Part shown: in pieces, positions 1-45,835 of the stretch
Position numbering within the stretch: the first letter of the stretch is position 1
Layout of the letters: each line of letters opens with the position of its first letter
Assembly: GCA_041661745.1 (NCBI GenBank)
Contig: JBAZTR010000001.1
Location: 252,471-298,305, forward strand
DNA length: 45,835 nucleotides
Origin: Patescibacteria group bacterium
GTDB lineage: Bacteria > Patescibacteriota > Patescibacteriia > UBA9934 > GWF2-40-263
Reading direction: 5' to 3'
Notes under the pieces: generated by a model
The model's database searches: none
What the model was told of the DNA's origin: nothing
The model's input: only the letters and a program-made list of their open reading frames with translations
Position numbers and translations under genes: made by a program

Positions 1-150
1 AACAAATGCGCCTGTGGTTGCGAAACCGACTGTAAGTGTGGGGTCGACAACGAAGAGTGTAAATGTAAGGGTGAATGCAAGTGTAACGAAGGGTGCAAGT
101 GCGGCAACGATTGCAAATGTTGCGGCGAAGAAGGTGGCTGTTCGGTATAA
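1..150 (+). CDS. Cys-rich metallothionein-like small protein, 3' part (5' end lies outside the window)
   Basis: Frame +1 is open from base 1 to TAA at 148-150. It reads NKCACGCETDCKCGVDNEECKCKGECKCNEGCKCGNDCKCCGEEGGCSV: 15 Cys in 49 aa with regular CxC/CKC spacing. A hairpin plus T-run follows directly. It is missing from the ORF track because there is no start codon in the window. The listed 14..235 ORF is another frame that reads through the terminator. Confidence 0.6.
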   Translation, partial: NKCACGCETDCKCGVDNEECKCKGECKCNEGCKCGNDCKCCGEEGGCSV

Positions 151-170
151 GTATAAGATGAAAAATCAAA

Positions 171-199
171 AAGGCCCCGTAATGGGGTCTTTTTATTTT
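171..199 (+). terminator. Rho-independent terminator after the Cys-rich gene
   Basis: Hairpin ggcccc-gtaa-tggggtc followed by tttttatttt. Confidence 0.7.
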
Positions 200-215
200 A
201 TTATAGCGAATTTCC

Positions 216-244
216 TTGACATAAACCTTTTTTAATGGTAATCT
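216..244 (+). promoter_or_regulatory. Sigma70-type promoter of the DEAD-box helicase gene
   Basis: TTGACA (216-221), 17-nt spacer, TAATCT (239-244), preceded by TGg (extended -10). Confidence 0.55.
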
Positions 245-383
245 CTTACCTTAATTCGACCAGCTAAGCTGGTCTGACTCGAGCCTCTTGTCACATGAAA
301 AATCATGCCGCCTGAAGGAATTGGGTCACATGATTTTTTATCCGCCTTCGCCCCATCAGACGGGGCTTCGGACGGACTTCGTT

Positions 384-1637
384 ATGACTAAACACCCTGA
401 CAATTCGACCTCTTTTTATGGCTTGGGCATTGCCCCGGATATTTTGAAACGCCTTGATTTTTTGAATTTCAAAATTCCCACACCAATTCAAGAAAAATCC
501 ATTCTTAGTGGTATCAACGGCGAAGACTTAATCGGTATTGCCCAAACCGGTACTGGCAAAACTTTGGCTTTTGCTATTCCAATGTTACAACAGATCATGG
601 CCAACGGCGGACAGGGGCTGATAATTCTCCCCACCCGCGAATTAGCCATTCAGGTCGAAGAAGCCATGAGTAAACTGGGCAACCCGTTTGGTTTGCGTAC
701 GGCCGTGCTGATTGGCGGCGCCTCCATGGAACGTCAACGTCAGGACATTCGCCGCGGCCCCCATGTTATTATTGCTACCCCAGGTCGCTTGAATGATCAT
801 ATCCAACAAAAAACCATTTCTCTTAAAGAAGTCCGCATTTTGGTTCTTGATGAAGCCGATCGCATGCTCGACATGGGCTTTGAACCGCAAATCAAACGAA
901 TCCTTTCGTCTGTTCCGGAACAACGTCAGACGATGCTATTTTCCGCGACCATGCCGGAAAGAATTTCTCAGATTGCCAACAAGTACATGCGAAAACCACT
1001 GCGGGTTGAAGTTGCTCCTTCGGGCACCACCGCGGAAAAAGTTGAACAAGAAGTTTTTATTGTTCGCAAGGAAGACAAGATAAAATTACTGCAACAGTTG
1101 CTTTTGGAATATAAAGGTACGGTTTTGATTTTTAGTCGCACCAAACACGGTGCCAAAAAAATCAATCGTATTTTGGGCAAACTTGGTCATCGCGCCGCGG
1201 AAATTCATTCTGATCGTTCGCTTAGCCAACGTCGCGAAGCTTTGTCTGGTTTTAAAACCGGCAAGTATCGCGTTTTGGTCGCTACGGACATTGCGGCTCG
1301 TGGTATCGATGTGGTTGGAATTGAACTGGTGGTTAACTTTGATTTACCAGACCAAGCCGAAGATTATATTCACCGCATTGGCCGCACCGGCCGAGCCGGT
1401 CTTAAAGGTAAAGCCGTGTCTTTCGCCGCCCCGGAAGAAAAACACGATATTCATTTAATTGAAAATCTTATTAAAATTCGTCTTCCGGTTAAACCATTAC
1501 CGGAATTGTCAGGTATAGAAGTGCCGGTCATGATGTCTATGTCGGAACGCCCGACAGGCCGAAGGTTCCCCGACGGTGGCCGTCGCCATGAAAACGGCTC
1601 ACAAAAACGCAAACGCCGTCGCCAAAGTCGCTTTTAA
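384..1637 (+). CDS. DEAD-box ATP-dependent RNA helicase
   Basis: Q motif (FKIPTPIQ), AQTGTGKT, PTRELA, DEAD (VLDEADRMLDMGF), SAT, HRIGRTGRAG, and a basic RG/K-rich tail. The track ORF starts at TTG 288, but ATG 384 (MTKHPDNSTSFYGLGI) fits the usual distance to the Q motif. Confidence 0.9.
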   Translation: MTKHPDNSTSFYGLGIAPDILKRLDFLNFKIPTPIQEKSILSGINGEDLIGIAQTGTGKTLAFAIPMLQQIMANGGQGLIILPTRELAIQVEEAMSKLGNPFGLRTAVLIGGASMERQRQDIRRGPHVIIATPGRLNDHIQQKTISLKEVRILVLDEADRMLDMGFEPQIKRILSSVPEQRQTMLFSATMPERISQIANKYMRKPLRVEVAPSGTTAEKVEQEVFIVRKEDKIKLLQQLLLEYKGTVLIFSRTKHGAKKINRILGKLGHRAAEIHSDRSLSQRREALSGFKTGKYRVLVATDIAARGIDVVGIELVVNFDLPDQAEDYIHRIGRTGRAGLKGKAVSFAAPEEKHDIHLIENLIKIRLPVKPLPELSGIEVPVMMSMSERPTGRRFPDGGRRHENGSQKRKRRRQSRF

Positions 1638-1640
1638 ACA

Positions 1641-1669
1641 AAAACCCCATCTTGATTGATGGGGTTTTT
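1641..1669. terminator. Bidirectional hairpin terminator between the helicase gene and tRNA-Gln
   Basis: aaaaccccatc-ttgat-tgatggggtttttg, with A-run and T-run flanks. Confidence 0.7.
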
Positions 1670-1673
1670 GTTC

Positions 1674-1747
1674 TGGTTCCGAGACGTGGATTCGAACCAC
1701 GATTCACGGCTTCAAAGGCCGCTGTCCTGCCATTAGACGATCTCGGA
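1674..1747 (-). tRNA. tRNA-Gln (anticodon UUG), CCA encoded
   Basis: The reverse complement folds as a cloverleaf: acceptor tccgaga/tctcgga, anticodon stem gcggc/gccgt with loop cTTTGaa, T arm cgtgg-ttcgaat-ccacg, then ACCA. Confidence 0.85.
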
Positions 1748-1843
1748 GTATTCTTTTACCAAGATCGTAAGATGGCAGGATAATCTGCCACCCTCCTTCG
1801 CTATTTGCCTCAGACTAGGGGCTTTATAGCTTCGGAGGGCACG

Positions 1844-1858
1844 TTAGACGATCTCGGA
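1844..1858 (-). repeat. Exact 15-nt copy of the 5' end of tRNA-Gln, 111 nt upstream of the intact gene
   Basis: ttagacgatctcgga at 1844-1858 equals 1733-1747. The spacer contains two GC-rich hairpins (ccctccgaagctat...atagcgaaggaggg and tggcag-attatc-ctgcca). Confidence 0.8.
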
Positions 1859-1965
1859 ATAATACGCGGATAGAATAGCCGATTTTCTTTATCTTGGCAA
1901 CTATCAAAATTGGGCTTTGGCCTTTTTTTATGTTAAGATGATAAAAATGATTAAACAATACTAAT

Positions 1966-2775
1966 ATGAAACAACTTATTTTTATCATTGCCGGCTTAAT
2001 GATTTTTGCCATGGCCGGTTATGCCCAAGCCGACAATCAGGATAGTACTAATGATTCATCCCCCAATCAAGGACAAGATGTAGCGGCTGACGAAGCAGCG
2101 GATACGGAAGAAGAAGAAGAAGAAGAAGAAGAAGACTCGGAAGAAAACGATTCAGATAGTTCAAATGAAGAAGGTGAATCCGAAACAAACGACGAACAAG
2201 AAGAAAACCAAAACCAGATTAAAAATCAGGGCGAAGAACAAAATTTAACTAATCAAGAAACAGAACAAGAGGGCGAGGAAAACAGCGAAAAGATAACAAC
2301 AGACGATGAAGGTGAAGAAATCGAAGAAGAAAAAGAAACAGCCGAAACAAACTCCCGAGCAGTGGAACGCCGCAGTATCGTTGCCAATGCAGTTCAAGAA
2401 GTGCTTCAGGTAACGGAACAAACCGATGGTATTGGCGAACAAATAAGGGTTATGGCTCAAGCCCAGAATCAAAATCACGAACAAGCCGAAGACGGTTTAG
2501 AAAAAATTCAACAACGCAGTGGTATTATCCAATTTTTCCTCGGTCCTAATTATGGCGAGGTCAAAAGAACCGGCGAACTGCTTGAAGAAAATCAAAATCG
2601 TTTGGAAGAAATGTCACAGCTAATGAGTCAGGTGACAAATCAAAGCGACAAACAAAACCTTATTGAACAAATTGGCCTACTTGAGACAACAAATGAAGAA
2701 TTGTCCGAGGCTGTGGAAGAATCAAGCAAGGGTTTCAGTTTATTTGGTTGGTTGATAAAAATATTTGTTGAATAA
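1966..2775 (+). CDS. Secreted acidic (E/D/N-rich) coiled-coil protein, function unknown
   Basis: N-terminal signal peptide MKQLIFIIAGLMIFAMAGYAQA, a poly-E low-complexity region, then a helical C-terminal half. Confidence 0.7.
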   Translation: MKQLIFIIAGLMIFAMAGYAQADNQDSTNDSSPNQGQDVAADEAADTEEEEEEEEEDSEENDSDSSNEEGESETNDEQEENQNQIKNQGEEQNLTNQETEQEGEENSEKITTDDEGEEIEEEKETAETNSRAVERRSIVANAVQEVLQVTEQTDGIGEQIRVMAQAQNQNHEQAEDGLEKIQQRSGIIQFFLGPNYGEVKRTGELLEENQNRLEEMSQLMSQVTNQSDKQNLIEQIGLLETTNEELSEAVEESSKGFSLFGWLIKIFVE

Positions 2776-2790
2776 AAAAACATCATAAAA

Positions 2791-2821
2791 ACTTCGTCGA
2801 ACGGCGAGGTTTTTATTTTTT
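2791..2821 (+). terminator. Rho-independent terminator
   Basis: acttcgtc-gaac-ggcgaggt followed by ttttattttttt. Confidence 0.6.
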
Positions 2822-2839
2822 TGCTATAATAAAAGGGCT

Positions 2840-4240
2840 ATGTCAAAAGAAACCAAATCATTCCCTCCCCCGCCAGCTCTTAAAAAGCTAATCGGCCCCA
2901 GCTTTGTAATTCTTGCCTTGGGCCTTGGTTCGGGCGAAGTTATTCTCTGGCCCTTCCTTGCCTCAAATTATGGGCTTGGCATCGCTTGGGGGGCGTTGCT
3001 CGGTATTACCTTCCAATATTTCATAAACATGGAAATTGAACGCTATGCCCTGGTTAAAGGTGAAAGCGTTTTTGTTGGCATTGCTAAATTTTGGAAACTG
3101 GCGCCGCTGTGGTTTATTTTTTCGACTTTTATCGGCTTTGGCTTGCCGGGCATTATTGCCGCTTCGGCCAAAGTTTTTTCTTCGGTTTTGGGAATCGAAA
3201 ATTTTGTTTGGGTGGCTATTGGCTTTTTACTTTTAATTGGTTTAATTTTAAGTGCCGGCAAAACCGTTTATGGTTTAATGGAAAAACTGACCAAAACAAT
3301 TATTTTACTTGGCGTCCCATTTGTTTTTATTTTAGCAATCATACTAAGTCACCCAGTTGATTGGCTGGCCTTGGCTCAAGGCTTGGTTGGACAAGGTGAT
3401 GGTTTTACTTTTCTTCCGGCTGGCATTGCTCTGGCCACCTTCCTCGGAGCGTTTGCTTATTCCGGGGCCGGCGGCAATCTTAACCTGACTCAATCGATTT
3501 ATGTAAAAGAAAAAGGTTATGGCATGGGTAAATATGCTCAAAAAATCGCCGGACTTTTTAAACGCGACGGCGTTGTACAAGAAATAAAACTGGAAGGCGA
3601 AAAATTCGAATTGACTGAAGAAGCCAAAAAAAACTTTTTCGGTTGGTGGAAAAAAATATCATTAGAACACGCTTTAGTCTTTTGGTTTATCGGCGGCTTA
3701 TCCATTTCCCTACTCATGCTTTTGTCGTATGCCACGACCTTCGGCTTAAGTGACAACGCCTCGGGAATAAACTTTGTTATAAACGAAGGCGCGGCCATTG
3801 GGCGTCTGCTGTTCCCGGGCGTTGGCGCCGCCTTTTTGCTGGTTGTCTCTCTCATGTTGTTTCAGACACAACTTGGCGTAATGGATTCAACTTCACGCAT
3901 TATGGCGGAGAACGCGGCCATTGCTCAAATGAAACGAAGTGGGAAAAAGACTATTCATCTTTCCAAAATATATTTTATTTTTGTTTGGTCGCAAATCGCC
4001 TTCGGCATTATTCTTTTTCTCCTTGGCGCGACCGAACCAAAAACCTTAATCGTTCTTGGGGCTTGTTTAAATGCCGTGGCTATGTTTGTTCACATCGGCC
4101 TGGTGTCATGGCTAAACCGCCGCGAGTTGCCGAAAATTTTTCAGCCGGCTTTGTGGCGAAAAATTTTGCTGGGAATAATCTTTATTTTCTTTGGGGTGTT
4201 TAGCGTGGTGGTGCTTTTAGACCAATTTAAATTAATTTAA
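2840..4240 (+). CDS. Polytopic membrane transporter, distant Nramp-related
   Basis: About 11-12 hydrophobic segments. The N-terminal region IGPSFVILALGLGSGEVILWPFLASNYGLGIAWG parallels the Nramp GPG..DPGN..G..yG..LLW region, but GSGE replaces DPGN. Confidence 0.5.
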   Translation: MSKETKSFPPPPALKKLIGPSFVILALGLGSGEVILWPFLASNYGLGIAWGALLGITFQYFINMEIERYALVKGESVFVGIAKFWKLAPLWFIFSTFIGFGLPGIIAASAKVFSSVLGIENFVWVAIGFLLLIGLILSAGKTVYGLMEKLTKTIILLGVPFVFILAIILSHPVDWLALAQGLVGQGDGFTFLPAGIALATFLGAFAYSGAGGNLNLTQSIYVKEKGYGMGKYAQKIAGLFKRDGVVQEIKLEGEKFELTEEAKKNFFGWWKKISLEHALVFWFIGGLSISLLMLLSYATTFGLSDNASGINFVINEGAAIGRLLFPGVGAAFLLVVSLMLFQTQLGVMDSTSRIMAENAAIAQMKRSGKKTIHLSKIYFIFVWSQIAFGIILFLLGATEPKTLIVLGACLNAVAMFVHIGLVSWLNRRELPKIFQPALWRKILLGIIFIFFGVFSVVVLLDQFKLI

Positions 4241-4249
4241 AAGAAAACA

Positions 4250-4282
4250 AAAACTCTCCGGCTTACCCCCGAAGAGTTTTTT
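4250..4282. terminator. Bidirectional terminator between convergent genes
   Basis: aaaactctccgg-cttaccc-ccgaagagtttttt. Confidence 0.55.
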
Positions 4283-4284
4283 AA

Positions 4285-4650
4285 TTATTTATGTAAAATC
4301 TTCTTTGCCTCGGTCGCTATTTCTTTTAAAGTATGGTGAGCTTTAATAAAATATCCGCTGATCCCTAATTTTTGACAAATCTCGCGCGCTTCTTTGTCGG
4401 CCTTAACCGTGGCCACCAAAACCGGAATATTTTTAGTTTCAGCATCGCTTCTTATTTCTTCTAAAATAACTTCGCCCGGTTTTCCCGGCAAAAATAAATC
4501 CAATAAAATAAGATCGGGTTTATATTCTTTGACTCTTTGAAAAGCCTTGCTGCCATCAGCCTCTATTTCAATTTCATCTCCGTTAATCAGGGCTTCATGA
4601 AGTGCGTTAGAAAGGGTGCTTTCATCTTCGATGATTAAAATTTTTGACAT
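4285..4650 (-). CDS. Single-domain response regulator (CheY-like receiver)
   Basis: ILIIEDE..., DLILLDLFLPG (phospho-acceptor Asp context), VLVATVKAD. No output domain. Confidence 0.85.
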   Translation of the reverse strand: MSKILIIEDESTLSNALHEALINGDEIEIEADGSKAFQRVKEYKPDLILLDLFLPGKPGEVILEEIRSDAETKNIPVLVATVKADKEAREICQKLGISGYFIKAHHTLKEIATEAKKILHK

Positions 4651-4678
4651 AGATTAATTTTTAATTAATTGTTTGTTT

Positions 4679-5275
4679 TTACTTCTTGATATTTTTTATT
4701 ATTTTTTTCAAATTTTCAATTTCTTCTTTAAATTCAAACATTTTTATTTCCCTTTCCATCATGGCTTTATTCAACTTTTCCAGTTCCTCCACCCGTTCTT
4801 CGAGTTCAGCCGTTCTTTTGGCGACTTCGGCCGTTAATTCTTTGGTATATTCTCTCATTTTATCTTCAAGCTCAATTTGTTTGGTTATATCCTCCATGGC
4901 CAAAAGCATGATGGGTTTTTTTTCATTGGCTGTAAAAATCTGACGAGCGTTTAACATCATGACCCGGCGCCCGATTTTTGGAAAAATATATTCAACTTTA
5001 AAATCTTCGAAATGAGTATTTTTTGGCAAAATATCTTCCAATAAAATCTTTAACTTGGGAATATTCCACTGGCCGTTTCCCAATTTATAAACTCTTTTAC
5101 CCTCGGTATCTTTTTTTTCAACCTGAAAAAACAAATAAAAAGTTCTATTAGCCGACATTACTGTCAATTTTTCATCAAGGATTAAAAAAGGTTCCCGAAC
5201 AGTATCAACGACTGTCCTAATATACGTCCAGGCGACTTTCCATAATTGATCAGCAATAACTTCTTTCTTCGTCAT
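4679..5275 (-). CDS. PAS domain plus coiled-coil protein
   Basis: PAS-like core (VREPFLILDEKLTVMSANRTFYLFF...WNIP...RRVMMLNARQI) followed by an E/K-rich heptad C-terminus. Confidence 0.65.
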   Translation of the reverse strand: MTKKEVIADQLWKVAWTYIRTVVDTVREPFLILDEKLTVMSANRTFYLFFQVEKKDTEGKRVYKLGNGQWNIPKLKILLEDILPKNTHFEDFKVEYIFPKIGRRVMMLNARQIFTANEKKPIMLLAMEDITKQIELEDKMREYTKELTAEVAKRTAELEERVEELEKLNKAMMEREIKMFEFKEEIENLKKIIKNIKK

Positions 5276-5290
5276 ATTTTTAAAAATTAA

Positions 5291-8254
5291 TTATTTTATC
5301 GGTAATAAAACATAAAAAGTTGTTCCTTTACCCTCGATCGATTTAAACCAAATTTTTCCCTTATGCCGTTCCACAATATTCTTAGCAATATAAAGCCCCA
5401 GGCCGGTTCCGGTTTCCGTACCCATAATATTATCGGCTCGGAAAAATCTTTGGAAAACCTTATTTTGTTGATGTTTGGGAATACCGACACCGTGATCGGA
5501 ACAAGAAAAAACCACTTCTTTTTCCTTAAGTTCACAGTCAACTTTTATTATACTCTTTTCTGGCGAATACTTTATGGCATTACTAACAATATTTTGAAAA
5601 ACTTGAGAAATTTTTTCACGGTCAATCGAGACAATCAAATGCGGCGGACAACCTTCTTCTTCGATTATTTTAATTTTCTTGCTTTCCGCCATTCCCTCTA
5701 GGTTAACTATACCCTCCCTTATTATCTTCATCAGATCTTCTTTTTTGTTTACTATTCTAAACTTTTCGGAGCTATCAATGTGCGCGACACTTAACAGGTC
5801 ATCAACTAATTTAACCATTCGTTCGTTACTTAAATGAACTTGCTGCAAAAAATCGGTTTGTTTTTCCGTAAGAGCTCCGGCTTTTTTGTTTAACAAGAGC
5901 TCGGTAAACCATTTAATTCCGGTCAATGGCGTGCGCAATTGATGCGAGGCCGTGGAAATAAAATCGGTTTTCAGTTTATCCAATTCTTTAGCCTTCGAGA
6001 TATCACGAATCACCGCCATGGAAGCCGGTTTATTTTCAAACATTATCATTGAAGCGTTGGCCTCAACCGGAATTCTTTTACCAGATTTAGATAAAAGATC
6101 GAATTGATATATTGATTCAAGGTGTTCACCGCGCTGACGTCGACGATTTCTGTCTAAAACAAACTTCCGATATTCAGGAGCAATAAATGATAAAATTGAA
6201 CGATTGCGGGCTTCCTCCACTGAAGTTTCGGCCATCTCTGCCAAAACATGGTTTGCAAACCTAACTTTACCATCACTAATTATTACCACCCCATCGTTGC
6301 TGCCTTCGACCAAGTTTAAATATTTTTCCTCGCTCTCTTTTAATTTTTCTTGGATTTTTTTGTATTCAGTAATATCGGTTTCCACCCCGTTCCAACGAGT
6401 CGTCCCGTCTAAAAGCTTGGTCGGCGTGGAAATAAAATAAGACCACCTGACCTTTTTGTTTGGGCCAATAACCCTGACTTCGGTTTTAAAGTTGGAATAT
6501 TTTTTTTGGGCTTGCTCTTCTTCTCTAAAAACTCGATCTCGGTCATCTTTATGAACTCGGTCATAAATCAACGCAGAATTTTTTATACCCTGAGCCGGAG
6601 AAATGCCGTAAAAACTTCTGACCGTGTCGCTCAAATAAGTAAAGGCTCTTTTACCGTTTTTTTGTCTAATAATCTGATAAACCATGCTCAAAGGCAAACT
6701 GTTGTTAATGGTCCGGAGAAGCTCTTCGTTCCTCTCTATCTTTTCTTCGGCTTTCTTTCTTTCGGTTATGTCTTCCATCGAACCATACATTACCACAGTC
6801 TTTCCATTTACTCCTTTCACAAAAATCCCGCGGTCTTCTATTTCAATATAGTTTCCGTTTTTTTGGCGAAAACGATAATTGGTTTCAAACTTCCCTATTT
6901 TTTTTAAAGCCTTGGCCAACGTCTCGTTGACTCTTTTACGATCGTCGGGATGGATCATGGCTGACCAATCTTTAATACTATTTTTAGCAAATTCTTTTTC
7001 GGTATACCCGGTATTTTTTTTAATTGCCCCGGCCCAAAAAATTTTGCCAGATTTCACGTCGTATTCATAAATTAATTGTCCGGTTTTTTCGGCGGTAATA
7101 CGATAGCGTTTTTCATTTTTACTCAAGATTTGTTCATTTACCCGTCTTTCAGTCACATCGCGTAAAATACAGATAATGGAAACAACCTTTTTATCTTCAA
7201 TTTTTGGCACGGCGTTACCCTCAAAAAAAATCTTTTTACCGTCGCGTTTTCGGTAAGTAATCTCCATGCGACTCAAACTTTTTCCTCTCAAAATATTGGC
7301 AAACTTTTCTTGGCAGTGTTTCAAAGTATCCGGATCAATAAGATCTTTAAAAACATTTAACTTTAAGGAAGCTTGTCGGCTATAACCCATTTTTGTTAAC
7401 CAAGCATGATTAACAAACAACACCTGACCATTCGGCGATAAAATCTGAATGGCGTCACTGGTTTTTTCAACGATCGAGGAATATTTTTCGTTTGATTCGT
7501 TTCTTTTTTTTAAGGCATCATTGTAATCGGTAACATCTTCACCGGAACTTAAAGAAGCGTAAATTTTTCCTGTCGCATCTTTCAAAACCGTATTGCGCCA
7601 GGCAATCATTCGTTCTTGACCCTTGGCGTTAAGAATCGGATTTTTAAAAGAATCTACAGACTTAACCTGGCCATTTATAACTTTTTTAAAGACAACCTTG
7701 GTTTGTTTACGAAACCTGATCGGAATAAAATTATCGAACCAATTTTTACCGATTATCTTTTCTCTTTTATACCCCAATATTTCACAACCTTTTCTATTTA
7801 TCATTGTCACCTTACCGCTATTGTCTATTGCCACCATCATTACCCCGGAGACTTGCAGATATTCAAAAAGTTGATTTCTTTCTTTTGTTAACTCGTTTTC
7901 AATTTTTTTGTGATGAGAAATATCTCTAGCTAAGGCTAGAATCAATTTCTTTCTGCTTAAACTAACCAATTTAAAATCAACTTCGACCGGAACCAAAGTG
8001 CCATCCCGGCGCTTACTAAAAGCCTCGATCGAAATCTCTTTTTTTCTTAAAAGTTCCTTAGATAATTTGGAATGTTTAGCTATCGCTTTGGCCAGCACCA
8101 AATCTTTAATCGTCAATTGTAACAACTCGGCTTTTTTATATCCCAACAGCTTGGTGGCCGCGGTGTTGCAATCTAAAATTTTTCCATTCAGGTCCTCGAT
8201 AAAAATAGCTTCAGGGCTTTGACCAAAAAGTTGAGCAAATAATTGATTATCCAT
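5291..8254 (-). CDS. Cytoplasmic multi-PAS sensor histidine kinase
   Basis: Repeated PAS/PAC modules. H-box FISTASHQLRTPLT. HATPase_c motifs NAIKYSP, DHGVGIP, GTGLGLYIAKNIVERHKGKIW. No obvious TM segment. Confidence 0.9.
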   Translation of the reverse strand: MDNQLFAQLFGQSPEAIFIEDLNGKILDCNTAATKLLGYKKAELLQLTIKDLVLAKAIAKHSKLSKELLRKKEISIEAFSKRRDGTLVPVEVDFKLVSLSRKKLILALARDISHHKKIENELTKERNQLFEYLQVSGVMMVAIDNSGKVTMINRKGCEILGYKREKIIGKNWFDNFIPIRFRKQTKVVFKKVINGQVKSVDSFKNPILNAKGQERMIAWRNTVLKDATGKIYASLSSGEDVTDYNDALKKRNESNEKYSSIVEKTSDAIQILSPNGQVLFVNHAWLTKMGYSRQASLKLNVFKDLIDPDTLKHCQEKFANILRGKSLSRMEITYRKRDGKKIFFEGNAVPKIEDKKVVSIICILRDVTERRVNEQILSKNEKRYRITAEKTGQLIYEYDVKSGKIFWAGAIKKNTGYTEKEFAKNSIKDWSAMIHPDDRKRVNETLAKALKKIGKFETNYRFRQKNGNYIEIEDRGIFVKGVNGKTVVMYGSMEDITERKKAEEKIERNEELLRTINNSLPLSMVYQIIRQKNGKRAFTYLSDTVRSFYGISPAQGIKNSALIYDRVHKDDRDRVFREEEQAQKKYSNFKTEVRVIGPNKKVRWSYFISTPTKLLDGTTRWNGVETDITEYKKIQEKLKESEEKYLNLVEGSNDGVVIISDGKVRFANHVLAEMAETSVEEARNRSILSFIAPEYRKFVLDRNRRRQRGEHLESIYQFDLLSKSGKRIPVEANASMIMFENKPASMAVIRDISKAKELDKLKTDFISTASHQLRTPLTGIKWFTELLLNKKAGALTEKQTDFLQQVHLSNERMVKLVDDLLSVAHIDSSEKFRIVNKKEDLMKIIREGIVNLEGMAESKKIKIIEEEGCPPHLIVSIDREKISQVFQNIVSNAIKYSPEKSIIKVDCELKEKEVVFSCSDHGVGIPKHQQNKVFQRFFRADNIMGTETGTGLGLYIAKNIVERHKGKIWFKSIEGKGTTFYVLLPIK

Positions 8255-8265
8255 AAATCATGAAA

Positions 8266-11200
8266 TTAAGAGACGGCTACCCCGCGTTTTTTTAGCCTTA
8301 AAAGCCACCAGCTACAAACTAAAAGAACAAAAACTGTAATAACAGTGGTTTGCAAATTCAGATAACTAAACAAACTGGCCCATAAATTTTTCTCAACGGT
8401 AAAAATCATAACCTGCCCTGGCTGACTTTTAATTTTAGCTTCCGGATCAACGGCTACAGCGTAAATAGTATGATCACCGGACGACAGTTCGGTCGTATCT
8501 TGTGAATGGGCGATTTGCCAATCGCCTTTCTCGTCAGCTCTAGTTTGATAAACCAAGGCTTGATCACTATGGATATAAACCGCTACATCGCTTTTTGGCA
8601 TGGCTGTGCCGTGAAAAATAAACTCATCTCCACCGACTGAGGCCATAGTTAAGGTAACTTCCGGCGTCGGCAAAGTCGGAACCTCGATTGCTTCGGCTTC
8701 TTCTAAAATTACTTCGGCCGGAGGAATAGGGAGAATTGTCGGTAAGGGGATAATTGTTACCTCCGGAATGGTTTCGACAACTTCAGGAACAACAACCGGT
8801 TCGACTGGTACAACCTCGGTCGGTTCAACCTCTGGTTCAGTAACGGTTGTTGGTGGAGTTATAACTTCTGGGGTGGGAACAACCGGCTCTTCCAGTGGAG
8901 TTAAGTCGATAAGGAAAATTAACGGATCAGAAAATTGACTAATATTACCGGCTTCATCAGTCGCTTTAACAGTAATGCTGTGACTTCCTTCGGTGAAAGT
9001 TAAAGACAGAGAAAAATTTCGATTGGTATCAACCGGATTTGGCAGTCGTTGAACAAAAACATCATTATCAAACAAATCAATTTGCGCGAATGGTTCGGAT
9101 AGGCCGGAAATTCTAATCGTGGTTTGGTCGGTAGGTGTAGCCACTGGATTCAAGACCGGCTTATTTGGAGCAACTGTATCGACCCAAACGCCGCCGCCTG
9201 TGCTACTAGGAGCTACAGTTGGTGTTGTCGAAGCCCCGGCCGAAAGTAAACTTTCGCTTGTCGAAGCATGCGCAGCATCACTTGGATTGCGTGATTTGGT
9301 CGAAAATACGTAATCTGAAATCGGCGAAGCTAGCCCTGTCACGGTAATCGTGGACCACGCGACCGTTGTTTGCCAAACTGCATCATCACCCAAGGTGCCG
9401 TCAGCTTGCACGTATTTTCCCGTTGAACTTTCAAATATCGCATAATCTAACCCATCAACTTCTGAAGAATTTTTGTTGACAACTACGTCCGCGGTGTCTG
9501 TTGTTGGATTTGAAACAGTTGGTGAATTCGGTATATACGGTTTTACGTATAAATACGCCGAGGCCGGTGAAAGATTTTCGTTTTCAGCGCTGTGACTAAA
9601 AGTGTCGGTTTCGACAATTTTTACTTTAGAAACGTAATCATTGCCAAGCAGGACGGTTCCAACATCAACAACTTGACCGGTAAGTGTCGCCGCTCCACTT
9701 AAACCATCAACAGCGGTCCCATACGCTTCTCCGTTTAATGCGACAAATAACTCATTAGTGTTTGGATTTGACTCGGTAAAACTTCCGCCAATCACGACTT
9801 CCGAACCCCCAGCCAATGGTTGGGCTTCCAAATCCGCGGTTGCCAATACGACCGGATCCTTTGTATCCAAAGCAAAATCAATCGAGGCAATTGGTAAAGC
9901 GGTATTATTAAAATGATCCGAGGCTATAAGATGAATTCTCATGGTTTCCACGTCTTCGTCGGAAAAATCAGTTCCAGCGTCCCAAATAATTTGTTTATCC
10001 TCCCCGGCGCTTTGGCCAGAACCAATATGGCCGGTTGCCGATGTGTCAGGCACCAACCACGAGGCTCCGCTATCTTCGGAAATCTCAAGGTCAACAGTTA
10101 AATTCGTTGTACTAAAATCCGTTAAGTCGTAGGTAAAAACCACGGAATCCGAACCAGAAGTTTGAAGAGCAACAATATTACTCACTTCAGGGGCTTTTAA
10201 GTCCAATGGAAATAACGAGCTGACGGCATTGTCACCATCTGCGGTTCCGTCATTTCCCTGCAATCTAACATAAACTGAATCGTCTTCTACATCAGAAAGA
10301 TCTGCTCCGGCATCCCAAGCAAAAGTAAGGGCTGTTCCACCCGCTGCAAACGGAAGATCGATTTTACCGTCCGAATCAACACCGGACTTTTCGGTCATTT
10401 CAGACCAGGTTAAATTATCCAAAGAATACTCCGCAACAACCAAATCCACCAAGTCACCTTCCAAATCTGTTCCAGTATATTCAATCATTACATAACTTTC
10501 CCCACTCACCTGGGCCGCTGAATCCATACGAATATCGGGAGCGCTATTATCGGCAGAGGCACCTGAAGACAGAGCACTTTCACTTGTCAAAGCGTGCGCG
10601 GCATCGCTTGAGTTGCGTGATTTGGTTTGAAAAGTGTCACCAGAAGCCGGCGCAGTTAACCCGGTAACCGTAATTGTGGACCACGCCGCGATTGTTTGCC
10701 AAACTTCGCTTCCCCCTAAACTTCCATCGGCCTGGACCCAGCTCGTTTCGTTGTTTGCATATATCGCATACTCCAATCCAGGAGCTTCGGCCGGATTTGC
10801 GATTACCTGAACATTAACACTGGTCTCGGTTAGATTATTCACAACCGGTGAACTTGGTGTATATGGATGAACATATTTATATATGGTGTTTGGAGCGACA
10901 TTCTCGTTTTCAGCACTATGGCCAAAAGTATCGGCTTCCGTAATTTTAACTTTAGAAACATAATCGTTACCATCAAGAGTAACGCCCATATCAACAATTT
11001 GATTCGTAAGCGACGCGGTATAGCCGGTCCCACTTGTGGCCGTTCCGTAACTCCCATCATTTATCGCGACATACAAATCGTTTGTATACGGATTATTTTC
11101 CGTAAAGCTACCGGCAAGCACAACATTAGTTGAACCACCGTGTGGCTGAATTTCTAAATCCGCAGCCGCAAGCACAACAGGATCGGCGGTATCGAGAGCA

Positions 11201-13221
11201 AAATCAACCGACGGCTCATAATCGCCGACATTTTGAAAAGCATCGGTGGCACGAAGGTGTACCTGCATTGTCGCCAAATCCTGACCGGAAAAATCCGCCC
11301 CGGCATTCCAGGTAATAGTTTTTCCGGTACCAGTGGTCTGCCCTGCCCCAACTGCTCCTGTCACCGAAATATCAGTCACAGTCCACGTACCCCCGCTATC
11401 CGAAGAAATATCCAGTTCAACTAAAAGCGTGTCTGAGGTGTCGTCGGCCAAATCATAAGAAATAGAAACCGTTTCCACCCCGGCCGTCTGCGAAGCCACA
11501 ACATTTGAAACAATCGGATTTGCCGCGTCAACCACAAAGGCAGAAGACGCGGTATAGTCTCCGTTCACAATGCCGTCATTAGGCCGCAATCGAACGTAAA
11601 CAGTCGTGTCGTAAAGATCACCGATTTGCGAAGCCGCATCCCAGACAAAGGTATGGGTCACGCCGGTTGGCGAGGCGGAAAGACCGGTAACGCCACTATG
11701 AGCCGGGTCGGCCGGCACTGGGGTCATTGTTACTTCCTCACCGGCAAAAGCCCCGGTGAGGGAATATTCGTACGAGACTAAGCTGCAAGTATCACTTTCC
11801 GCATCCAACAAATCATATTCCACAAATACATATCCCGCGGCAGTATTTTGCGCAGGGGAAATATTGGCCACACTCGGAGCTTCGTCTTCGGTATACCCAA
11901 TCGAAATATTACTAAGAATTACCTGCTGTGATCCATTGCTTTCCAAAAACGCTTTCCATTTAATTTTTTTATTCACTGAAGAAAAGGCCGAGATGTGGGA
12001 ATTCACATCCGTTGCATTATTGTAATTTGTCGACCCAGCGGTGGCCCAGGCCGAACCGTTCCAATATTGCCAGGTAACCCCATCGTCATCGGAAAGTTGA
12101 TAATAAATTTCTCCCCCATTTTTTGTGGCGGTTTCGGTGAATGAATCCCAGGTGGTCGAGAGGGTTGTTGTAAGCGACGAATTTGGATAAATTGTTGGTT
12201 TGCTTGTATCGTAACTTGCTACGGTCTTACTCCAATTCAACTGAACATTATCATAGCCAACCGAATAAGGTCCGCCGCTCGTTGTGTTCGTTTCAATCCA
12301 TGTTGCCACCTTCAAATAGTAGGTACCGGCCGCCGTCACCTTAGATGACACATCTAAACTAACAACCCCCGCCCAGCTACTTGTTGCGGTTATTTCTGAC
12401 GATGCCCAAACTTGCTGACCAATAACCGGCGCACCGGTTCCAGTATCAACAAATACAAGAGCTTTAAAAGTGATTGGATTGGGAGTTGAATCATAATCAC
12501 TCACTTGCCAGTCAAAACTCAAGGTAGTTATTGGATCTGCCACGGTGGTAGTAAATCCTTGATAATAATAACCGCCGTATTGATCGCCTGTTCCAACCGG
12601 CATTCGGATACGAATCCAACCTCCGGGATTTCCCCCGGCCGCTTGACGAGCACCGTCGACATTAGATTCCCCCGCCCCTTGATCCCAGTCCGCATAGGTC
12701 CAACCATTAGCATTTGATGTAAAATCAGGATTTGTTGTGGCACCCGAATACACTGTGTTCGTTGCTTTTAGCCCCGCCGCGCCACCTGTTACCTCAATTT
12801 TTGCCACGTCGTAGGCATAGTCACCGGCTGTGTCAAAAGTCCAATCTTGCGTATCGGCCAACAAAACCTGGGCGCCGAGCAGATAAAAAGAGATTACACC
12901 GACGAATAAAACTTTGGAAACCAAAATCCCGCCAGCTCCGAACAGGGTGATTATTCCTATTTTTCGCCTGACCAGGTAATTGTGATAATGGACTTGGTTT
13001 TTTTCTTTAGTCGGAAACAAAAAACCTTTTTCTTGTATTTTTTTTGGTGAAACTAGAAAAAAAAGCGGCAGTGAAACAATCAAAAAAATGATCTCCACGA
13101 CTACCAAAAGAATGGCTAACCATAACATTTGGGCGATATTTTTTGCGTTAACTAGTTTTTCTTTGAGAGCGTGAGTGGTTCCGGATAAACGCAAAAATAA
13201 ATTTAGTAAATTTACCTCCAT
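8266..13221 (-). CDS. Giant (1651 aa) membrane-anchored surface protein with FN3/Ig-like repeats
   Basis: N-terminal TM pair, jelly-roll-like region, two roughly 442-aa super-repeats containing FN3-like units, a PT/PE-rich linker, an Ig-like C-terminal module and a C-terminal TM helix (VITVFVLLVCSWWLLRLKKRG). Confidence 0.8.
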   Translation of the reverse strand: MEVNLLNLFLRLSGTTHALKEKLVNAKNIAQMLWLAILLVVVEIIFLIVSLPLFFLVSPKKIQEKGFLFPTKEKNQVHYHNYLVRRKIGIITLFGAGGILVSKVLFVGVISFYLLGAQVLLADTQDWTFDTAGDYAYDVAKIEVTGGAAGLKATNTVYSGATTNPDFTSNANGWTYADWDQGAGESNVDGARQAAGGNPGGWIRIRMPVGTGDQYGGYYYQGFTTTVADPITTLSFDWQVSDYDSTPNPITFKALVFVDTGTGAPVIGQQVWASSEITATSSWAGVVSLDVSSKVTAAGTYYLKVATWIETNTTSGGPYSVGYDNVQLNWSKTVASYDTSKPTIYPNSSLTTTLSTTWDSFTETATKNGGEIYYQLSDDDGVTWQYWNGSAWATAGSTNYNNATDVNSHISAFSSVNKKIKWKAFLESNGSQQVILSNISIGYTEDEAPSVANISPAQNTAAGYVFVEYDLLDAESDTCSLVSYEYSLTGAFAGEEVTMTPVPADPAHSGVTGLSASPTGVTHTFVWDAASQIGDLYDTTVYVRLRPNDGIVNGDYTASSAFVVDAANPIVSNVVASQTAGVETVSISYDLADDTSDTLLVELDISSDSGGTWTVTDISVTGAVGAGQTTGTGKTITWNAGADFSGQDLATMQVHLRATDAFQNVGDYEPSVDFALDTADPVVLAAADLEIQPHGGSTNVVLAGSFTENNPYTNDLYVAINDGSYGTATSGTGYTASLTNQIVDMGVTLDGNDYVSKVKITEADTFGHSAENENVAPNTIYKYVHPYTPSSPVVNNLTETSVNVQVIANPAEAPGLEYAIYANNETSWVQADGSLGGSEVWQTIAAWSTITVTGLTAPASGDTFQTKSRNSSDAAHALTSESALSSGASADNSAPDIRMDSAAQVSGESYVMIEYTGTDLEGDLVDLVVAEYSLDNLTWSEMTEKSGVDSDGKIDLPFAAGGTALTFAWDAGADLSDVEDDSVYVRLQGNDGTADGDNAVSSLFPLDLKAPEVSNIVALQTSGSDSVVFTYDLTDFSTTNLTVDLEISEDSGASWLVPDTSATGHIGSGQSAGEDKQIIWDAGTDFSDEDVETMRIHLIASDHFNNTALPIASIDFALDTKDPVVLATADLEAQPLAGGSEVVIGGSFTESNPNTNELFVALNGEAYGTAVDGLSGAATLTGQVVDVGTVLLGNDYVSKVKIVETDTFSHSAENENLSPASAYLYVKPYIPNSPTVSNPTTDTADVVVNKNSSEVDGLDYAIFESSTGKYVQADGTLGDDAVWQTTVAWSTITVTGLASPISDYVFSTKSRNPSDAAHASTSESLLSAGASTTPTVAPSSTGGGVWVDTVAPNKPVLNPVATPTDQTTIRISGLSEPFAQIDLFDNDVFVQRLPNPVDTNRNFSLSLTFTEGSHSITVKATDEAGNISQFSDPLIFLIDLTPLEEPVVPTPEVITPPTTVTEPEVEPTEVVPVEPVVVPEVVETIPEVTIIPLPTILPIPPAEVILEEAEAIEVPTLPTPEVTLTMASVGGDEFIFHGTAMPKSDVAVYIHSDQALVYQTRADEKGDWQIAHSQDTTELSSGDHTIYAVAVDPEAKIKSQPGQVMIFTVEKNLWASLFSYLNLQTTVITVFVLLVCSWWLLRLKKRGVAVS
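9240..11891 (-). repeat. Tandem intragenic duplication, 2 x 1326 nt, inside the giant surface protein gene (ends approximate)
   Basis: Two anchor words recur exactly 1326 nt apart: gc(a/g)tgcgc at 9266/10592 and ttttcagc at 9581/10907. The protein segments align (DFALDT.DPVVLA.ADLE.QP..., GNDYVSKVKI.E.DTF.HSAENEN). Confidence 0.8.
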
Positions 13222-13238
13222 ATTTTTAAAATTGGAAT

Positions 13239-14066
13239 CTAAATCGTTAAAAAGGTCAAAAAGACACCAACAACAATAAATATCACCACCGACCAGTTAG
13301 CCAAGACATCGACGTTTCTTGTAAGCGAATCAATAAAGGTGGTTTGAACCCTAAAAAACTGCTCGTTGGAAAACTCGCTTCTGGTTTGATTTGCTTCATC
13401 ATATGTAAAAACCAAAACCGAATGGTTGCCTTCGTTTAATTTAAATTCTTTTTGTTGATGCTCGATTTGCCAGGTTCCGTCCGATTTAACCTGTTCTGTA
13501 TAAACAGCGGTCTGCTGACCGGAAAGCATTAAAACCACGGTTGAGCCGGATTGGCCGACTCCATAAAAAACATAATCCTGACCATTGCTTTTTCTTATTC
13601 CGGTTAATTCCGGGACAGCCAAATCAAAAACAATCGAAGCAGCTGGTATACCGGCTTCAACCGTTAGCGCCTGGGTATCAACCGCCAAAATATCAGGCGG
13701 CCGAAGTTCCGAAACACTATATAACTTAAGTGGCCCAAAAACCGTTGGAACAACAAGAATTAGTAATAATTTCATCAACCAAATAAACAAAATAATACTC
13801 ACGCCGGTCAAGGTAATAACGCGGCGCAAGTTATAATCAAAAGACACCTTGGCATAGCTGCCTTTTTCTTCAAAAAAAGCCACAACCGATTGCGGCTTTA
13901 AACTAAAATAAAGCGGTAAAGACACGCCTGCCAACAAAATTTCTAAAACGACTAGTTCTAAAACTACCCCTACAGCCCTTATTCCCTCGGTCACAATTAC
14001 CTGTTGTTTTTTTTGATAGATGCGATTAGATATTCGCAGTACCAACCCCAACCAGGCGGACCTCAT
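13239..14066 (-). CDS. Membrane protein, short paralogue of the giant protein termini
   Basis: It shares the N-terminal TM pair (VSLPLYF / VSLPLFF) and the C-terminal Ig-like module plus TM anchor (DGTWQIEHQ...GNHSV vs KGDWQIAHS...GDHTI) with the 1651-aa protein. Confidence 0.7.
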   Translation of the reverse strand: MRSAWLGLVLRISNRIYQKKQQVIVTEGIRAVGVVLELVVLEILLAGVSLPLYFSLKPQSVVAFFEEKGSYAKVSFDYNLRRVITLTGVSIILFIWLMKLLLILVVPTVFGPLKLYSVSELRPPDILAVDTQALTVEAGIPAASIVFDLAVPELTGIRKSNGQDYVFYGVGQSGSTVVLMLSGQQTAVYTEQVKSDGTWQIEHQQKEFKLNEGNHSVLVFTYDEANQTRSEFSNEQFFRVQTTFIDSLTRNVDVLANWSVVIFIVVGVFLTFLTI

Positions 14067-14077
14067 ATTAAAAGATG

Positions 14078-14461
14078 CTAGCTAGCCAAAAAACTTTTTA
14101 CCTTTTCGGCTAATTTACTTAAATCAATATCGGCTTTGACAAAATAGTCAATCGCCCCCAAATCTTTTGCCTTATCAATACTTTCCCGGTCGCCTAAGTT
14201 AGACAGAACAATTACCGGTATTGCTTTGAGAGTTGTGTTAGCTTTTATATTTTTTAAATAATCAAAACCGCTTAACTTAGGAATGATTAAATCCAATAAA
14301 ACCAGATCCGGTTTTAATCTTTCGGTCATTTTCTGCCCAGTTTCGCCATCCGTGGCCGTGGCAATGGTAAAATCTTCTTCGTGAAACAACAAATAAAGAG
14401 CTCGCAAAATCACTTCATCGTCTTCAATAATCAAAATGACTTTTTTTTCTTTCTTAACCAT
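14078..14461 (-). CDS. Single-domain response regulator (receiver only)
   Basis: ILIIEDDEV..., DLVLLDLIIPKLSGFD, PVIVLSNLGD, K at FVKAD. Confidence 0.85.
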   Translation of the reverse strand: MVKKEKKVILIIEDDEVILRALYLLFHEEDFTIATATDGETGQKMTERLKPDLVLLDLIIPKLSGFDYLKNIKANTTLKAIPVIVLSNLGDRESIDKAKDLGAIDYFVKADIDLSKLAEKVKSFLAS

Positions 14462-14467
14462 AGTCTT

Positions 14468-14854
14468 CTAAACCTTTAATCTTTTTTTAACGTAATCAAC
14501 AACTTTTTCGACCTCAGTATTGGCTTTAATAAAATATTCCTCGGCCCCCAAAACCTTAGTTGATTTTACATCGCCAACATCTTCTAAATTTGAAAGAATG
14601 ATTACGGGAATTTTTTTAGTTACCTCGCCAGCTTTTAAATTTTTTAAAACAGCAAAACCGTCGAGACCCGGCAAAACCAAATCAAGCAGAATCATATCCG
14701 GCGAAAAATCTTTGGCGGCTTTTTCTGCTTCCAAACCGTTTTCAACCATGGCAATCTCAAAATTTTCTCTGGCAAAAGTTTCGGAAAGAACTCTTAATAA
14801 AAGGGCGTCGTCCTCAATTATTAAAATTTTTTTAACGGGTTTTTTCTTTGACAT
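14468..14854 (-). CDS. Single-domain response regulator (receiver only)
   Basis: ILIIEDDALL..., DMILLDLVLPGLDGF, PVIILSNLED, FIKAN. Confidence 0.85.
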   Translation of the reverse strand: MSKKKPVKKILIIEDDALLLRVLSETFARENFEIAMVENGLEAEKAAKDFSPDMILLDLVLPGLDGFAVLKNLKAGEVTKKIPVIILSNLEDVGDVKSTKVLGAEEYFIKANTEVEKVVDYVKKRLKV

Positions 14855-14952
14855 AACTTAAAAAACAGAAATATCCTTAAAATATCTTACCACAATCCAT
14901 CTATATGTAAAATACAACAAAACAAGATTTTTGTTTTGAAAAAGGGGGATAA

Positions 14953-14986
14953 CTAAAACCACCCCAATATCCGGGGTGGTTTTTTG
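14953..14986 (-). terminator. Hairpin terminator downstream of the DUF4870-like gene
   Basis: aaaaccacccc-aatatc-cggggtggtttttt (A/T runs on both sides). Confidence 0.65.
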
Positions 14987-14991
14987 ATTCC

Positions 14992-15315
14992 TTAAAATTT
15001 GAACATGCTTGCCAGCCCACCAATAACCGGAAGAGGTGTCTTTTTACCATTAACAGCATTAATTATGCCAAGAATTAAGAGAACAAGGGTGGCCAAACCG
15101 AGCAACCCAAACACCCAACTAAACGACCAATACAATTGATAAGGCAAAATCCAATGAATTACATTGATAATCACACTGAATAGGAACAAAACCAACCCCT
15201 GTTTGGTATGAAACTTAACATATTCGTCCCTGCTAGCATCACCGGTCAAAAGCGGAACGAAAAATAGAATGTACGCCAATACGGCCATGACCGTATTTTG
15301 AGAAGCTTGCGCCAT
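14992..15315 (-). CDS. Small membrane protein, DUF4870-like
   Basis: MAVLAYILFFVPLL...VKFHTKQGLVLFLF pattern and 3 TM segments. Confidence 0.6.
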   Translation of the reverse strand: MAQASQNTVMAVLAYILFFVPLLTGDASRDEYVKFHTKQGLVLFLFSVIINVIHWILPYQLYWSFSWVFGLLGLATLVLLILGIINAVNGKKTPLPVIGGLASMFKF

Positions 15316-15340
15316 AAAAAATGGATATTATCAAATTAAA

Positions 15341-16003
15341 TTATTCGTTTGTTGAGTACATGACGGTTATCTCCTGTTCTTCACTATTAAGGTCAAAGGC
15401 AAGAGTGAGGACTGTGCTACCATCACCTTTTTCCAACATAACCGTACCGTCTTCAGTATTCACCTCACCGTAAGCCGACTGATACCCTTCGTCGGTAAAT
15501 TTTTCAACCAGCTTACCAAAACTTTCCGAAGTTACTTTTTCCGGCACCATTACCTGAACTGCAAAACCCGCCACTCCGTAACCAAGACTAAACCCGATAA
15601 TTTTACAATCATCAAAAACCGACTCAACTTCCGGCCTGGCCACTTGATCAAAAAGTGACGAAGTGTCTTTGTCAAGATAGCCTGTTGTGGCTTCGTTAAA
15701 CTTTTGTGCCGGTGTTTTGGCTGTTTCCTCGGCTTCATCAGCATCCGCTTGAGCTTCCTCTTCGGCGGCAATTCGCGCCAACTCGCTGAAAGCATCGGCC
15801 GATAAGCCGCCGGTTCCACCGGCCAAGCCGCCCATCAAACCACCCATACCTGTTGGGGCATTAATGCCGTAAATTGCCTGATAATACTCGTTTACCAACT
15901 TTTGTTGGCGCCAACGGTTGTAGCCGTAGTTGGCACAACCGGCGACTATTATCACGGCCAGGACACTCACCACAATAATTATCGCCTTTTTATTTTTTTC
16001 CAT
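15341..16003 (-). CDS. Putative lipoprotein, function unknown
   Basis: ATG at 16003 gives MEKNKKAIIIVVSVLAVIIVAGC, a lipobox-like VAGC. The track start at 16027 is TTG. Confidence 0.6.
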   Translation of the reverse strand: MEKNKKAIIIVVSVLAVIIVAGCANYGYNRWRQQKLVNEYYQAIYGINAPTGMGGLMGGLAGGTGGLSADAFSELARIAAEEEAQADADEAEETAKTPAQKFNEATTGYLDKDTSSLFDQVARPEVESVFDDCKIIGFSLGYGVAGFAVQVMVPEKVTSESFGKLVEKFTDEGYQSAYGEVNTEDGTVMLEKGDGSTVLTLAFDLNSEEQEITVMYSTNE

Positions 16004-16086
16004 AGACTTGTTTATCCCAACAGCCAAAGCTGATCGGGTTTAATAATCGAAAAATATTATCTACAGTTTAGCACTAATCAAAATGT

Positions 16087-18573
16087 TTAAAAAGTTACAC
16101 TTAGTGTTCCCTTGTTCTGATTACCAATGGAAAAGGTCATGGTAAGAGTGTAACCGACTTTCATCATCGTCAGTTGCCACGTGTTCGAATCGTAAGTGGT
16201 GTACCCAAGATCCTCAAGATACGCCTGAACCGCCGCCATGTCGCCTTCTGTGACGACGCGACTGAAAACATAGTCAAGAGAAAAACCGCCCATATTATCC
16301 CTTAATTTAACCTCGTTATTAAAAACTTCATTTAGACCGGGCAAGAGGTCTTCGTCAACCGCCTGGCTTTTGGCGTTTGTCGTTTCCACTGGTATGACAT
16401 CATCATAATTTATTTGCGCCCAAGTTTTAGTTTCAGTGGTCGTACCCGGTGTAGGAACTTCGGCCAAGAACGAGCCACCCTTTGCAACGCCTGTCGAAGC
16501 GGCAGGAGCAACAAGGTTAGCAACCGTGGCCGTATGGTTTGGGACGGCCGGCGTTGGAGCTTCATCGACCTGAAAGGCAAAATCTTCAAAAGTTACTGGC
16601 AAATCGTGAGCTACGACGTATTCACTGACATCCGCAGTTGTAAATGTCGAATAATCTTCAATCCAATCAGCACCGCCAGAGGCCTCCCCGTTTATATCCA
16701 GTTTAATCAAAATCGCGTCCTGATAATAAATATTTTCGCCAAAACGAACCGTGGCCACTTCGGGCGTGATGTAATAACCGGAAATTGCCACCCCGCCGTC
16801 GGCCGTCGACTCGAGATCTTGCGGATCAATATAATCAACTCCGCCAATTTCTTTTGACCAAATAACATTAAAGTCTTCGTCGGTTTTGATTAAAAAAGCG
16901 CCGGAAGAGTAAAAAAATGAAAGATATTTATCCGGATCATCCAAATACTCATCAAAATGTTCGCTGCCGACATAATCTTTTGACATTATGACAAAATTTC
17001 CGTCAGTGGTTTTGACAGCGTAAAGTTGATTTTCTCTTTTTTGAATATCGCTATCAAGGCTTTTAACCCAAAGCAAATTACCATCACTGTCAAACTTGGC
17101 GGCAGCCAGGTCGATATCTGTGGATATTGTAAAAGTCGCGTAAGTTCCTTGAGTAATTAAGTCGCTAAAAAATCCGAAAGTAATATAGCCACCATCAGAA
17201 GTCGTCTCGACATCTTGAAAATCACCGGCGGTTATCCGCATGGTTGTGTAGCCCAAATCAAAGGTGCCATCGGCGTTAGGAACAGCATTTAAATACTGCT
17301 GGGAAACCGCTTCCAAATCTTTTTCCCAAATAATATTCAAATTACTGTCCGTTTTAACCATGGTGGACATGGACGAAGACATAAAACCATCATCCTCAGG
17401 CGATTCGGCTTGACCGATCATAATATAACCGTCTGAAGTTGGTCTGATAATAAACGGATCGGTGTAAAGGGAACTTTTTATAAAACTGGTTTTTTTAGTC
17501 CATTCCCTTTCGCCATCGGCAGTATATTTTACCAGCACGTAATTTTTATACGCATCAACCGGCTCGGAACAATTGCACAACTGATCGACCTTAAGAGAAA
17601 CCATAAAACCGCCGTCGTTTGTTTTAAAAACCTGATCAACCGCGTCTGTGCCATAGTCGCCAATCATTTTGGTCCAAATATGGTTGCCGTCTTTATCAAA
17701 TTTGGTTATATAAACATCGTACCAATTTTCTTTATTTTCGCCGTATTCGTCGTCGGTAAAACCAATAAGATCACCGACGGCAATTATACTGCCGTCTGAC
17801 AGCTCGATTATTTCCTTGCCGTTTTCAGAGCCGTACGGAGTGGCCATTGGATCAGTGGTGTACTCAAACGACTGGAAAAGTCTTGACCAAACAACCTTGC
17901 CGTTAGAATCTGTTTTAAGAAAAAAACCTTCGGGCGGAAAGAAAGGGTTTAAATCGTCGGTTTGTCCGTTTAAAAGATATCCACCGTCTTTGGTCGGCCA
18001 AACGCCGCCGGCTTGAGTCGTCACATCCACTCGATAATGGCTAATAAAAGTCGTACTTTGACCAGAAGACGACGAAACGTCGTCAGAAGACGGAATAGTG
18101 GCCAAATCTGAATCAGTAATACCCAAACTCAAAAACCTCATGATGGTGTAAGCCGAATCGCCATCTTTCATATAAATTCTGTAGCAAGTATCCGGGTCAA
18201 CGTACCAAGCCTCCCCGTGCTGTTCGACCTGAAGTAAAATTTTACCTTTCACACTGTTAGCTAAGGAATGAGAATAACAGACATTACCAACCGAATTGGC
18301 CGCGGTCGTGTCATCGACTAATGGAATGGCAGCTAAATTAGCGTCAGTGATTCCCAAACCAAAATTTCGCATCATTTGATAAGCCACAGCGCCATCCTCC
18401 ATATAATATCGAACCGAATCCGCCGGATTAACATACCAAGCTTCGCCGTGTTGCTCGACCTGCAAAAGAATGCGACCACTTAGTTGATCGGCCAAAGTTT
18501 CGGCATGAACAGGATTTAAGACAATAAAACCCAAGGTCAAAAATAAACCAAGCCACAAAATATTTTTTTTCAT
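16087..18573 (-). CDS. Secreted repeat protein (two N-terminal ~55-aa repeats plus beta-propeller-like DGG/SDG repeats)
   Basis: Signal peptide MKKNILWLGLFLTLGFIVLNPVHA. Duplicated ILLQVEQHGEAWYV.P module. About 7 recurring T.DGG(Y/F)..G / W.K units. The track ORF (to 18798) runs into the high-GC cassette and that extension is not coding. An alternative TTG start at 18591 sits 6 nt after AAGGAG. Confidence 0.75.
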   Translation of the reverse strand: MKKNILWLGLFLTLGFIVLNPVHAETLADQLSGRILLQVEQHGEAWYVNPADSVRYYMEDGAVAYQMMRNFGLGITDANLAAIPLVDDTTAANSVGNVCYSHSLANSVKGKILLQVEQHGEAWYVDPDTCYRIYMKDGDSAYTIMRFLSLGITDSDLATIPSSDDVSSSSGQSTTFISHYRVDVTTQAGGVWPTKDGGYLLNGQTDDLNPFFPPEGFFLKTDSNGKVVWSRLFQSFEYTTDPMATPYGSENGKEIIELSDGSIIAVGDLIGFTDDEYGENKENWYDVYITKFDKDGNHIWTKMIGDYGTDAVDQVFKTNDGGFMVSLKVDQLCNCSEPVDAYKNYVLVKYTADGEREWTKKTSFIKSSLYTDPFIIRPTSDGYIMIGQAESPEDDGFMSSSMSTMVKTDSNLNIIWEKDLEAVSQQYLNAVPNADGTFDLGYTTMRITAGDFQDVETTSDGGYITFGFFSDLITQGTYATFTISTDIDLAAAKFDSDGNLLWVKSLDSDIQKRENQLYAVKTTDGNFVIMSKDYVGSEHFDEYLDDPDKYLSFFYSSGAFLIKTDEDFNVIWSKEIGGVDYIDPQDLESTADGGVAISGYYITPEVATVRFGENIYYQDAILIKLDINGEASGGADWIEDYSTFTTADVSEYVVAHDLPVTFEDFAFQVDEAPTPAVPNHTATVANLVAPAASTGVAKGGSFLAEVPTPGTTTETKTWAQINYDDVIPVETTNAKSQAVDEDLLPGLNEVFNNEVKLRDNMGGFSLDYVFSRVVTEGDMAAVQAYLEDLGYTTYDSNTWQLTMMKVGYTLTMTFSIGNQNKGTLSVTF

Positions 18574-18618
18574 ATTTTTTACGTTCAGCAAAAGTATACT
18601 CCTTTTAAAAACCCGAGA

Positions 18619-18654
18619 CAATAAAAATAACCCCCGGATCTTTCGATCCAAGGG
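18619..18654 (-). terminator. Terminator of high-GC cassette 1
   Basis: Minus strand reads cccttggatc-gaaa-gatccggggg (10-bp stem with two G-U pairs) followed by ttattttta. Confidence 0.7.
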
Positions 18655-18679
18655 TGATGAGGAGGTTCGGCGACGGTCG

Positions 18680-19306
18680 TCAGCACCACTCCTCGCTGTC
18701 GATGAAGTTGGCGATGACCGCCTGGGCGTAGCTCTTGCGCAGGAGGTGGCCCCACTCCGGATCGTCCGTGGCCGCCAGGTCGCGGACCAGGATGGCACGG
18801 AAGACCGCGAGGCCGACAGTGGTGATGATGAGCTGTCGCACGGCCTTGTTGTAGCCCCTGTGGTTGTGGTGAAGCCAGGCTACGGCCTCGGCCTCATCGA
18901 TCTCGTCGAGACACGCGACACCGTACAACCTGACCATCGTCTCCCGGATCGTGCGGCGGGCATCGTTGCCCAAGGGGACGCGGTCCAGAAGGTTGCGGAG
19001 TTCGTTCTGGCTGGGGTTAGACCCAAGGTTCGCGACCTCGATGTGTACCTGTTTCGGATCAAGAGGCTTCACATCGCAGTCGCAGTCCACCGGATCGCAA
19101 ACGTCGAATCCGCCGCGTCCGATGTAGCTTTCCAAATCCTTGAGGTTGGAGAGAAGAACGCGGCGGAAAGCGGCCAGCTGCTCGACGATTTCCCACGGGC
19201 AGCACAGAATCTTCCGGTAGAGGTTGAAACCGGGCCATTCTTCCTTGACGGTCCGAAACCGCTCGAGGTGGTTGTGGGCGTGGCTGGTGTGGTCAGTGCT
19301 GGTCAT
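18680..19306 (-). CDS. Hypothetical protein of high-GC cassette 1 (208 aa; weak DinB-like His motifs)
   Basis: ATG at 19306 lies 10 nt after GAGGAG. GC-rich third codon positions. Balanced amino-acid composition, unlike the R/V/G/A-rich antisense ORF. His cluster at the N-terminus (HTSHAHNHLERF) and WLHHNHRGY near the C-terminus resemble the DinB-fold HxxxHRGQ motif. No search was run. Confidence 0.6.
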   Translation of the reverse strand: MTSTDHTSHAHNHLERFRTVKEEWPGFNLYRKILCCPWEIVEQLAAFRRVLLSNLKDLESYIGRGGFDVCDPVDCDCDVKPLDPKQVHIEVANLGSNPSQNELRNLLDRVPLGNDARRTIRETMVRLYGVACLDEIDEAEAVAWLHHNHRGYNKAVRQLIITTVGLAVFRAILVRDLAATDDPEWGHLLRKSYAQAVIANFIDSEEWC

Positions 19307-19356
19307 TTGTTCGTTTCTCCTCGAAAATACAAGATTAGACACGAGACGGACGAAAT

Positions 19357-19385
19357 AAGATAACACCAAGTCGCCGGTTTGTCAA
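19357..19385 (-). promoter_or_regulatory. Promoter of cassette 1
   Basis: Minus strand has TTGACA (19385-19380), a 17-nt spacer and TATCTT (19362-19357), with TGt immediately upstream of the -10. Confidence 0.55.
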
Positions 19386-19411
19386 CCTAGCCAAAATCGT
19401 GTTTAATGGGG

Positions 19412-19445
19412 TTACGAAACTACGAAAAACTACGAAACTACGAAA
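19412..19445. repeat. Four tandem CTACGAAA(aa) units in the divergent intergenic region
   Basis: ttacgaaa ctacgaaaaa ctacgaaa ctacgaaa. The array lies just upstream of a TGgTTTAAT extended -10 (19447-19455) for epmA and about 30 nt from the cassette 1 -35. Confidence 0.85.
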
Positions 19446-19479
19446 TTGGTTTAATGATTTAGTACCCCTCCCTTTTTTT

Positions 19480-20469
19480 ATGTCTTTATTAAGCAAAAAA
19501 GCCGCTTTAGAACAGCGGCAAATCATTCTCCGAGCTGTCCGCGATTACTTGTTTCAGGCCGGATATCTTGAAGTTCAAGTTCCCCTTTTAATCCGCGGCA
19601 CCAACCCGGACGCATTCTTGACCTCTTTTGAAGTTACTGAAAACGACCAATTGCGTGGTTATTTGACCACTTCGACGGAATTCCAAATTCTTCGTCTTTT
19701 GGCCGCTGGCTACGACAAGGTTTACACCATTGCCTCAAACTTCCGCGCCGGCGACAAAGACCAGACGCATAATCCCGAATTCACTATGTTGGAATGGGAG
19801 GCCGCCAATGTTGGCATGGAGGTTATTGAAAAAGAGGCTGAGGGGATTGTTTTGGCGGCGGTTGGGGCCTTAAAGGACGTTTCCCCCTCTCACCTCGGGA
19901 GAGGGGTTAGGGGTGAGGGAGCTTTTGAAAGGCTTTCCGTGCGCGAGGCTTTTAAAAAATATCTGGGAATTAATATTGCCCTGGATTTTTCGCTAGCCTC
20001 GATGGTTGAAGAGATTAAGAAAGCCGGTCTTGATGCCCCGCAGAATTTTCTTGACGATCAGGGTATTCTCTTCTCCTGGTTAATTGATAAAATTTCTCCA
20101 AAGTTGGGTTTTGAAAAACCAACTTGGCTTTACGAGTGGCCAATTTTTCAAACTTCCATGGCCGAGCCGGTTAAAGGCAATCCTGAAGCCGCTGATCGGA
20201 GCGAGCTTTACATCAATGGCTTAGAAATCGCTAATGGTTTTACCACGGTCAGTGATGCTGAGAAACAAAAAGCTTTATTTGATTTTCAACAAGCCGAACG
20301 ACAACGCCTTGGCAAGAAACCGATTGTTGTCGACGAGAAATATTTAGAGGACATAAAAAAAATGCCCCCGGCCGCTGGAATGGCCATGGGCATTGATCGT
20401 TTGGTTATGATTTTAACCGGGGCTTCGGAGATTAATGAAGTTTTAACTTTTGGCTCCGATGAACTTTAA
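19480..20469 (+). CDS. epmA: EpmA/PoxA-like class II lysyl-tRNA synthetase paralogue (EF-P lysine ligase-like)
   Basis: Class II aaRS catalytic-core motifs (YLEVQVPLL, NFRAGD..THNPEFTMLEWE, GMAMGIDRLVM). There is no anticodon-binding domain. ATG at 19480 (MSLLSKKAALEQRQ). Confidence 0.7.
   Translation: MSLLSKKAALEQRQIILRAVRDYLFQAGYLEVQVPLLIRGTNPDAFLTSFEVTENDQLRGYLTTSTEFQILRLLAAGYDKVYTIASNFRAGDKDQTHNPEFTMLEWEAANVGMEVIEKEAEGIVLAAVGALKDVSPSHLGRGVRGEGAFERLSVREAFKKYLGINIALDFSLASMVEEIKKAGLDAPQNFLDDQGILFSWLIDKISPKLGFEKPTWLYEWPIFQTSMAEPVKGNPEAADRSELYINGLEIANGFTTVSDAEKQKALFDFQQAERQRLGKKPIVVDEKYLEDIKKMPPAAGMAMGIDRLVMILTGASEINEVLTFGSDEL
19883..19920. repeat. GC-rich palindromic element inserted in frame in epmA
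   Basis: cccctctcacctcgggagaggggttaggggtgaggga translates as SPSHLGRGVRGEG. It uses the same CCCTCTC/GAGAGGG word class as the 39.0-kb palindrome. Confidence 0.6.
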
Positions 20470-21374
20470 ACACGCAAATGTTTACGCATGGCAAAGGTTG
20501 TGGAAACCAGACAAACAACGGCAACAGCCAAAAATTCCAGGCCAAAAACTAACGGTGACTGACCAATAAAAAAATCTTTTAATTGAGCCGGGGTTTCGAA
20601 ATAAGAAGTAAGTAACGGATCAAGAGCAATCGCCACCGGCACAATTATGGCGGCGGAAATAATCGTGGCTGAGAGGGAGAAAATTAAAGCTTCAACCAAA
20701 TACGGCGCGCGAATAAACCAGCCGGTCGCACCGACCAGTCGCATGATGGCAATTTCTTCACGATGGACAAAAATGGCCACGCGCACGGTATTTAAAATAA
20801 TCATGATGGCAATTAATAAAAAGATGGCAAAAATCAGTGAGCCAAAGAGTCGCGCTTTATAAGATATTTCCGACAGTCTGTTTAAAAGAAGTTCGTGATC
20901 GGTAAAATCCTTTTCTTCGATTTCGTCACGGAAAGATGGGTGGTCAAGCGCTTCCAAAATCATGGGATAGTTATCAACGGAATTGGCGCGAATTACCAAC
21001 TGGTAGCCAAAAGGGTTTCCGCCAACTTCATCAAGCGAAGCAAGAATCGTCGGGTTATCGGCGTGTTTTATTTTAAACAATTCCAAAGCTTCCTCGGGTG
21101 TAACGACTGAAACGCTTTTTACTTCGACTAAACTCTGCAAATAAGCAGCCGCGCTTTGTACATCGTCAGCGGCCGTGCCTACTTTAAACGAGGCGGAAAC
21201 GTCCACTCGACTTTCGACATTACTAATGGCGGCGCCGGTAGCCAAATTCAAAACCAACAAAACATCCAGAATTAACAAGGTTAAAACAAGAATACTAACC
21301 GTGGTTAAAGACAACCAAATATTCCTGAAAAAATGTTGAAAAGCGAATTTTATTATTCTAAAAAACGTGGTCAT
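20466..21374 (-). CDS. ftsX: Cell division ABC transporter permease FtsX
   Basis: N-terminal TM, periplasmic domain and 3 C-terminal TMs. Overlaps ftsE by 4 nt in the typical ftsEX arrangement. Confidence 0.85.
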   Translation of the reverse strand: MTTFFRIIKFAFQHFFRNIWLSLTTVSILVLTLLILDVLLVLNLATGAAISNVESRVDVSASFKVGTAADDVQSAAAYLQSLVEVKSVSVVTPEEALELFKIKHADNPTILASLDEVGGNPFGYQLVIRANSVDNYPMILEALDHPSFRDEIEEKDFTDHELLLNRLSEISYKARLFGSLIFAIFLLIAIMIILNTVRVAIFVHREEIAIMRLVGATGWFIRAPYLVEALIFSLSATIISAAIIVPVAIALDPLLTSYFETPAQLKDFFIGQSPLVFGLEFLAVAVVCLVSTTFAMRKHLRV

Positions 21375-22051
21375 AGACGATATCTTCCCCCTTCTTCATC
21401 AGAAATAATCTGACCATCACTTAAAGTAATGACGCGGTGCCGAAGATGATTAACAATATCGCGATTGTGGGTTACCAAAACCACTGTTGTGCCAAATTCA
21501 TTTATTTTTTTTAAAAGATTGACGATCTCGTGAGTATTGATAGTGTCCAAATTACCGGTCGGCTCATCGGCCACGATAATTTTTGGTTTATGAATTAAGG
21601 CGCGAGCAATGGCCACCCGTTGCTGTTCACCACCGGAAAGTTGGCGCGGATAACGACGACTGCAATCGGCCAAATTAACAATTTTTAAAACCTGGGAAAC
21701 TGTTTCGTTTATGCGTTGCCCGGTGCTGCCAACCGATTCCAACGCAAAGGCCACGTTTTCAAAAACCGTCTTTTGTGGCAAAAGTTTATAATCTTGAAAA
21801 ACCACACCCAACTGCCGGCGTAAATATGGCACCTCGGATGATTTGATTCGACTAATATCCCACCCGCCGATAATCACCTCGCCTTGCGAAGGCTGTTCTT
21901 CGGCAAATAAAAGTTTGGCCAAGGTGGTTTTTCCAGTACCACTTTGACCAACAATCGAAACAAGCTCGCCCGGTTTAATGTGCAAGCTTATGTTTTGCAA
22001 AGCCGCCATGTTGGGCGGATAAATTTTACTGACGTTTTTAAGCCGAATCAT
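21371..22051 (-). CDS. ftsE: Cell division ATP-binding protein FtsE
   Basis: Walker A GQSGTGKTT, signature LSGGEQQRV, Walker B IIVADEPTGNLD. ATG at 22051 (MIRLKNVSKIY) is preceded by AAGGGGG. Confidence 0.9.
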   Translation of the reverse strand: MIRLKNVSKIYPPNMAALQNISLHIKPGELVSIVGQSGTGKTTLAKLLFAEEQPSQGEVIIGGWDISRIKSSEVPYLRRQLGVVFQDYKLLPQKTVFENVAFALESVGSTGQRINETVSQVLKIVNLADCSRRYPRQLSGGEQQRVAIARALIHKPKIIVADEPTGNLDTINTHEIVNLLKKINEFGTTVVLVTHNRDIVNHLRHRVITLSDGQIISDEEGGRYRL

Positions 22052-22136
22052 ACCCCCTTTATGGTTGTCAAAAGACATTGTTTCTGATATGATACCACGC
22101 GTTGAAATAAGAGACAAAAAAATATTTGGGATAAAT

Positions 22137-22178
22137 GCGGGTATGGTTTAGTGGTAAAACGACTGCTTCCCAAGCAGT
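22137..22178 (+). pseudogene. tRNA-Gly(CCC)-like 5' fragment (acceptor 5' strand, D arm, anticodon arm) with no T arm or 3' acceptor strand
   Basis: gcgggta-tg-gtttagtggtaaaac-g-actgc-ttCCCaa-gcagt, then it runs straight into the GC-rich repeat. No tacccgc 3' strand follows. Confidence 0.6.
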
Positions 22179-22239
22179 AGTCGCGAGTCTCCCGCCTTTG
22201 GCGGGACCCCGCCAAAGCGAAGCGGCGGCGGGGCGATTC
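22179..22239 (+). repeat. tRNA-linked GC-rich multi-hairpin repeat, copy A
   Basis: agtcgcgagtctCCCGCCtttgGCGGGaCCCCGCCaaagcgaagcggcGGCGGGGc. Related copies lie at 22425-22480, 30881-30940 (minus) and 30986-31055 (minus). Confidence 0.8.
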
Positions 22240-22249
22240 TGTTTAAAAA

Positions 22250-22323
22250 GCGGGTATAGTACATCGGTAGTATATGACCTTCCCAAGGTCGAGAGACGGG
22301 TTCGACTCCCGTTACCCGCTCCA
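22250..22323 (+). tRNA. tRNA-Gly (anticodon CCC), CCA encoded
   Basis: Acceptor gcgggta/tacccgc, anticodon stem tgacc/ggtcg with loop ttCCCaa, T arm acggg-ttcgact-cccgt, then TCCA. Confidence 0.85.
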
Positions 22324-22335
22324 GCCTTAAAAAAT

Positions 22336-22411
22336 GCCACTTTAGCTCAGTTGGCAGAGCAGCGCTTTCGTAAAGCGAAGATCCCGGGTTCGAATCCCGG
22401 AAGTGGCTCCA
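22336..22411 (+). tRNA. tRNA-Thr (anticodon CGU), CCA encoded
   Basis: Acceptor gccactt/aagtggc, D arm agctcagttggcagagc, anticodon loop ttCGTaa, T arm ccggg-ttcgaat-cccgg, then TCCA. Confidence 0.85.
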
Positions 22412-22420
22412 TTTTTAAAA

Positions 22421-22568
22421 GTCGAGTCGCGGGTTTCCCGCCTCTGGCGGGACCCCGCCAAAACGAAGCGACGGCGGGGCAATCCCCGCCTTCGGCTCCA
22501 TCCCCCTTCGCCCAGCGAACGTGGGGCTTCGGAGGGATGTCCCCAACGAAGCTCGAACCTGTTTTTTG
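22421..22568 (+). ncRNA. Candidate structured RNA / repeat copy B plus a GC-rich extension downstream of tRNA-Thr
   Basis: Repeat core at 22425-22480, then further hairpins (ccccgcc-ttcgg..., catccc...gggatg, cccagcgaacgtgggg), ending in ctcgaacctgttttttg. No protein-like ORF. Not recognisable as tmRNA, SRP RNA, RNase P RNA or 6S RNA by eye. Confidence 0.35.
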
Positions 22569-22637
22569 TGAGAGCGAAGTGGGACAGTATAAATTAAATA
22601 AAAAAATACCGGCCTTATCAGCCGATATTTTTATTTT

Positions 22638-23591
22638 TTAGACTTGCATTAACTTCCAGATCTTTGAAGATTCCAAAAAGCTATCCATTACTTCAGCCAA
22701 ACCGCGTTTATAAACCACGATAGCCTTAATGTTATATTGTGTCTCTTCCTCGCTTTCAACCTTTTCCGTAACCATAACCAAAGTGTAAACCTGACCAACA
22801 TCAATAACTTCGCTAATAACATTCAGTTCGGCAGTGGTAACAAAGTTTGTCCATTCTTCCGGCATTTCGGCAACAGTTAAATGACCTAAGTCACCACCAC
22901 TGGCGGCGGTGGTATCTTCACTAACCTCGCCGGCCACGGTCGCAAAATCTTCGTTATTTTTAATTCTGGTCAAAGCTTGGTTTATTTTATCAGTTGTTTC
23001 GGTTTGAAGGGTTGCGTCGGATAAAACTTTTTCTTCAACCTGATCGGCTAAAACTAAAGGTTCCAAAGCGTGCGTTAAAAAATCTTGGCGTGTCCAATTA
23101 AAGACTCTTTCGATTTCCGTGTAAAAAGCCTCTTCTGAACCGCTTTGAGTAAAGGCGGCTTGTAAATTTTCTTCCACCTTTACCGGATCCAACTCGACTG
23201 AATATTGCTTAGCCAATTGAGACACGACAATGTGGTCAATCATGCTGTCTAAAACATTAGAAGCCCTTTCCGTTGCCGGCAACTGTTCTTCTTCGGGTGT
23301 TTGATTGGCCTCATAAAAAGTTTCTAAAGCATCGTACTCTTTATAAAAATCTTTAAAAGATATTGGTTGTAAATTTACCAAAGCTACTGGATACGGAACA
23401 ACGGCCGTGACCGAACGAACAAGCATGTCGTTAGCCGGTAAAAAATAAACAGCCGTTGACACCGCGGCCAACACTACCAAAAGCAAAGCCCCGAAACTAA
23501 GGCCGATTAACAGACGAAACTTCTTATTGGTGCTTTTCAGAGGCGGGGTTACGGGCGACGGACTGTACTCATTAAGTGGAGTGATTTCCAT
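22638..23591 (-). CDS. PpiC/parvulin-type peptidyl-prolyl isomerase (PrsA/SurA-like), membrane anchored
   Basis: N-terminal TM. Rotamase signature FATVAGEVSEDTTAASGGDLGHL. Confidence 0.7.
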   Translation of the reverse strand: MEITPLNEYSPSPVTPPLKSTNKKFRLLIGLSFGALLLVVLAAVSTAVYFLPANDMLVRSVTAVVPYPVALVNLQPISFKDFYKEYDALETFYEANQTPEEEQLPATERASNVLDSMIDHIVVSQLAKQYSVELDPVKVEENLQAAFTQSGSEEAFYTEIERVFNWTRQDFLTHALEPLVLADQVEEKVLSDATLQTETTDKINQALTRIKNNEDFATVAGEVSEDTTAASGGDLGHLTVAEMPEEWTNFVTTAELNVISEVIDVGQVYTLVMVTEKVESEEETQYNIKAIVVYKRGLAEVMDSFLESSKIWKLMQV

Positions 23592-24042
23592 AAATTTTGA
23601 TCATGTCGAATTTATTAATGTCGAAAAAGTAATACCACCATTTAAGGGGGTTGGCAAGAGCATTTAAATCCGGGACAGAAAGACTATCAACCTCGGCCGC
23701 GGTTAAAGCGTCGCCGTTATTCGAAGGCGAAACTGAATCAAGACCGGAAAGAATAACCACGCTTTCCCCGGGTTTAGATAAGCCTAATTTTATTCTGGCT
23801 TCTTGTTCAATATAAGTTTCGGTTTGAACCGAAGACATAAAGGTTGTTAATTCCGAATTCTCCGCTTCCATGGTCGCTTTTTCGGCCGTCAGTTCGGCAA
23901 TCTCTTGCTGAATAATATAATTGCGAGCAAATTCACGGCCAAAAGAAAAAACCAAAAGCGAAAAAATAACCAAATTGGCAATCAAAAAAGTCCGAGATGA
24001 CAAAAGTCGCGATAAACCTGAACCCTGTCTTAATAACGACAT
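23572..24042 (-). CDS. ftsB: Septum formation initiator FtsB/DivIC family
   Basis: Single TM followed by a coiled coil (IIQQEIAELTAEKATMEAENSEL) and YIEQEARIKLGLSKPGE. Confidence 0.7.
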   Translation of the reverse strand: MSLLRQGSGLSRLLSSRTFLIANLVIFSLLVFSFGREFARNYIIQQEIAELTAEKATMEAENSELTTFMSSVQTETYIEQEARIKLGLSKPGESVVILSGLDSVSPSNNGDALTAAEVDSLSVPDLNALANPLKWWYYFFDINKFDMIKIYGNHST

Positions 24043-24524
24043 ATTTTAATTAGGTCGTTCAAAAGATGATACAGTTCGATCGGACGATGAGTATGACGGA
24101 AAGCTAAATCGGCTCGATCGCCGGCCGTACGCAAATAAATGGTGCCGTAACGAAAAACCGTTGGCCAAAGACCTTTAATATGATAACTGACTTCTTCGAT
24201 GTCTTTCAGTTCGACCTCGGTTACAACACCTTCTAAAAAACCATGCTGGACAAGATCAATAATTCGTTGATCGGTAACGATTAAAACTGTTCGTTGCCAA
24301 GCAAAGTATGACCGCGAAACCATAAAAACGCCCATACCAACCACGACGACAAAAAATAGCACGCCCTCAACGCCGCGTTGAATTAAGGGAACAAGAAAGA
24401 AAAAAGGTGCGGCAATCCAAAAAAACAAAAAAATCCACCAAGGTAAGGCTGGAACAAAATCTTCATGAACAATCTCCAAAATTTTCTCGTTTAAACGGAG
24501 TTTAATTAAACTTTCAGCACCCAT
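24030..24524 (-). CDS. Membrane protein with a bacterial PH (DUF304-like) domain
   Basis: Two TM helices followed by a small beta-rich domain (VTDQRIIDL...YHIKGLWPTVFRYGTIYLRTAG). Confidence 0.45.
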   Translation of the reverse strand: MGAESLIKLRLNEKILEIVHEDFVPALPWWIFLFFWIAAPFFFLVPLIQRGVEGVLFFVVVVGMGVFMVSRSYFAWQRTVLIVTDQRIIDLVQHGFLEGVVTEVELKDIEEVSYHIKGLWPTVFRYGTIYLRTAGDRADLAFRHTHRPIELYHLLNDLIKICRY

Positions 24525-24528
24525 AAAT

Positions 24529-25815
24529 TTACAATCTTTTTAAAGCGTCTCTAGCGGCTTCGCGGTCATCCCAGGGAATGGTTTTTTCATTAGCCACAGC
24601 CATAACTGGTTCACTCCCCTTCCCGGTAATAAGAACCAAATCACCTGTTTCGGCCAAACCAACGGCTTTTTTAAAAGCTTCGGCCCGATCAAGAATTCTA
24701 AACAAATTTTCGCCTTCATGCTTACCTGCTTCAAGCGCACCGGCCGCGACCTGATCAATTATTTCTTGTGGATCGTCATCGTACGGATCCTCGTTCGTCA
24801 CAATAACAATATCGGCTTTTTCCCCGGCCAATTTTCCCAAAAGCGGCCGCCTGGCAACATCACGGCCACCACCGGTTGAACCCAACACGTTAATAATTTT
24901 TTGATGTGGAAGAAGGCGAACAGTTTCGTAAAGAGCGGCCAAAGCTTTAGGCTCAAAGGCATAGTCAACAATAACGGAAAAATTTTGGCCTTCGTTGATT
25001 GTTTCAAGACGGCCAGGCACAGCCTTAACTTTACTCACGACCTCAATTATTTCCTGAACGGAAAAACCAAGAGCTTTCATAATCGTAGCGGCACAAACGG
25101 CGTTATACACGTTGGGTAGGCCGATTGGTTTAATAAAAGCCGGTTTATCCTCCCAATTAAACGCCGAGCCTTCGGCCGACGACTTAACCTCTTCGGTATC
25201 AACATTGAACTCAAACAAATTTCCTTTGGCCAAAGATAAAAAGTACGGGGCAAACTCGTTGTCAATATTGACGACAAACGCCTTGTGGATTACTTTTCCA
25301 TTCAGCTTTTTTTCTGGGGTTTTGGCAACAAACTCAAAAAATTTACCCTTGGCTTTCTTGTAATTTTCAAATCCGCCGTGAGCCTCGACATGCTCGGGCC
25401 ACAAATTGGTAAGAACAGCAACATCAAAATTTATTCCAACATGACGGAATTGGGCTACTCCCTGTGATGAAGTTTCCACAATCGCGTATTCACAACCGGC
25501 CGCCACCATTTGTTTTAATAATTTTTGCGTTTGAAACCGACCGAGCATGGTCATTTTTTTGTCATTGGTCCATTCTTTGTCGCCAACCTTAAAGCTTACT
25601 GTCGAAGCCCAACCGACTTTCTTTCCCGTGGCTTCGAGCATTTGGCCCAGGAACTGAACAGTTGTTGATTTACCCGAGGTGCCGGTGATCCCAATGACAA
25701 TTAATTTATTCGATGGAAACCCAAAAGCCACGGCCGCAAGTTTGGCCAGCGACCAGTGATAAAGCGACAAAAGCGGCGTGGGGACTAATTTTCTGACCGT
25801 TTTTTTTAGGTTCAT
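24529..25815 (-). CDS. murE: Mur ligase family protein, MurE-like, lacking the usual N-terminal domain
   Basis: GITGTSGKSTT P-loop, VETSSQG..FRH, LTNLWPEHVEAHGGFENYKKAKGKFF, GSTGGGRDVARRP...IVTNEDP. Confidence 0.7.
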   Translation of the reverse strand: MNLKKTVRKLVPTPLLSLYHWSLAKLAAVAFGFPSNKLIVIGITGTSGKSTTVQFLGQMLEATGKKVGWASTVSFKVGDKEWTNDKKMTMLGRFQTQKLLKQMVAAGCEYAIVETSSQGVAQFRHVGINFDVAVLTNLWPEHVEAHGGFENYKKAKGKFFEFVAKTPEKKLNGKVIHKAFVVNIDNEFAPYFLSLAKGNLFEFNVDTEEVKSSAEGSAFNWEDKPAFIKPIGLPNVYNAVCAATIMKALGFSVQEIIEVVSKVKAVPGRLETINEGQNFSVIVDYAFEPKALAALYETVRLLPHQKIINVLGSTGGGRDVARRPLLGKLAGEKADIVIVTNEDPYDDDPQEIIDQVAAGALEAGKHEGENLFRILDRAEAFKKAVGLAETGDLVLITGKGSEPVMAVANEKTIPWDDREAARDALKRL

Positions 25816-25871
25816 GCGGGTAAAACATTAATAACCGGGCCAATCAGCCTAGTTGTTAAACGATTATTTTT

Positions 25872-26573
25872 TTAAATAAATTTTAGTGGCAAGATTTTTA
25901 AGACATCCTTCTGGTTATAACCGCGACTTTTTAAAAATTCTAAAAAACTTGAATTAGCACTTTCCCTCTGTTTCGTTCCAGATAACCTTTCAACAAATTC
26001 TTCAGCAATTTCAGGATCAAAATTATCTACTAACTCACCATAAAATAAATCAGACAATTCTTCCGGAACTGATTCAAGAACTGAAAAAAGAGCAGAAAAA
26101 CTAGCTGCTTTTAAAATTTCAATTTTATTTTTTCTTCTCTCTTTTTCCAAAATTCTAGTTTTTTTCGTAGCAGCAGTGTCGGCCGCTATGGCTGCTTTTC
26201 TTTCTTGACTATCTGGACCAAAAATACTGTAGGCCAGTCCTATCGCCCCTTGAAAATCCCCTTTATCCATCGATTCGGTATAAGCTCTTATGCCCACTTC
26301 TCTAGCTTCTTCGGCTGAATATAATGTCTTGCCGGTTTTTGCCCGAGACATAAAAAGAAAAACTTTTTCTAACTCACCTCTGCCTAACAACCGTTCAACC
26401 AAATTCCTAACGGATTCATGAAGTTTTTCTGTTGGAATTTTCATCCTTTCGCCGGTGCTAATTAAAGTACCAAAACCATTTTCGGTCGCTGTAAAGTTTC
26501 CCCAACCGATCTCGTCGTACTCTAGTTTTTTTTCTTCCATTCTAGCCTCCTCTGGAACATATCTTTCCGACAT
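25872..26573 (-). CDS. Hypothetical protein (233 aa)
   Basis: Long ORF in a visibly AT-richer stretch. No motif recognised. Confidence 0.5.
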   Translation of the reverse strand: MSERYVPEEARMEEKKLEYDEIGWGNFTATENGFGTLISTGERMKIPTEKLHESVRNLVERLLGRGELEKVFLFMSRAKTGKTLYSAEEAREVGIRAYTESMDKGDFQGAIGLAYSIFGPDSQERKAAIAADTAATKKTRILEKERRKNKIEILKAASFSALFSVLESVPEELSDLFYGELVDNFDPEIAEEFVERLSGTKQRESANSSFLEFLKSRGYNQKDVLKILPLKFI

Positions 26574-26576
26574 ATT

Positions 26577-28034
26577 TTATTTCAGTTTATTAACCTGCAC
26601 AACAAACTGATCACCACGATCGAATTCGTTTTTAAACATTCCAAACGAAGCTGTACCTGGCGAAAGCAAAACCGTATCGCCTGGCTTAGCCACCTCAGAA
26701 GCGGCTTCAATGGCCGCTTTCATGGAATCAACACGAACACTCGGAATGGTCGTTCCAATAGCCGCGGCAAAATCATTGGCCGCCGTGCCCTCGAATAATA
26801 CAACGAACTTACAAGTGGTCTGAATAGTTTTTCCAAGTGTTTCTATTGGCAAATCTTTTGAAGACCCGCCGGCAATCAAAACAACATTGTGTTGTTTGCC
26901 AAAACGATCGAGAGCGGCGATAGCGCCATCAGGTGAGGTTGCCGTGGTATCGTTGACATAAGTTACCCCATTCAGCTCACGCACCGTCTCCTGACGTCCT
27001 GGCAGGCCACCAAAGGCCTTTAACGCTCCGACAATTGATTGATCTGTTACTCCGGCCACTTTAGCTGCAGCCACAGCGGCTATGGCATTAGCCACATTGT
27101 GTTCACCTTGCAGCTTTATTTCCGAAACAGGAATAATTGTCTGCTCTTGCCCAGCTGTTCTATAAACGATTGAACCATTTTCAACAAAGGTTCCATCAAA
27201 ACCATCCGGCAATTTAGTTTTGGAAAACCATACTTTTTTACCAGGTGATTTATTACCGATTTCTTTTACCTCAGCCTGATCAAAATTAAAGATCCCAACC
27301 TGATCCGCTGCTTGTTTATAAAACAGAGCGGCTTTTGATTCCTTATAAGCTTCAAAGGAGGCGTAACGATTTAAGTGATCGGAAAAAATGTTGGTAAACA
27401 CGGCCACGCCAGGCATGCGTGGAGCGGTAATCATACTGTCGATAAGCCACGAGGACATTTCCAAAACAATCGGCACCGGGGCCGGTTCTTCTAACAACCA
27501 ATCCAAATCCTCAAGTGGCGAGCGTTGAATATTACCGGCCACAACGGTTTTTGGATTATCCAATTTAAACATTTCGCCCAAAAGCGCGGTGGTAGTTGAT
27601 TTACCGCGGGTTCCCGTGATGGCATAAAGAGGAAACTGACAATAACGAAAAAACAAACTCATGTCGCTTTCAATGGAAATATTGTGCTGTTTGGCTAGCT
27701 GAACAAATTCTGATTCACGCGGCACACCAGGATTCTGTACAACTAAGTCAACATCGGTAAAATCATCGGCCCGATGCTCACCCAAAACAAAAACCGGACT
27801 GTAGATATCGCGATCTTTGTATTGCTCTTTATATTTTTCGTACCAACCCATGATTTCGTCAACCGATTCTTTTAGTTCTTCCTTATTCTTCAAATCGGTA
27901 ATGACTATTTGCGCACCGTGGCGCATTAACCATTTGGCGGCCCCAATGCCGCTGCCGTTTTTAAAACGACCAAGACCCATGACCGTAACCACGGCATCTT
28001 GAAAAGTTTTAATGTCGTCGAGATTAATTGGCAT
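26577..28034 (-). CDS. murD: UDP-N-acetylmuramoylalanine--D-glutamate ligase MurD
   Basis: N-terminal Rossmann fold (VMGLGR..GSGIGAAKWL), AITGTRGKSTT, and C-terminal Mur ligase domains. Confidence 0.85.
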   Translation of the reverse strand: MPINLDDIKTFQDAVVTVMGLGRFKNGSGIGAAKWLMRHGAQIVITDLKNKEELKESVDEIMGWYEKYKEQYKDRDIYSPVFVLGEHRADDFTDVDLVVQNPGVPRESEFVQLAKQHNISIESDMSLFFRYCQFPLYAITGTRGKSTTTALLGEMFKLDNPKTVVAGNIQRSPLEDLDWLLEEPAPVPIVLEMSSWLIDSMITAPRMPGVAVFTNIFSDHLNRYASFEAYKESKAALFYKQAADQVGIFNFDQAEVKEIGNKSPGKKVWFSKTKLPDGFDGTFVENGSIVYRTAGQEQTIIPVSEIKLQGEHNVANAIAAVAAAKVAGVTDQSIVGALKAFGGLPGRQETVRELNGVTYVNDTTATSPDGAIAALDRFGKQHNVVLIAGGSSKDLPIETLGKTIQTTCKFVVLFEGTAANDFAAAIGTTIPSVRVDSMKAAIEAASEVAKPGDTVLLSPGTASFGMFKNEFDRGDQFVVQVNKLK

Positions 28035-28040
28035 AATTTA

Positions 28041-28442
28041 TCAAAAAATTCTTTTATGAAGATATGCTAAAGCGGTTATTATGGTTTCATACGCTCCACG
28101 CAGATCTTCTCTTTTCTTTAGTTCACCGAAAGTTCCGCTAAATCTTTTATTTGCCGGAATTTCTTCTGATGACAACATATCTGCTCGATTTCTTAAGACT
28201 GCCGCCTTGTTGTTCAAACTATGAACGTTCATTCGATTCTCATGGTTTTCTACCTTTTTCTGAATCCATGCCAAAATTTCCTCGATGGTTACTAAAACGT
28301 TTTGATCTTCCAATTCTTTTTCTAATTCAACGGTTGAGGTTCCGGCCTCATGATATTTCAATCTTTCTCCGGGAGGAAGAAAATAGTGATCATGAGCAAT
28401 GTATCCCGATTCGTCAGGCCTCAACGAGTCATTCATTTCCAT
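28041..28442 (-). CDS. Hypothetical protein (133 aa)
   Basis: ORF tightly packed between murD and the GT2 gene. No motif recognised. Confidence 0.45.
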   Translation of the reverse strand: MEMNDSLRPDESGYIAHDHYFLPPGERLKYHEAGTSTVELEKELEDQNVLVTIEEILAWIQKKVENHENRMNVHSLNNKAAVLRNRADMLSSEEIPANKRFSGTFGELKKREDLRGAYETIITALAYLHKRIF

Positions 28443-28444
28443 AC

Positions 28445-29113
28445 TTAAAACTGTCTAAATAATCTAGCTAGCCGTATTACTATCATAGCTTTTATTATCT
28501 GAAATGTCATGCGGAAATATTCGCGCAAGCCCCGGCGCCAACCGACCTTCTGATACTTACGGCGAATGGTCAACCCCGGCAGCAAGACCGAACCATAACG
28601 CAACTTTTTGAAACGACAATAATAATTCAAAACAATTTCCACCATAAAACCCTGAGAATATTCCTCGGGGATGGCTAAAAAAATATCCCTGGTCATGGCC
28701 CGCTCACCGCTAATGAGCGGTAGGTAGCGAACAATCGGATTCAGAATACCGCGATCACGTTGGGCCGCGTTCATGGCCCGGCCGCCGGTTATGACCGGCC
28801 AAACCAGGCGTTCAATATGATCAGTGGTAAAACCAACCAAATCAGCGTCAAGAAATAAAATAATCGGCGCGTTGGTATCAAGAACTCCCAAACGCATAGC
28901 CGCGCCTTTGCCGTGATTCTTTTTAAGATCAAGAACTCGCGCCCCGGCCGCTCGTGCGGTTTCGACGGTATTATCGGTTGAACCATCAGACACTACCAAA
29001 ACTTCGTCGACTAATTTTGAAGAACAAGCAACCCGGACAACCTCGGCCACGGTTGCCTCCTCGTTGTAAGCCGGAATTATGGCGGTTATTTTTGGGCGTT
29101 TAACCTCAACCAT
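28445..29113 (-). CDS. Glycosyltransferase family 2
   Basis: IIPAYNEE, VVSDGSTDNT, FLDADL (DxD). Confidence 0.8.
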   Translation of the reverse strand: MVEVKRPKITAIIPAYNEEATVAEVVRVACSSKLVDEVLVVSDGSTDNTVETARAAGARVLDLKKNHGKGAAMRLGVLDTNAPIILFLDADLVGFTTDHIERLVWPVITGGRAMNAAQRDRGILNPIVRYLPLISGERAMTRDIFLAIPEEYSQGFMVEIVLNYYCRFKKLRYGSVLLPGLTIRRKYQKVGWRRGLREYFRMTFQIIKAMIVIRLARLFRQF

Positions 29114-29114
29114 A

Positions 29115-29690
29115 CTATTTTCTCACTAAGCTTATTTGATACATCATTTCTTCCAAAGTGCGAAGATTACGTTTGGCTTGATCGCCTTTTTGGCGAAGCT
29201 CGCCGGTTAAATCAAGTTCAAGAATAAAACCAACCGTGGCTTCGACAACCTCTCGCGCTTTTTCCACGGCCTTAACACTGCCTTTGGTGGCCTGGCGCAC
29301 GGCATATCGGACCAATTCACCTGTAGCATCAGAAAGCGCCCCAAGATAAATATCCGGATCTAAACTGAGGGCTTCGGTATTCTTCCAATCGCCTTTAGTT
29401 AAATAGTTTTGAAAAAGCAAAGCTTCGGCGTATTCCTCCAGCCCGGCATGATACGGTCCCTGCCCGCGCAGTTCCGGATGAGCCTTAGTTTCGTTCACGG
29501 CTTCTATTAAAAGCTTTCTTGCCTCTTTTATAAGCTGCTCGGCCTCGGCCAAGTCTTCACGATGAAGCGCAAAGATAGCTCGTTTAGCAATAGCTGTAGC
29601 ATCGTTGGAAGCATGAAACATCCGCCGACGAGCTTGCGAACAGCCGGCATAACGCTTTTTTACGGCCGAAAGGAAAGAAAGACTTTTCAT
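29115..29690 (-). CDS. Translin-family-like helical protein
   Basis: All-helical. YLGALSDATGELVRYA and LRQKGDQAKRNLRTLEEMMY resemble translin family signatures. Not verified by search. Confidence 0.45.
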   Translation of the reverse strand: MKSLSFLSAVKKRYAGCSQARRRMFHASNDATAIAKRAIFALHREDLAEAEQLIKEARKLLIEAVNETKAHPELRGQGPYHAGLEEYAEALLFQNYLTKGDWKNTEALSLDPDIYLGALSDATGELVRYAVRQATKGSVKAVEKAREVVEATVGFILELDLTGELRQKGDQAKRNLRTLEEMMYQISLVRK

Positions 29691-29721
29691 AAATATTTCT
29701 TAAACATAATACAAGAAAACA

Positions 29722-29749
29722 GACAAAAAAGCCATCGATTGACGGCTTT
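29722..29749 (-). terminator. Terminator downstream of high-GC cassette 2
   Basis: Minus strand reads aaagccgtc-aatc-gatggcttttttg. Confidence 0.65.
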
Positions 29750-29821
29750 ATTGTTTAAGATAATTAAAAGGCCCCGGAGAATGAACTCCGAGACCAAAAC
29801 GAGAATAGCGGCTCGCGACGT

Positions 29822-30469
29822 CTACTCACCCAGCTCGTCGAGGGCCCGACGTGTGGTGTAGCGCGAGATGCCGAGCTTGCGACGCAGGCGCCGGACTTCG
29901 ACAACGGGCCGGCCAACACACTCGGCGATGACCGTGTCGGGCAGGCGGCCGAGAAAGACCTCGACCTTGTTCTCCCAGTTGTTGAAGTCCTCGAGGGCAT
30001 ACTCGATCCCGATCTGGGCGAAGGCCGCCCGGATGTTGCCGAAGTGCACGATGGCCGATCGGTAGATCCCGGCGTGCTGTCTCACGAGCTCCGAGGGACG
30101 GAGAGTCTCCTTCCCACGCAACCTCTCCAAGGTCTGGCAGTTGCAGTAGAAAGGGACCTCGACCCACGTTCCGTGCTGATCGGAACACTTCAACTTGGGA
30201 TCGAAGCGGAAACCGCAGCCGGTGCAGGCGGTGGTGAAGTCGTTGGGATCGTTGTTGAACCCGCGAAGGATCTCCGTCGGGGTCATCCTCCGAGAGCACT
30301 TCGGGCAGACTCCCTTGGGCTTGTACTGCTCGTTGCGGAGATCGCCGATCAGCTGCAGGCGAAGGCCGAAGATGTGCGCCTGGACCTGGTGGGCTCGCTG
30401 TGCCAGGGAGAGACGCGGCTCCAGTCTCTGTTCGTGCCGCAAACCAAGACCCATGGAAAGACTGGGCAT
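29822..30469 (-). CDS. Hypothetical protein of high-GC cassette 2 (215 aa; Cys4 zinc ribbon plus C-terminal HTH-like segment)
   Basis: ATG at 30469 lies 6 nt after GGAG. CPKC...CTGC knuckles. The C-terminal LPDTVIAECVGRPVVEVRRLRRKLGI looks like a helix-turn-helix. GC-rich third positions. The other frames and strand give R/P-rich nonsense. Confidence 0.6.
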   Translation of the reverse strand: MPSLSMGLGLRHEQRLEPRLSLAQRAHQVQAHIFGLRLQLIGDLRNEQYKPKGVCPKCSRRMTPTEILRGFNNDPNDFTTACTGCGFRFDPKLKCSDQHGTWVEVPFYCNCQTLERLRGKETLRPSELVRQHAGIYRSAIVHFGNIRAAFAQIGIEYALEDFNNWENKVEVFLGRLPDTVIAECVGRPVVEVRRLRRKLGISRYTTRRALDELGE

Positions 30470-30543
30470 GTTCAACTCCATTCAACGTTGATGAGGGGAT
30501 GCTACACGGCTCGTGTAGTAGAGTCTGCTTCAAGCAGCGTTTG

Positions 30544-30572
30544 AATCTAACAAAAAAAACAAAAAAAGTCAA
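30544..30572 (-). promoter_or_regulatory. Promoter of cassette 2
   Basis: Minus strand has TTGACT (30572-30567), a 17-nt spacer and TAGATT (30549-30544), with TGt upstream of the -10. It shares a ~25-nt block with the cassette 3 promoter. Confidence 0.55.
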
Positions 30573-30575
30573 GGA

Positions 30576-30610
30576 TAAACAAAAGACCCCCGTTGTAAAA
30601 CGGGGGTGGT
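30576..30610 (-). terminator. Hairpin terminator immediately upstream of the cassette 2 promoter
   Basis: Minus strand reads ccacccccg-ttttacaa-cgggggtcttttgttt. Confidence 0.65.
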
Positions 30611-30642
30611 AGATATGTTTAAAAAATACACTTACTAACAAG

Positions 30643-30768
30643 AAAAACCCTTTTAAATTTTTTCAGGACAAGGAACGGGTGTCAGACGAGGAGGCGTACC
30701 ATTTAGGTACGACGACGAAGTCAGACAGGACCCATGACGCAGTCCTGGGAAAATTTAGAAGGGTTTTT
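30643..30768 (-). other. ~126-nt long imperfect inverted-repeat element forming the trailer of tRNA-Lys (candidate sRNA or MITE-like element)
   Basis: Terminal inverted repeats aaaaaccctt (30643-30652) and aagggttttt (30759-30768). Internal caggac/gtcctg words (three copies), a gtacc-taaat-ggtac hairpin and a direct repeat gtctgac x2. Starts 3 nt after the CCA end of the tRNA. Confidence 0.4.
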
Positions 30769-30770
30769 CA

Positions 30771-30845
30771 TGGTGCGCTGGGAGGGGATCGGACCCTCGA
30801 CCTCGGGCTTAAAAGGCCCTCGCTCTACCACTGAGCTACCAGCGC
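30771..30845 (-). tRNA. tRNA-Lys (anticodon UUU), CCA encoded
   Basis: Reverse complement: gcgctgg-ta-gctcagtggtagagc-g-agggc-ctTTTaa-gcccg-aggtc-gaggg-tccgatc-ccctc-ccagcgc-ACCA. Confidence 0.85.
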
Positions 30846-31072
30846 AAATTCTGGTACTGGTAGCGAAGTGGTAATTATACCACTGCCCCGCCGTCGTTGG
30901 ACTTTGGCGGGGTCCCGCCATAGGCCTCCGAAGGCGGGAAGCTACCAGCGCAAATTCTGGTACTGGTAGCGAAGTGGTAATTATACCACTGCCCCGCCGT
31001 CGTTGGACTTTGGCGGGACGAGGTCCACCGAAGTTCGCCTCGAACGAAGGTGGAAGCTACCAGCGCATATTG
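30835..31072 (-). repeat. Tandem repeat (106 + 115 + partial 17 nt) duplicating the tRNA-Lys 5' end, its leader, an extended -10 promoter and GC-rich repeat copies C and D
   Basis: A 77-nt block gctaccagcgcaaattctggtactggtagcgaagtggtaattataccactgccccgccgtcgttggactttggcggg is identical at 30835 and 30941. A third gctaccagcgca begins at 31056. Confidence 0.9.
30874..30882 (-). promoter_or_regulatory. Extended -10 promoter (TGgTATAAT) of tRNA-Lys, with a duplicate copy at 30980-30988
   Basis: Minus strand reads agTGgTATAAT. The hexamer ends 28 nt upstream of the tRNA 5' end. An identical copy lies 106 nt further upstream. Confidence 0.5.
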
Positions 31073-31133
31073 CGGCGATATAATAGCGCCTTTCTCTATA
31101 CTTGACAAGATCCACGGTTTATCCACAAAAAGG

Positions 31134-31161
31134 TTGACGCATTTTTTGATTTAACTATAAT
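31134..31161 (+). promoter_or_regulatory. Promoter of the small zinc-ribbon gene
   Basis: TTGACG (31134-31139), 16-nt spacer, TATAAT (31156-31161). Confidence 0.55.
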
Positions 31162-31196
31162 TTCCAAAGGCCTTAAAAAATAATCTATCCAACACT

Positions 31197-31337
31197 ATGG
31201 AGATGGGTACATGCGTCGGCTGTGGAGCCGAAGAAACCGAAATCAACGAAGATGGTTACTGTACCGACTGTGCCGCGCTTGAAGGTGAGGCAACAAAAGG
31301 TGAGAGTGACGAAGAAACCACCGAAGAAGAAGGTTAA
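31197..31337 (+). CDS. Small (46 aa) zinc-ribbon protein with an acidic tail
   Basis: MEMGTCVGCGAEETEINEDGYCTDCAALEGEATKGESDEETTEEEG has a CxxC-x12-CxxC pattern. It is bracketed by a consensus promoter and a strong terminator. It is below the size cutoff of the ORF track, and the listed antisense ORF 31185..31424 is spurious. No SD. Confidence 0.5.
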   Translation: MEMGTCVGCGAEETEINEDGYCTDCAALEGEATKGESDEETTEEEG

Positions 31338-31340
31338 TTT

Positions 31341-31376
31341 AAAAACCACCCCGAGCTTGTCGAGGGGTGGTTTTTG
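31341..31376. terminator. Bidirectional terminator (small gene / murG)
   Basis: aaaaaccacccc-gagcttgtcga-ggggtggttttt. Confidence 0.75.
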
Positions 31377-31386
31377 ATTTAAAAGC

Positions 31387-32496
31387 TTAACAACACTCAG
31401 CTCCTGACCGAAAATTTTTAGCAATCCTCTCCTGTCCCAAAACCACCATTTCTTCAGCCACGTCGGTTTTTAAAAGTTTGTTCAATTTGTCTCCCATAAC
31501 TACTCTTATTGGTGTTTCCTTTAGAAGATGCAAGATTTCTTTCAACAAAATTGTCGGAGTTGTCGCGGTTTGTTTTAAAACAACAGCTGTACCATCAATA
31601 ACCGCGGCGTTATCTTCCTGCGGCGAGTTGGGTAGCGGAATAACAATCGCCGCTTTTTTTGTGGCCGCCAATTCAGTGATTGTCGCCATGCCCGCTCGAC
31701 AAACCACCAGATCAGCCGCGGCAAAGGCCAAAGGCATTTCGTCAGTCAAAAGCTCAAAGGTTCGATAACCGTCAGATGTTTTTGCTTCAACTGTCTTCCC
31801 TTTCCCGGTTAAATGAATCAGGTTGGCCGAAAACAAAAGCTCATCGGTCAAGGCGGAAATATTCTGATTTAGCCAAAGCGAACCGGTTCCGCCGCCGATA
31901 GCCAAAACCGTTGGCTTATTTTCATTTAAACCAAAATGTTTTATGGCCTCAACTTTATTGGTGTGCAAAAAAGCCGAACGAACCGGATTGCCAACTAATT
32001 TACTTTTAGAAAAATCATCAACAAGCTTCGGCCAAGCCACGGTCACAAGCGAAGCAAACGGCGCGGTTAATTTATTTGATAAAAGTGGTCGAACATCTTG
32101 TTGGTGAACCAGCGAAGGAATTCTCAAAAACCAACCAATTATTACCAACGGAACCGAAGTGTAGCCGCCGGCCGAAACGATTAAAGCCGGCTTTTCTTTT
32201 TTTAAAATAATCCATGCGGCATACAGAGCGGCCGCCAAACGAAACGGTAAAAGCAACCAAGCCAAACTTGGATAACGCGGTAGTTTGGCTTCAGGCAGAC
32301 AATGGAACTCAATTCGCTCTTTGAACATCAGTTCTCGTTCTGGCCCATGTGGTGTGCCAACAAAAACAAATTCGGCCGAAGAATCTTTTCTTCGCCAAGC
32401 TTCAATAATCGCGAGCAGGGGTGTAACCGGTCCGAGTGTGCCCCCACCGCAAAACATTATTTTATGGCCAACGGGATGAGAGTGGTTGTGTTCCAT
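31387..32496 (-). CDS. murG: UDP-N-acetylglucosamine--N-acetylmuramyl-(pentapeptide) pyrophosphoryl-undecaprenol GlcNAc transferase MurG
   Basis: IMFCGGGTLGPVTPLLAI N-terminal G-loop, IGGGTGSLWLN, typical GT28 length. The start is uncertain because it overlaps the ftsW end by 35 nt. Confidence 0.85.
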   Translation of the reverse strand: MEHNHSHPVGHKIMFCGGGTLGPVTPLLAIIEAWRRKDSSAEFVFVGTPHGPERELMFKERIEFHCLPEAKLPRYPSLAWLLLPFRLAAALYAAWIILKKEKPALIVSAGGYTSVPLVIIGWFLRIPSLVHQQDVRPLLSNKLTAPFASLVTVAWPKLVDDFSKSKLVGNPVRSAFLHTNKVEAIKHFGLNENKPTVLAIGGGTGSLWLNQNISALTDELLFSANLIHLTGKGKTVEAKTSDGYRTFELLTDEMPLAFAAADLVVCRAGMATITELAATKKAAIVIPLPNSPQEDNAAVIDGTAVVLKQTATTPTILLKEILHLLKETPIRVVMGDKLNKLLKTDVAEEMVVLGQERIAKNFRSGAECC

Positions 32497-33601
32497 ATCG
32501 AGAAACGTTTAAAACAACCCCGATAGCCGCCAAGGAGATGGCCAAAGAGGTGCCGCCGTAACTTATAAAAGGCAAGGTAACGCCGGTCATAGGCAAAATA
32601 CCGACCATAGAACCAATATTAACAAAGGCTTGGAGGGTTAACCAGGTGGCAATGCCTATAACAACATATTTTCCAAAAGCGTCTGGAGAATTTTTAGCGA
32701 TCTTAATTGCCCGAGAAAAAAACCAAAAAAACAAAACAACCAAAAGGGCGGCAAAGACAAAACCCATTTCTTCAGCAATTACGGCAAAAATGGAATCACC
32801 GGAAACTTCCGGCAAATACTCAAACTTTTGTCGGGAGTGGCCGTAGCCAAGGCCAAAAAAACCGCCGGAACCGATTGCCAACAAAGCCTGGTTAATATGA
32901 TAGCCAACACCTTGCGGATCAAGTTCAGGATATAAAAAAGTGGTAAAACGCGCCGCTCGATACGGGGCCACGGCAATCAATAAACCAAAGGCAGCCAAAC
33001 CGCCTAAAAATAATACTCCAACGTGTGCGAGCGATGCTCCGGCCACAAAATAAACAACCACCGCGGTCGCGGCAATAATCGACAAGGTCCCGATATCCGG
33101 CTGTAAAATAATTAACAGTGCGACCGAACCGAGAATAAAAATAAAAGGAAGAAACCCGCCGTGAAAATCCTTAACACCGTAGGTGCCACGTTTTTCCAAC
33201 CAAGCCGCCAAATAAAACAAAAAAGTTAATTTGGCAATTTCCGCCGGCTGAATGGAAAAAAGACCGAAAATATTTAACCAGCTGTGCGAAGTTCCGAAAT
33301 CCGAACCAATGCCCGGAATAAAAACTAAAACCAAAAGTATCAACGTGACCCCAAGAAGCAGCGGGGCGTTTTTCTTCCAAAAAGTATAAGGAATACGGCT
33401 GGTGACATAAAGGCCAAACAATCCGGGAATCAAACCTAAAATCAACTGATGCTTAACATAAAATAAACTGTCACCGTTTTGCCTGGCGTACCCAAGCGGT
33501 CCGGAGGCCGAAGCCAACATGATAAAGCCAAATAACAAAAGAACGCCGACAATGATCAAAAATCGATAATCAATTGAATGCGCGTTCTTTGCCGTAAGCA
33601 T
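32462..33601 (-). CDS. ftsW: SEDS family peptidoglycan polymerase FtsW/RodA
   Basis: 10-TM profile, QPAEIAKL, LPEVSGDSIFAVIAEEMGF, LPFISYGGTSL. Confidence 0.85.
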   Translation of the reverse strand: MLTAKNAHSIDYRFLIIVGVLLLFGFIMLASASGPLGYARQNGDSLFYVKHQLILGLIPGLFGLYVTSRIPYTFWKKNAPLLLGVTLILLVLVFIPGIGSDFGTSHSWLNIFGLFSIQPAEIAKLTFLFYLAAWLEKRGTYGVKDFHGGFLPFIFILGSVALLIILQPDIGTLSIIAATAVVVYFVAGASLAHVGVLFLGGLAAFGLLIAVAPYRAARFTTFLYPELDPQGVGYHINQALLAIGSGGFFGLGYGHSRQKFEYLPEVSGDSIFAVIAEEMGFVFAALLVVLFFWFFSRAIKIAKNSPDAFGKYVVIGIATWLTLQAFVNIGSMVGILPMTGVTLPFISYGGTSLAISLAAIGVVLNVSRYGTQPLSSRWP

Positions 33602-33604
33602 ATT

Positions 33605-34660
33605 TTATTTTGCCAGAGCGTCGAGTAGAGCCAAAGAAATTCCCAGTGCCGAAGAAACAATAGAAATGACCCAAAAGCGCATGACAATTTTCGGTTCAGG
33701 CCAGCCATTGGCTTCCAAATGATGATGAATCGGCGTAGACAAAAATAATTTATGTTGGAAAACTTTGCGCCAAAAAAGTTGAATGATAACCGACAATGAT
33801 TCGATTACAAAAACCAATCCAATAATCGGCAACAACAAGGCTGAGTTGGTGAGCAATGCCACCAGTGCCAAAGTCACCCCCAAAGCCATGGAACCGGTGT
33901 CGCCCATAAAAAAGCGGGCTGGATTGATGTTAAACCACAAGAAGGCTAACAGCGCCCCAATAATTACCCCACAAAAAACAGCCAAATCGTATTTACCTTG
34001 AGCAAAAGAAATAATGGCAAAAGCACTGAACGAGGTAAGCAAGGTGCCGCCGGCCAAACCATCGAGACCATCGGTTTCATTAACGGAAAAGGCTGTAGCC
34101 ACCACCACAAAGACAAAAAACGGAAAATACCACCAACCAATGTTAAAGTCACCGACAAACGGTACGTGCAGCAAATCCCAATCAAGTTTAAAGGTAAACC
34201 ACAGAGCGCCGACAACAGCGATAGCTAAAAAAATCAAAAAGCGATGACGCATGCGCAAGCCACCGCCCTTTGGCCCAAGCCCGCGCACATTTAAATAATC
34301 ATCAAGCAAACCTACCAAAGCCGAAGCCATCAAAGCCCCAAGCGGTAAAAGCGTTTGGGCACGTGTTAAAAAACTGAATTGACCAATCCATGAATCCGGA
34401 AACGCTTGTGAAAAATACAGTAAACCAACAGCTAAAATAAACACGACTGCCCAAATCAAAACTCCGCCCATGGTGGGGGTGCCGGCTTTTTTGGCGTGAA
34501 GCATGGAGAAAATCGGCGTGTCACCGGCGTTTCTAATGCGTTTGCCTAATTTATATTTATATAAAACGTGCGTCCAAAAAGGCGTTAAAGCCACGGCCAG
34601 AATAAAGGCAACAGTTGTTAAGACAAGAATACGGACTAGTTCGAACGATTCAAGGGTCAT
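33605..34660 (-). CDS. mraY: Phospho-N-acetylmuramoyl-pentapeptide transferase MraY
   Basis: NETDGLDGLAGG, FMGDTGSMALG, HHHLE motifs. Confidence 0.9.
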   Translation of the reverse strand: MTLESFELVRILVLTTVAFILAVALTPFWTHVLYKYKLGKRIRNAGDTPIFSMLHAKKAGTPTMGGVLIWAVVFILAVGLLYFSQAFPDSWIGQFSFLTRAQTLLPLGALMASALVGLLDDYLNVRGLGPKGGGLRMRHRFLIFLAIAVVGALWFTFKLDWDLLHVPFVGDFNIGWWYFPFFVFVVVATAFSVNETDGLDGLAGGTLLTSFSAFAIISFAQGKYDLAVFCGVIIGALLAFLWFNINPARFFMGDTGSMALGVTLALVALLTNSALLLPIIGLVFVIESLSVIIQLFWRKVFQHKLFLSTPIHHHLEANGWPEPKIVMRFWVISIVSSALGISLALLDALAK

Positions 34661-35052
34661 AAATTTAATAAAGTAACAAAATACATAGCCGCCAAAAGCA
34701 TAAGCTGAACCAGCAAAGCCATGACAACTAAAAATATTGATAATGCTTTTTCTCTTCCAAAAAATCTAACGGAAAAAAAACTGTTTATAGCAATAACCAA
34801 CAACCCAAAAAGGGGCAGCTGAAAAATCATGTACCAGGGACCAAACTTATCAACCCCAAAAAAAATGTTGTAATGGAGGGGAATATATTGGCCACCCTCA
34901 GCCGTAGGCATTAAACGAAGAAACGGCGCAGCTAAAACCACCAACCAAACAATCCACGAAAAAATAAAACTAAGGCGAAAAACTTTTGAAGTCTGCCAGG
35001 TGGTTTTAAAGGATTCGATGTTAGTTCGGTGGAAATGAAAAAACTTCGACAT
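34657..35052 (-). CDS. Small membrane protein (131 aa, 3-4 TM), unknown function
   Basis: Hydrophobic ORF overlapping the mraY start by 4 nt. Confidence 0.55.
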   Translation of the reverse strand: MSKFFHFHRTNIESFKTTWQTSKVFRLSFIFSWIVWLVVLAAPFLRLMPTAEGGQYIPLHYNIFFGVDKFGPWYMIFQLPLFGLLVIAINSFFSVRFFGREKALSIFLVVMALLVQLMLLAAMYFVTLLNL

Positions 35053-35057
35053 AGCCT

Positions 35058-35288
35058 TTATTCAACGGCAATAATTTTAGTAATGCCGGGAATTTTTTGT
35101 TTTAGCAAATCTTCGACACGGGTCTTCAGAGTTATTGCAGCAAAGGGACAACCGTGACAGGCACCGATCAATTTAACTCTTACTTCCCCACTTGCTTCAT
35201 CAACCCCGATTAACTCAATTCCGCCGCCATCGTGCTCTAACATGGGGCGAATTTCCGTGGCCAAAATGTGTTCAACTTCTTCTTTCAT
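35058..35288 (-). CDS. NifU C-terminal domain (Nfu-like) Fe-S cluster protein
   Basis: IRPMLEHDGGGIELIGV...KLIGACHGCPFAAITLK (CxxC). Confidence 0.8.
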   Translation of the reverse strand: MKEEVEHILATEIRPMLEHDGGGIELIGVDEASGEVRVKLIGACHGCPFAAITLKTRVEDLLKQKIPGITKIIAVE

Positions 35289-35383
35289 AGGTGCTTTAAA
35301 TTATAGAGGAAAACAGTGTTTATGAAAAGATGAGATAAAAAATAGGTCCAAGTCACACTAAGCGCGACGAGGACCCGGTGGAC

Positions 35384-36334
35384 CTAGGCAGGAAGGACTG
35401 CCAGGATACGGAAAGCGAGATGGCCGACCCCGCCATCACTCCAGACCTTGTGAACAGCGGAAAGACCGCCTTCCTCAGAGTTACCAAAGACGAGACGGAA
35501 GCCGCGGTCGGAGTTGTTTTCACACCACTCCCAGTTCTTGATGGAACCGAGGTTGGGCAGGTTAGTGCCCAAGGCACGGTTGGCGAGGACGAAGAGGTTG
35601 CCACACCAGTTCATCTCCTCAACCGTGGGCAGACGAACAGTGTCGGAGGGTAGTCCCCAGACCTCGGCCAATTCTGTCAGCCGACCGTCGTGCAGGGTAC
35701 TCCAGTCCGTATTGGAGCAGCGCTGGAGATCAAGGAGCTTGGCCACCTTGTCGTCCGGGCCGTAGCTGACCAGGTCGTTCCAGTTGGGCTTGGGTCTTGT
35801 TTCGATCAGGATCCAGCAACCAAGCAAAGGGCGACGTTCGATCTCGCTAGGGTGTTTCAAGTTCTCGCCCCAGGCCGGGAAGATGTACTTGTCACCATGG
35901 CCGCTGCCGACCACCTGTTCGAGTTCTCCAGCCGGGCAGAAGACGGGGATGAGACCGAAGTCTACACAGGCTCGAGCTGTGGCCGAGGTGATGGTCGGAA
36001 ACTCCGGGAAACACATCTCCCAACCGTTGGCCTCGAGTGCATAGTTCCAGAAAGTCCGCGGGTTCAGGCCGCGGATAAGGAGCTCACCCTTGGCCGAAAG
36101 AGAGAGGAGCGGGATGGTTGGCACGGCCGTGAACGGGTCGGCGAGGAAGACTTCGAGGGCCTGGTGCGTCTCGTCCGGTGAGCCGTTGAGCCGCGCAGCG
36201 AGGCGTCTGACCAGAGGCCAGTTCTTTCCGAAGAACAGAGCCTGCACCACCTCACGAGAGAGGTGATTCGGGTCGTCGGCGGGAAGGTCCGCTCTTTCGA
36301 GCAGATCCCGGAACTGTCTGTGTGTCACGATCAT
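35384..36334 (-). CDS. Hypothetical protein of high-GC cassette 3 (316 aa; C-terminal part weakly FGE-sulfatase/DUF323-like)
   Basis: ATG at 36334 lies 5 nt after AGGAAGGAGA. GC-rich third positions. C-terminal motifs RLPTVEEMNW, GSIKNWEWC, GFRLVFG and LAFRI resemble RLPTEAEWEY / GNVWEW / RGGS / GFR of the FGE-sulfatase fold. No search was run. Confidence 0.6.
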   Translation of the reverse strand: MIVTHRQFRDLLERADLPADDPNHLSREVVQALFFGKNWPLVRRLAARLNGSPDETHQALEVFLADPFTAVPTIPLLSLSAKGELLIRGLNPRTFWNYALEANGWEMCFPEFPTITSATARACVDFGLIPVFCPAGELEQVVGSGHGDKYIFPAWGENLKHPSEIERRPLLGCWILIETRPKPNWNDLVSYGPDDKVAKLLDLQRCSNTDWSTLHDGRLTELAEVWGLPSDTVRLPTVEEMNWCGNLFVLANRALGTNLPNLGSIKNWEWCENNSDRGFRLVFGNSEEGGLSAVHKVWSDGGVGHLAFRILAVLPA

Positions 36335-36458
36335 GATGATCTCCTTCCTATCCGATTCACCCATCTTTACCCGATTGGCTATTATGGGATTCACGAATGG
36401 TCGGTGACTACGCAGGATACCGCCCGCGCGCGGTGTGCCCCACTTGAGGCAACGGTTT

Positions 36459-36487
36459 ATTATGAAGAAAAATAACAAAAAAGTCAA
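36459..36487 (-). promoter_or_regulatory. Promoter of cassette 3
   Basis: Minus strand has TTGACT (36487-36482), a 17-nt spacer and CATAAT (36464-36459). A GC-rich leader of about 120 nt follows. Confidence 0.55.
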
Positions 36488-36491
36488 GGAT

Positions 36492-36524
36492 AACAAAACC
36501 GCCCCGTTTAACGGAGCGGCTTTT
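36492..36524 (-). terminator. rpmA terminator, abutting the cassette 3 promoter
   Basis: Minus strand reads aaaagccgctccg-ttaaa-cggggcggttttgtt. Confidence 0.65.
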
Positions 36525-36535
36525 ATTATTGGGGA

Positions 36536-36817
36536 TTATTTACTCGGTTCAACACGAGCGTAGGTGCGGAGCTGTAAGACACCATGAAAATTTTTGGCGT
36601 GCTTTTTCATGAACTTAACAATGCCGTCAACCGCGGCGTACAAAGTATCATCCTTACCGCGGCGAACATTGGCACCCGGATGGATTTTGGTACCGCGTTG
36701 GCGAACAATAACCTGACCGGCGCGGGTCTTTTGACCATCGCCGATTTTGGTGCCTAAACGTTGTCCTTGGGAATCACGACCCAGCTGTGTAGAGCCGGCC
36801 GCCTTTTTATGAGCCAT
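36536..36817 (-). CDS. rpmA: 50S ribosomal protein L27
   Basis: [24 protein letters not shown]...[21 protein letters not shown] at 36817; the longer track ORF is an upstream extension. Confidence 0.9.
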
Positions 36818-36874
36818 AAATATGATCTTTAAAAGCCACAAAATAGTAACTAATATCGGCCAAAGTGTCAAGAG

Positions 36875-38509
36875 CTAAAGACATGCCTTAATAAAGGCCT
36901 TAAATAATGGGTGTGGATGAAGCGGCCGAGATTTAAGCTCGGGGTGGAATTGTACCCCAACAAAAAATGGGTGTTTTTCCAATTCCACTATTTCTACCAA
37001 ATCAGCCTCCGGATTAACCCCGACAATTTTTAGACCAGCTTTATCAAGCATCTCGCGATAATCATTATTAAACTCATAACGATGACGGTGTCGTTCGCTA
37101 ACTTTTTCCTGACCATAGGCTTTAAAGACCTTGCTGTTTTTCTTAATCAAACAGTCATAGGCTCCCAAACGAAGTGTTCCACCAAAACGATTTTGTTTAA
37201 TATTTTCCGCCTGGCGAGGATTGATATGAATAATCGGGTCAACCGTATTTGGATCAATTTCAACCGTATTGGCTTTAGTCTTACATAAAACATCCCGAGC
37301 AAACTCAACACAGGCCAACTGCATGCCATAACACAGTCCTAGATAAGGGATTTTATTTTCTCTGGCAAATTTAATAGCCTTAATTATTCCGTCAATGCCG
37401 CGCGAGCCCCAACCGCCCGGGACAATCACCCCGTCAAAACGCAACAGTTTTTTTATTTCCTTGGGATCTTTTTCAAAAGTTTCAGAATCAACCCAGGTCA
37501 TTTCTGGTTGCCTGCCGTTTTCCCAAGAGGCGTGTTTAACAGCTTCGATTACAGAAATGTAAGAATCGGACAAAGTATAATTACCAGTACCAAAATATTT
37601 TCCGACCACCGCGATTTTTACCGGCTTAACTGCCTTGTGCATGCGCGACACAAAATTGTCCCAATCTTTGGTTTTTCCGGTCTTAAATTTTAACTTTAGA
37701 CGTTCGCCCAGCAGTTGACTAAAATTCTGATTTTCAAATAAAGCTGGGATCTCATAAATACTTTTAACATCAGGGGCCGATAATACATCTTCTTTGGAGC
37801 GCAACCAACAAAAGAAGGCCAGCTTTTCTCGACGCGGTTTATCTAGCTCATCGTGGCCGCGAGCAATAATAAAGTCCGGTTGAATACCACAATTGTTAAG
37901 CGCCCGAGCGGCGTGCTGAGTTGGTTTAGTTTTCATTTCTCCTAAATGGCTCGGCACCGGCAAGTAACTGACCAAAACAAAAGCTACATCATCGGGATTA
38001 GATAATTTCATCATGCGGGCCGCCTCCAAAAACAAAATATTTTCATATTCACCGACCGTGCCACCGATTTCAATAACCATAACATCCGCCTTGGCTTTAA
38101 CCGCCGCCGCTTTAATGCGCTCGATCACTTCCAGTGGAATATGCGGCACCACTTGCACACAACGCCCTTTATACTGCATTGATCGTTCTTTTTCGATGAC
38201 ACTCATGTAAACCCGTCCGGTTGTCATGTAATTAATGGAATAAATGTTGGTGTCCAAAAATCTTTCATAATTTCCGATGTCTTGGTCGGTTTCGTCACCA
38301 TCCTCTGTTACGAAAACCTCGCCATGTTCAACCGGATTCATAGTGCCAGCATCTAAGTTGATATAAGGATCAATTTTGATTGCCGAAACTTCCAGTCCAC
38401 GATTTTTCAAAATACGTCCAATTGAAGCGGCGGTAACTCCCTTACCGACCCCGCTCATAACTCCACCGATGACGAAAATATATTTTGTTTTTTGGCTTTT
38501 TTTGGGCAT
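36875..38509 (-). CDS. pyrG: CTP synthase
   Basis: KYIFVIGGVMSGVGKGV, synthetase domain plus GATase domain (GLCYGMQ, HRHRYE). Confidence 0.95.
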   Translation of the reverse strand: MPKKSQKTKYIFVIGGVMSGVGKGVTAASIGRILKNRGLEVSAIKIDPYINLDAGTMNPVEHGEVFVTEDGDETDQDIGNYERFLDTNIYSINYMTTGRVYMSVIEKERSMQYKGRCVQVVPHIPLEVIERIKAAAVKAKADVMVIEIGGTVGEYENILFLEAARMMKLSNPDDVAFVLVSYLPVPSHLGEMKTKPTQHAARALNNCGIQPDFIIARGHDELDKPRREKLAFFCWLRSKEDVLSAPDVKSIYEIPALFENQNFSQLLGERLKLKFKTGKTKDWDNFVSRMHKAVKPVKIAVVGKYFGTGNYTLSDSYISVIEAVKHASWENGRQPEMTWVDSETFEKDPKEIKKLLRFDGVIVPGGWGSRGIDGIIKAIKFARENKIPYLGLCYGMQLACVEFARDVLCKTKANTVEIDPNTVDPIIHINPRQAENIKQNRFGGTLRLGAYDCLIKKNSKVFKAYGQEKVSERHRHRYEFNNDYREMLDKAGLKIVGVNPEADLVEIVELEKHPFFVGVQFHPELKSRPLHPHPLFKAFIKACL

Positions 38510-38552
38510 ACCAAATTTAATTTAAAAACCGGAGACGTGTCTCCGGAGGTTA

Positions 38553-38996
38553 TTACTTAGGTTCAACGCGGACGTTAATTTTGGCTTCAAAACCGTGTGG
38601 CAAGTTGATGGTGACTTCAAAGGCGCCGGTTTCCTTTATTGGCGCAGCGAATTCAACCCACTCCGGATCGATTTTATGGCCAGTTGCTTTAATTGCTTCG
38701 GCAATATCTTTTCCAGACACCGCTGCATAAAGTTTTCCGGTTTCGTTAACCTTGGCGGTCATATCAACCTCCAGATCATCAAGGGCACTGGCCAAACGAC
38801 CGGCCTCTTTCATGCTCTTCTTTTCTTCCTTTTCTTTTTTTTGTTTTTTAGTTTTGGCCAAAATCATGGCTTGCGTGGTGGCCTGGACAGCCAAATTTTG
38901 CGGAAACAAAAAATTACGGGCATAACCATCGGGAACTTCAATCGTTTCTCCCTCCTTACCGTAGGACGTAATATCTTTTAACAAAACAACTTTCAT
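38553..38996 (-). CDS. rplI: 50S ribosomal protein L9
   Basis: MKVVLLKDI...[25 protein letters not shown]. Confidence 0.9.
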
Positions 38997-39005
38997 ATTA
39001 TTTTT

Positions 39006-39126
39006 AAAGCCCTCTCCCCAACCCTCCCCCGTATGCGGCCATACGAGGGAGGGAGAAATAAAATTCTACAAATAATTCTTCCTCCCTCATCGCCACGATG
39101 GGGGAGGATAAGAGGAGAGGGTTTTT
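39006..39126. repeat. Nested GC-rich palindrome (outer stem plus two internal hairpins) between the NUDIX gene and rplI
   Basis: Outer stem aaagccctctcc / ggagagggtttt. Hairpin 1 is ccctcccccgtatg-cggc-catacgagggaggg (14-bp stem, 1 mismatch). Hairpin 2 is ttcctccctcatcg-cca-cgatgggggaggataa. It overlaps the last codons of the NUDIX ORF. Confidence 0.8.
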
Positions 39127-39566
39127 AAGGCTTGATTAACTATTGAAACAAGATCTTTATAATCAGAACTCTTGACCAATTGGCTGGCCGGTACCCACGC
39201 CGCTTCCAACAAATGTTCAGAGACTTGCGGATCAAGTTTGGCATTAATCGGCGCAGAAAACAAGAAGAAATAAATGTCTTTATGAATCAGGGCATTTTTT
39301 TTAACATGCTGATCACGAAACCAAATGTCAATTTTTCCCAATGGTTCAAGCAAACGAATTTCCTCCAGTCCTAATTCTTCCAAAGTTTCCCGAGCTGCCG
39401 CTTCTTCATTAGTCTCGCCACTTTCCACGTGACCTTTGGGAAAGGTCCATTTACCGTACGGATCCTTAATCATGGCAAAAACCATTTCCCGTCCGGCTCG
39501 TTTGAAAACCAAACCCCCGGCCGAAACCTCGTGTTGTGCTTTTTGGTTTTGGTTTTCTTTTATCAT
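39087..39566 (-). CDS. NUDIX hydrolase
   Basis: Nudix box GHVESGETNEEAAARETLEELGL. The C-terminal ~12 codons lie inside the palindromic element. Confidence 0.85.
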   Translation of the reverse strand: MIKENQNQKAQHEVSAGGLVFKRAGREMVFAMIKDPYGKWTFPKGHVESGETNEEAAARETLEELGLEEIRLLEPLGKIDIWFRDQHVKKNALIHKDIYFFLFSAPINAKLDPQVSEHLLEAAWVPASQLVKSSDYKDLVSIVNQALKTLSSYPPPSWR

Positions 39567-39583
39567 AAATGCCTTAAAGCCCT

Positions 39584-40834
39584 TTAATGCCCGGACGCCG
39601 CTGTTAACAACCCCACCGCCTTATCCATTTGCGGATCAAGTTTGGCCTCGGCATCGGCAAGAGTATATTCAACAATAAAATCTGGGGTAATTCCCACATG
39701 ATTAATAGAGCGCTCTTTAGGCGTTAACCATTCGGCGGTAGTTAACTTAAGGGCCGAACCATCCTCCAACTCACGATAATCCTGGACCGAACCTTTACCA
39801 AAAGTTTGCGTGCCGACCAGTTGGGCAAAACCGTAATCTTGCAAAGCGCCGGCCACAATTTCTGAAGCCGAGGCCGAGCCGCCATCAACCAAAACCACGG
39901 TTGGAATTTCACTCAAACGGGCGTTGCTTGAACCGACAAAAGCCTGCTTTTGATCGCGGGTACTTTGAATAACCACCGTGTCCTGACCAATCCAAGCGCT
40001 CCCGATATCAATCGCCACATCAAGCAAACCACCAGGATTACTGCGCAGATCAAGAATTATTCCCTCAGCTCCCTGAGCCAATAGATCATTCATTGCGGCT
40101 GTAAAAAGCACTGCCGTATCCTCATTAAAGAAATGAATTGAAATCACGGCCAGCCCATCATCACGCATTTCCAATTTAACGCTGTCGACAGTAATGGTGT
40201 TGCGAGTAATTGGAATTTCCATGGCTTCGGTTAAACCATCGCGACTGATAATAAGTGTCACTACCGAATCTTTTGGCCCGCGAATTTTAGTTACCGCTTC
40301 ATCAACACTCATGCCAGTGGTTTCCACACCATCAATGGCTAAAATATGGTCCCCTGGTCTAAGACCGACTGTTTCAGCCGGACTTCCCGGCAGGGGCGCG
40401 ACAATCACCAGCTGTCCGTTTTCATCAACATCTATTTGTGCTCCGATACCCTCAAAAGTACCGTTCAAAGAATTACCAAATTCTTTAGCTTCATCGGGAT
40501 CAAAGAAAACCGAATAGGGATCTTCCAAGCCGGCCAACATGCCTTTAATGGAACCGTAAAATAGGGCTTCGTCGGAAACCGGCTGTTTATAATAATTTTC
40601 CTTGGTAAAATTCCAGATATCCCAAAAAGTCTTGAAATCCAAACTTTTAGAAAGGTCCGAGGTGCTATCGACGTTTTCCACACGGGCCTCACCAGCCGGA
40701 ACAACTGAACGAATACCTTGCTGCCGCCCCAACAGGAGACCGATAATAAAGGCCAGAACCACGCCGGCCAAAAGAACGATCGGCACAGCGGCCGGTGAAA
40801 AACGACGACTTTTCGCTTTTGAATAAAAAGGCAT
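39584..40834 (-). CDS. ctp: Carboxy-terminal processing protease (S41 family, PDZ domain)
   Basis: N-terminal TM, PDZ (PGSPAETVGLRPGDHILAIDG), and catalytic region VLVDGGSASASEIVAGALQD...GKGSVQ. ATG at 40834; the track start at 40861 is TTG. Confidence 0.85.
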   Translation of the reverse strand: MPFYSKAKSRRFSPAAVPIVLLAGVVLAFIIGLLLGRQQGIRSVVPAGEARVENVDSTSDLSKSLDFKTFWDIWNFTKENYYKQPVSDEALFYGSIKGMLAGLEDPYSVFFDPDEAKEFGNSLNGTFEGIGAQIDVDENGQLVIVAPLPGSPAETVGLRPGDHILAIDGVETTGMSVDEAVTKIRGPKDSVVTLIISRDGLTEAMEIPITRNTITVDSVKLEMRDDGLAVISIHFFNEDTAVLFTAAMNDLLAQGAEGIILDLRSNPGGLLDVAIDIGSAWIGQDTVVIQSTRDQKQAFVGSSNARLSEIPTVVLVDGGSASASEIVAGALQDYGFAQLVGTQTFGKGSVQDYRELEDGSALKLTTAEWLTPKERSINHVGITPDFIVEYTLADAEAKLDPQMDKAVGLLTAASGH

Positions 40835-40936
40835 AACGGATAATAGAATATCAGAAATCAAAGCACTTGGGGAGTGGAAAAGAAAAAGGGTTGATTTAGT
40901 GACTTTAGGGCCAATGTCGGTTACAATATAAACGTT

Positions 40937-42166
40937 ATGAATAAGAAAGCGCGAAATTTAATTTTCTTCCTTTTTCTTGGGTTATTCTTAATTTCTGCCC
41001 CGGTCGTTGTTTTGTATACGGCCGGGTTTCGTTTAAACCCCGATCGTTTAGCCCTGGTAAAAACCGGCCTTTTTTCCGTTTCCTCCGAACCTAAAGGCGC
41101 AACGGTTTTTATTGACGGCGTTCCAACCGAACAAAAAACCAATGCCATTATTAAAAATATCATTCCAGGTGAACATGTTATTCGTTTAGAAAAAACTGAT
41201 TTTTTACCTTGGGAAAAGAAACTTGAAATAAAAGCCAACGAAACAACTTTTGTTTCAAAAGTTGAACTCTTTTTAGATTTCGAACCAACCGTAAAAATAG
41301 CAACCACTTATTCAGTTTACGCCCTTGATGAGACTGGAGAAAAAATCGCTTTTACTTCATCGACCGATGGTTGGGTGGAAATTTGGTCTAAACTTTTATT
41401 GTCTGGCGAAGAAAAAATATTGCTGCGTTTATCTAAAACCGATTTTGACGAAATATCTCTATCGTGGTCGCTTTTTGACGAAGAGACTTTGATAATAAAA
41501 GAAACAAAAAATTCTAAAGTCACTTGGCGTTCGGTTACGCAAGACGGTCAAAGTGAAATTCTTTCAGATAATCCGGCTCTAATTTGGGAACGCGACGCTA
41601 ATCAATTTTTATTTGTCGAAGAATATGGCGACTTAACCCGCCTAGCCAAACGTGATCAAGCCGGCCAGGAGGAAACTTTGGCCATTGTTCCTTTAGGTCA
41701 ATATGAATTCTTACCGGCCCCGCCGTCCTTTGTCCTGTTACGCGACCAAACCAGGGGTAAAATAATTTTAATTGACGACCGTGGTGTTGATCAACCAATT
41801 CTTTTAAACGCCGCCGCCTTGTCTGTTGCATGGAATCCCCAAAATAAAAAACAACTTCTTTACGCCTCGGATTTTGAGTTACACGTCTTTGATGCGGAAA
41901 ATCTAACCGACGAATTATTAACACGCCTCAGTACTCCCATCGATGGAGCCGCTTGGCACGCCGTCGGCCAAAATATTATCTTTGCTGATGACAAAAATCT
42001 TTTTGTAATCGAGCTTGATAATCGCGGCGGCCAAAGACAAATTTGGACTCTGGCTACTTTCGATAATATCGAAACCTTCGCACCAACTGATAATGGACAG
42101 ACAGTTTATTTAATTGGAACAAAAAATGGCACCAGTGCCATTTTCGAACAAACTTTACAAAAGTAA
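40937..42166 (+). CDS. PEGA domain protein with a TolB-like beta-propeller region
   Basis: N-terminal TM, PEGA motif (SSEPKGATVFIDGV...PGEHVIRLEKTDFLPWEK), then WD/TolB-like repeats. Confidence 0.65.
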   Translation: MNKKARNLIFFLFLGLFLISAPVVVLYTAGFRLNPDRLALVKTGLFSVSSEPKGATVFIDGVPTEQKTNAIIKNIIPGEHVIRLEKTDFLPWEKKLEIKANETTFVSKVELFLDFEPTVKIATTYSVYALDETGEKIAFTSSTDGWVEIWSKLLLSGEEKILLRLSKTDFDEISLSWSLFDEETLIIKETKNSKVTWRSVTQDGQSEILSDNPALIWERDANQFLFVEEYGDLTRLAKRDQAGQEETLAIVPLGQYEFLPAPPSFVLLRDQTRGKIILIDDRGVDQPILLNAAALSVAWNPQNKKQLLYASDFELHVFDAENLTDELLTRLSTPIDGAAWHAVGQNIIFADDKNLFVIELDNRGGQRQIWTLATFDNIETFAPTDNGQTVYLIGTKNGTSAIFEQTLQK

Positions 42167-42171
42167 AAACT

Positions 42172-43257
42172 TTACCAAAAAACCACTTTCTTTAAAAGCC
42201 AAAGATACGCTTCCATAAACGGATTGGCGACAAATTTCAAAAGCGGATTTTCCACCTCCTGGTTAATGACACTGCCGGTCATAAGCGGCAACATCGCCCG
42301 GTCAGTCTTTAAACGAAAACTTTTTACCAGAGCACGACGTCGGTAAATCCAAAGCCAGGTGGCCGGACGAAACAAATAAAGCCAAGAACGAATTTTTTCT
42401 CGCCACCAACCGGAACGAAAAGAAAACAAAAACGTTCCTGATTCCATAATCAAAGCGGCCGGCACCAAAAGCAAAAGCGTCGGCCATTTATAATTAACAA
42501 AATTGGTCAAATGACGATTGCGCTCCATGAGATAATATTTCTTGATGCTTTTAGAAAATTCGTAATGATGAAAAATTTTTGACTCCGAGGCTAACAAAAT
42601 GTCAAACCCGGCCAGACGGGCTCGCCAACTTAAATCCAGGTCTTCGTGGTAAGCAATAAAAAGCGGATCAAACAAACCACCGATTTTTTCTAAAACCGAA
42701 GTCCGCACCAACAAACCAGCCCCACTGGTATAAAACACGGGTAAATCATTTTTTATTTCACCGAGCAACTGGCGATGGCCTAAAGCAAAACCAAAACCTA
42801 AAAAATGCATGGCGTTACCAATCGAATTAACCCGTTCGCCATCATCGAGCATGACCAGCGACTGCACCAAAGCGGCGTTCTTTTTTTCTTCAGCCAAAGT
42901 CACAACCCGAAGCAAAAAATCCGGGGCCACCCAAGTATCATCATTTAAAAGATATAAATAATCAGGTCGCCAATCGTGCGACAATTCCTCTGCTTTAACA
43001 TGGCCGCCGGCAAAACCTAAATTTGGCGTTTGCTCGTAAAAAATTATTTCCGGCAAAGTCTGACCGGCTTTGACCAACCATTTTTCACGCACATATTCAG
43101 AAGGTGTCCGCGCGGCCTCGGAAAAATTTTTTACCAAAACAATCTTCCAACAGTCTTTAGGATAATTGACCGTTTCGAGTGAACCCATTAGACGATCGAA
43201 TTCTTCGGGCGGGGTGACGTAAAGTAAAATTTGTACGGCAACTTTAGGAAAGCTCAT
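42172..43257 (-). CDS. Glycosyltransferase family 2 (with a C-terminal membrane region)
   Basis: GT-A fold features (LLNDDTWV, YHEDLDLSWR) and hydrophobic C-terminal segments. Confidence 0.7.
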   Translation of the reverse strand: MSFPKVAVQILLYVTPPEEFDRLMGSLETVNYPKDCWKIVLVKNFSEAARTPSEYVREKWLVKAGQTLPEIIFYEQTPNLGFAGGHVKAEELSHDWRPDYLYLLNDDTWVAPDFLLRVVTLAEEKKNAALVQSLVMLDDGERVNSIGNAMHFLGFGFALGHRQLLGEIKNDLPVFYTSGAGLLVRTSVLEKIGGLFDPLFIAYHEDLDLSWRARLAGFDILLASESKIFHHYEFSKSIKKYYLMERNRHLTNFVNYKWPTLLLLVPAALIMESGTFLFSFRSGWWREKIRSWLYLFRPATWLWIYRRRALVKSFRLKTDRAMLPLMTGSVINQEVENPLLKFVANPFMEAYLWLLKKVVFW

Positions 43258-44066
43258 ATTTTTTTACCAAACCATTTTACCAGATATTTGAGCCAACTAT
43301 AAATATGAACTCGAGTTATTTTATTTTTTAACAAACTATTAACGATTCCCTGCCCGTCAGCCGACTCTTTGCGATAGGTATGCTGAATCTCGGCCGTGGG
43401 AACATAATAGACCGGTCGCCCCTTTTCCCAACAACGCCGACATAAATCAGCGTCCTCAAAATACATAAAGAACCTGGGGTCAAAACCGCCCAAATCTTTA
43501 AACAGCGCCGCCTCAATCATAAAAGCCGAACCCTGAACCCAATCGACCATACGGTAGCGATCGTGATCAAAATCTTCCATCAAAAAGTAACGGCGATGCT
43601 GGCGTCTTTTTTCGGCCGGCAAAAACGGGGTGCGCTGGGCAATCGGCGTGTACCACTTGTGAAAACGACAGCAGTTTTCTTGAATACGACCGTCCGGATA
43701 ACGCAAACGCGGGGCGGCAATACCGCAAGCCGGACAAGCTTTCATGAAATCTAATAATTTCTGCAAAAAACTTTGATCAACAATGGCCGTGTCCGGATTT
43801 AAGAAAAAATAATAATCGGCCTCAACTTCGGCCGCCCCACGATTACAAGAATGACCGAAACCGTAATTTTTGTCGCGCAGAATGACAATCGCCTCCGGCA
43901 CATGTTTTTTAATAAAACTGTGGGCGTCAATTTTTTTTGAATCGTTATCAACCGCAATAAAAACAACTTTTAAATTAGTTGAATCTAAAAAAGCTTTAAG
44001 CGAGGTTAAACAAACCTCGTCCAAACTCTCTTTAATCACGGTAATAATGGCCACGTCGTATTTCAT
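43254..44066 (-). CDS. Glycosyltransferase family 2
   Basis: VDNDSKK, FLNPDT, FMYFEDADLCRR motifs typical of rhamnosyltransferase-like GT2. Confidence 0.75.
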   Translation of the reverse strand: MKYDVAIITVIKESLDEVCLTSLKAFLDSTNLKVVFIAVDNDSKKIDAHSFIKKHVPEAIVILRDKNYGFGHSCNRGAAEVEADYYFFLNPDTAIVDQSFLQKLLDFMKACPACGIAAPRLRYPDGRIQENCCRFHKWYTPIAQRTPFLPAEKRRQHRRYFLMEDFDHDRYRMVDWVQGSAFMIEAALFKDLGGFDPRFFMYFEDADLCRRCWEKGRPVYYVPTAEIQHTYRKESADGQGIVNSLLKNKITRVHIYSWLKYLVKWFGKKI

Positions 44067-44917
44067 AAAAAGAAATCAACCAAATAAGCCAAGGCCACTA
44101 ATGGAAAACGTAAAAGGAAAAAAACCGTTCCTTGCCACCAAGGATGCCATTTAAAAAAGTAATTAGTTAAACTGCGAAAAAAGATCGCTTGCTTTTTACC
44201 AAGGGTAAGTAATTTAACGGAACGACCGACTAAATCAAGACCGCTGACACCGGCTTCGTACCAAACTTTGTAACCGGCTTTCCTAACCCGACGACAAAAA
44301 TCAACTTCCTCAAACCAAAAGAAAAAATTCTTTTCGTCAAAAAAACCAATCTTGTCCAGCACCTCGCGTCGAAAAGCAAAAAACGAACCGCGCACCTGTT
44401 CCACTTCGCCGGATTTTTCGTAATCAAAATCTTTAGCAAGATAATGATCGACGGCTTTTATTTTAAAGAAATGAGGTAATTTAAAAAGAATCGCCAACTG
44501 ACTCCAAAAATCAGGATCCCGCCGAACCGAAGACAAAATAGTTCCGTCCTCTTTCAAAAGTTTAATTCCCAAAACGCCAATTTCTTTTTGGGTGGTTAAA
44601 ATTTCAAAAGTTTTTTTCAACACTTCTTCGCCTACTTCCATGTCAGTGTTTAAAATGACAAAAACGTCGCTTTGGGCCACCCGTAACCCCTGATTAACGG
44701 CGTGAGCAAAACCGCTGTTCCAATCATTTTGAACCAAATGAACCTGGGGAAATTCTTCGCGCGTCATGGCCACGCTACCATCCTTAGAACCATTATCAAC
44801 CACAATAACCTCAAAAGAAAAAGACGAAGCCGTTTTAAAAAGCGAGACTAAATTATTTCTAAGAATTTCCCGCGTGTTAAACGACGGAATAATTAAACTG
44901 ATTTGCGGCTTTTCCAT
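44063..44917 (-). CDS. Glycosyltransferase family 2
   Basis: IIPSFN, VVDNGSKDGS, ILNTDM, FWFEEVDFCRR. Confidence 0.8.
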   Translation of the reverse strand: MEKPQISLIIPSFNTREILRNNLVSLFKTASSFSFEVIVVDNGSKDGSVAMTREEFPQVHLVQNDWNSGFAHAVNQGLRVAQSDVFVILNTDMEVGEEVLKKTFEILTTQKEIGVLGIKLLKEDGTILSSVRRDPDFWSQLAILFKLPHFFKIKAVDHYLAKDFDYEKSGEVEQVRGSFFAFRREVLDKIGFFDEKNFFFWFEEVDFCRRVRKAGYKVWYEAGVSGLDLVGRSVKLLTLGKKQAIFFRSLTNYFFKWHPWWQGTVFFLLRFPLVALAYLVDFFL

Positions 44918-44919
44918 AA

Positions 44920-45835
44920 TTATAGCTCCACCCAGGAATTGTCGCCGACAAAAATGCGGTGGCCGCTGGTCGGCAACGAACAGGTGCGGGTTGTAACCGT
45001 GACATTGCGACCAATCATTGAACCGTCGATACGACCAATATTTTTTACCGAAGCTTTGTCGAGAATAACCGAATGTTCAATTTCGGCTCCGTCGATAACG
45101 CATCCGGCCCCGATGGTGGTAAACGGTCCAATAAAGGCATTGTTAATTTCGGCGTTTTCGCCAATTACCACCGGTCCGCGAATTAAGACGTTTGGACCGA
45201 TCTTGGCGCCCTTCTCCACTTTAACCAAACCGTGAATTTGCGCGGCCTTGTCGACCTCGCCTTCAATAACATAGCTAGCCTGCGGCAAAGTGTTCATGGC
45301 CAGAATATTGCCCTCCAAAAGTTGAGCCGGCCGACCCGGATCTTTCCACCAACCGTCGACCACATCATAACCGACTTTAAAGTTGTTTTCCAAAAGCCAG
45401 GTGTGAATGTCGGAAATTTCGTATTCGCCACGGGCCGAAGGCTGAATATGACGAAAGGCTTCAAAGAAATTTTTGTCGTAAATATAAACGCCGGTCACCG
45501 CCAAATCACTCGGCGGTTCACTCGGCTTTTCAACAACCCGAATTAATTTTCCATTGGTGTCAAAAACGGCCACCCCAAGTTCGGTCAAGTTCGGGGCGCG
45601 AGAAAGCGTCAGGGCACAGTTCAAATTTTCTTTATGAAAACGGTCGACAATATTTTTTATACCAGCCCGAAAAATATTATCGCCAAGATGAAAAATAAAT
45701 GGCTCACTTTCACCCAAAAAATCACGCGCGTTGTAAACGGCATGGGCAATACCGCGCGGCCCACCCACCTGTTCGATGTAAGTAATTTTAACCCCCCAGC
45801 GCGAACCATCGCCCACGACTTCCTGAATCTCCTTA
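44920..45835 (-). CDS. Sugar-1-phosphate nucleotidyltransferase (RmlA/GlmU-like with C-terminal left-handed beta-helix); N-terminus outside the window
   Basis: GGPRGIAHAV, HLGDNIF, EKPSEPPSDLAVTGVYIY, and C-terminal hexapeptide repeats. The frame stays open to the window edge (KEIQEV upstream of the GTG listed in the track). Confidence 0.8.
   Translation of the reverse strand, partial: KEIQEVVGDGSRWGVKITYIEQVGGPRGIAHAVYNARDFLGESEPFIFHLGDNIFRAGIKNIVDRFHKENLNCALTLSRAPNLTELGVAVFDTNGKLIRVVEKPSEPPSDLAVTGVYIYDKNFFEAFRHIQPSARGEYEISDIHTWLLENNFKVGYDVVDGWWKDPGRPAQLLEGNILAMNTLPQASYVIEGEVDKAAQIHGLVKVEKGAKIGPNVLIRGPVVIGENAEINNAFIGPFTTIGAGCVIDGAEIEHSVILDKASVKNIGRIDGSMIGRNVTVTTRTCSLPTSGHRIFVGDNSWVEL

Follow-up and report, generated by a model that had tools for sequence, protein, structure and literature searches.

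The window analysed here, a 45,835-nt stretch of DNA from a Patescibacteria group bacterium, has a mean GC content of 44%. In 200-nt sliding windows, three peaks of 58–65.5% GC stand out at approximately 18.62–19.33, 29.78–30.50 and 35.38–36.35 kb. These islands, called cassettes C1, C2 and C3 below, are 60–63% GC (CDS means of 61.6%, 62.7% and 60.0%, respectively) vs. 42.5% in the surrounding host genes. Their GC3 of 0.73–0.83 lies 6.6–8.6 standard deviations from the mean of 40 host genes (0.405 ± 0.049, maximum 0.51). Both measures agree with the original prediction of three GC-rich islands in an AT-rich genome, although its hand counts of 63–72% GC for C1 were somewhat high relative to the CDS mean. 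Two further GC bumps, at 22.1–22.6 and 30.65–31.1 kb, are tRNA genes and tRNA-associated repeats, not cassettes.

Anatomy of the cassettes

Each block carries one minus-strand ORF with a codon-position GC pattern of coding type, in line with the single genes rich in GC at third positions that had been predicted (Table 1). The blocks also contain long plus-strand ORFs, an antisense artefact that high-GC3 genes commonly produce. GC1 is elevated too, Arg greatly outnumbers Lys, and the values at the three codon positions match the general expectation for a genome of ~62% GC. Alternative starts at 30481 (C2) and 36364 (an upstream ATG in C3) would give proteins of 219 and 326 aa. The cassettes are co-oriented, as noted earlier, but this is uninformative because the minus strand carries 35 of the 40 host genes.

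Table 1. Features of the three cassettes and the adjoining rpmA terminator
Feature	Position (nt)	Strand	Description
C1 CDS	18680-19306	-	208 aa; GC1/GC2/GC3.63/.39/.82
C1 promoter	19385-19357	-	TTGACA/17/TATCTT, TG before the -10; consensus scan
C1 terminator	18622..18655 (scan: 18655-18630)	-	11-bp stem and T-run, strong
C2 CDS	29822-30469	-	215 aa; GC1/GC2/GC3.61/.43/.83
C2 upstream module	30528..30607	-	terminator hairpin, promoter and leader start
C2 promoter	30572-30544	-	TTGACT/17/TAGATT; consensus scan
C2 first terminator	29795-29770	-	10-bp stem, strong; consensus scan
C2 second terminator	29749-29728	-	consensus scan
C3 CDS	35384-36334	-	316 aa; GC1/GC2/GC3.63/.45/.73
C3 promoter	36487-36459	-	TTGACT/17/CATAAT; consensus scan
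C3 5′ leader	36335..36452	-	~118 nt, 55% GC, non-coding
C3 3′ UTR	35335..35383	-	GGTCC...GGACC long-loop hairpin and T-run; absent from scan list
rpmA terminator	36523-36495	-	C3 promoter directly after

A consensus scan for promoters and terminators, together with GGAG-type Shine–Dalgarno motifs read by eye, confirmed that every cassette has expression signals of its own. In six units from four genomes, the GC-rich stretch equals the entire transcript: non-coding leaders are 50–58% GC (that of L024 spans 217 nt) and 3′ UTRs 60–66% GC, vs. 23–45% in the promoters and 25–33% in the 60 nt past the terminator. In C1, the drop in GC falls at the terminator; past the C3 3′ UTR lies the host's conserved nifU promoter region.

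The C2 upstream module is ~71% identical to its C3 counterpart over 63 nt, including an exact 14-mer, TCCTTGACTTTTTT. Additionally, the C3 promoter and leader start show homology to those of L021, a C3 homologue from a different genome and a different locus. The promoter is therefore part of the cassette and was transferred with it, and not built from host sequence as had been proposed.

The proteins and their relatives

All three proteins are Pfam orphans. Their families are mutually unrelated, which speaks against an earlier suggestion that DinB-like and FGE-like halves of EgtB-type enzymes are involved. A search of 5.8 billion clustered proteins and 1.84 billion representatives yielded 13 relatives of C1, 76 of C2 and 4 of C3.

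C1 is a Cys/His-rich protein with conserved CxC and W-LH-NH--YN motifs, predicted to be a metal- or redox-linked helical protein. None of its family members matches any DinB model, so the DinB-like His motifs reported for it were not borne out. The C2 model (pLDDT 94) comprises a long N-terminal helix, a CxxC...CxxC zinc ribbon, a helical domain and C-terminal HTH-like helices, and has no match to a known fold. It agrees with the zinc ribbon and HTH noticed before, to which it lends weak support, and C2 is predicted to be a DNA-binding regulator of the zinc-ribbon/HTH type.

C3 has a variable N-terminus and a conserved C-terminal part with the motifs RLPT-EE-N, WEWCEN and GFR-L. Of these, RLPTxEE, WEWCEN and GFR resemble motifs of FGE-sulfatase/C-type-lectin-fold proteins (SUMF1, the EgtB C-domain, PorK, DGR targets), and the top fold matches of the C3 model (pLDDT 52) all have the FGE fold (EgtB, pFGE, PorK, OvoA, SenA). 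However, these fold matches are non-significant (E 0.3–3), the five family members have no Pfam match, PF03781 included, and C3 has no sequence match in the PDB. The FGE-like character proposed earlier is thus weakly indicated; C3 may be a ligand-binding protein of FGE/C-type-lectin-like type whose N-terminal modules can be exchanged. The window contains no DGR template repeat or reverse transcriptase.

All taxonomically named homologues of the three families belong to Patescibacteria. Named C1 relatives are Ca. Uhrbacteria only, and C2 homologues come solely from Patescibacteria and unclassified MAGs (10 of 12 species-genome matches being named Patescibacteria groups and 2 unclassified). In other Patescibacteria, homologues of every family form single-gene GC-rich islands at non-syntenic sites, with gene vs. 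host GC3 of 0.86 vs. 0.31 (C1 family, L024), 0.81 vs. 0.58 (C2 family, L014), 0.71 vs. 0.47 and 0.78 vs. 0.45 (C3 family, L021 and L022). C2 homologues occupy unrelated gene neighbourhoods, and those of C3 adjoin ftsK, or HD and SET genes; the C3 3′ UTR motif recurs in L021 and L022.

Insertion sites in related genomes

The annotation of neighbouring genes stands: they encode a class II aaRS-like (EpmA-type) protein, tRNA-Lys, translin, GT2, MurD, MurG, FtsW, MraY, NifU, L27 and PyrG. The cassettes lie in the gaps between the EpmA-like and secreted-protein genes (C1), tRNA-Lys and translin (C2), and L27 and NifU (C3). The presence of autonomous, compositionally foreign transcription units between conserved housekeeping genes is confirmed. 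Junctions had been named as a check against chimerism, and C1 and C3 with both flanks recur at 100% identity in contigs from ERZ27249449, SRR18595301 and SRR6484324, which stem from other sequencing runs and assemblers. This refutes a chimeric assembly for C1 and C3.

Empty sites in relatives, which had been suggested as something to look for, were found for C3. The rpmA–nifU gap measures 1247 nt here vs. 77–270 nt in nine distinct syntenic relatives (L027, L031, L032, L035, L036, L047, L053, L054 and L080; L033 and L034 have the same sequence as L032, which was counted once). These data support a lineage-specific gain of at least C3. Since host core genes differ from those of the closest relatives by a dS of 1.25–2.3, absence there is no proof of a recent insertion.

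The rpmA–nifU gap would be a hot spot for cassette insertion. In L028 (MraY 89% identical), it holds a different GC-rich gene with a GC3 of 0.74. This island has a leader and N-terminus in common with L021 (266 nt, 81% identity), but its C-terminus differs from that of L021 and is common to L033:101-874. L027 (MraY 93% identical) has a membrane-protein gene at the position of C2.

Origin of the cassettes

The closest known anatomy is that of the phage moron, a concept that reportedly stems from lambdoid-phage studies of Hendrix and colleagues. A moron consists of one gene of deviant composition, a sigma-70 promoter and an intrinsic terminator; it is transcribed independently and separates two genes that relatives have side by side. 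The cassettes share these features; unlike morons, they lie among the housekeeping genes of a cellular chromosome, not in a prophage, yielded no phage homologues and belong to families found as GC-rich units in many Patescibacteria. Classical genomic islets, gained by horizontal transfer, are likewise atypical in GC and codon usage, missing from close relatives and home to orphan proteins, and often lie beside tRNA genes, as does one of the three cassettes. The cassettes differ from them in being single-gene units with no adjoining integrase or transposase and no evident att sites, in a GC boundary that coincides with the transcript ends, in an AT-rich promoter conserved with the gene between genomes, and in a one-sided GC excess that simple amelioration does not predict. 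Integron cassettes are likewise mobile, hold one gene each, for the most part of unknown function, and can be exchanged at a site, but they are promoterless, carry attC and are arrayed beside intI/attI, whereas the units described here have promoters and are dispersed; no shared attC-like repeat turned up.

We put it at about an even chance that the cassettes are moron-like units circulating horizontally among Patescibacteria, derived from high-GC members of the group and incompletely ameliorated. Each unit (AT-rich sigma-70 promoter, GC-rich leader, one CDS, GC-rich 3′ UTR, terminator) would bring one gene of one orphan family whose identifiable members are all Patescibacteria. It would pass between these bacteria together with its promoter and insert into intergenic gaps immediately downstream of housekeeping-gene terminators, and its 60–63% GC would most likely reflect a high-GC patescibacterial origin. 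The similar islands at other sites point to a circulating accessory pool rather than to assembly error or Actinobacteria genes. MraY relatives with 61–66% GC and a core-gene GC3 of 0.80–0.90 are plausible donors: island codon usage correlates with that of their core genes (r 0.63–0.77) and not with that of the host (r −0.14 to −0.18). For Patescibacteria, most of the single-gene transfers that have been detected run from one member of the group to another (PMC12455944). Among the genomes found, no high-GC genome carries any of the families as compositionally native at GC3 >0.8; L023 and L109 come closest (57–59% GC context, gene GC3 0.83–0.84). Intergenic regions of the high-GC relatives, at 47–64% GC, are less AT-rich than the cassette promoters, which weighs against this reading.

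A serious rival, which we nevertheless regard as somewhat unlikely, is that the genes are long-term residents of AT-rich Patescibacteria in which an active process keeps the whole transcript GC-rich. This could be RNA-level selection, e.g. for long-lived or structured mRNAs in cells degrading imported RNA; it could also be GC-biased gene conversion, which would stop at the ends of the unit since carriers with different insertion loci share homology nowhere else. In favour of maintenance, the GC-rich segment tracks the transcript and not the codons, and the GC3 excess is one-sided in ~25 loci of three unrelated families, the greatest deficit vs. the host being 0.03 even with 53–57% GC hosts included. 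Random transfer among lineages of 35–66% GC predicts clearly negative cases as well, so this pattern counts against circulation. So does the comparison of C3 with L021, which differ by 44% in protein sequence and have a dS of ~1.2: both have a GC3 of ~0.72 behind a homologous promoter of 23–37% GC, and neutral amelioration should have lowered it had both stayed in AT-rich hosts ever since they diverged. In L027 and L028 alike, a syntenic GNAT-like gene also stays above host GC3 by ~0.17, despite host backgrounds that differ by 0.15. Patescibacteria have been described to import and degrade host RNA and to have codon usage complementary to that of GC-rich hosts (preprint 10.64898/2026.06.21.733656). 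Against maintenance, raised GC1 and the predominance of Arg over Lys are expected of genes that have spent long periods in a high-GC genome, the mRNAs fold only slightly better than 20 shuffled sequences (z −2.3 and −1.85), and C2-family members in L001, L011 and L016 have ordinary host composition. Moreover, the reported effects of GC-biased conversion in bacteria are far below +0.4 in GC3.

It is improbable that the cassettes are true morons or defence genes left by a decayed phage or plasmid. Their anatomy, a dN/dS of 0.3–0.7 and shuffled domains would fit; however, no family member occurs in INPHARED phages or PLSDB plasmids, C2 and C3 have no relatives in IMG/VR, PHROGs gave no significant match (best E-value 0.049) and PADLOC none. 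Additionally, no integrase, transposase or phage gene adjoins any cassette, and the flanking housekeeping genes keep their synteny in relatives.

Slightly less probable still is capture from a GC-rich host bacterium of the episymbiont (Actinomycetota, Chloroflexota or similar), the partner-organism donor originally envisaged. Known hosts of Patescibacteria are GC-rich, foreign nucleic acids are taken up, and the unit bounds are transcript-like. Against this donor stand the few relatives in so large a search, the patescibacterial identity of all named ones, the lack of matches in PLSDB, which includes many actinobacterial plasmids, the small-genome, housekeeping settings with flanks of 39–59% GC in all inspected contexts, and AT-rich sigma-70 promoters that move with the genes. 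Finally, an artefact (a chimera with reads of a high-GC organism, or a non-coding GC-rich RNA with spurious ORFs) would explain the sharp composition jumps and the long ORFs that arise by chance on both strands of high-GC DNA, but is very improbable given the identical contigs from other runs, GC3 far above GC2, conserved protein families, the confident C2 model, no match to an Rfam family and like architecture in unrelated metagenomes.

In general, the interpretation first offered for these genes is partly supported, and if the cassettes do circulate among Patescibacteria, their donor would, we infer, lie within that group. The fast evolution and domain shuffling of the families suggest that they are strain-variable accessory genes acting in host or conflict interactions.

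GC-rich single-gene blocks in the window

Sliding 200-nt windows gave a mean GC content of 44% for the window and revealed three blocks that reach 58–65.5% GC (cassettes C1, C2 and C3; see the table). Each of them contains one minus-strand ORF, and its codon-position pattern is that of a real gene of high-GC background. The GC3 of these genes lies 6.6–8.6 sd above that of 40 host genes (0.405 ± 0.049, maximum 0.51). The long plus-strand ORFs inside the blocks are an antisense artefact. Since 35 of the 40 host genes are also encoded on the minus strand, the co-orientation of the three cassettes means little.

A consensus scan predicted a TTGAC(A/T)-17-TAnnnT promoter before each of the three genes and placed the predicted terminators of C1 and C2 among the four strongest in an 18-kb stretch. 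At the 3′ end of C3, a long-loop hairpin followed by a T-run was predicted from the sequence. These results go well beyond chance and agree with the original prediction of three sharply bounded GC-rich blocks, each with a single minus-strand ORF rich in GC at third positions and with its own promoter and terminator. Additionally, Pfam supported its annotation of the neighbouring genes.

The three blocks are real and not an artefact. A chimeric assembly, which would have undermined the original prediction, is contradicted at the C1 and C3 junctions: both cassettes, together with both their flanks, are 100% identical in contigs from other runs (ERZ27249449 of 203 kb, SRR18595301 and SRR6484324). 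Conserved relatives exist for all three proteins. We also rejected the explanation of the blocks as structured RNA, as no Rfam family matches any of them, codon periodicity is strong and the z-score of mRNA folding is only −1.9 to −2.3.

Smaller GC bumps at 22.1–22.6 kb and 30.65–31.1 kb correspond to tRNA genes and tRNA-associated repeats. The bump beside C2 (55–57% GC) is due to two tandem copies (78 nt exact, spaced by 106 nt) upstream of tRNA-Lys. Each begins with the tRNA-Lys 5′ end (GCGCTGGTAGCT), after which come a GC-rich hairpin and a GGTATAAT box. The copies have the appearance of promoter-bearing tRNA 5′ fragments that were duplicated. A GC-rich hairpin element of ~40–59 nt (…CCCGCCTTTGGCGGGACCCCGCCAAAGCGAAGCGGCGGCGGGGC…) recurs with 85–92% identity beside the tRNA genes Gly, Thr and Lys, and one weak tRNA-like Rfam match is not accompanied by an ARAGORN call. 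Short tandem heptamer repeats of the CGTAAAA/TTTTACG type, for example tttacgtttttacgcttttacacttttacg, are frequent in the intergenic regions of the clade, where a clade-specific DNA-binding protein may recognise them.

Features of the window and of related loci in other genomes and metagenomes (L numbers)
Feature	Sequence	Position	Strand	Remarks
C1 block	window	about 18.62–19.33 kb
C1 CDS	window	18680–19306	minus	208 aa; GC1/GC2/GC3.63/.39/.82
C2 block	window	about 29.78–30.50 kb
C2 CDS	window	29822–30469	minus	215 aa; GC1/GC2/GC3.61/.43/.83
C3 block	window	about 35.38–36.35 kb
C3 CDS	window	35384–36334	minus	316 aa; GC1/GC2/GC3.63/.45/.73
Part of C3 considered as a DGR variable region	window	35384–35600
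C2-leader palindrome	window	30522–30534	minus	13 nt
tRNA-Lys	window	30771–30845
Tandem tRNA-Lys 5′ copies	window	30834–31110	minus
GC-rich hairpin element copies	window	22179–22237, 22425–22483, 30884–30925, 30990–31017
Weak tRNA-like Rfam match	window	22137–22196
Heptamer repeats	window	19413–19445
Heptamer repeats	L027, L031, L035, L036	rpmA-nifU gap
Repeated palindromic elements	L024	4552–4685, 5753–5894
GC-rich single gene	L005	3467–4267		GC3 0.79
GC-rich gene sharing a domain with the L028 insert	L033	101–874
GNAT-like gene	L027	13923–14531
GNAT-like gene	L028	7655–8218
GNAT-like gene	L033	17260–17850

Three orphan protein families

Scans of the three proteins with Pfam, PHROGs and PADLOC gave nothing usable, and no anti-phage defence model of PADLOC matched any of them at E ≤ 1. 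According to hhalign profile-profile comparisons, the three families are unrelated to one another.

Exhaustive HMMER searches found 13 distant clusters of C1 relatives (25–50% identity); a word-indexed search returned none. The motifs CxC and W-LH-NH--YN are common to the family, and one Ca. Uhrbacteria MAG carries two paralogues three genes apart. C1 had been proposed to be DinB-like, but none of 14 family members matched the DinB or DinB_2 models at E ≤ 10. The speculative EgtB link between cassettes is not supported either, the three families being unrelated.

The C2 family is the largest, with at least 76 clusters of proteins of ~210 aa each. Four cysteines (C55, C58, C82 and C85, in a CxxC...CxxC arrangement) are invariant in 36 sequences, and an HTH-like tail comes after the conserved motifs YRSAIVHxG and LGRLPDTVIA. 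The AlphaFold model (pLDDT 94) consists of a beta-ribbon followed by helices. The invariant cysteines and this model fit the zinc ribbon and HTH hinted at for C2, which we read as a putative DNA-binding zinc-ribbon/HTH protein, probably with a new domain arrangement. Fold searches with this confident model found nothing significant in PDB or BFVD, only weak, partial likeness to regulators and phage proteins of the HTH type, and the C2 profile gave only chance matches among PDB sequences. In data with one genome per species, 10 of the 12 genome matches came from named Patescibacteria groups and two are unclassified; the named groups include Magasanik-, Falkow-, Azam-, Parcu- and Saccharibacteria. 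Our first, wide alignment of the family was too divergent to search loci. A single high-GC clade within the family was rejected, as members with high GC3 are scattered over a star-like tree.

For C3 we found only four relatives (48–60% identity), with variable N-termini and the C-terminal two thirds conserved. The top Foldseek matches of its model (pLDDT 52), namely EgtB, pFGE, PorK, OvoA and SenA, all have the FGE/C-type-lectin-like fold, at E values of 0.3–3. Pfam PF03781 (FGE-sulfatase) matched none of 5 family members at E ≤ 10, and the profile gave only chance matches against PDB. Thus, the FGE-like character of C3 survives as a weak lead from fold matches that are uniform although non-significant, and it finds no counterpart at the level of sequence. 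We also considered C3 as the variable protein of a DGR, an idea that we rejected: no template repeat for its 3′ end occurs in the window, and no reverse transcriptase was noted among the window ORFs scanned with Pfam.

Insertion sites and anatomy of the units

The comparison of insertion sites relied on a metagenome scan with MraY, which yielded 80 loci (61–93% MraY identity), about 20 of which keep rpmA and/or nifU as neighbours. The rpmA-nifU gap, where C3 resides, measures 1247 nt in the window vs 77–270 nt in 9 distinct syntenic relatives (L027, L031, L032, L035, L036, L047, L053, L054 and L080; L033 and L034 are identical in sequence to L032). C3 is therefore a lineage-specific insertion, and these relatives provide empty sites of the kind that the original prediction proposed to look for. 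Nevertheless, the absence of the cassette in relatives does not mean a very recent gain, because dS between host core genes and those of the closest relatives is 1.25–2.3.

The same site is occupied differently in L028 (MraY 89% identical), which carries another GC-rich gene (285 aa, GC3 0.74); on its right, this cassette ends at the conserved nifU promoter sequence TTTTTTATCTCATCTT, as C3 does. Its leader and ~70 N-terminal codons share 81% DNA identity over 266 nt with the C3-family member of L021, and its C-terminal domain is common to another GC-rich gene at another site, in L033. This pattern points to domain shuffling. GC-rich inserts are also present on the other side of rpmA in L047, L048 and L054, and the C2 site in L027 holds a membrane-protein gene together with a tRNA-Lys in inverted orientation. 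Among ten further GC-rich islands that we examined, six are Pfam orphans. The three cassettes do look like foreign, individually expressed (by prediction) insertions, as had been proposed. A syntenic GNAT-like gene, which may be an older representative of the same class of GC-rich genes, exceeds its host by about +0.17 in GC3 and keeps this excess in relatives that differ by 0.15 in background GC3.

Homologues of the three genes form similar islands elsewhere, and none of their loci is syntenic with the window. In L021 the C3 homologue lies next to ftsK, and in L022 next to HD and SET genes; both form sharp single-gene islands (60–62% GC between flanks of 44–46%). The C1 homologue of L024 has a GC3 of 0.86 vs 0.31 ± 0.03 in its neighbours, and in other C1 relatives the excess over the host is 0.08–0.2 or more, even in contexts of 53–57% GC. 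Across 14 loci of the C2 family, the GC3 excess ranges from about 0 (L001, L011 and L016) to +0.40 (the window), and GC3 is never more than 0.03 below that of the host.

Some of these loci have features of their own. On either side of the island in L024, an unrelated genome, lie repeated palindromic elements (core GAGTCGATCGACTC), with a direct repeat of 51 nt (73% identity) and an inverted repeat of 44 nt; the three window cassettes have no flanking elements of this kind. In L005, a Magasanikbacteria MAG, the C2 homologue has another GC-rich single gene 1.5 kb upstream, whose product combines several HTH domains with a ParB-like motif at the N-terminus. L012 and L013 share a conserved 5′ leader (…GAAAAGAGGATRG…CCACTCYGAYTAA…) ~110 nt upstream of their C2 homologues. 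This suggests that one branch of the family has a cis-regulatory RNA or operator of its own.

A composition profile of six units from four genomes showed GC contents of 23–45% in the promoter, 41–58% in the non-coding leader (in L024, 217 nt at 58%), 60–63% in the CDS, 60–66% in the 3′ UTR and 25–33% in the 60 nt beyond the terminator. Therefore, the GC-rich part is essentially the transcript and comprises more than codons. The promoter and leader of C3 are homologous to those of its L021 relative from the −35 element into the leader. In ~1 Mb of related sequence, the motif TTGACWWTTTTGTT occurs only in these two promoters and at one ftsW-internal site, which recurs in three redundant loci. 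The 3′ UTR hairpins of C3, L021 and L022 are alike, and the upstream modules of C2 and C3 share 71% identity over 63 nt, including an exact 14-mer unique in the window. The homologous C3 and L021 promoters and the alike C2 and C3 modules mean that the promoter is part of the cassette, and not built from host sequence as initially thought. The C2 leader starts, just after the −10 element, with a perfect palindrome (CTGCTTGAAGCAG) that might serve as an operator or as a hairpin stabilising the 5′ end; related sequences, CGTTGCCTCAAG and CGTTGTCTCAAAC, are found at the leader starts of C3 and its L021 homologue.

Origin and meaning of the GC-richness

We conclude with high confidence that these are autonomous, horizontally mobile single-gene cassettes at intergenic hot spots, from families known only from Patescibacteria. 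The phage moron is the closest known anatomy: all three cassettes have their own predicted promoter and intrinsic terminator round a single gene, C3 separates two genes that relatives have side by side, the C2 site holds another gene in L027, and the base composition differs from that of the neighbours. Unlike morons, they lie on a cellular chromosome between housekeeping genes (by Pfam, with the scan of C2 neighbours covering the promoter-distal side), and phage or plasmid relatives were not found, either in IMG/VR scans for C2 and C3 or by tblastn of all three against INPHARED phages and PLSDB plasmids. They also differ from integron cassettes, which are promoterless ORFs with a 3′ attC, arrayed by intI and attI: our cassettes carry their own promoters, are dispersed over 17 kb and share no imperfect (attC-like) inverted repeat at their 3′ ends. 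In contrast to tRNA-targeted integrative islands, C2 is not flanked by a tRNA-3′ repeat; the repeats by tRNA-Lys are 5′-end and promoter duplications upstream of the tRNA and do not surround C2. Around the three cassettes, target-site duplications or att-like repeats were represented only by unconvincing T-run and terminator likenesses.

As to the source of the GC-richness, we give roughly an even chance to an origin in high-GC Patescibacteria, from which the cassettes would have come with amelioration still incomplete. Lineages of 61–66% GC (core-gene GC3 0.80–0.90) do exist among the MraY relatives. Codon usage of the islands correlates with that of high-GC lineages (r 0.63–0.77) and of other islands (0.55–0.90), and not with that of the host; GC1 and the Arg/Lys ratio show a shift as well. 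Single-gene transfers in Patescibacteria have also been reported to occur mostly between Patescibacteria (PMC12455944).

Roughly half as probable, in our estimate, is that the GC-rich transcripts are actively maintained. The GC excess is one-sided across loci, and composition boundaries coincide with the transcript. In C3 and L021, a homologous AT-rich promoter accompanies a body that is still GC-rich at a dS of about 1.2, and the intergenic regions of high-GC relatives are less AT-rich than the cassette promoters. A conceivable selective setting would be RNA import from GC-rich hosts, as Patescibacteria have been reported to import and degrade their GC-rich hosts' RNA, with complementary codon usage (2026 preprint 10.64898/2026.06.21.733656). 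On the other hand, mRNA folding is only slightly better than in shuffled controls.

We regard it as rather improbable that GC-rich transcripts are a selected trait of a mobile cassette class, tied to an RNA-scavenging, host-attached lifestyle, and not a leftover of transfer. The transcripts would then be kept GC-rich like those of the hosts of Patescibacteria, within AT-rich genomes; possible forms include stored mRNAs that survive an RNase-rich cytoplasm, mRNAs that need imported host tRNAs for their translation and mRNAs acting in the host. The actinobacterial partner originally suggested as donor, or any other host bacterium, is a very unlikely source, since all homologues that bear a taxonomic name belong to Patescibacteria and very large searches found none elsewhere.

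A large part of bacterial diversity belongs to Patescibacteria, which have tiny genomes and a host-dependent life. Little is known about the ways in which they acquire and trade accessory functions. The window presents a simple, repeatable unit of exchange, consisting of a promoter, one orphan gene and a terminator, which enters behind core-gene terminators and whose place can be taken by another unit in relatives. It recurs in different classes of the phylum, marked by a GC-rich signature that points one way only. It is this recurrence, of three unrelated orphan families and others in related genomes as transcript-bounded GC-rich units, that goes beyond routine horizontal transfer: AT-rich Patescibacteria are crossed by such units, with cassette replacement at a hot spot.

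If amelioration alone is at work, gene flow would be directional, from rare high-GC lineages to AT-rich ones, and the GC signature would be a cheap finder of recent acquisitions in CPR genomes. If the composition is maintained, it would represent a new transcript-level constraint linked to the recently proposed RNA-feeding lifestyle. Either way, three conserved orphan families, one of them with a confident model unmatched among solved or predicted viral structures, become targets in the few cultivable Patescibacteria.

Follow-up and report, generated by a model that had tools for sequence, protein, structure and literature searches.

A zinc-ribbon gene with a predicted DNA-binding domain, apparently acquired next to tRNA-Lys in a Patescibacteria genome

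In a 45,835-nucleotide stretch of a Patescibacteria genome (hereafter the window), a gene for a 215-aa protein lies in a CPR cell-wall and division cluster, flanked by MurG, tRNA-Lys, a Translin-like gene and MurD. The first-pass annotation regarded the product as an orphan protein with a zinc ribbon and a helix-turn-helix (HTH), and its position behind a tRNA gene as a possible trace of an integrative element. We asked how the gene came to occupy this place, and what its product might do there.

The gene and its transcription signals

The coding sequence occupies 29822..30469 on the reverse strand, as do all the signals described in this section, and has a GC content of 62.7%. It starts with ATG 30469 and ends with TAG at 29822, and a GGAG ribosome-binding site (30479-30476) is present 6 nt 5' of the start, all as originally read; of the sequence features first listed, nearly all were recovered at their given positions. 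The ATG in the same frame at 30481, overlapping with the Shine-Dalgarno sequence, is a less likely start; the database copy of the protein begins with MPSLS, as does the product of ATG 30469. Upstream, the proposed promoter TTGACT-17-TAGATT was located at 30544..30572 by consensus pattern matching. It is of the predicted sigma-70 type, with a TG preceding the -10 box, and in the 1.6-kb region 5 promoter-like sites were observed against 0.9 expected.

The 5' leader between promoter and coding sequence (30470..30543) is about 68-74 nt long, in agreement with the earlier estimate of about 70 nt, and contains, besides the GGAG, two short palindromes, CTGCTT-G-AAGCAG (30537-30525) and CTACACG-AGC-CGTGTAG (30518-30502). 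These had been described as two hairpins. The palindromes are indeed there, but folding of the whole 76-nt leader was no better than that of shuffled sequences (z = -1.4), and no leader motif common to the 215-aa gene and its homologues was found. Downstream of the gene, an intrinsic terminator with a 10-bp GC-rich stem and a T run (29770..29795) forms the boundary of the GC-rich stretch, and a second terminator-like hairpin (29728..29749) is located ahead of the promoter of the Translin-like gene. Another terminator-like hairpin, ACCCCCG-TTTTACAA-CGGGGGT followed by a T run, is situated just 5' of the promoter at 30586..30607. Together with the -35 box, this hairpin is similar to the stretch 5' of another cassette (cassette 3). 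The segment from about 29770 to 30572 would thus be a self-contained transcription unit of promoter, leader, coding sequence and terminator. We searched RNA runs for its expression, and none of them held the gene.

The tRNA-Lys (UUU) gene at 30771..30845, identified by ARAGORN and scoring 68.7 bits with Rfam, is on the same strand as the zinc-ribbon/HTH gene. The distance from its 3' end to ATG 30469 is 301 nt, practically the 300 nt first given. An imperfect long hairpin abuts the tRNA 3' end; its 31-nt arms are 87% complementary and its predicted fold is highly significant (dG -53.6 kcal/mol, z = -9.5). The structured element noticed earlier is therefore real, although its length is 133 nt (30640..30772) and not 126 nt. 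It is apparently single-copy, Logan contigs cross it unbroken, and its sequence is not conserved in relatives.

The whole gap between tRNA-Lys and the Translin-like gene measures about 1.05 kb, and the 215-aa ORF is its one plausible gene. All the other ORFs of at least 40 aa lie inside or overlap the GC-rich coding region of this gene, and no integrase- or recombinase-like ORF is among them, as had been noted at the outset.

Foreign composition and the origin of the gene

The codon usage of the gene is markedly different from that of its host. GC3 is 0.83, compared with 0.40-0.48 (about 0.42) in 11 host genes and 0.46 for ribosomal protein L27, and the codon choice is opposed: ATC reaches 97% in the 215-aa gene and 21% in the host, AAG 92% and 26%. 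Two more GC3-rich promoter-gene-terminator units were found in the window.

We then compared the locus with related genomes. In two relatives, whose MurG is 71-76% identical, MurG, tRNA-Lys and Translin are kept while the gap holds other genes, so that three related genomes have three different gap contents after tRNA-Lys. The tRNA-Lys itself has 100% identity to that of relatives L027 and L032. Similarity to the relatives stops at the CCA end of tRNA-Lys and returns about 35 nt upstream of the ATG of Translin. The 215-aa gene is absent from the relatives' gap, so it is not seen there as an ancestral neighbour of tRNA-Lys. Judged by composition and synteny, the gene is foreign to its present host, which bears out the earlier suspicion of a foreign gene beside the tRNA 3' end.

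Such an abrupt jump in composition might also be produced by an assembly chimera or by contamination. However, the locus was assembled identically, junctions included, in three independent samples, single Logan contigs span both borders with zero differences, and in two groundwater metagenomes the depth of the gene (20.8 and 21.8) equals that of its flanks (19-25). We consider the probability of an artefact to be negligible.

The description of the protein as an orphan turned out to be wrong, because there are 69 close homologues (40-58% identity, about 200-220 aa) and the profile search, with 3318 matches at E<=1e-3, gave at least 214 clusters at 50% identity with E<=1e-30. The labelled loci are all CPR/Patescibacteria-like (Magasanik-, Falkow-, Azam-, Taylor-, Staskawicz-, Peregrinibacteria, Parcubacteria and 'Saccharibacteria'), and each locus has one copy of the family gene. 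The sequences thus point to a large unnamed protein family, apparently restricted to CPR. In Pfam, NCBIfam, PHROGs, PADLOC and the PDB, no significant match to the 215-aa protein was obtained. Each family locus that we read has a terminator-like hairpin after the gene, and many have a TTGACA-type -35 box upstream. Among 21 upstream regions of the family no shared operator-like motif was detected, only TTGACAAA and A/T runs being recurrent.

A family so widespread over the CPR classes, in a single copy per locus, might be a vertically inherited CPR housekeeping regulator, its high GC reflecting amino-acid or expression bias. In 15 of 19 loci the GC3 of the family gene is in fact higher than that of the neighbouring genes, an excess for which a bias of the whole family could be responsible as well as transfer. 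Against vertical inheritance stand the absence of the gene from the syntenic gap of relatives with a 71-76% identical MurG and the difference in GC3 between the gene and that of L27. In addition, conserved synteny was seen in 0 of 20 family loci, with no recurring neighbour genes across them, and a pattern scan, whose sensitivity is limited, found the family in 16 of 185,579 species genomes. Vertical inheritance thus appears very improbable.

The promoter-gene-terminator layout, the deviant composition and the spot between conserved genes are moron-like, and they may suggest a moron of phage origin, the remains of a prophage, or a gene for defence or anti-defence; the homologues in L040 and L041 also lie amid runs of small unknown ORFs. 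The flanks, on the other hand, are core cell-wall genes, and no relative of the protein was found in IMG/VR, among the INPHARED phages or among the PLSDB plasmids. Neither PHROG nor PADLOC gave a significant match, and the neighbours in L040 and L005 are without PHROG matches save one marginal one (E=0.003). A phage or defence origin is therefore improbable, and the earlier wording 'phage/plasmid-type DNA-binding protein' could not be upheld.

An integrative-element remnant at the tRNA-Lys 3' end, from which the integrase and an att repeat have since been lost, deserves closer attention. The variable gap starts exactly at the CCA end of tRNA-Lys, its content differs among three related genomes and the composition is strongly atypical. 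Moreover, a tRNA is present at most 320 nt upstream of the family gene in 4 of 22 loci (Lys, Met, Arg and Ala; P about 0.0006-0.003). Yet there is no such tRNA in the other 18 loci, and here the gap of about 1 kb has one gene and no integrase ORF. We looked for att-like repeats of the tRNA-Lys 3' end, as the first-pass annotation had proposed, and its last 20 nt occur only once in the window when up to 3 mismatches are allowed. No direct repeats flank the gene here, nor in the tRNA-adjacent loci L003, L012 and L019. The sole flanking repeat, a 15-nt inverted repeat (29694-29708 / 30614-30628), was treated as chance, since it arises in about 4% of simulations; one of its arms overlies the -10 region of the Translin gene's presumed promoter, which is in part common to L027. 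The remnant proposed at first has no positive mark in its favour, and we judge it unlikely. Hairpin repeats that flank the homologues in Azambacteria (L017 and L018) looked at first like the ends of an element, but such repeats occur between genes throughout the genome (8 copies in 9.9 kb) and are not specific to the family gene.

We favour, as a probable though by no means certain explanation, an acquired, moron-like promoter-leader-CDS-terminator unit that encodes a DNA-binding accessory regulator of a CPR family. We infer that the unit came by horizontal transfer from a donor of higher GC content, and that this donor was most likely another CPR bacterium; the nearest homologue, at 58% identity, is too distant to name it. 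The unit would have landed in the changeable gap that extends from the tRNA-Lys 3' end nearly to the Translin-like gene's promoter, presumably through recombination that was illegitimate or assisted by homology, and not through the action of a site-specific integrase. The gene is in this respect a fairly ordinary acquired gene, neither an orphan nor a recognisable integrative element.

Protein modules and possible functions

The family has a fixed three-part build, in which a helix with a C4 zinc ribbon at the N-terminus precedes a conserved helical module, and an HTH closes the C-terminus. In the 215-aa protein a disordered N-terminus is followed by a long helix (22-45), the zinc ribbon, the helical module and the HTH (about 165-214). 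We identified both of the cysteine knuckles reported initially, CPKC (residues 55-58) and CTGC (82-85). Among 116 diverse homologues, C58, C82, C85, Q112 and G174 are invariant, while C55, C109, S138, H142, D77, D178 and R196 are at least 90% conserved. The four cysteines C55, C58, C82 and C85 are thus invariant or nearly so, and the AlphaFold model (pLDDT 90.9, pTM 0.83), which has a helical C-terminal half, places beta-hairpins at both knuckles. The Pfam zinc-ribbon models gave weak scores, the best with E 0.0065, in 12 of 31 family members. A C4 zinc ribbon formed by two CxxC knuckles on predicted beta-hairpins, conserved family-wide, is well supported by alignment and model.

The C-terminus is tri-helical in the same model (165-172, 178-185 and 189-198), so structure prediction agrees with both proposed modules. 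The 215-aa query itself was below every threshold of the Pfam HTH families. Two other proteins (P0186 and P0202) consist of 16-18 tandem modules matching its C-terminal stretch, and these pass the Pfam cut-offs, P0186 for HTH_28, HTH_23 and MerR_1, and P0202 for HTH_AsnC-type, HTH_17 and HTH_24. With Foldseek, the C-terminal half gave nothing at E<0.001, and its top structural matches, which are weak, are nearly all HTH DNA binders, including the bipartite HTH of Mos1 transposase and a CRISPR-repeat-binding multi-HTH protein. The whole model had no match at E<0.001 in PDB and BFVD, and the family profile had only chance-level matches to PDB sequences, including a forkhead recognition-helix-like stretch with E about 1. 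Together, the model and the module matches support the assignment of the tri-helical module as a predicted DNA-binding HTH, as the first-pass annotation had suggested. A possible resemblance to sigma-54, with a Gln-rich N-terminus and an RpoN-box-like C-terminus, was also considered; hhalign against an E. coli RpoN sequence gave a probability of 1.1% over 18 columns, and the lead was dropped.

Between the zinc ribbon and the HTH lies the motif FYC109xxQ112, and then the helical module with YRSAIxHxG. The conserved polar residues outside the HTH (C109, Q112, S138, H142 and D77) could indicate an enzymatic or ligand-binding role instead of plain regulation. They might be the active site of an enzyme or of a selfish nuclease-like gene, akin to a free-standing homing endonuclease with a zinc module and an HTH. 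Such a gene would be compatible with the patchy distribution of the family, with the gene being always alone and in varied contexts, and with the small GIY-YIG genes found near it in three loci, and the weak BFVD matches include HNH and homing endonucleases, while HNH_5 was weakly matched (E=0.029) by two of the 31 family members examined. However, these structural matches are all above the E<0.001 limit, Pfam, PHROGs and PADLOC gave no significant nuclease family, and near-identical copies elsewhere are not known, the best being the 58% homologue. Membership among the HNH homing endonucleases was rejected: the HNH motif is absent, as no His is conserved in the stretch that separates the knuckles (C58-C82), and HNH_5 went no further than the two weak scores. 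We therefore regard an enzyme or nuclease as unlikely.

The product is, as far as fold and conservation indicate, probably a DNA-binding regulator. Most likely it would recognise specific DNA sequences by means of the C-terminal HTH, to which the middle helical module may add; the zinc ribbon may have a structural or contact role, and the long N-terminal helix may allow dimerisation. The protein would then act as a stand-alone accessory transcription regulator.

A bolder interpretation, which we put forward as doubtful, is that the family is an undescribed CPR-specific class of DNA-binding factors with a second conserved site (C109/Q112/S138/H142/D77), spreading between CPR lineages without an integrase as single-gene promoter-to-terminator units and preferring gaps beside tRNA genes. 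On this view, the three GC3-rich units of the window would have been left by one such integrase-free way of gaining genes, with a GC-rich, unsampled donor as their source.

Comparison with known systems

CPR/Patescibacteria have small genomes that for the most part lack annotation, and not many of their regulators are known. Here a sizeable, apparently CPR-restricted family has no Pfam, NCBIfam or PDB entry, and it is a reasonable target for first biochemistry because it is modelled confidently and its zinc and HTH modules are conserved. The locus itself is a clean example of what appears to be the horizontal acquisition of a single gene, with sharp borders, foreign codons and a place in a post-tRNA gap with no integrase, and it bears on the way in which streamlined CPR genomes gain genes.

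With its C4 zinc module followed by helical HTH modules, the protein resembles zinc-ribbon plus HTH DNA binders such as the N-terminal DNA-binding regions of transposases (HTH_23/HTH_28, Zn_ribbon_IS1595) and MqsA-type antitoxins. Unlike the transposases, the 215-aa protein has no catalytic transposase domain. An MqsA-like zinc/HTH antitoxin was dismissed as well, as a partner toxin gene was not found and no neighbour is recurrent in 20 loci. With tRNA-linked genomic islands the locus shares variable DNA that begins at a tRNA 3' end, atypical composition and contents differing among relatives, but it is a one-gene gap of about 1 kb that has neither an integrase nor att direct repeats. An integron gene cassette was also rejected, since the gene has its own promoter and plain downstream terminators, and there is no attC and no IntI.

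The phage morons of Hendrix and colleagues are autonomous promoter-gene-terminator units inserted among conserved genes. The present unit is similar in consisting of one gene between a sigma-70-type promoter and an intrinsic terminator of its own, both recognised by consensus matches, in its deviant composition and in flanking genes that are conserved in relatives. It differs from them in lying on a CPR chromosome amid cell-wall genes, with no phage or prophage and no phage homologues, and in that the relatives' gap holds other genes and is not an empty site.

Patescibacteria have been reported to carry hundreds of islands and single transferred genes, mostly swapped within the phylum (PMC12455944). 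With gene transfer in this group already documented there, our results do not overturn current views. Although neither the present family nor the present locus is described in the portion of that report on which we draw, an apparently CPR-restricted family whose member here has a foreign composition fits well with the transfers that it describes.

The cassette 2 locus and its signals

Cassette 2 lies in a cell-wall/division cluster of a CPR/Patescibacteria genome, flanked by MraY, FtsW, MurG, a Translin-like protein, a GT2 glycosyltransferase, MurD and MurC. The phylum is assigned here from gene content and from the taxa to which the homologues belong. Its protein was assembled with identical downstream neighbours in three independent samples. 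Single contigs from two groundwater metagenomes, each of a separate study, ran from the downstream genes through cassette 2 to the tRNA with zero differences, and their depth (20.8 and 21.8) matched that of the genes on either side. This locus is genuine DNA from a single organism.

The sequence features listed in the first-pass annotation were borne out in nearly every detail. The 215-aa reading frame runs on the minus strand from ATG 30469 to a TAG stop at 29822, and the Shine-Dalgarno sequence GGAG (30479-30476) is placed 6 nt ahead of the start codon. An alternative in-frame ATG at 30481 overlaps this GGAG and would be the less likely start; MPSLS are the first residues in the database copy of the protein as well. 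A putative promoter of consensus pattern, TTGACT-17-TAGATT with TG ahead of the -10 box, was located at 30572-30544 (minus), which leaves about 68 nt of leader. The leader contains palindromes at 30537-30525 and 30518-30502 (minus), and folded as a whole it was no better than shuffled sequence (z = -1.4). Terminator-like hairpins on the minus strand follow the stop codon (29770-29795 and 29728-29749) and stand directly ahead of the promoter (30586-30607). The tRNA-Lys(UUU) gene (30771-30845) is on the same strand, 301 nt upstream of the ATG, and its 3' end adjoins a 133-nt imperfect hairpin (30640-30772, minus; dG -53.6 kcal/mol, z = -9.5).

Structured elements were found beside other tRNA genes too. 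A GC-rich two-hairpin element (core CCCGCC-TYTGG-CGGGACCCCGCCAAAR..CGNCGGCGGGG) is present in four copies in the window, all next to tRNA genes (30846-31071, minus; 22208-22233 and 22454-22479, plus), and no Rfam family matched it. Two tandem units of it lie upstream of tRNA-Lys, spaced by 106 and 115 nt, each opening with the first 11-12 nt of tRNA-Lys (GCGCTGGTAGC) and having a cloverleaf-like fold (z -7.0 and -3.9). Of the two related genomes, L027 has one such unit (13787-13905) and L032 none. We also noticed a tRNA-Gly-like copy (22137-22250, plus; Rfam tRNA, 34 bits) that is truncated and fused to the GC-rich hairpin element; it lies directly upstream of an intact tRNA-Gly(CCC) and tRNA-Thr pair. 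In another CPR genome (L012, 8973-9100), tandem 67-nt hairpin repeats directly follow tRNA-Asp, a hint that tRNA genes of CPR may often be accompanied by structured tandem repeats. Two Azambacteria loci (L017 and L018) carry a hairpin repeat of about 80 nt (CTCCCTTTCAGA...TTTCTGAAAGGGAG) in many intergenic gaps, with 8 copies on one strand in 9.9 kb (e.g. L017 7849-7926 and 8653-8730); we read it as an apparent REP-like element of this lineage.

Two neighbouring genes also drew our attention. The Translin-family (PF01997) gene (29115-29690, minus) is kept within the cell-wall/division cluster of this lineage, with 70-85% identity in L027, L029 and L032; such a cluster seems to us an unusual place for it in a bacterium. 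Between MurG and tRNA-Lys, an acidic 46-aa ORF with four Cys (MEMGTCVGCG...CTDC; 31197-31337, plus) is kept in L027 and L032.

Protein family, architecture and predicted function

The protein had been described as an orphan, which did not hold. A word-indexed search returned 69 homologues with 40-58% identity, nearly all 200-220 aa long and all lacking a Pfam domain. When 1.84 billion cluster representatives were searched with a profile, 3318 matched at E<=1e-3, of which 1093 reached E<=1e-10 and 214 reached E<=1e-30. No significant match to the cassette 2 protein was found in Pfam, NCBIfam, PHROGs, PADLOC or PDB sequences. Labelled carriers of the family gene are Magasanik-, Falkow-, Azam-, Taylor-, Staskawicz- and Peregrinibacteria, Parcubacteria and 'Saccharibacteria'. 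Two loci bear other labels, on a 1.34-Mb 'Gammaproteobacteria' contig and a 1.8-kb 'Planctomycetales' contig; we infer that both are probably mislabelled. Among the genes of the former is one for a Type IV secretion pilin (PF18895), and pilins of this type are common in CPR genomes.

Among 116 diverse members, C58, C82, C85, Q112 and G174 are invariant, and C55, G70, F71, D77, T80, R88, F89, C109, S138, H142, G144, A149, Y157, L173, D178, I181, A182 and R196 are at least 90% conserved. A confident AlphaFold2 model built from a 31-sequence alignment (pLDDT 90.9, pTM 0.83) predicts a disordered N-terminus (residues 1-20), a long helix (22-45), a beta-hairpin domain bearing both CxxC knuckles with a short inserted helix (64-70), a helical module with the motif YRSAIxHxG (110-152) and C-terminal helices (165-172, 178-185, 189-198 and 206-214). 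Pfam zinc-ribbon models score weakly on the family; the zinc ribbon proposed earlier is nevertheless well supported, because its four Cys are conserved and the knuckles lie on the beta-hairpin domain of the model.

The C-terminal module (consensus FLGRLPDTxIAxxxGVSxxxIRxxRRKLGI) is, on sequence grounds, predicted to be a genuine HTH, in agreement with the first-pass annotation. Two proteins found by the profile search, P0186 (891 aa) and P0202 (934 aa), consist almost wholly of 16-18 tandem copies of a matching module of about 40 aa (LGTMPDxxIAxxxGVSxxTVxxWRxRLGIP) and exceed the Pfam cut-offs of HTH_28, HTH_23 and MerR_1 (P0186) and of HTH_AsnC-type, HTH_17 and HTH_24 (P0202). One additional copy of the module is present in the family member P0097. 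P0186 was also narrowly over the cut-off of the NCBIfam 'carph-isopro' domain. Foldseek gave no match at E<0.001 for the whole model against PDB and BFVD, or for the separately modelled C-terminal half (pLDDT 90.2) against PDB; the weak top matches of this half were nearly all HTH DNA binders (Mos1 transposase, a CRISPR-repeat-binding protein, DosR, NtrC and MarR-type proteins).

Judged from the domains alone, the best-supported role would be that of a protein which binds DNA sequence-specifically through its C-terminal HTH and uses the zinc ribbon and the long N-terminal helix for scaffolding or dimerisation; this points to an accessory transcription regulator. No shared operator motif was detected among 21 upstream regions of family genes, and the cassette 2 gene turned up in no RNA run. 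Outside the HTH, a cluster of polar residues is conserved (C109, which just precedes a helix, Q112, S138, H142 and D77) and would allow for a second metal site or a catalytic function. We rejected sigma-54 (hhalign probability 1%), an HNH endonuclease (no conserved His between the zinc knuckles of the family) and an MqsA-like antitoxin (no partner gene beside the family gene).

Foreign composition and the changeable gap

The GC content of the cassette 2 ORF is 62.7%, versus 44% for the window, and its GC3 is 0.83, versus 0.40-0.48 in eleven host genes (0.46 for ribosomal protein L27). Codon choice is reversed relative to the host (ATC 97% vs 21%, AAG 92% vs 26%, TTA 0% vs 21%), the first figure of each pair pooling all three GC-rich genes of the window. 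The GC-rich stretch extends approximately from the transcription start to the first terminator.

Two related genomes were found via MurG, L027 (76% identical) and L032/L033 (71%). In both, the gene order MraY-FtsW-MurG ... tRNA-Lys ... Translin is retained; L032/L033 additionally show GT2 and MurD past Translin, whereas the L027 locus stops just past it. The tRNA-Lys is 100% identical in the window genome, L027 and L032. Similarity ends at its CCA end and restarts about 35 nt ahead of the Translin start codon, which defines a changeable gap of about 1.05 kb (29715-30770). The cassette 2 gene is absent from this gap in L027 and L032/L033, so it is not ancestral there, and the foreign origin suggested earlier stands. 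The gap holds instead a 200-aa ORF in L027 and a 316-aa ORF in L032; the hydrophobic sequences of both suggest membrane proteins, and the L032 product may be an ion exchanger.

The window contains two further GC3-rich single-gene units. The first (18683-19306, minus; GC3 0.83) has its own TTGACA promoter and terminator; its 208-aa product is a true orphan, without a homologue among 5.8 billion proteins. The long ORF call of the adjacent surface protein (16087-18798) extends spuriously into this island. The second, cassette 3 (35387-36334, upstream region to 36505, minus; GC3 0.73), encodes a 316-aa protein with four homologues only; it is inserted between rpmA (L27) and a NifU-like gene, at a site where L027 and L032 lack it. 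Cassettes 2 and 3 have about 50 nt in common, comprising a terminator arm, a T run and the -35 box (TTATCCTTGACTTTTTT), and two such matches never occurred in shuffles. Similar promoter pairs were seen beside a family homologue in another genome too, so the common segment may simply be the host's consensus promoter.

Route of arrival

The position beside a tRNA 3' end had suggested the remnant of an integrative element. We found no integrase in the gap, no repeat of the last 20 nt of tRNA-Lys anywhere in the window with 3 mismatches allowed, and no flanking direct repeat at cassette 2 or at three other tRNA-adjacent family loci, which argues against such a remnant. A 15-nt inverted repeat (29694-29708 / 30614-30628) brackets cassette 2; we treated it as chance, since it arose in about 4% of simulations and one arm sits in the -10 region of the presumed Translin promoter, part of which L027 has too. 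An integron cassette was also rejected, as cassette 2 has its own promoter and lacks attC.

Across 20 loci the family gene had no recurring neighbour and was surrounded by unrelated housekeeping genes. A terminator-like hairpin followed it in each locus read, and a TTGACA-type -35 box preceded it in about a third. In 15 of 19 loci its GC3 was above that of its neighbours, and a tRNA gene (Lys, Met, Arg or Ala) lay at most 320 nt upstream in 4 of 22 (expected ~2-3%, P ~0.0006-0.003). We propose that a single-gene unit may have been passed between CPR lineages on repeated occasions and has often come to lie in gaps next to a tRNA gene. A published study (PMC12455944) describes, in general terms, gene transfer mainly among Patescibacteria. 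GC-rich CPR donors are plausible, because a Peregrinibacteria contig (L003) carries a GC-rich family copy matching the composition of its neighbours; the closest known homologue of the cassette 2 protein is just 58% identical.

Cassette 2 is an uncharacterised, horizontally acquired gene of a familiar kind, for a probable zinc-ribbon/HTH DNA-binding protein. It is of use chiefly as a way into a large CPR protein family that lacks annotation. The idea of a phage- or plasmid-type protein found no backing, as no relatives were present in IMG/VR, INPHARED phages or PLSDB plasmids. In its layout the unit resembles a phage moron, an autonomous promoter-gene-terminator unit, with the difference that cassette 2 lies in a cellular chromosome.

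Follow-up and report, generated by a model that had tools for sequence, protein, structure and literature searches.

A GC-rich single-gene cassette between rpmA and a nifU-like gene of a Patescibacteria chromosome encodes a relative of DGR target proteins

Apart from adaptive immunity, no natural system known to us diversifies proteins as extremely as diversity-generating retroelements (DGRs) do with their variable proteins. Ultra-small groundwater bacteria use such retroelements to hypermutate lectin-fold proteins. The Patescibacteria (CPR) are very rich in DGR variable proteins, and as far as we know hardly any of their DGR targets has been characterised and most carry no domain annotation. 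According to Paul et al. 2017 (as cited in PMC10907252), CPR targets consist of a C-type-lectin-like (CLec) domain that stands alone or is accompanied by an AAA ATPase, either fused to it or next to it, and a second report lists 'UVR4/Midasin AAA' as a described class of DGR targets (PMC5758913). The latter work also covers the Treponema denticola variable protein 1 (TvpA, PDB 2Y3C), which is diversified by a DGR in its own genome and is thought to be a binder rather than an enzyme. Remote DGR targets are known from other genomes, for example seven in Treponema (PMC5758913).

We analysed a stretch of 45,835 nucleotides (hereafter the window) from a host chromosome that belongs to the Patescibacteria and is related to Ca. 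Magasanikbacteria; the neighbourhood includes pyrG, rpmA, nifU, mraY, and ftsW. A CDS of 316 aa (60% GC, GC3 0.73) runs on the minus strand from ATG 36334 to the stop codon TAG at 35384-35386 (35384..36334), and an independent ENA assembly (L098) likewise calls it at 316 aa. One gene caller placed the start at ATG 36364, giving 326 aa (P0001). Judged from the sequence, we favour ATG 36334 because of the position of the Shine-Dalgarno element, both here, where we read AGGAAGGAG (36341..36349, minus strand) 6 nt ahead of this codon, and in the homologues, which carry GGAG or AAGGAGG 5-11 nt ahead of their own ATG. The preliminary description of this DNA had placed the gene between rpmA and a nifU-like gene, and the flanking L27 (PF01016, E 1.9e-31; rpmA) and NifU-like (PF01106, E 2.1e-23) domains bear this out. 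Its ORF and ribosome-binding site, together with the C-terminal motifs RLPTVEEMNW, NWEWC, GFRLVFG, and LAFRI, were all recovered from the sequence or its translation. By inspection, the protein has neither a signal peptide nor a transmembrane segment.

The protein had been called an orphan, a label that does not hold. We found four close homologues (48-60% identity), and a profile search returned 248 remote cluster representatives at E<=1e-3 that covered profile positions ~71-295; a word-indexed protein search repeated with an 87-sequence profile added a single further protein, and a scan of GTDB species representatives for relatives gave none. Family members were located by tblastn in 10 metagenome loci, nine of them with E values of 1e-27 to 7e-44 (2e-29 to 7e-44 for L005, L009, and L011/L012) and the truncated L014 with 2e-12. 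Scans of the protein and its family against Pfam, NCBIfam, PADLOC, and PHROGs gave no match for the shared domain. AAA_5 is present in 9 of 109 family members, and in L095/L096 a separate AAA_5 gene and a transglutaminase-like gene lie beside the target. Sequence comparison divided the protein into two parts. Residues 72-316 (35387..36121, minus strand) form one conserved domain, predicted to be FGE-type C-type-lectin-like and shared with the Patescibacteria DGR-target family. They are preceded by a lineage-specific extension of ~71 aa (36122..36334, minus strand) that is predicted to be helical, is unalignable among the five close homologues, is modelled with a pLDDT of 53-64, and has a dN/dS of ~0.9. 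The N-terminal 200 residues had been regarded as unrecognisable, which applies to only about the first 70 of them, the remainder being part of the conserved domain. Over residues 72-273, dN/dS was 0.20-0.35 in the comparisons with estimable dS (L001, L002, and L004), and at the level of substitution rates the domain is under purifying selection.

In several relatives (L005, L009, L011/L012, and L014), the terminal 125-145 nt of the gene occur again 300-400 nt downstream. When these template repeats (TRs) were compared with the corresponding variable regions (VRs), 22 of 29, 24 of 28, 22 of 29, and 14 of 17 mismatches, respectively, fell at TR adenines. The same was found for 18 of 20 mismatches in L095, whose protein (P0136) shares 23% identity with the window protein. 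The bAvd family (PF22296) adjoins the DGR-type relatives, and an RVT_1 reverse transcriptase is present in some of the loci. The genes in these five distinct related loci are genuine DGR targets, in which mutagenic, adenine-specific reverse transcription rewrites the 125-145 nt at the 3' end from the template repeat close by. The DGR-linked VRs end with ...GGCTTCCGCGTCCTGGCAGTTCT, their TRs carry GGCTGTT, and the VR 3' end is near-invariant among the DGR-linked copies (TTCCGCGTCCTGG).

Alignment to the VRs of L005, L009, L011, and L014 assigned aa 274-306 of the window protein (35417..35515, minus strand) as the VR-equivalent stretch, and the conserved C-terminal AFRILAVL (35393..35416, minus strand) corresponds to the VR 3' (IMH-like) end of the DGR-linked relatives. 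The TR AAC codons of the relatives map to F279, N285, E288, H295, V297, V303, and H305. Among the five close homologues, variability is concentrated in aa 274-306 and, there, at these TR-AAC-equivalent positions, and dN of the stretch is ~2x that of the remaining domain. The IMH-like end of the window gene reads GCTTTCCGTATCCTGGCAGTCCT; its 3' end retains the VR-type GGCAGT and not the TR-type GGCTGT, and the stop codon is followed by remnants of the CCTTGG-type element found after VRs. The window protein thus resembles the described Patescibacteria targets in direct homology to proteins with VR/TR pairs, in scaffold motifs, in VR position, in phylum, and in the AAA_5 members of its family. 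It differs in that its five-member clade has no adjacent TR, Avd, reverse transcriptase, or ATPase, and in that its gene is a single-gene island among housekeeping genes.

We next compared the predicted fold with known structures. A model built from 87 sequences with AlphaFold reached a pLDDT of 85.4, with most of the conserved domain above 90 (an earlier prediction from five sequences, pLDDT 54, was unusable). Foldseek returned TvpA as the top PDB match (prob 0.99, E 2.3e-3, TM 0.31-0.34), followed by the FGE-fold proteins CarF, FGE, pFGE, EgtB, PvdO, and SenA; the PDB matches were weak, with none at E<=0.001 and TM-scores of 0.3-0.4. A SUMF-like protein of phage LMM01 was matched in BFVD with prob 1.0. 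The predicted fold is therefore of the CLec type with a C-terminal variable segment, as in DGR targets, at weak Foldseek scores. Like TvpA, the window protein is predicted to have one FGE-type CLec domain, with a C-terminal variable segment and a conserved final strand. It differs from TvpA in sequence, with ~10% identity and no match at profile level, and also in having no signal peptide and no TR, reverse transcriptase, or Avd in reach. The C-terminal motifs (RLPT-EE-NW, WEWCEN, RLVFG, GGL, and GFRVL) are the invariant scaffold around the variable loop. Because the model matches FGE-fold proteins and TvpA, and the remote homologues are DGR targets, we read these motifs as a CLec scaffold and not as an enzyme signature.

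The gene stands out from its surroundings in composition, with a GC content of 60% vs 44% and a GC3 of 0.73 vs 0.37-0.48 in host genes. On a contig of a related strain, position 35290 is joined to 36587 with only 115 nt in between, which is an empty site, and the rpmA-nifU spacing is 91 nt in L094 and 150 nt in L059. The results showed that the cassette is an insertion, with the terminator of rpmA on one side and the promoter of nifU on the other. The intrinsic terminator of rpmA (36495..36523, minus strand), detected by a terminator scan as a 13-pair stem followed by a T run, is native and lies outside the insert, which starts just past its end; an analogous hairpin is found in the rpmA-nifU gap of the cassette-less relative L094. 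On the downstream side, the native flank contains the nifU promoter (35300..35328, minus strand; TTTTCA, a 17-nt spacer, and TATAAT). Homologous cassettes, likewise GC-rich islands, have different neighbours (FtsK or HD/SET genes). The window cassette is similar to phage 'morons', since it is a single ORF with its own promoter and terminator between otherwise adjacent genes, its GC and GC3 are deviant, empty sites exist in relatives, and the cassettes of its relatives lie in differing contexts. Unlike morons, it resides in a bacterial chromosome among rpmA, nifU, mraY, and pyrG; no phage genes were found nearby, and the family had no PHROG matches. We rejected an integron cassette on the layout of the unit, which carries a promoter and a terminator of its own. 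We also considered an RNA-mediated retrocopy, since the GC-rich block spans the predicted transcript, and rejected it as unnecessary because promoters and T-tracts are AT-rich anyway and homologous cassettes carry similar promoters.

A sigma-70-type promoter of the cassette was located at 36459..36487 (minus strand), composed of TTGACT (36482-36487), a 17-nt T-rich spacer, and CATAAT (36459-36464), directly after the rpmA terminator hairpin as the preliminary description had it. It matched 10 of 12 consensus positions in a promoter scan, which found 7 promoter-like sites in the region vs 1.4 expected. The TTGAC(T/A) element with a T-rich spacer also precedes the homologues in L001, L002, and L004, and a 63-nt module containing the cassette promoter is 71% identical to a module (D6) upstream of cassette 2. 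The intrinsic terminator (35335..35376, minus strand) consists of a GGGTCC...GGACC stem with an inner stem and a following T run; it folds at -20.3 kcal/mol (z -3.4), and its outer stem is kept in L001, L002, and L003. Its inner stem-loop is long, and a simple scan therefore did not pick it up. With a transcription start predicted from the promoter consensus, a 5' untranslated leader of ~118 nt would extend over 36335..36452 (minus strand). A search for RNA-seq runs carrying the window stretch found none. Taken together, the region 35335-36487 is probably a self-contained transcription unit with a promoter, a ~118-nt 5' UTR, a strong ribosome-binding site, the 316-aa ORF, and an intrinsic terminator.

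The abrupt change in composition might also point to an assembly chimera or contamination, to which we give a negligible probability: the insert and its junctions are identical in three independent assemblies (two from Logan, of 2018 and 2022 samples, and one from ENA), depth is even over both junctions in the two Logan assemblies (20.4x and 19.2x), a host-style promoter and terminator flank the ORF, and homologues form like islands in other low-GC contigs. The leader had been proposed to be a GC-rich cis-regulatory RNA. Its length and the quoted stems were found as stated, while its GC content is only moderate (55%). A riboswitch or another cis-regulatory RNA controlling the gene would fit the length of the leader in a small genome, the several possible stems (one of them might mask the Shine-Dalgarno element and the AUG), and the recurrence of two 5'-proximal hairpins (36433-36453 and 36410-36429, minus strand) in L001, where one pair is compensatory (C-G to U-A). 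However, Rfam 15 gave no match over 36335-36452 at the gathering level or at E<=10, and the leader (-43.5 kcal/mol) folded little differently from its shuffles (-39.7 kcal/mol; z -0.95), 31 of 200 of which folded at least as well; the two hairpins had z values of -0.14 and -1.06 and are common to two sequences only, too few for covariation statistics. Leaders of the homologous cassettes vary in length (about 135, 85, and 45 nt), the four leaders compared (45-135 nt) could not be aligned past the first 25-50 nt, which gave no basis for building a covariance model, and BLAST alignments between homologous loci end within the CDS before reaching the leader. These results leave a regulatory RNA only a slight probability; we take it to be most likely an ordinary leader, a 5' UTR whose 5'-terminal hairpins may stabilise the mRNA. 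The third alternative concerns the protein, which could be a catalytic, if divergent, FGE-sulfatase superfamily protein, for example formylglycine-generating, an EgtB/OvoA-like sulfoxide synthase, or PvdO-like. Its predicted fold class and its motif order are similar to those of the FGE-sulfatase/SUMF1 proteins (PF03781; FGE, pFGE, EgtB, and PvdO), FGE, pFGE, EgtB, SenA, PvdO, and CarF are among the Foldseek matches, and its motifs resemble RLPTEAEWE, GNVWEW, and GFR, which we take to be the motifs of PF03781. But the window protein matched no Pfam family at E<=10, PF03781 was absent from the five close homologues (E<=10) and from 109 remote members (E<=0.01), and PDB sequences, searched with phmmer and twice with a profile, gave chance bacteriophytochrome matches at E ~1 or nothing, reaching no FGE-fold protein. 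The earlier proposal of an FGE/DUF323 match therefore fails at the sequence level and survives as a resemblance of the predicted fold, at weak Foldseek scores; we read the motifs on which it was based as those of an FGE-type CLec scaffold, framing a DGR variable region instead of marking an enzyme. The copper-binding catalytic cysteine pair of FGE (Cys336/Cys341) presumably corresponds to the segment that matches the variable stretch of the window protein. The translation has no cysteine beyond C271, so that the pair is missing, and this active-site-equivalent segment is hypervariable and the least conserved part of the domain. TvpA, the best structural match, has no formylglycine-generating activity (PMC5758913). 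The window protein is probably not an enzyme, and we consider a catalytic role to have a very slight probability.

A further question is whether the window copy is still diversified. It could be an active remote target of a DGR elsewhere in the genome, with its C-terminal 100-130 nt still diversified in trans. The homology to proven targets, the complete scaffold, the VR-type GGCAGT, and the CCTTGG-type remnants past the stop codon are all compatible with this, as are the remote targets of other DGRs such as the seven in Treponema (PMC5758913) and the 5 of 10 metagenome loci that likewise have no TR within the available flanks. On the other hand, repeat finding and short-word BLAST revealed no template repeat in the 45.8-kb window or in ~17 kb of extra flanks, tblastn with the family-linked reverse transcriptase and Avd gave nothing better than E 0.3 in the same sequence, and the called genes of L098 and L100 included no RVT_1 or bAvd, so that none of the three components was found in the ~63 kb covered, out of a genome of several hundred kb. 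Neither of the two source metagenomes, at ~20x depth, contained a second contig at >=80% likeness over the VR stretch; a TR contig should have matched because in this family TR and VR hardly differ over their 3' 40-45 nt. X1, X2, and the ENA assembly, which come from different samples and years, also agree fully over the VR stretch, although contigs drop minority variants and would hide low-level diversification, and the IMH-like end has drifted in its nucleotides from the near-invariant sequence of the DGR-linked copies. We therefore regard ongoing diversification in trans as unlikely. The evidence favours, with somewhat more than even confidence, a window copy that is a fixed, DGR-less binder related to DGR targets and inserted as a single-gene cassette. 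Its product would most likely be a ligand-binding protein of the cytoplasm that is fixed, has ceased to be diversified, and is not an enzyme.

A broader proposal, which we put forward as doubtful, is that the five-member clade represents a new vehicle: a promoter-to-terminator single-gene cassette carrying a DGR-matured and now frozen (or trans-diversified) CLec binder, which would spread horizontally among Patescibacteria genomes without the DGR that had shaped it and settle in intergenic positions directly behind terminators. The same mobile pool would then include the window's two remaining GC-rich cassettes, one of which shares the terminator/promoter module of the present one.

The kind of system found here is already known, and the window gene opens no new category. 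The analysis removes a false lead, since the leader no longer stands as a riboswitch candidate and the protein is probably no FGE enzyme. A family without a Pfam entry, comprising at least 248 clusters, can also be placed in the FGE-type CLec class of DGR targets, with VR/TR proof in five distinct loci. Within this family there is a member without a retroelement in the ~63 kb around it, conserved and under purifying selection, which forms a single-gene island among core genes and, as predicted from its sequence, is separately transcribed. It may be an example of a diversified binder that has been fixed and passed on.

Cassette 3 is a GC-rich single-gene unit on the minus strand between rpmA and nifU, flanking genes that Pfam assigned to L27 and a NifU-like protein. 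The rpmA terminator hairpin (36495-36523) is followed on the same strand by the cassette promoter (36459-36487; TTGACT, a T-rich 17-nt spacer and CATAAT), a 5' leader of ~118 nt, the Shine-Dalgarno sequence AGGAAGGAG 6 nt upstream of ATG 36334, an ORF of 316 codons ending at TAG 35384-35386, a terminator (35335-35376) whose GGGTCC...GGACC hairpin has two tiers and precedes a T run, and then nifU with its promoter. The predicted folding energy of the cassette terminator is -20.3 kcal/mol (z -3.4 versus shuffles). Gene callers differ on the start, the protein record P0001 having 326 aa, 10 codons earlier, and the ENA assembly locus L098 having 316 aa; ATG 36334 is favoured because of the Shine-Dalgarno position in the window and homologues. 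Sequence re-reading, promoter/terminator scans and the Pfam neighbours bore out all sequence-level statements of the preliminary description.

The cassette 3 block is foreign and inserted. The GC content of its CDS is 60% compared with 44% for the window, and its GC3 is 0.73 compared with 0.37-0.48 in host genes. By pyrG the host belongs to Patescibacteria, nearest to Ca. Magasanikbacteria at no more than 77% identity. Many GTDB records with pyrG 70-75% identical to the window (L017, L019, L023, L024 and others) are titled 'uncultured Gammaproteobacteria bacterium' and are probably mislabelled MAG records. In a cassette-less Uhrbacteria locus (L094), the order is rpmA, terminator and nifU-membrane protein-mraY, with an rpmA-nifU gap of only 91 nt; the gap in another relative (L059) is 150 nt. 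An empty site was found in one metagenome that also holds the window sequence, where the contig of an ~80% identical relative has just 115 nt separating the points equivalent to 35290 and 36587. The insert junctions were identical in one ENA assembly and in two Logan assemblies, which come from samples of 2018 and 2022, and depth over both junctions was even in the two Logan assemblies, which ruled out an assembly artefact as the origin of the insert.

Two further GC-rich blocks lie on the minus strand of the window. Cassette 2 (29822-30641; ~62% GC, GC3 0.83) encodes a 219-aa Cys-rich ORF with several CxxC pairs and no Pfam or NCBIfam match, and the terminator upstream of it together with its promoter and leader start (30528-30590) share 71% identity over 63 nt with those of cassette 3 (36443-36505). 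Cassette 1 (18680-19306; ~60% GC) has its own TTGACA/TATCTT promoter and terminator, and its 208-aa ORF matched nothing in Pfam or NCBIfam and lacked a homologue among the loci compared. An ACGAAA-rich repeat (ggttacgaaactacgaaaaactacgaaactacgaaattggt; 19405-19452) matches positions 4366-4409 of the homologue locus L001 with 93% identity over 44 nt. In L001 this stretch makes up an arm of a long inverted repeat, and beyond it and the cassette CDS the two loci have no DNA in common. A perfect 78-nt direct repeat (30834-30911 and 30940-31017, also 31052-31071) overlaps the 5' end of tRNA-Lys, and a GC-rich 41-59 nt repeat (GCCTTTGGCGGGACCCCGCCAAAG...; 22179-22237, 22425-22483 and 30884-30925) adjoins tRNA genes at two widely separated sites and occurs in both orientations. 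Upstream of tRNA-Gly and tRNA-Thr, a weak Rfam tRNA match at 22137-22196 (34 bits versus a gathering score of 29; not called by ARAGORN) possibly marks a truncated or degenerate tRNA.

The protein, previously described as an orphan, proved to have relatives. A word-indexed protein search found four homologues at 48-60% identity, and a profile search retrieved 248 of 1.84 billion cluster representatives at E<=1e-3 (26 of them at E<=1e-30), all matching the conserved domain. The homologue genes are 57-65% GC islands within 40-45% GC contigs, except L003 (~50% GC), and their contexts vary, with an ftsK neighbour in L001 and HD and SET-domain genes in L002. The promoter style recurs at L001, L002 and L004, and the GGGTCC...GGACC stem at L001, L002 and L003. 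In the close-homologue alignment the N-terminal ~70 aa are variable and the conserved domain runs from residue 72 to the end; dN/dS of residues 72-273 against L001, L002 and L004 was 0.20-0.35, indicating purifying selection.

The protein had also been proposed to be FGE-sulfatase-like. The Pfam search gave no match at E<=10, PF03781 was found in 0 of 5 close and 0 of 109 remote family members, NCBIfam, PADLOC and PHROGs gave no match for the conserved domain, and two profiles searched against PDB sequences reached no FGE-fold protein. A structure model from five sequences was unusable (pLDDT 54); the AlphaFold model from 87 sequences reached pLDDT 85.4, with residues 72-316 mostly >90. Its top Foldseek matches in PDB, none at E<=0.001, were dominated by FGE-fold proteins: the best was Treponema denticola variable protein 1 (TvpA, 2Y3C; prob 0.99, E 2.3e-3, TM 0.31-0.34), followed by CarF, FGE, pFGE, EgtB, SenA and PvdO, and BFVD gave a SUMF-like protein of Microcystis phage LMM01 (prob 1.0). 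The model lends tentative support to an FGE-type fold, and the preliminary interpretation is upheld in part: its fold class agrees with the model, while PF03781 was absent from all members searched. An enzymatic FGE, as 'enzyme-like' would imply, is very unlikely, because the last cysteine is C271 and the segment that holds the catalytic Cys pair in FGE is hypervariable in this family. TvpA, the closest structural match, itself lacks formylglycine-generating activity (PMC5758913).

The leader, suggested earlier to be a cis-regulatory RNA, showed no sign of being one. Rfam gave no match in it at gathering level or E<=10, and its MFE was -43.5 kcal/mol versus -39.7 +/- 4.1 for shuffles (z -0.95). 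Homologous leaders are ~135 (L001), ~85 (L002) and ~45 nt (L004) long, their alignment to the window leader is limited to the 25-50 nt that come right after the -10 box, and BLAST alignments between loci start within the CDS; nothing in these results points to a riboswitch. Two 5'-proximal hairpins, no more stable than shuffles, are common to the window and L001 apart from a single C-G to U-A change; the cassette 2 and L002 leaders also open with a small hairpin. The 5'-terminal stem-loops of some 5' UTRs protect mRNAs, and the leader is most simply explained as an ordinary 5' UTR bearing such a stem-loop.

A metagenome contig scan yielded ten loci with homologues at 32-43% identity. In L005, L009, L011/L012 and L014, a second short tblastn match to residues 280-314 lies 300-400 nt 3' of the gene, and DNA alignment of both copies showed mismatches almost confined to adenines of the downstream copy (22 of 29 in L005, 24 of 28 in L009, 22 of 29 in L011 and 14 of 17 in L014). 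These pairs are the signature of a diversity-generating retroelement (DGR), with template repeat (TR) and variable region (VR). The accessory gene bAvd (PF22296) lies directly 3' of the TR on the opposite strand in TR-bearing loci, L009 carries an RVT_1 gene, and reverse transcriptase (RT)-like matches follow in L014 and L005, the one in L005 being a short fragment. The more distant P0136 (23% identity, L095) has 18 of 20 VR/TR mismatches at TR adenines and bAvd alongside, and in the overlapping contig L096 RVT_1 adjoins the same target gene. The TRs encode YGS(E/D)N-RL-I-VG-N-x-(E/D/K)-N-GGLADV-N-R-N-W-H-D-N-x-N-D-N-I-GFRVLAVL, and their AAC codons coincide with varying positions; the C-terminal motifs of the preliminary description are precisely the invariant scaffold around them. 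The cassette 3 protein adds a solitary new member to a known class, the DGR variable proteins of Patescibacteria with a predicted FGE-type CLec fold.

The target of L095/L096 adjoins AAA_5 and transglutaminase-core genes, and 9 of 109 family members carry an N-terminal AAA_5 ATPase fusion, in agreement with the published statements that most CPR VR classes lack a fold assignment and one matches the Midasin AAA domain (PMC5758913). In L095 (14-955 and 5782-6723; also L096), two inverted target genes with 100% nucleotide identity flank Transglut_core and AAA_5; the RT lies to one side of them, and TR and bAvd lie to the opposite side. Two targets of a single DGR would not be expected to have the same VR, which may reflect an assembly collapse. 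Partial DGRs seem common in the family: L011 (6001-7425) and L012 (1420-2844) have target-TR-bAvd without adjacent RT, followed immediately by an isoleucyl/valyl-type tRNA synthetase gene, and the L009 RVT_1 ORF of only 237 aa looks truncated. Three to four tandem ~9-nt units (CCCTTGG/CCTTAG/CCCTAG) lie directly 3' of the stop codon/VR end (L009 1720-1752, L011 6714-6747, L005 4282-4310, L014 ~240-275, and 3' of the stop codon in L006 and L010) and are absent 3' of TRs. They may be a VR-side target-recognition element, from which the window-clade terminator stem (GGGTCCTTGGTTCTTGAAACC..GGACC) looks derived.

In the window copy, the VR equivalent comprises residues 274-306 (nt 35417-35515), where F279, N285, E288, H295, V297, V303 and H305 align with TR AAC codons and where variability and dN peak among the five close homologues. 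Searches of the 45.8-kb window and of ~17 kb of extra flanks from the ENA assembly found no TR, RT or Avd, and the flanks of L001 and L002 likewise contain no TR. Proven TR/VR pairs are 79-86% identical overall, with the last 40-45 nt nearly identical, so any TR would be expected among contigs of at least 80% likeness; a single such contig spans the VR stretch in the two source metagenomes. The stretch was identical in the 2018 and 2022 samples, compared as assembled contigs, which mask minority variants. These results favour a DGR-less, fixed putative binder. With a search that covered the window and ~17 kb of flanks, and contigs that hide minority variants, continued diversification by a remote DGR is the less likely alternative, given the lack of a TR in window, flanks and source metagenomes and the unchanged VR stretch.

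The protein has no signal peptide or hydrophobic segment and is therefore probably cytoplasmic. Lectin-type domains arranged with AAA_5 ATPases have been read by others as sensor-transducers; in AAA_5-linked relatives the domain is partnered by the ATPase or joined to it in one protein, whereas the window protein has the domain by itself, preceded by a predicted helical N-terminus of its own. Cassette 3 is a GC-rich, moron-like delivery unit of a solitary DGR-type variable protein, and such cassettes possibly spread frozen DGR-matured binders between genomes.
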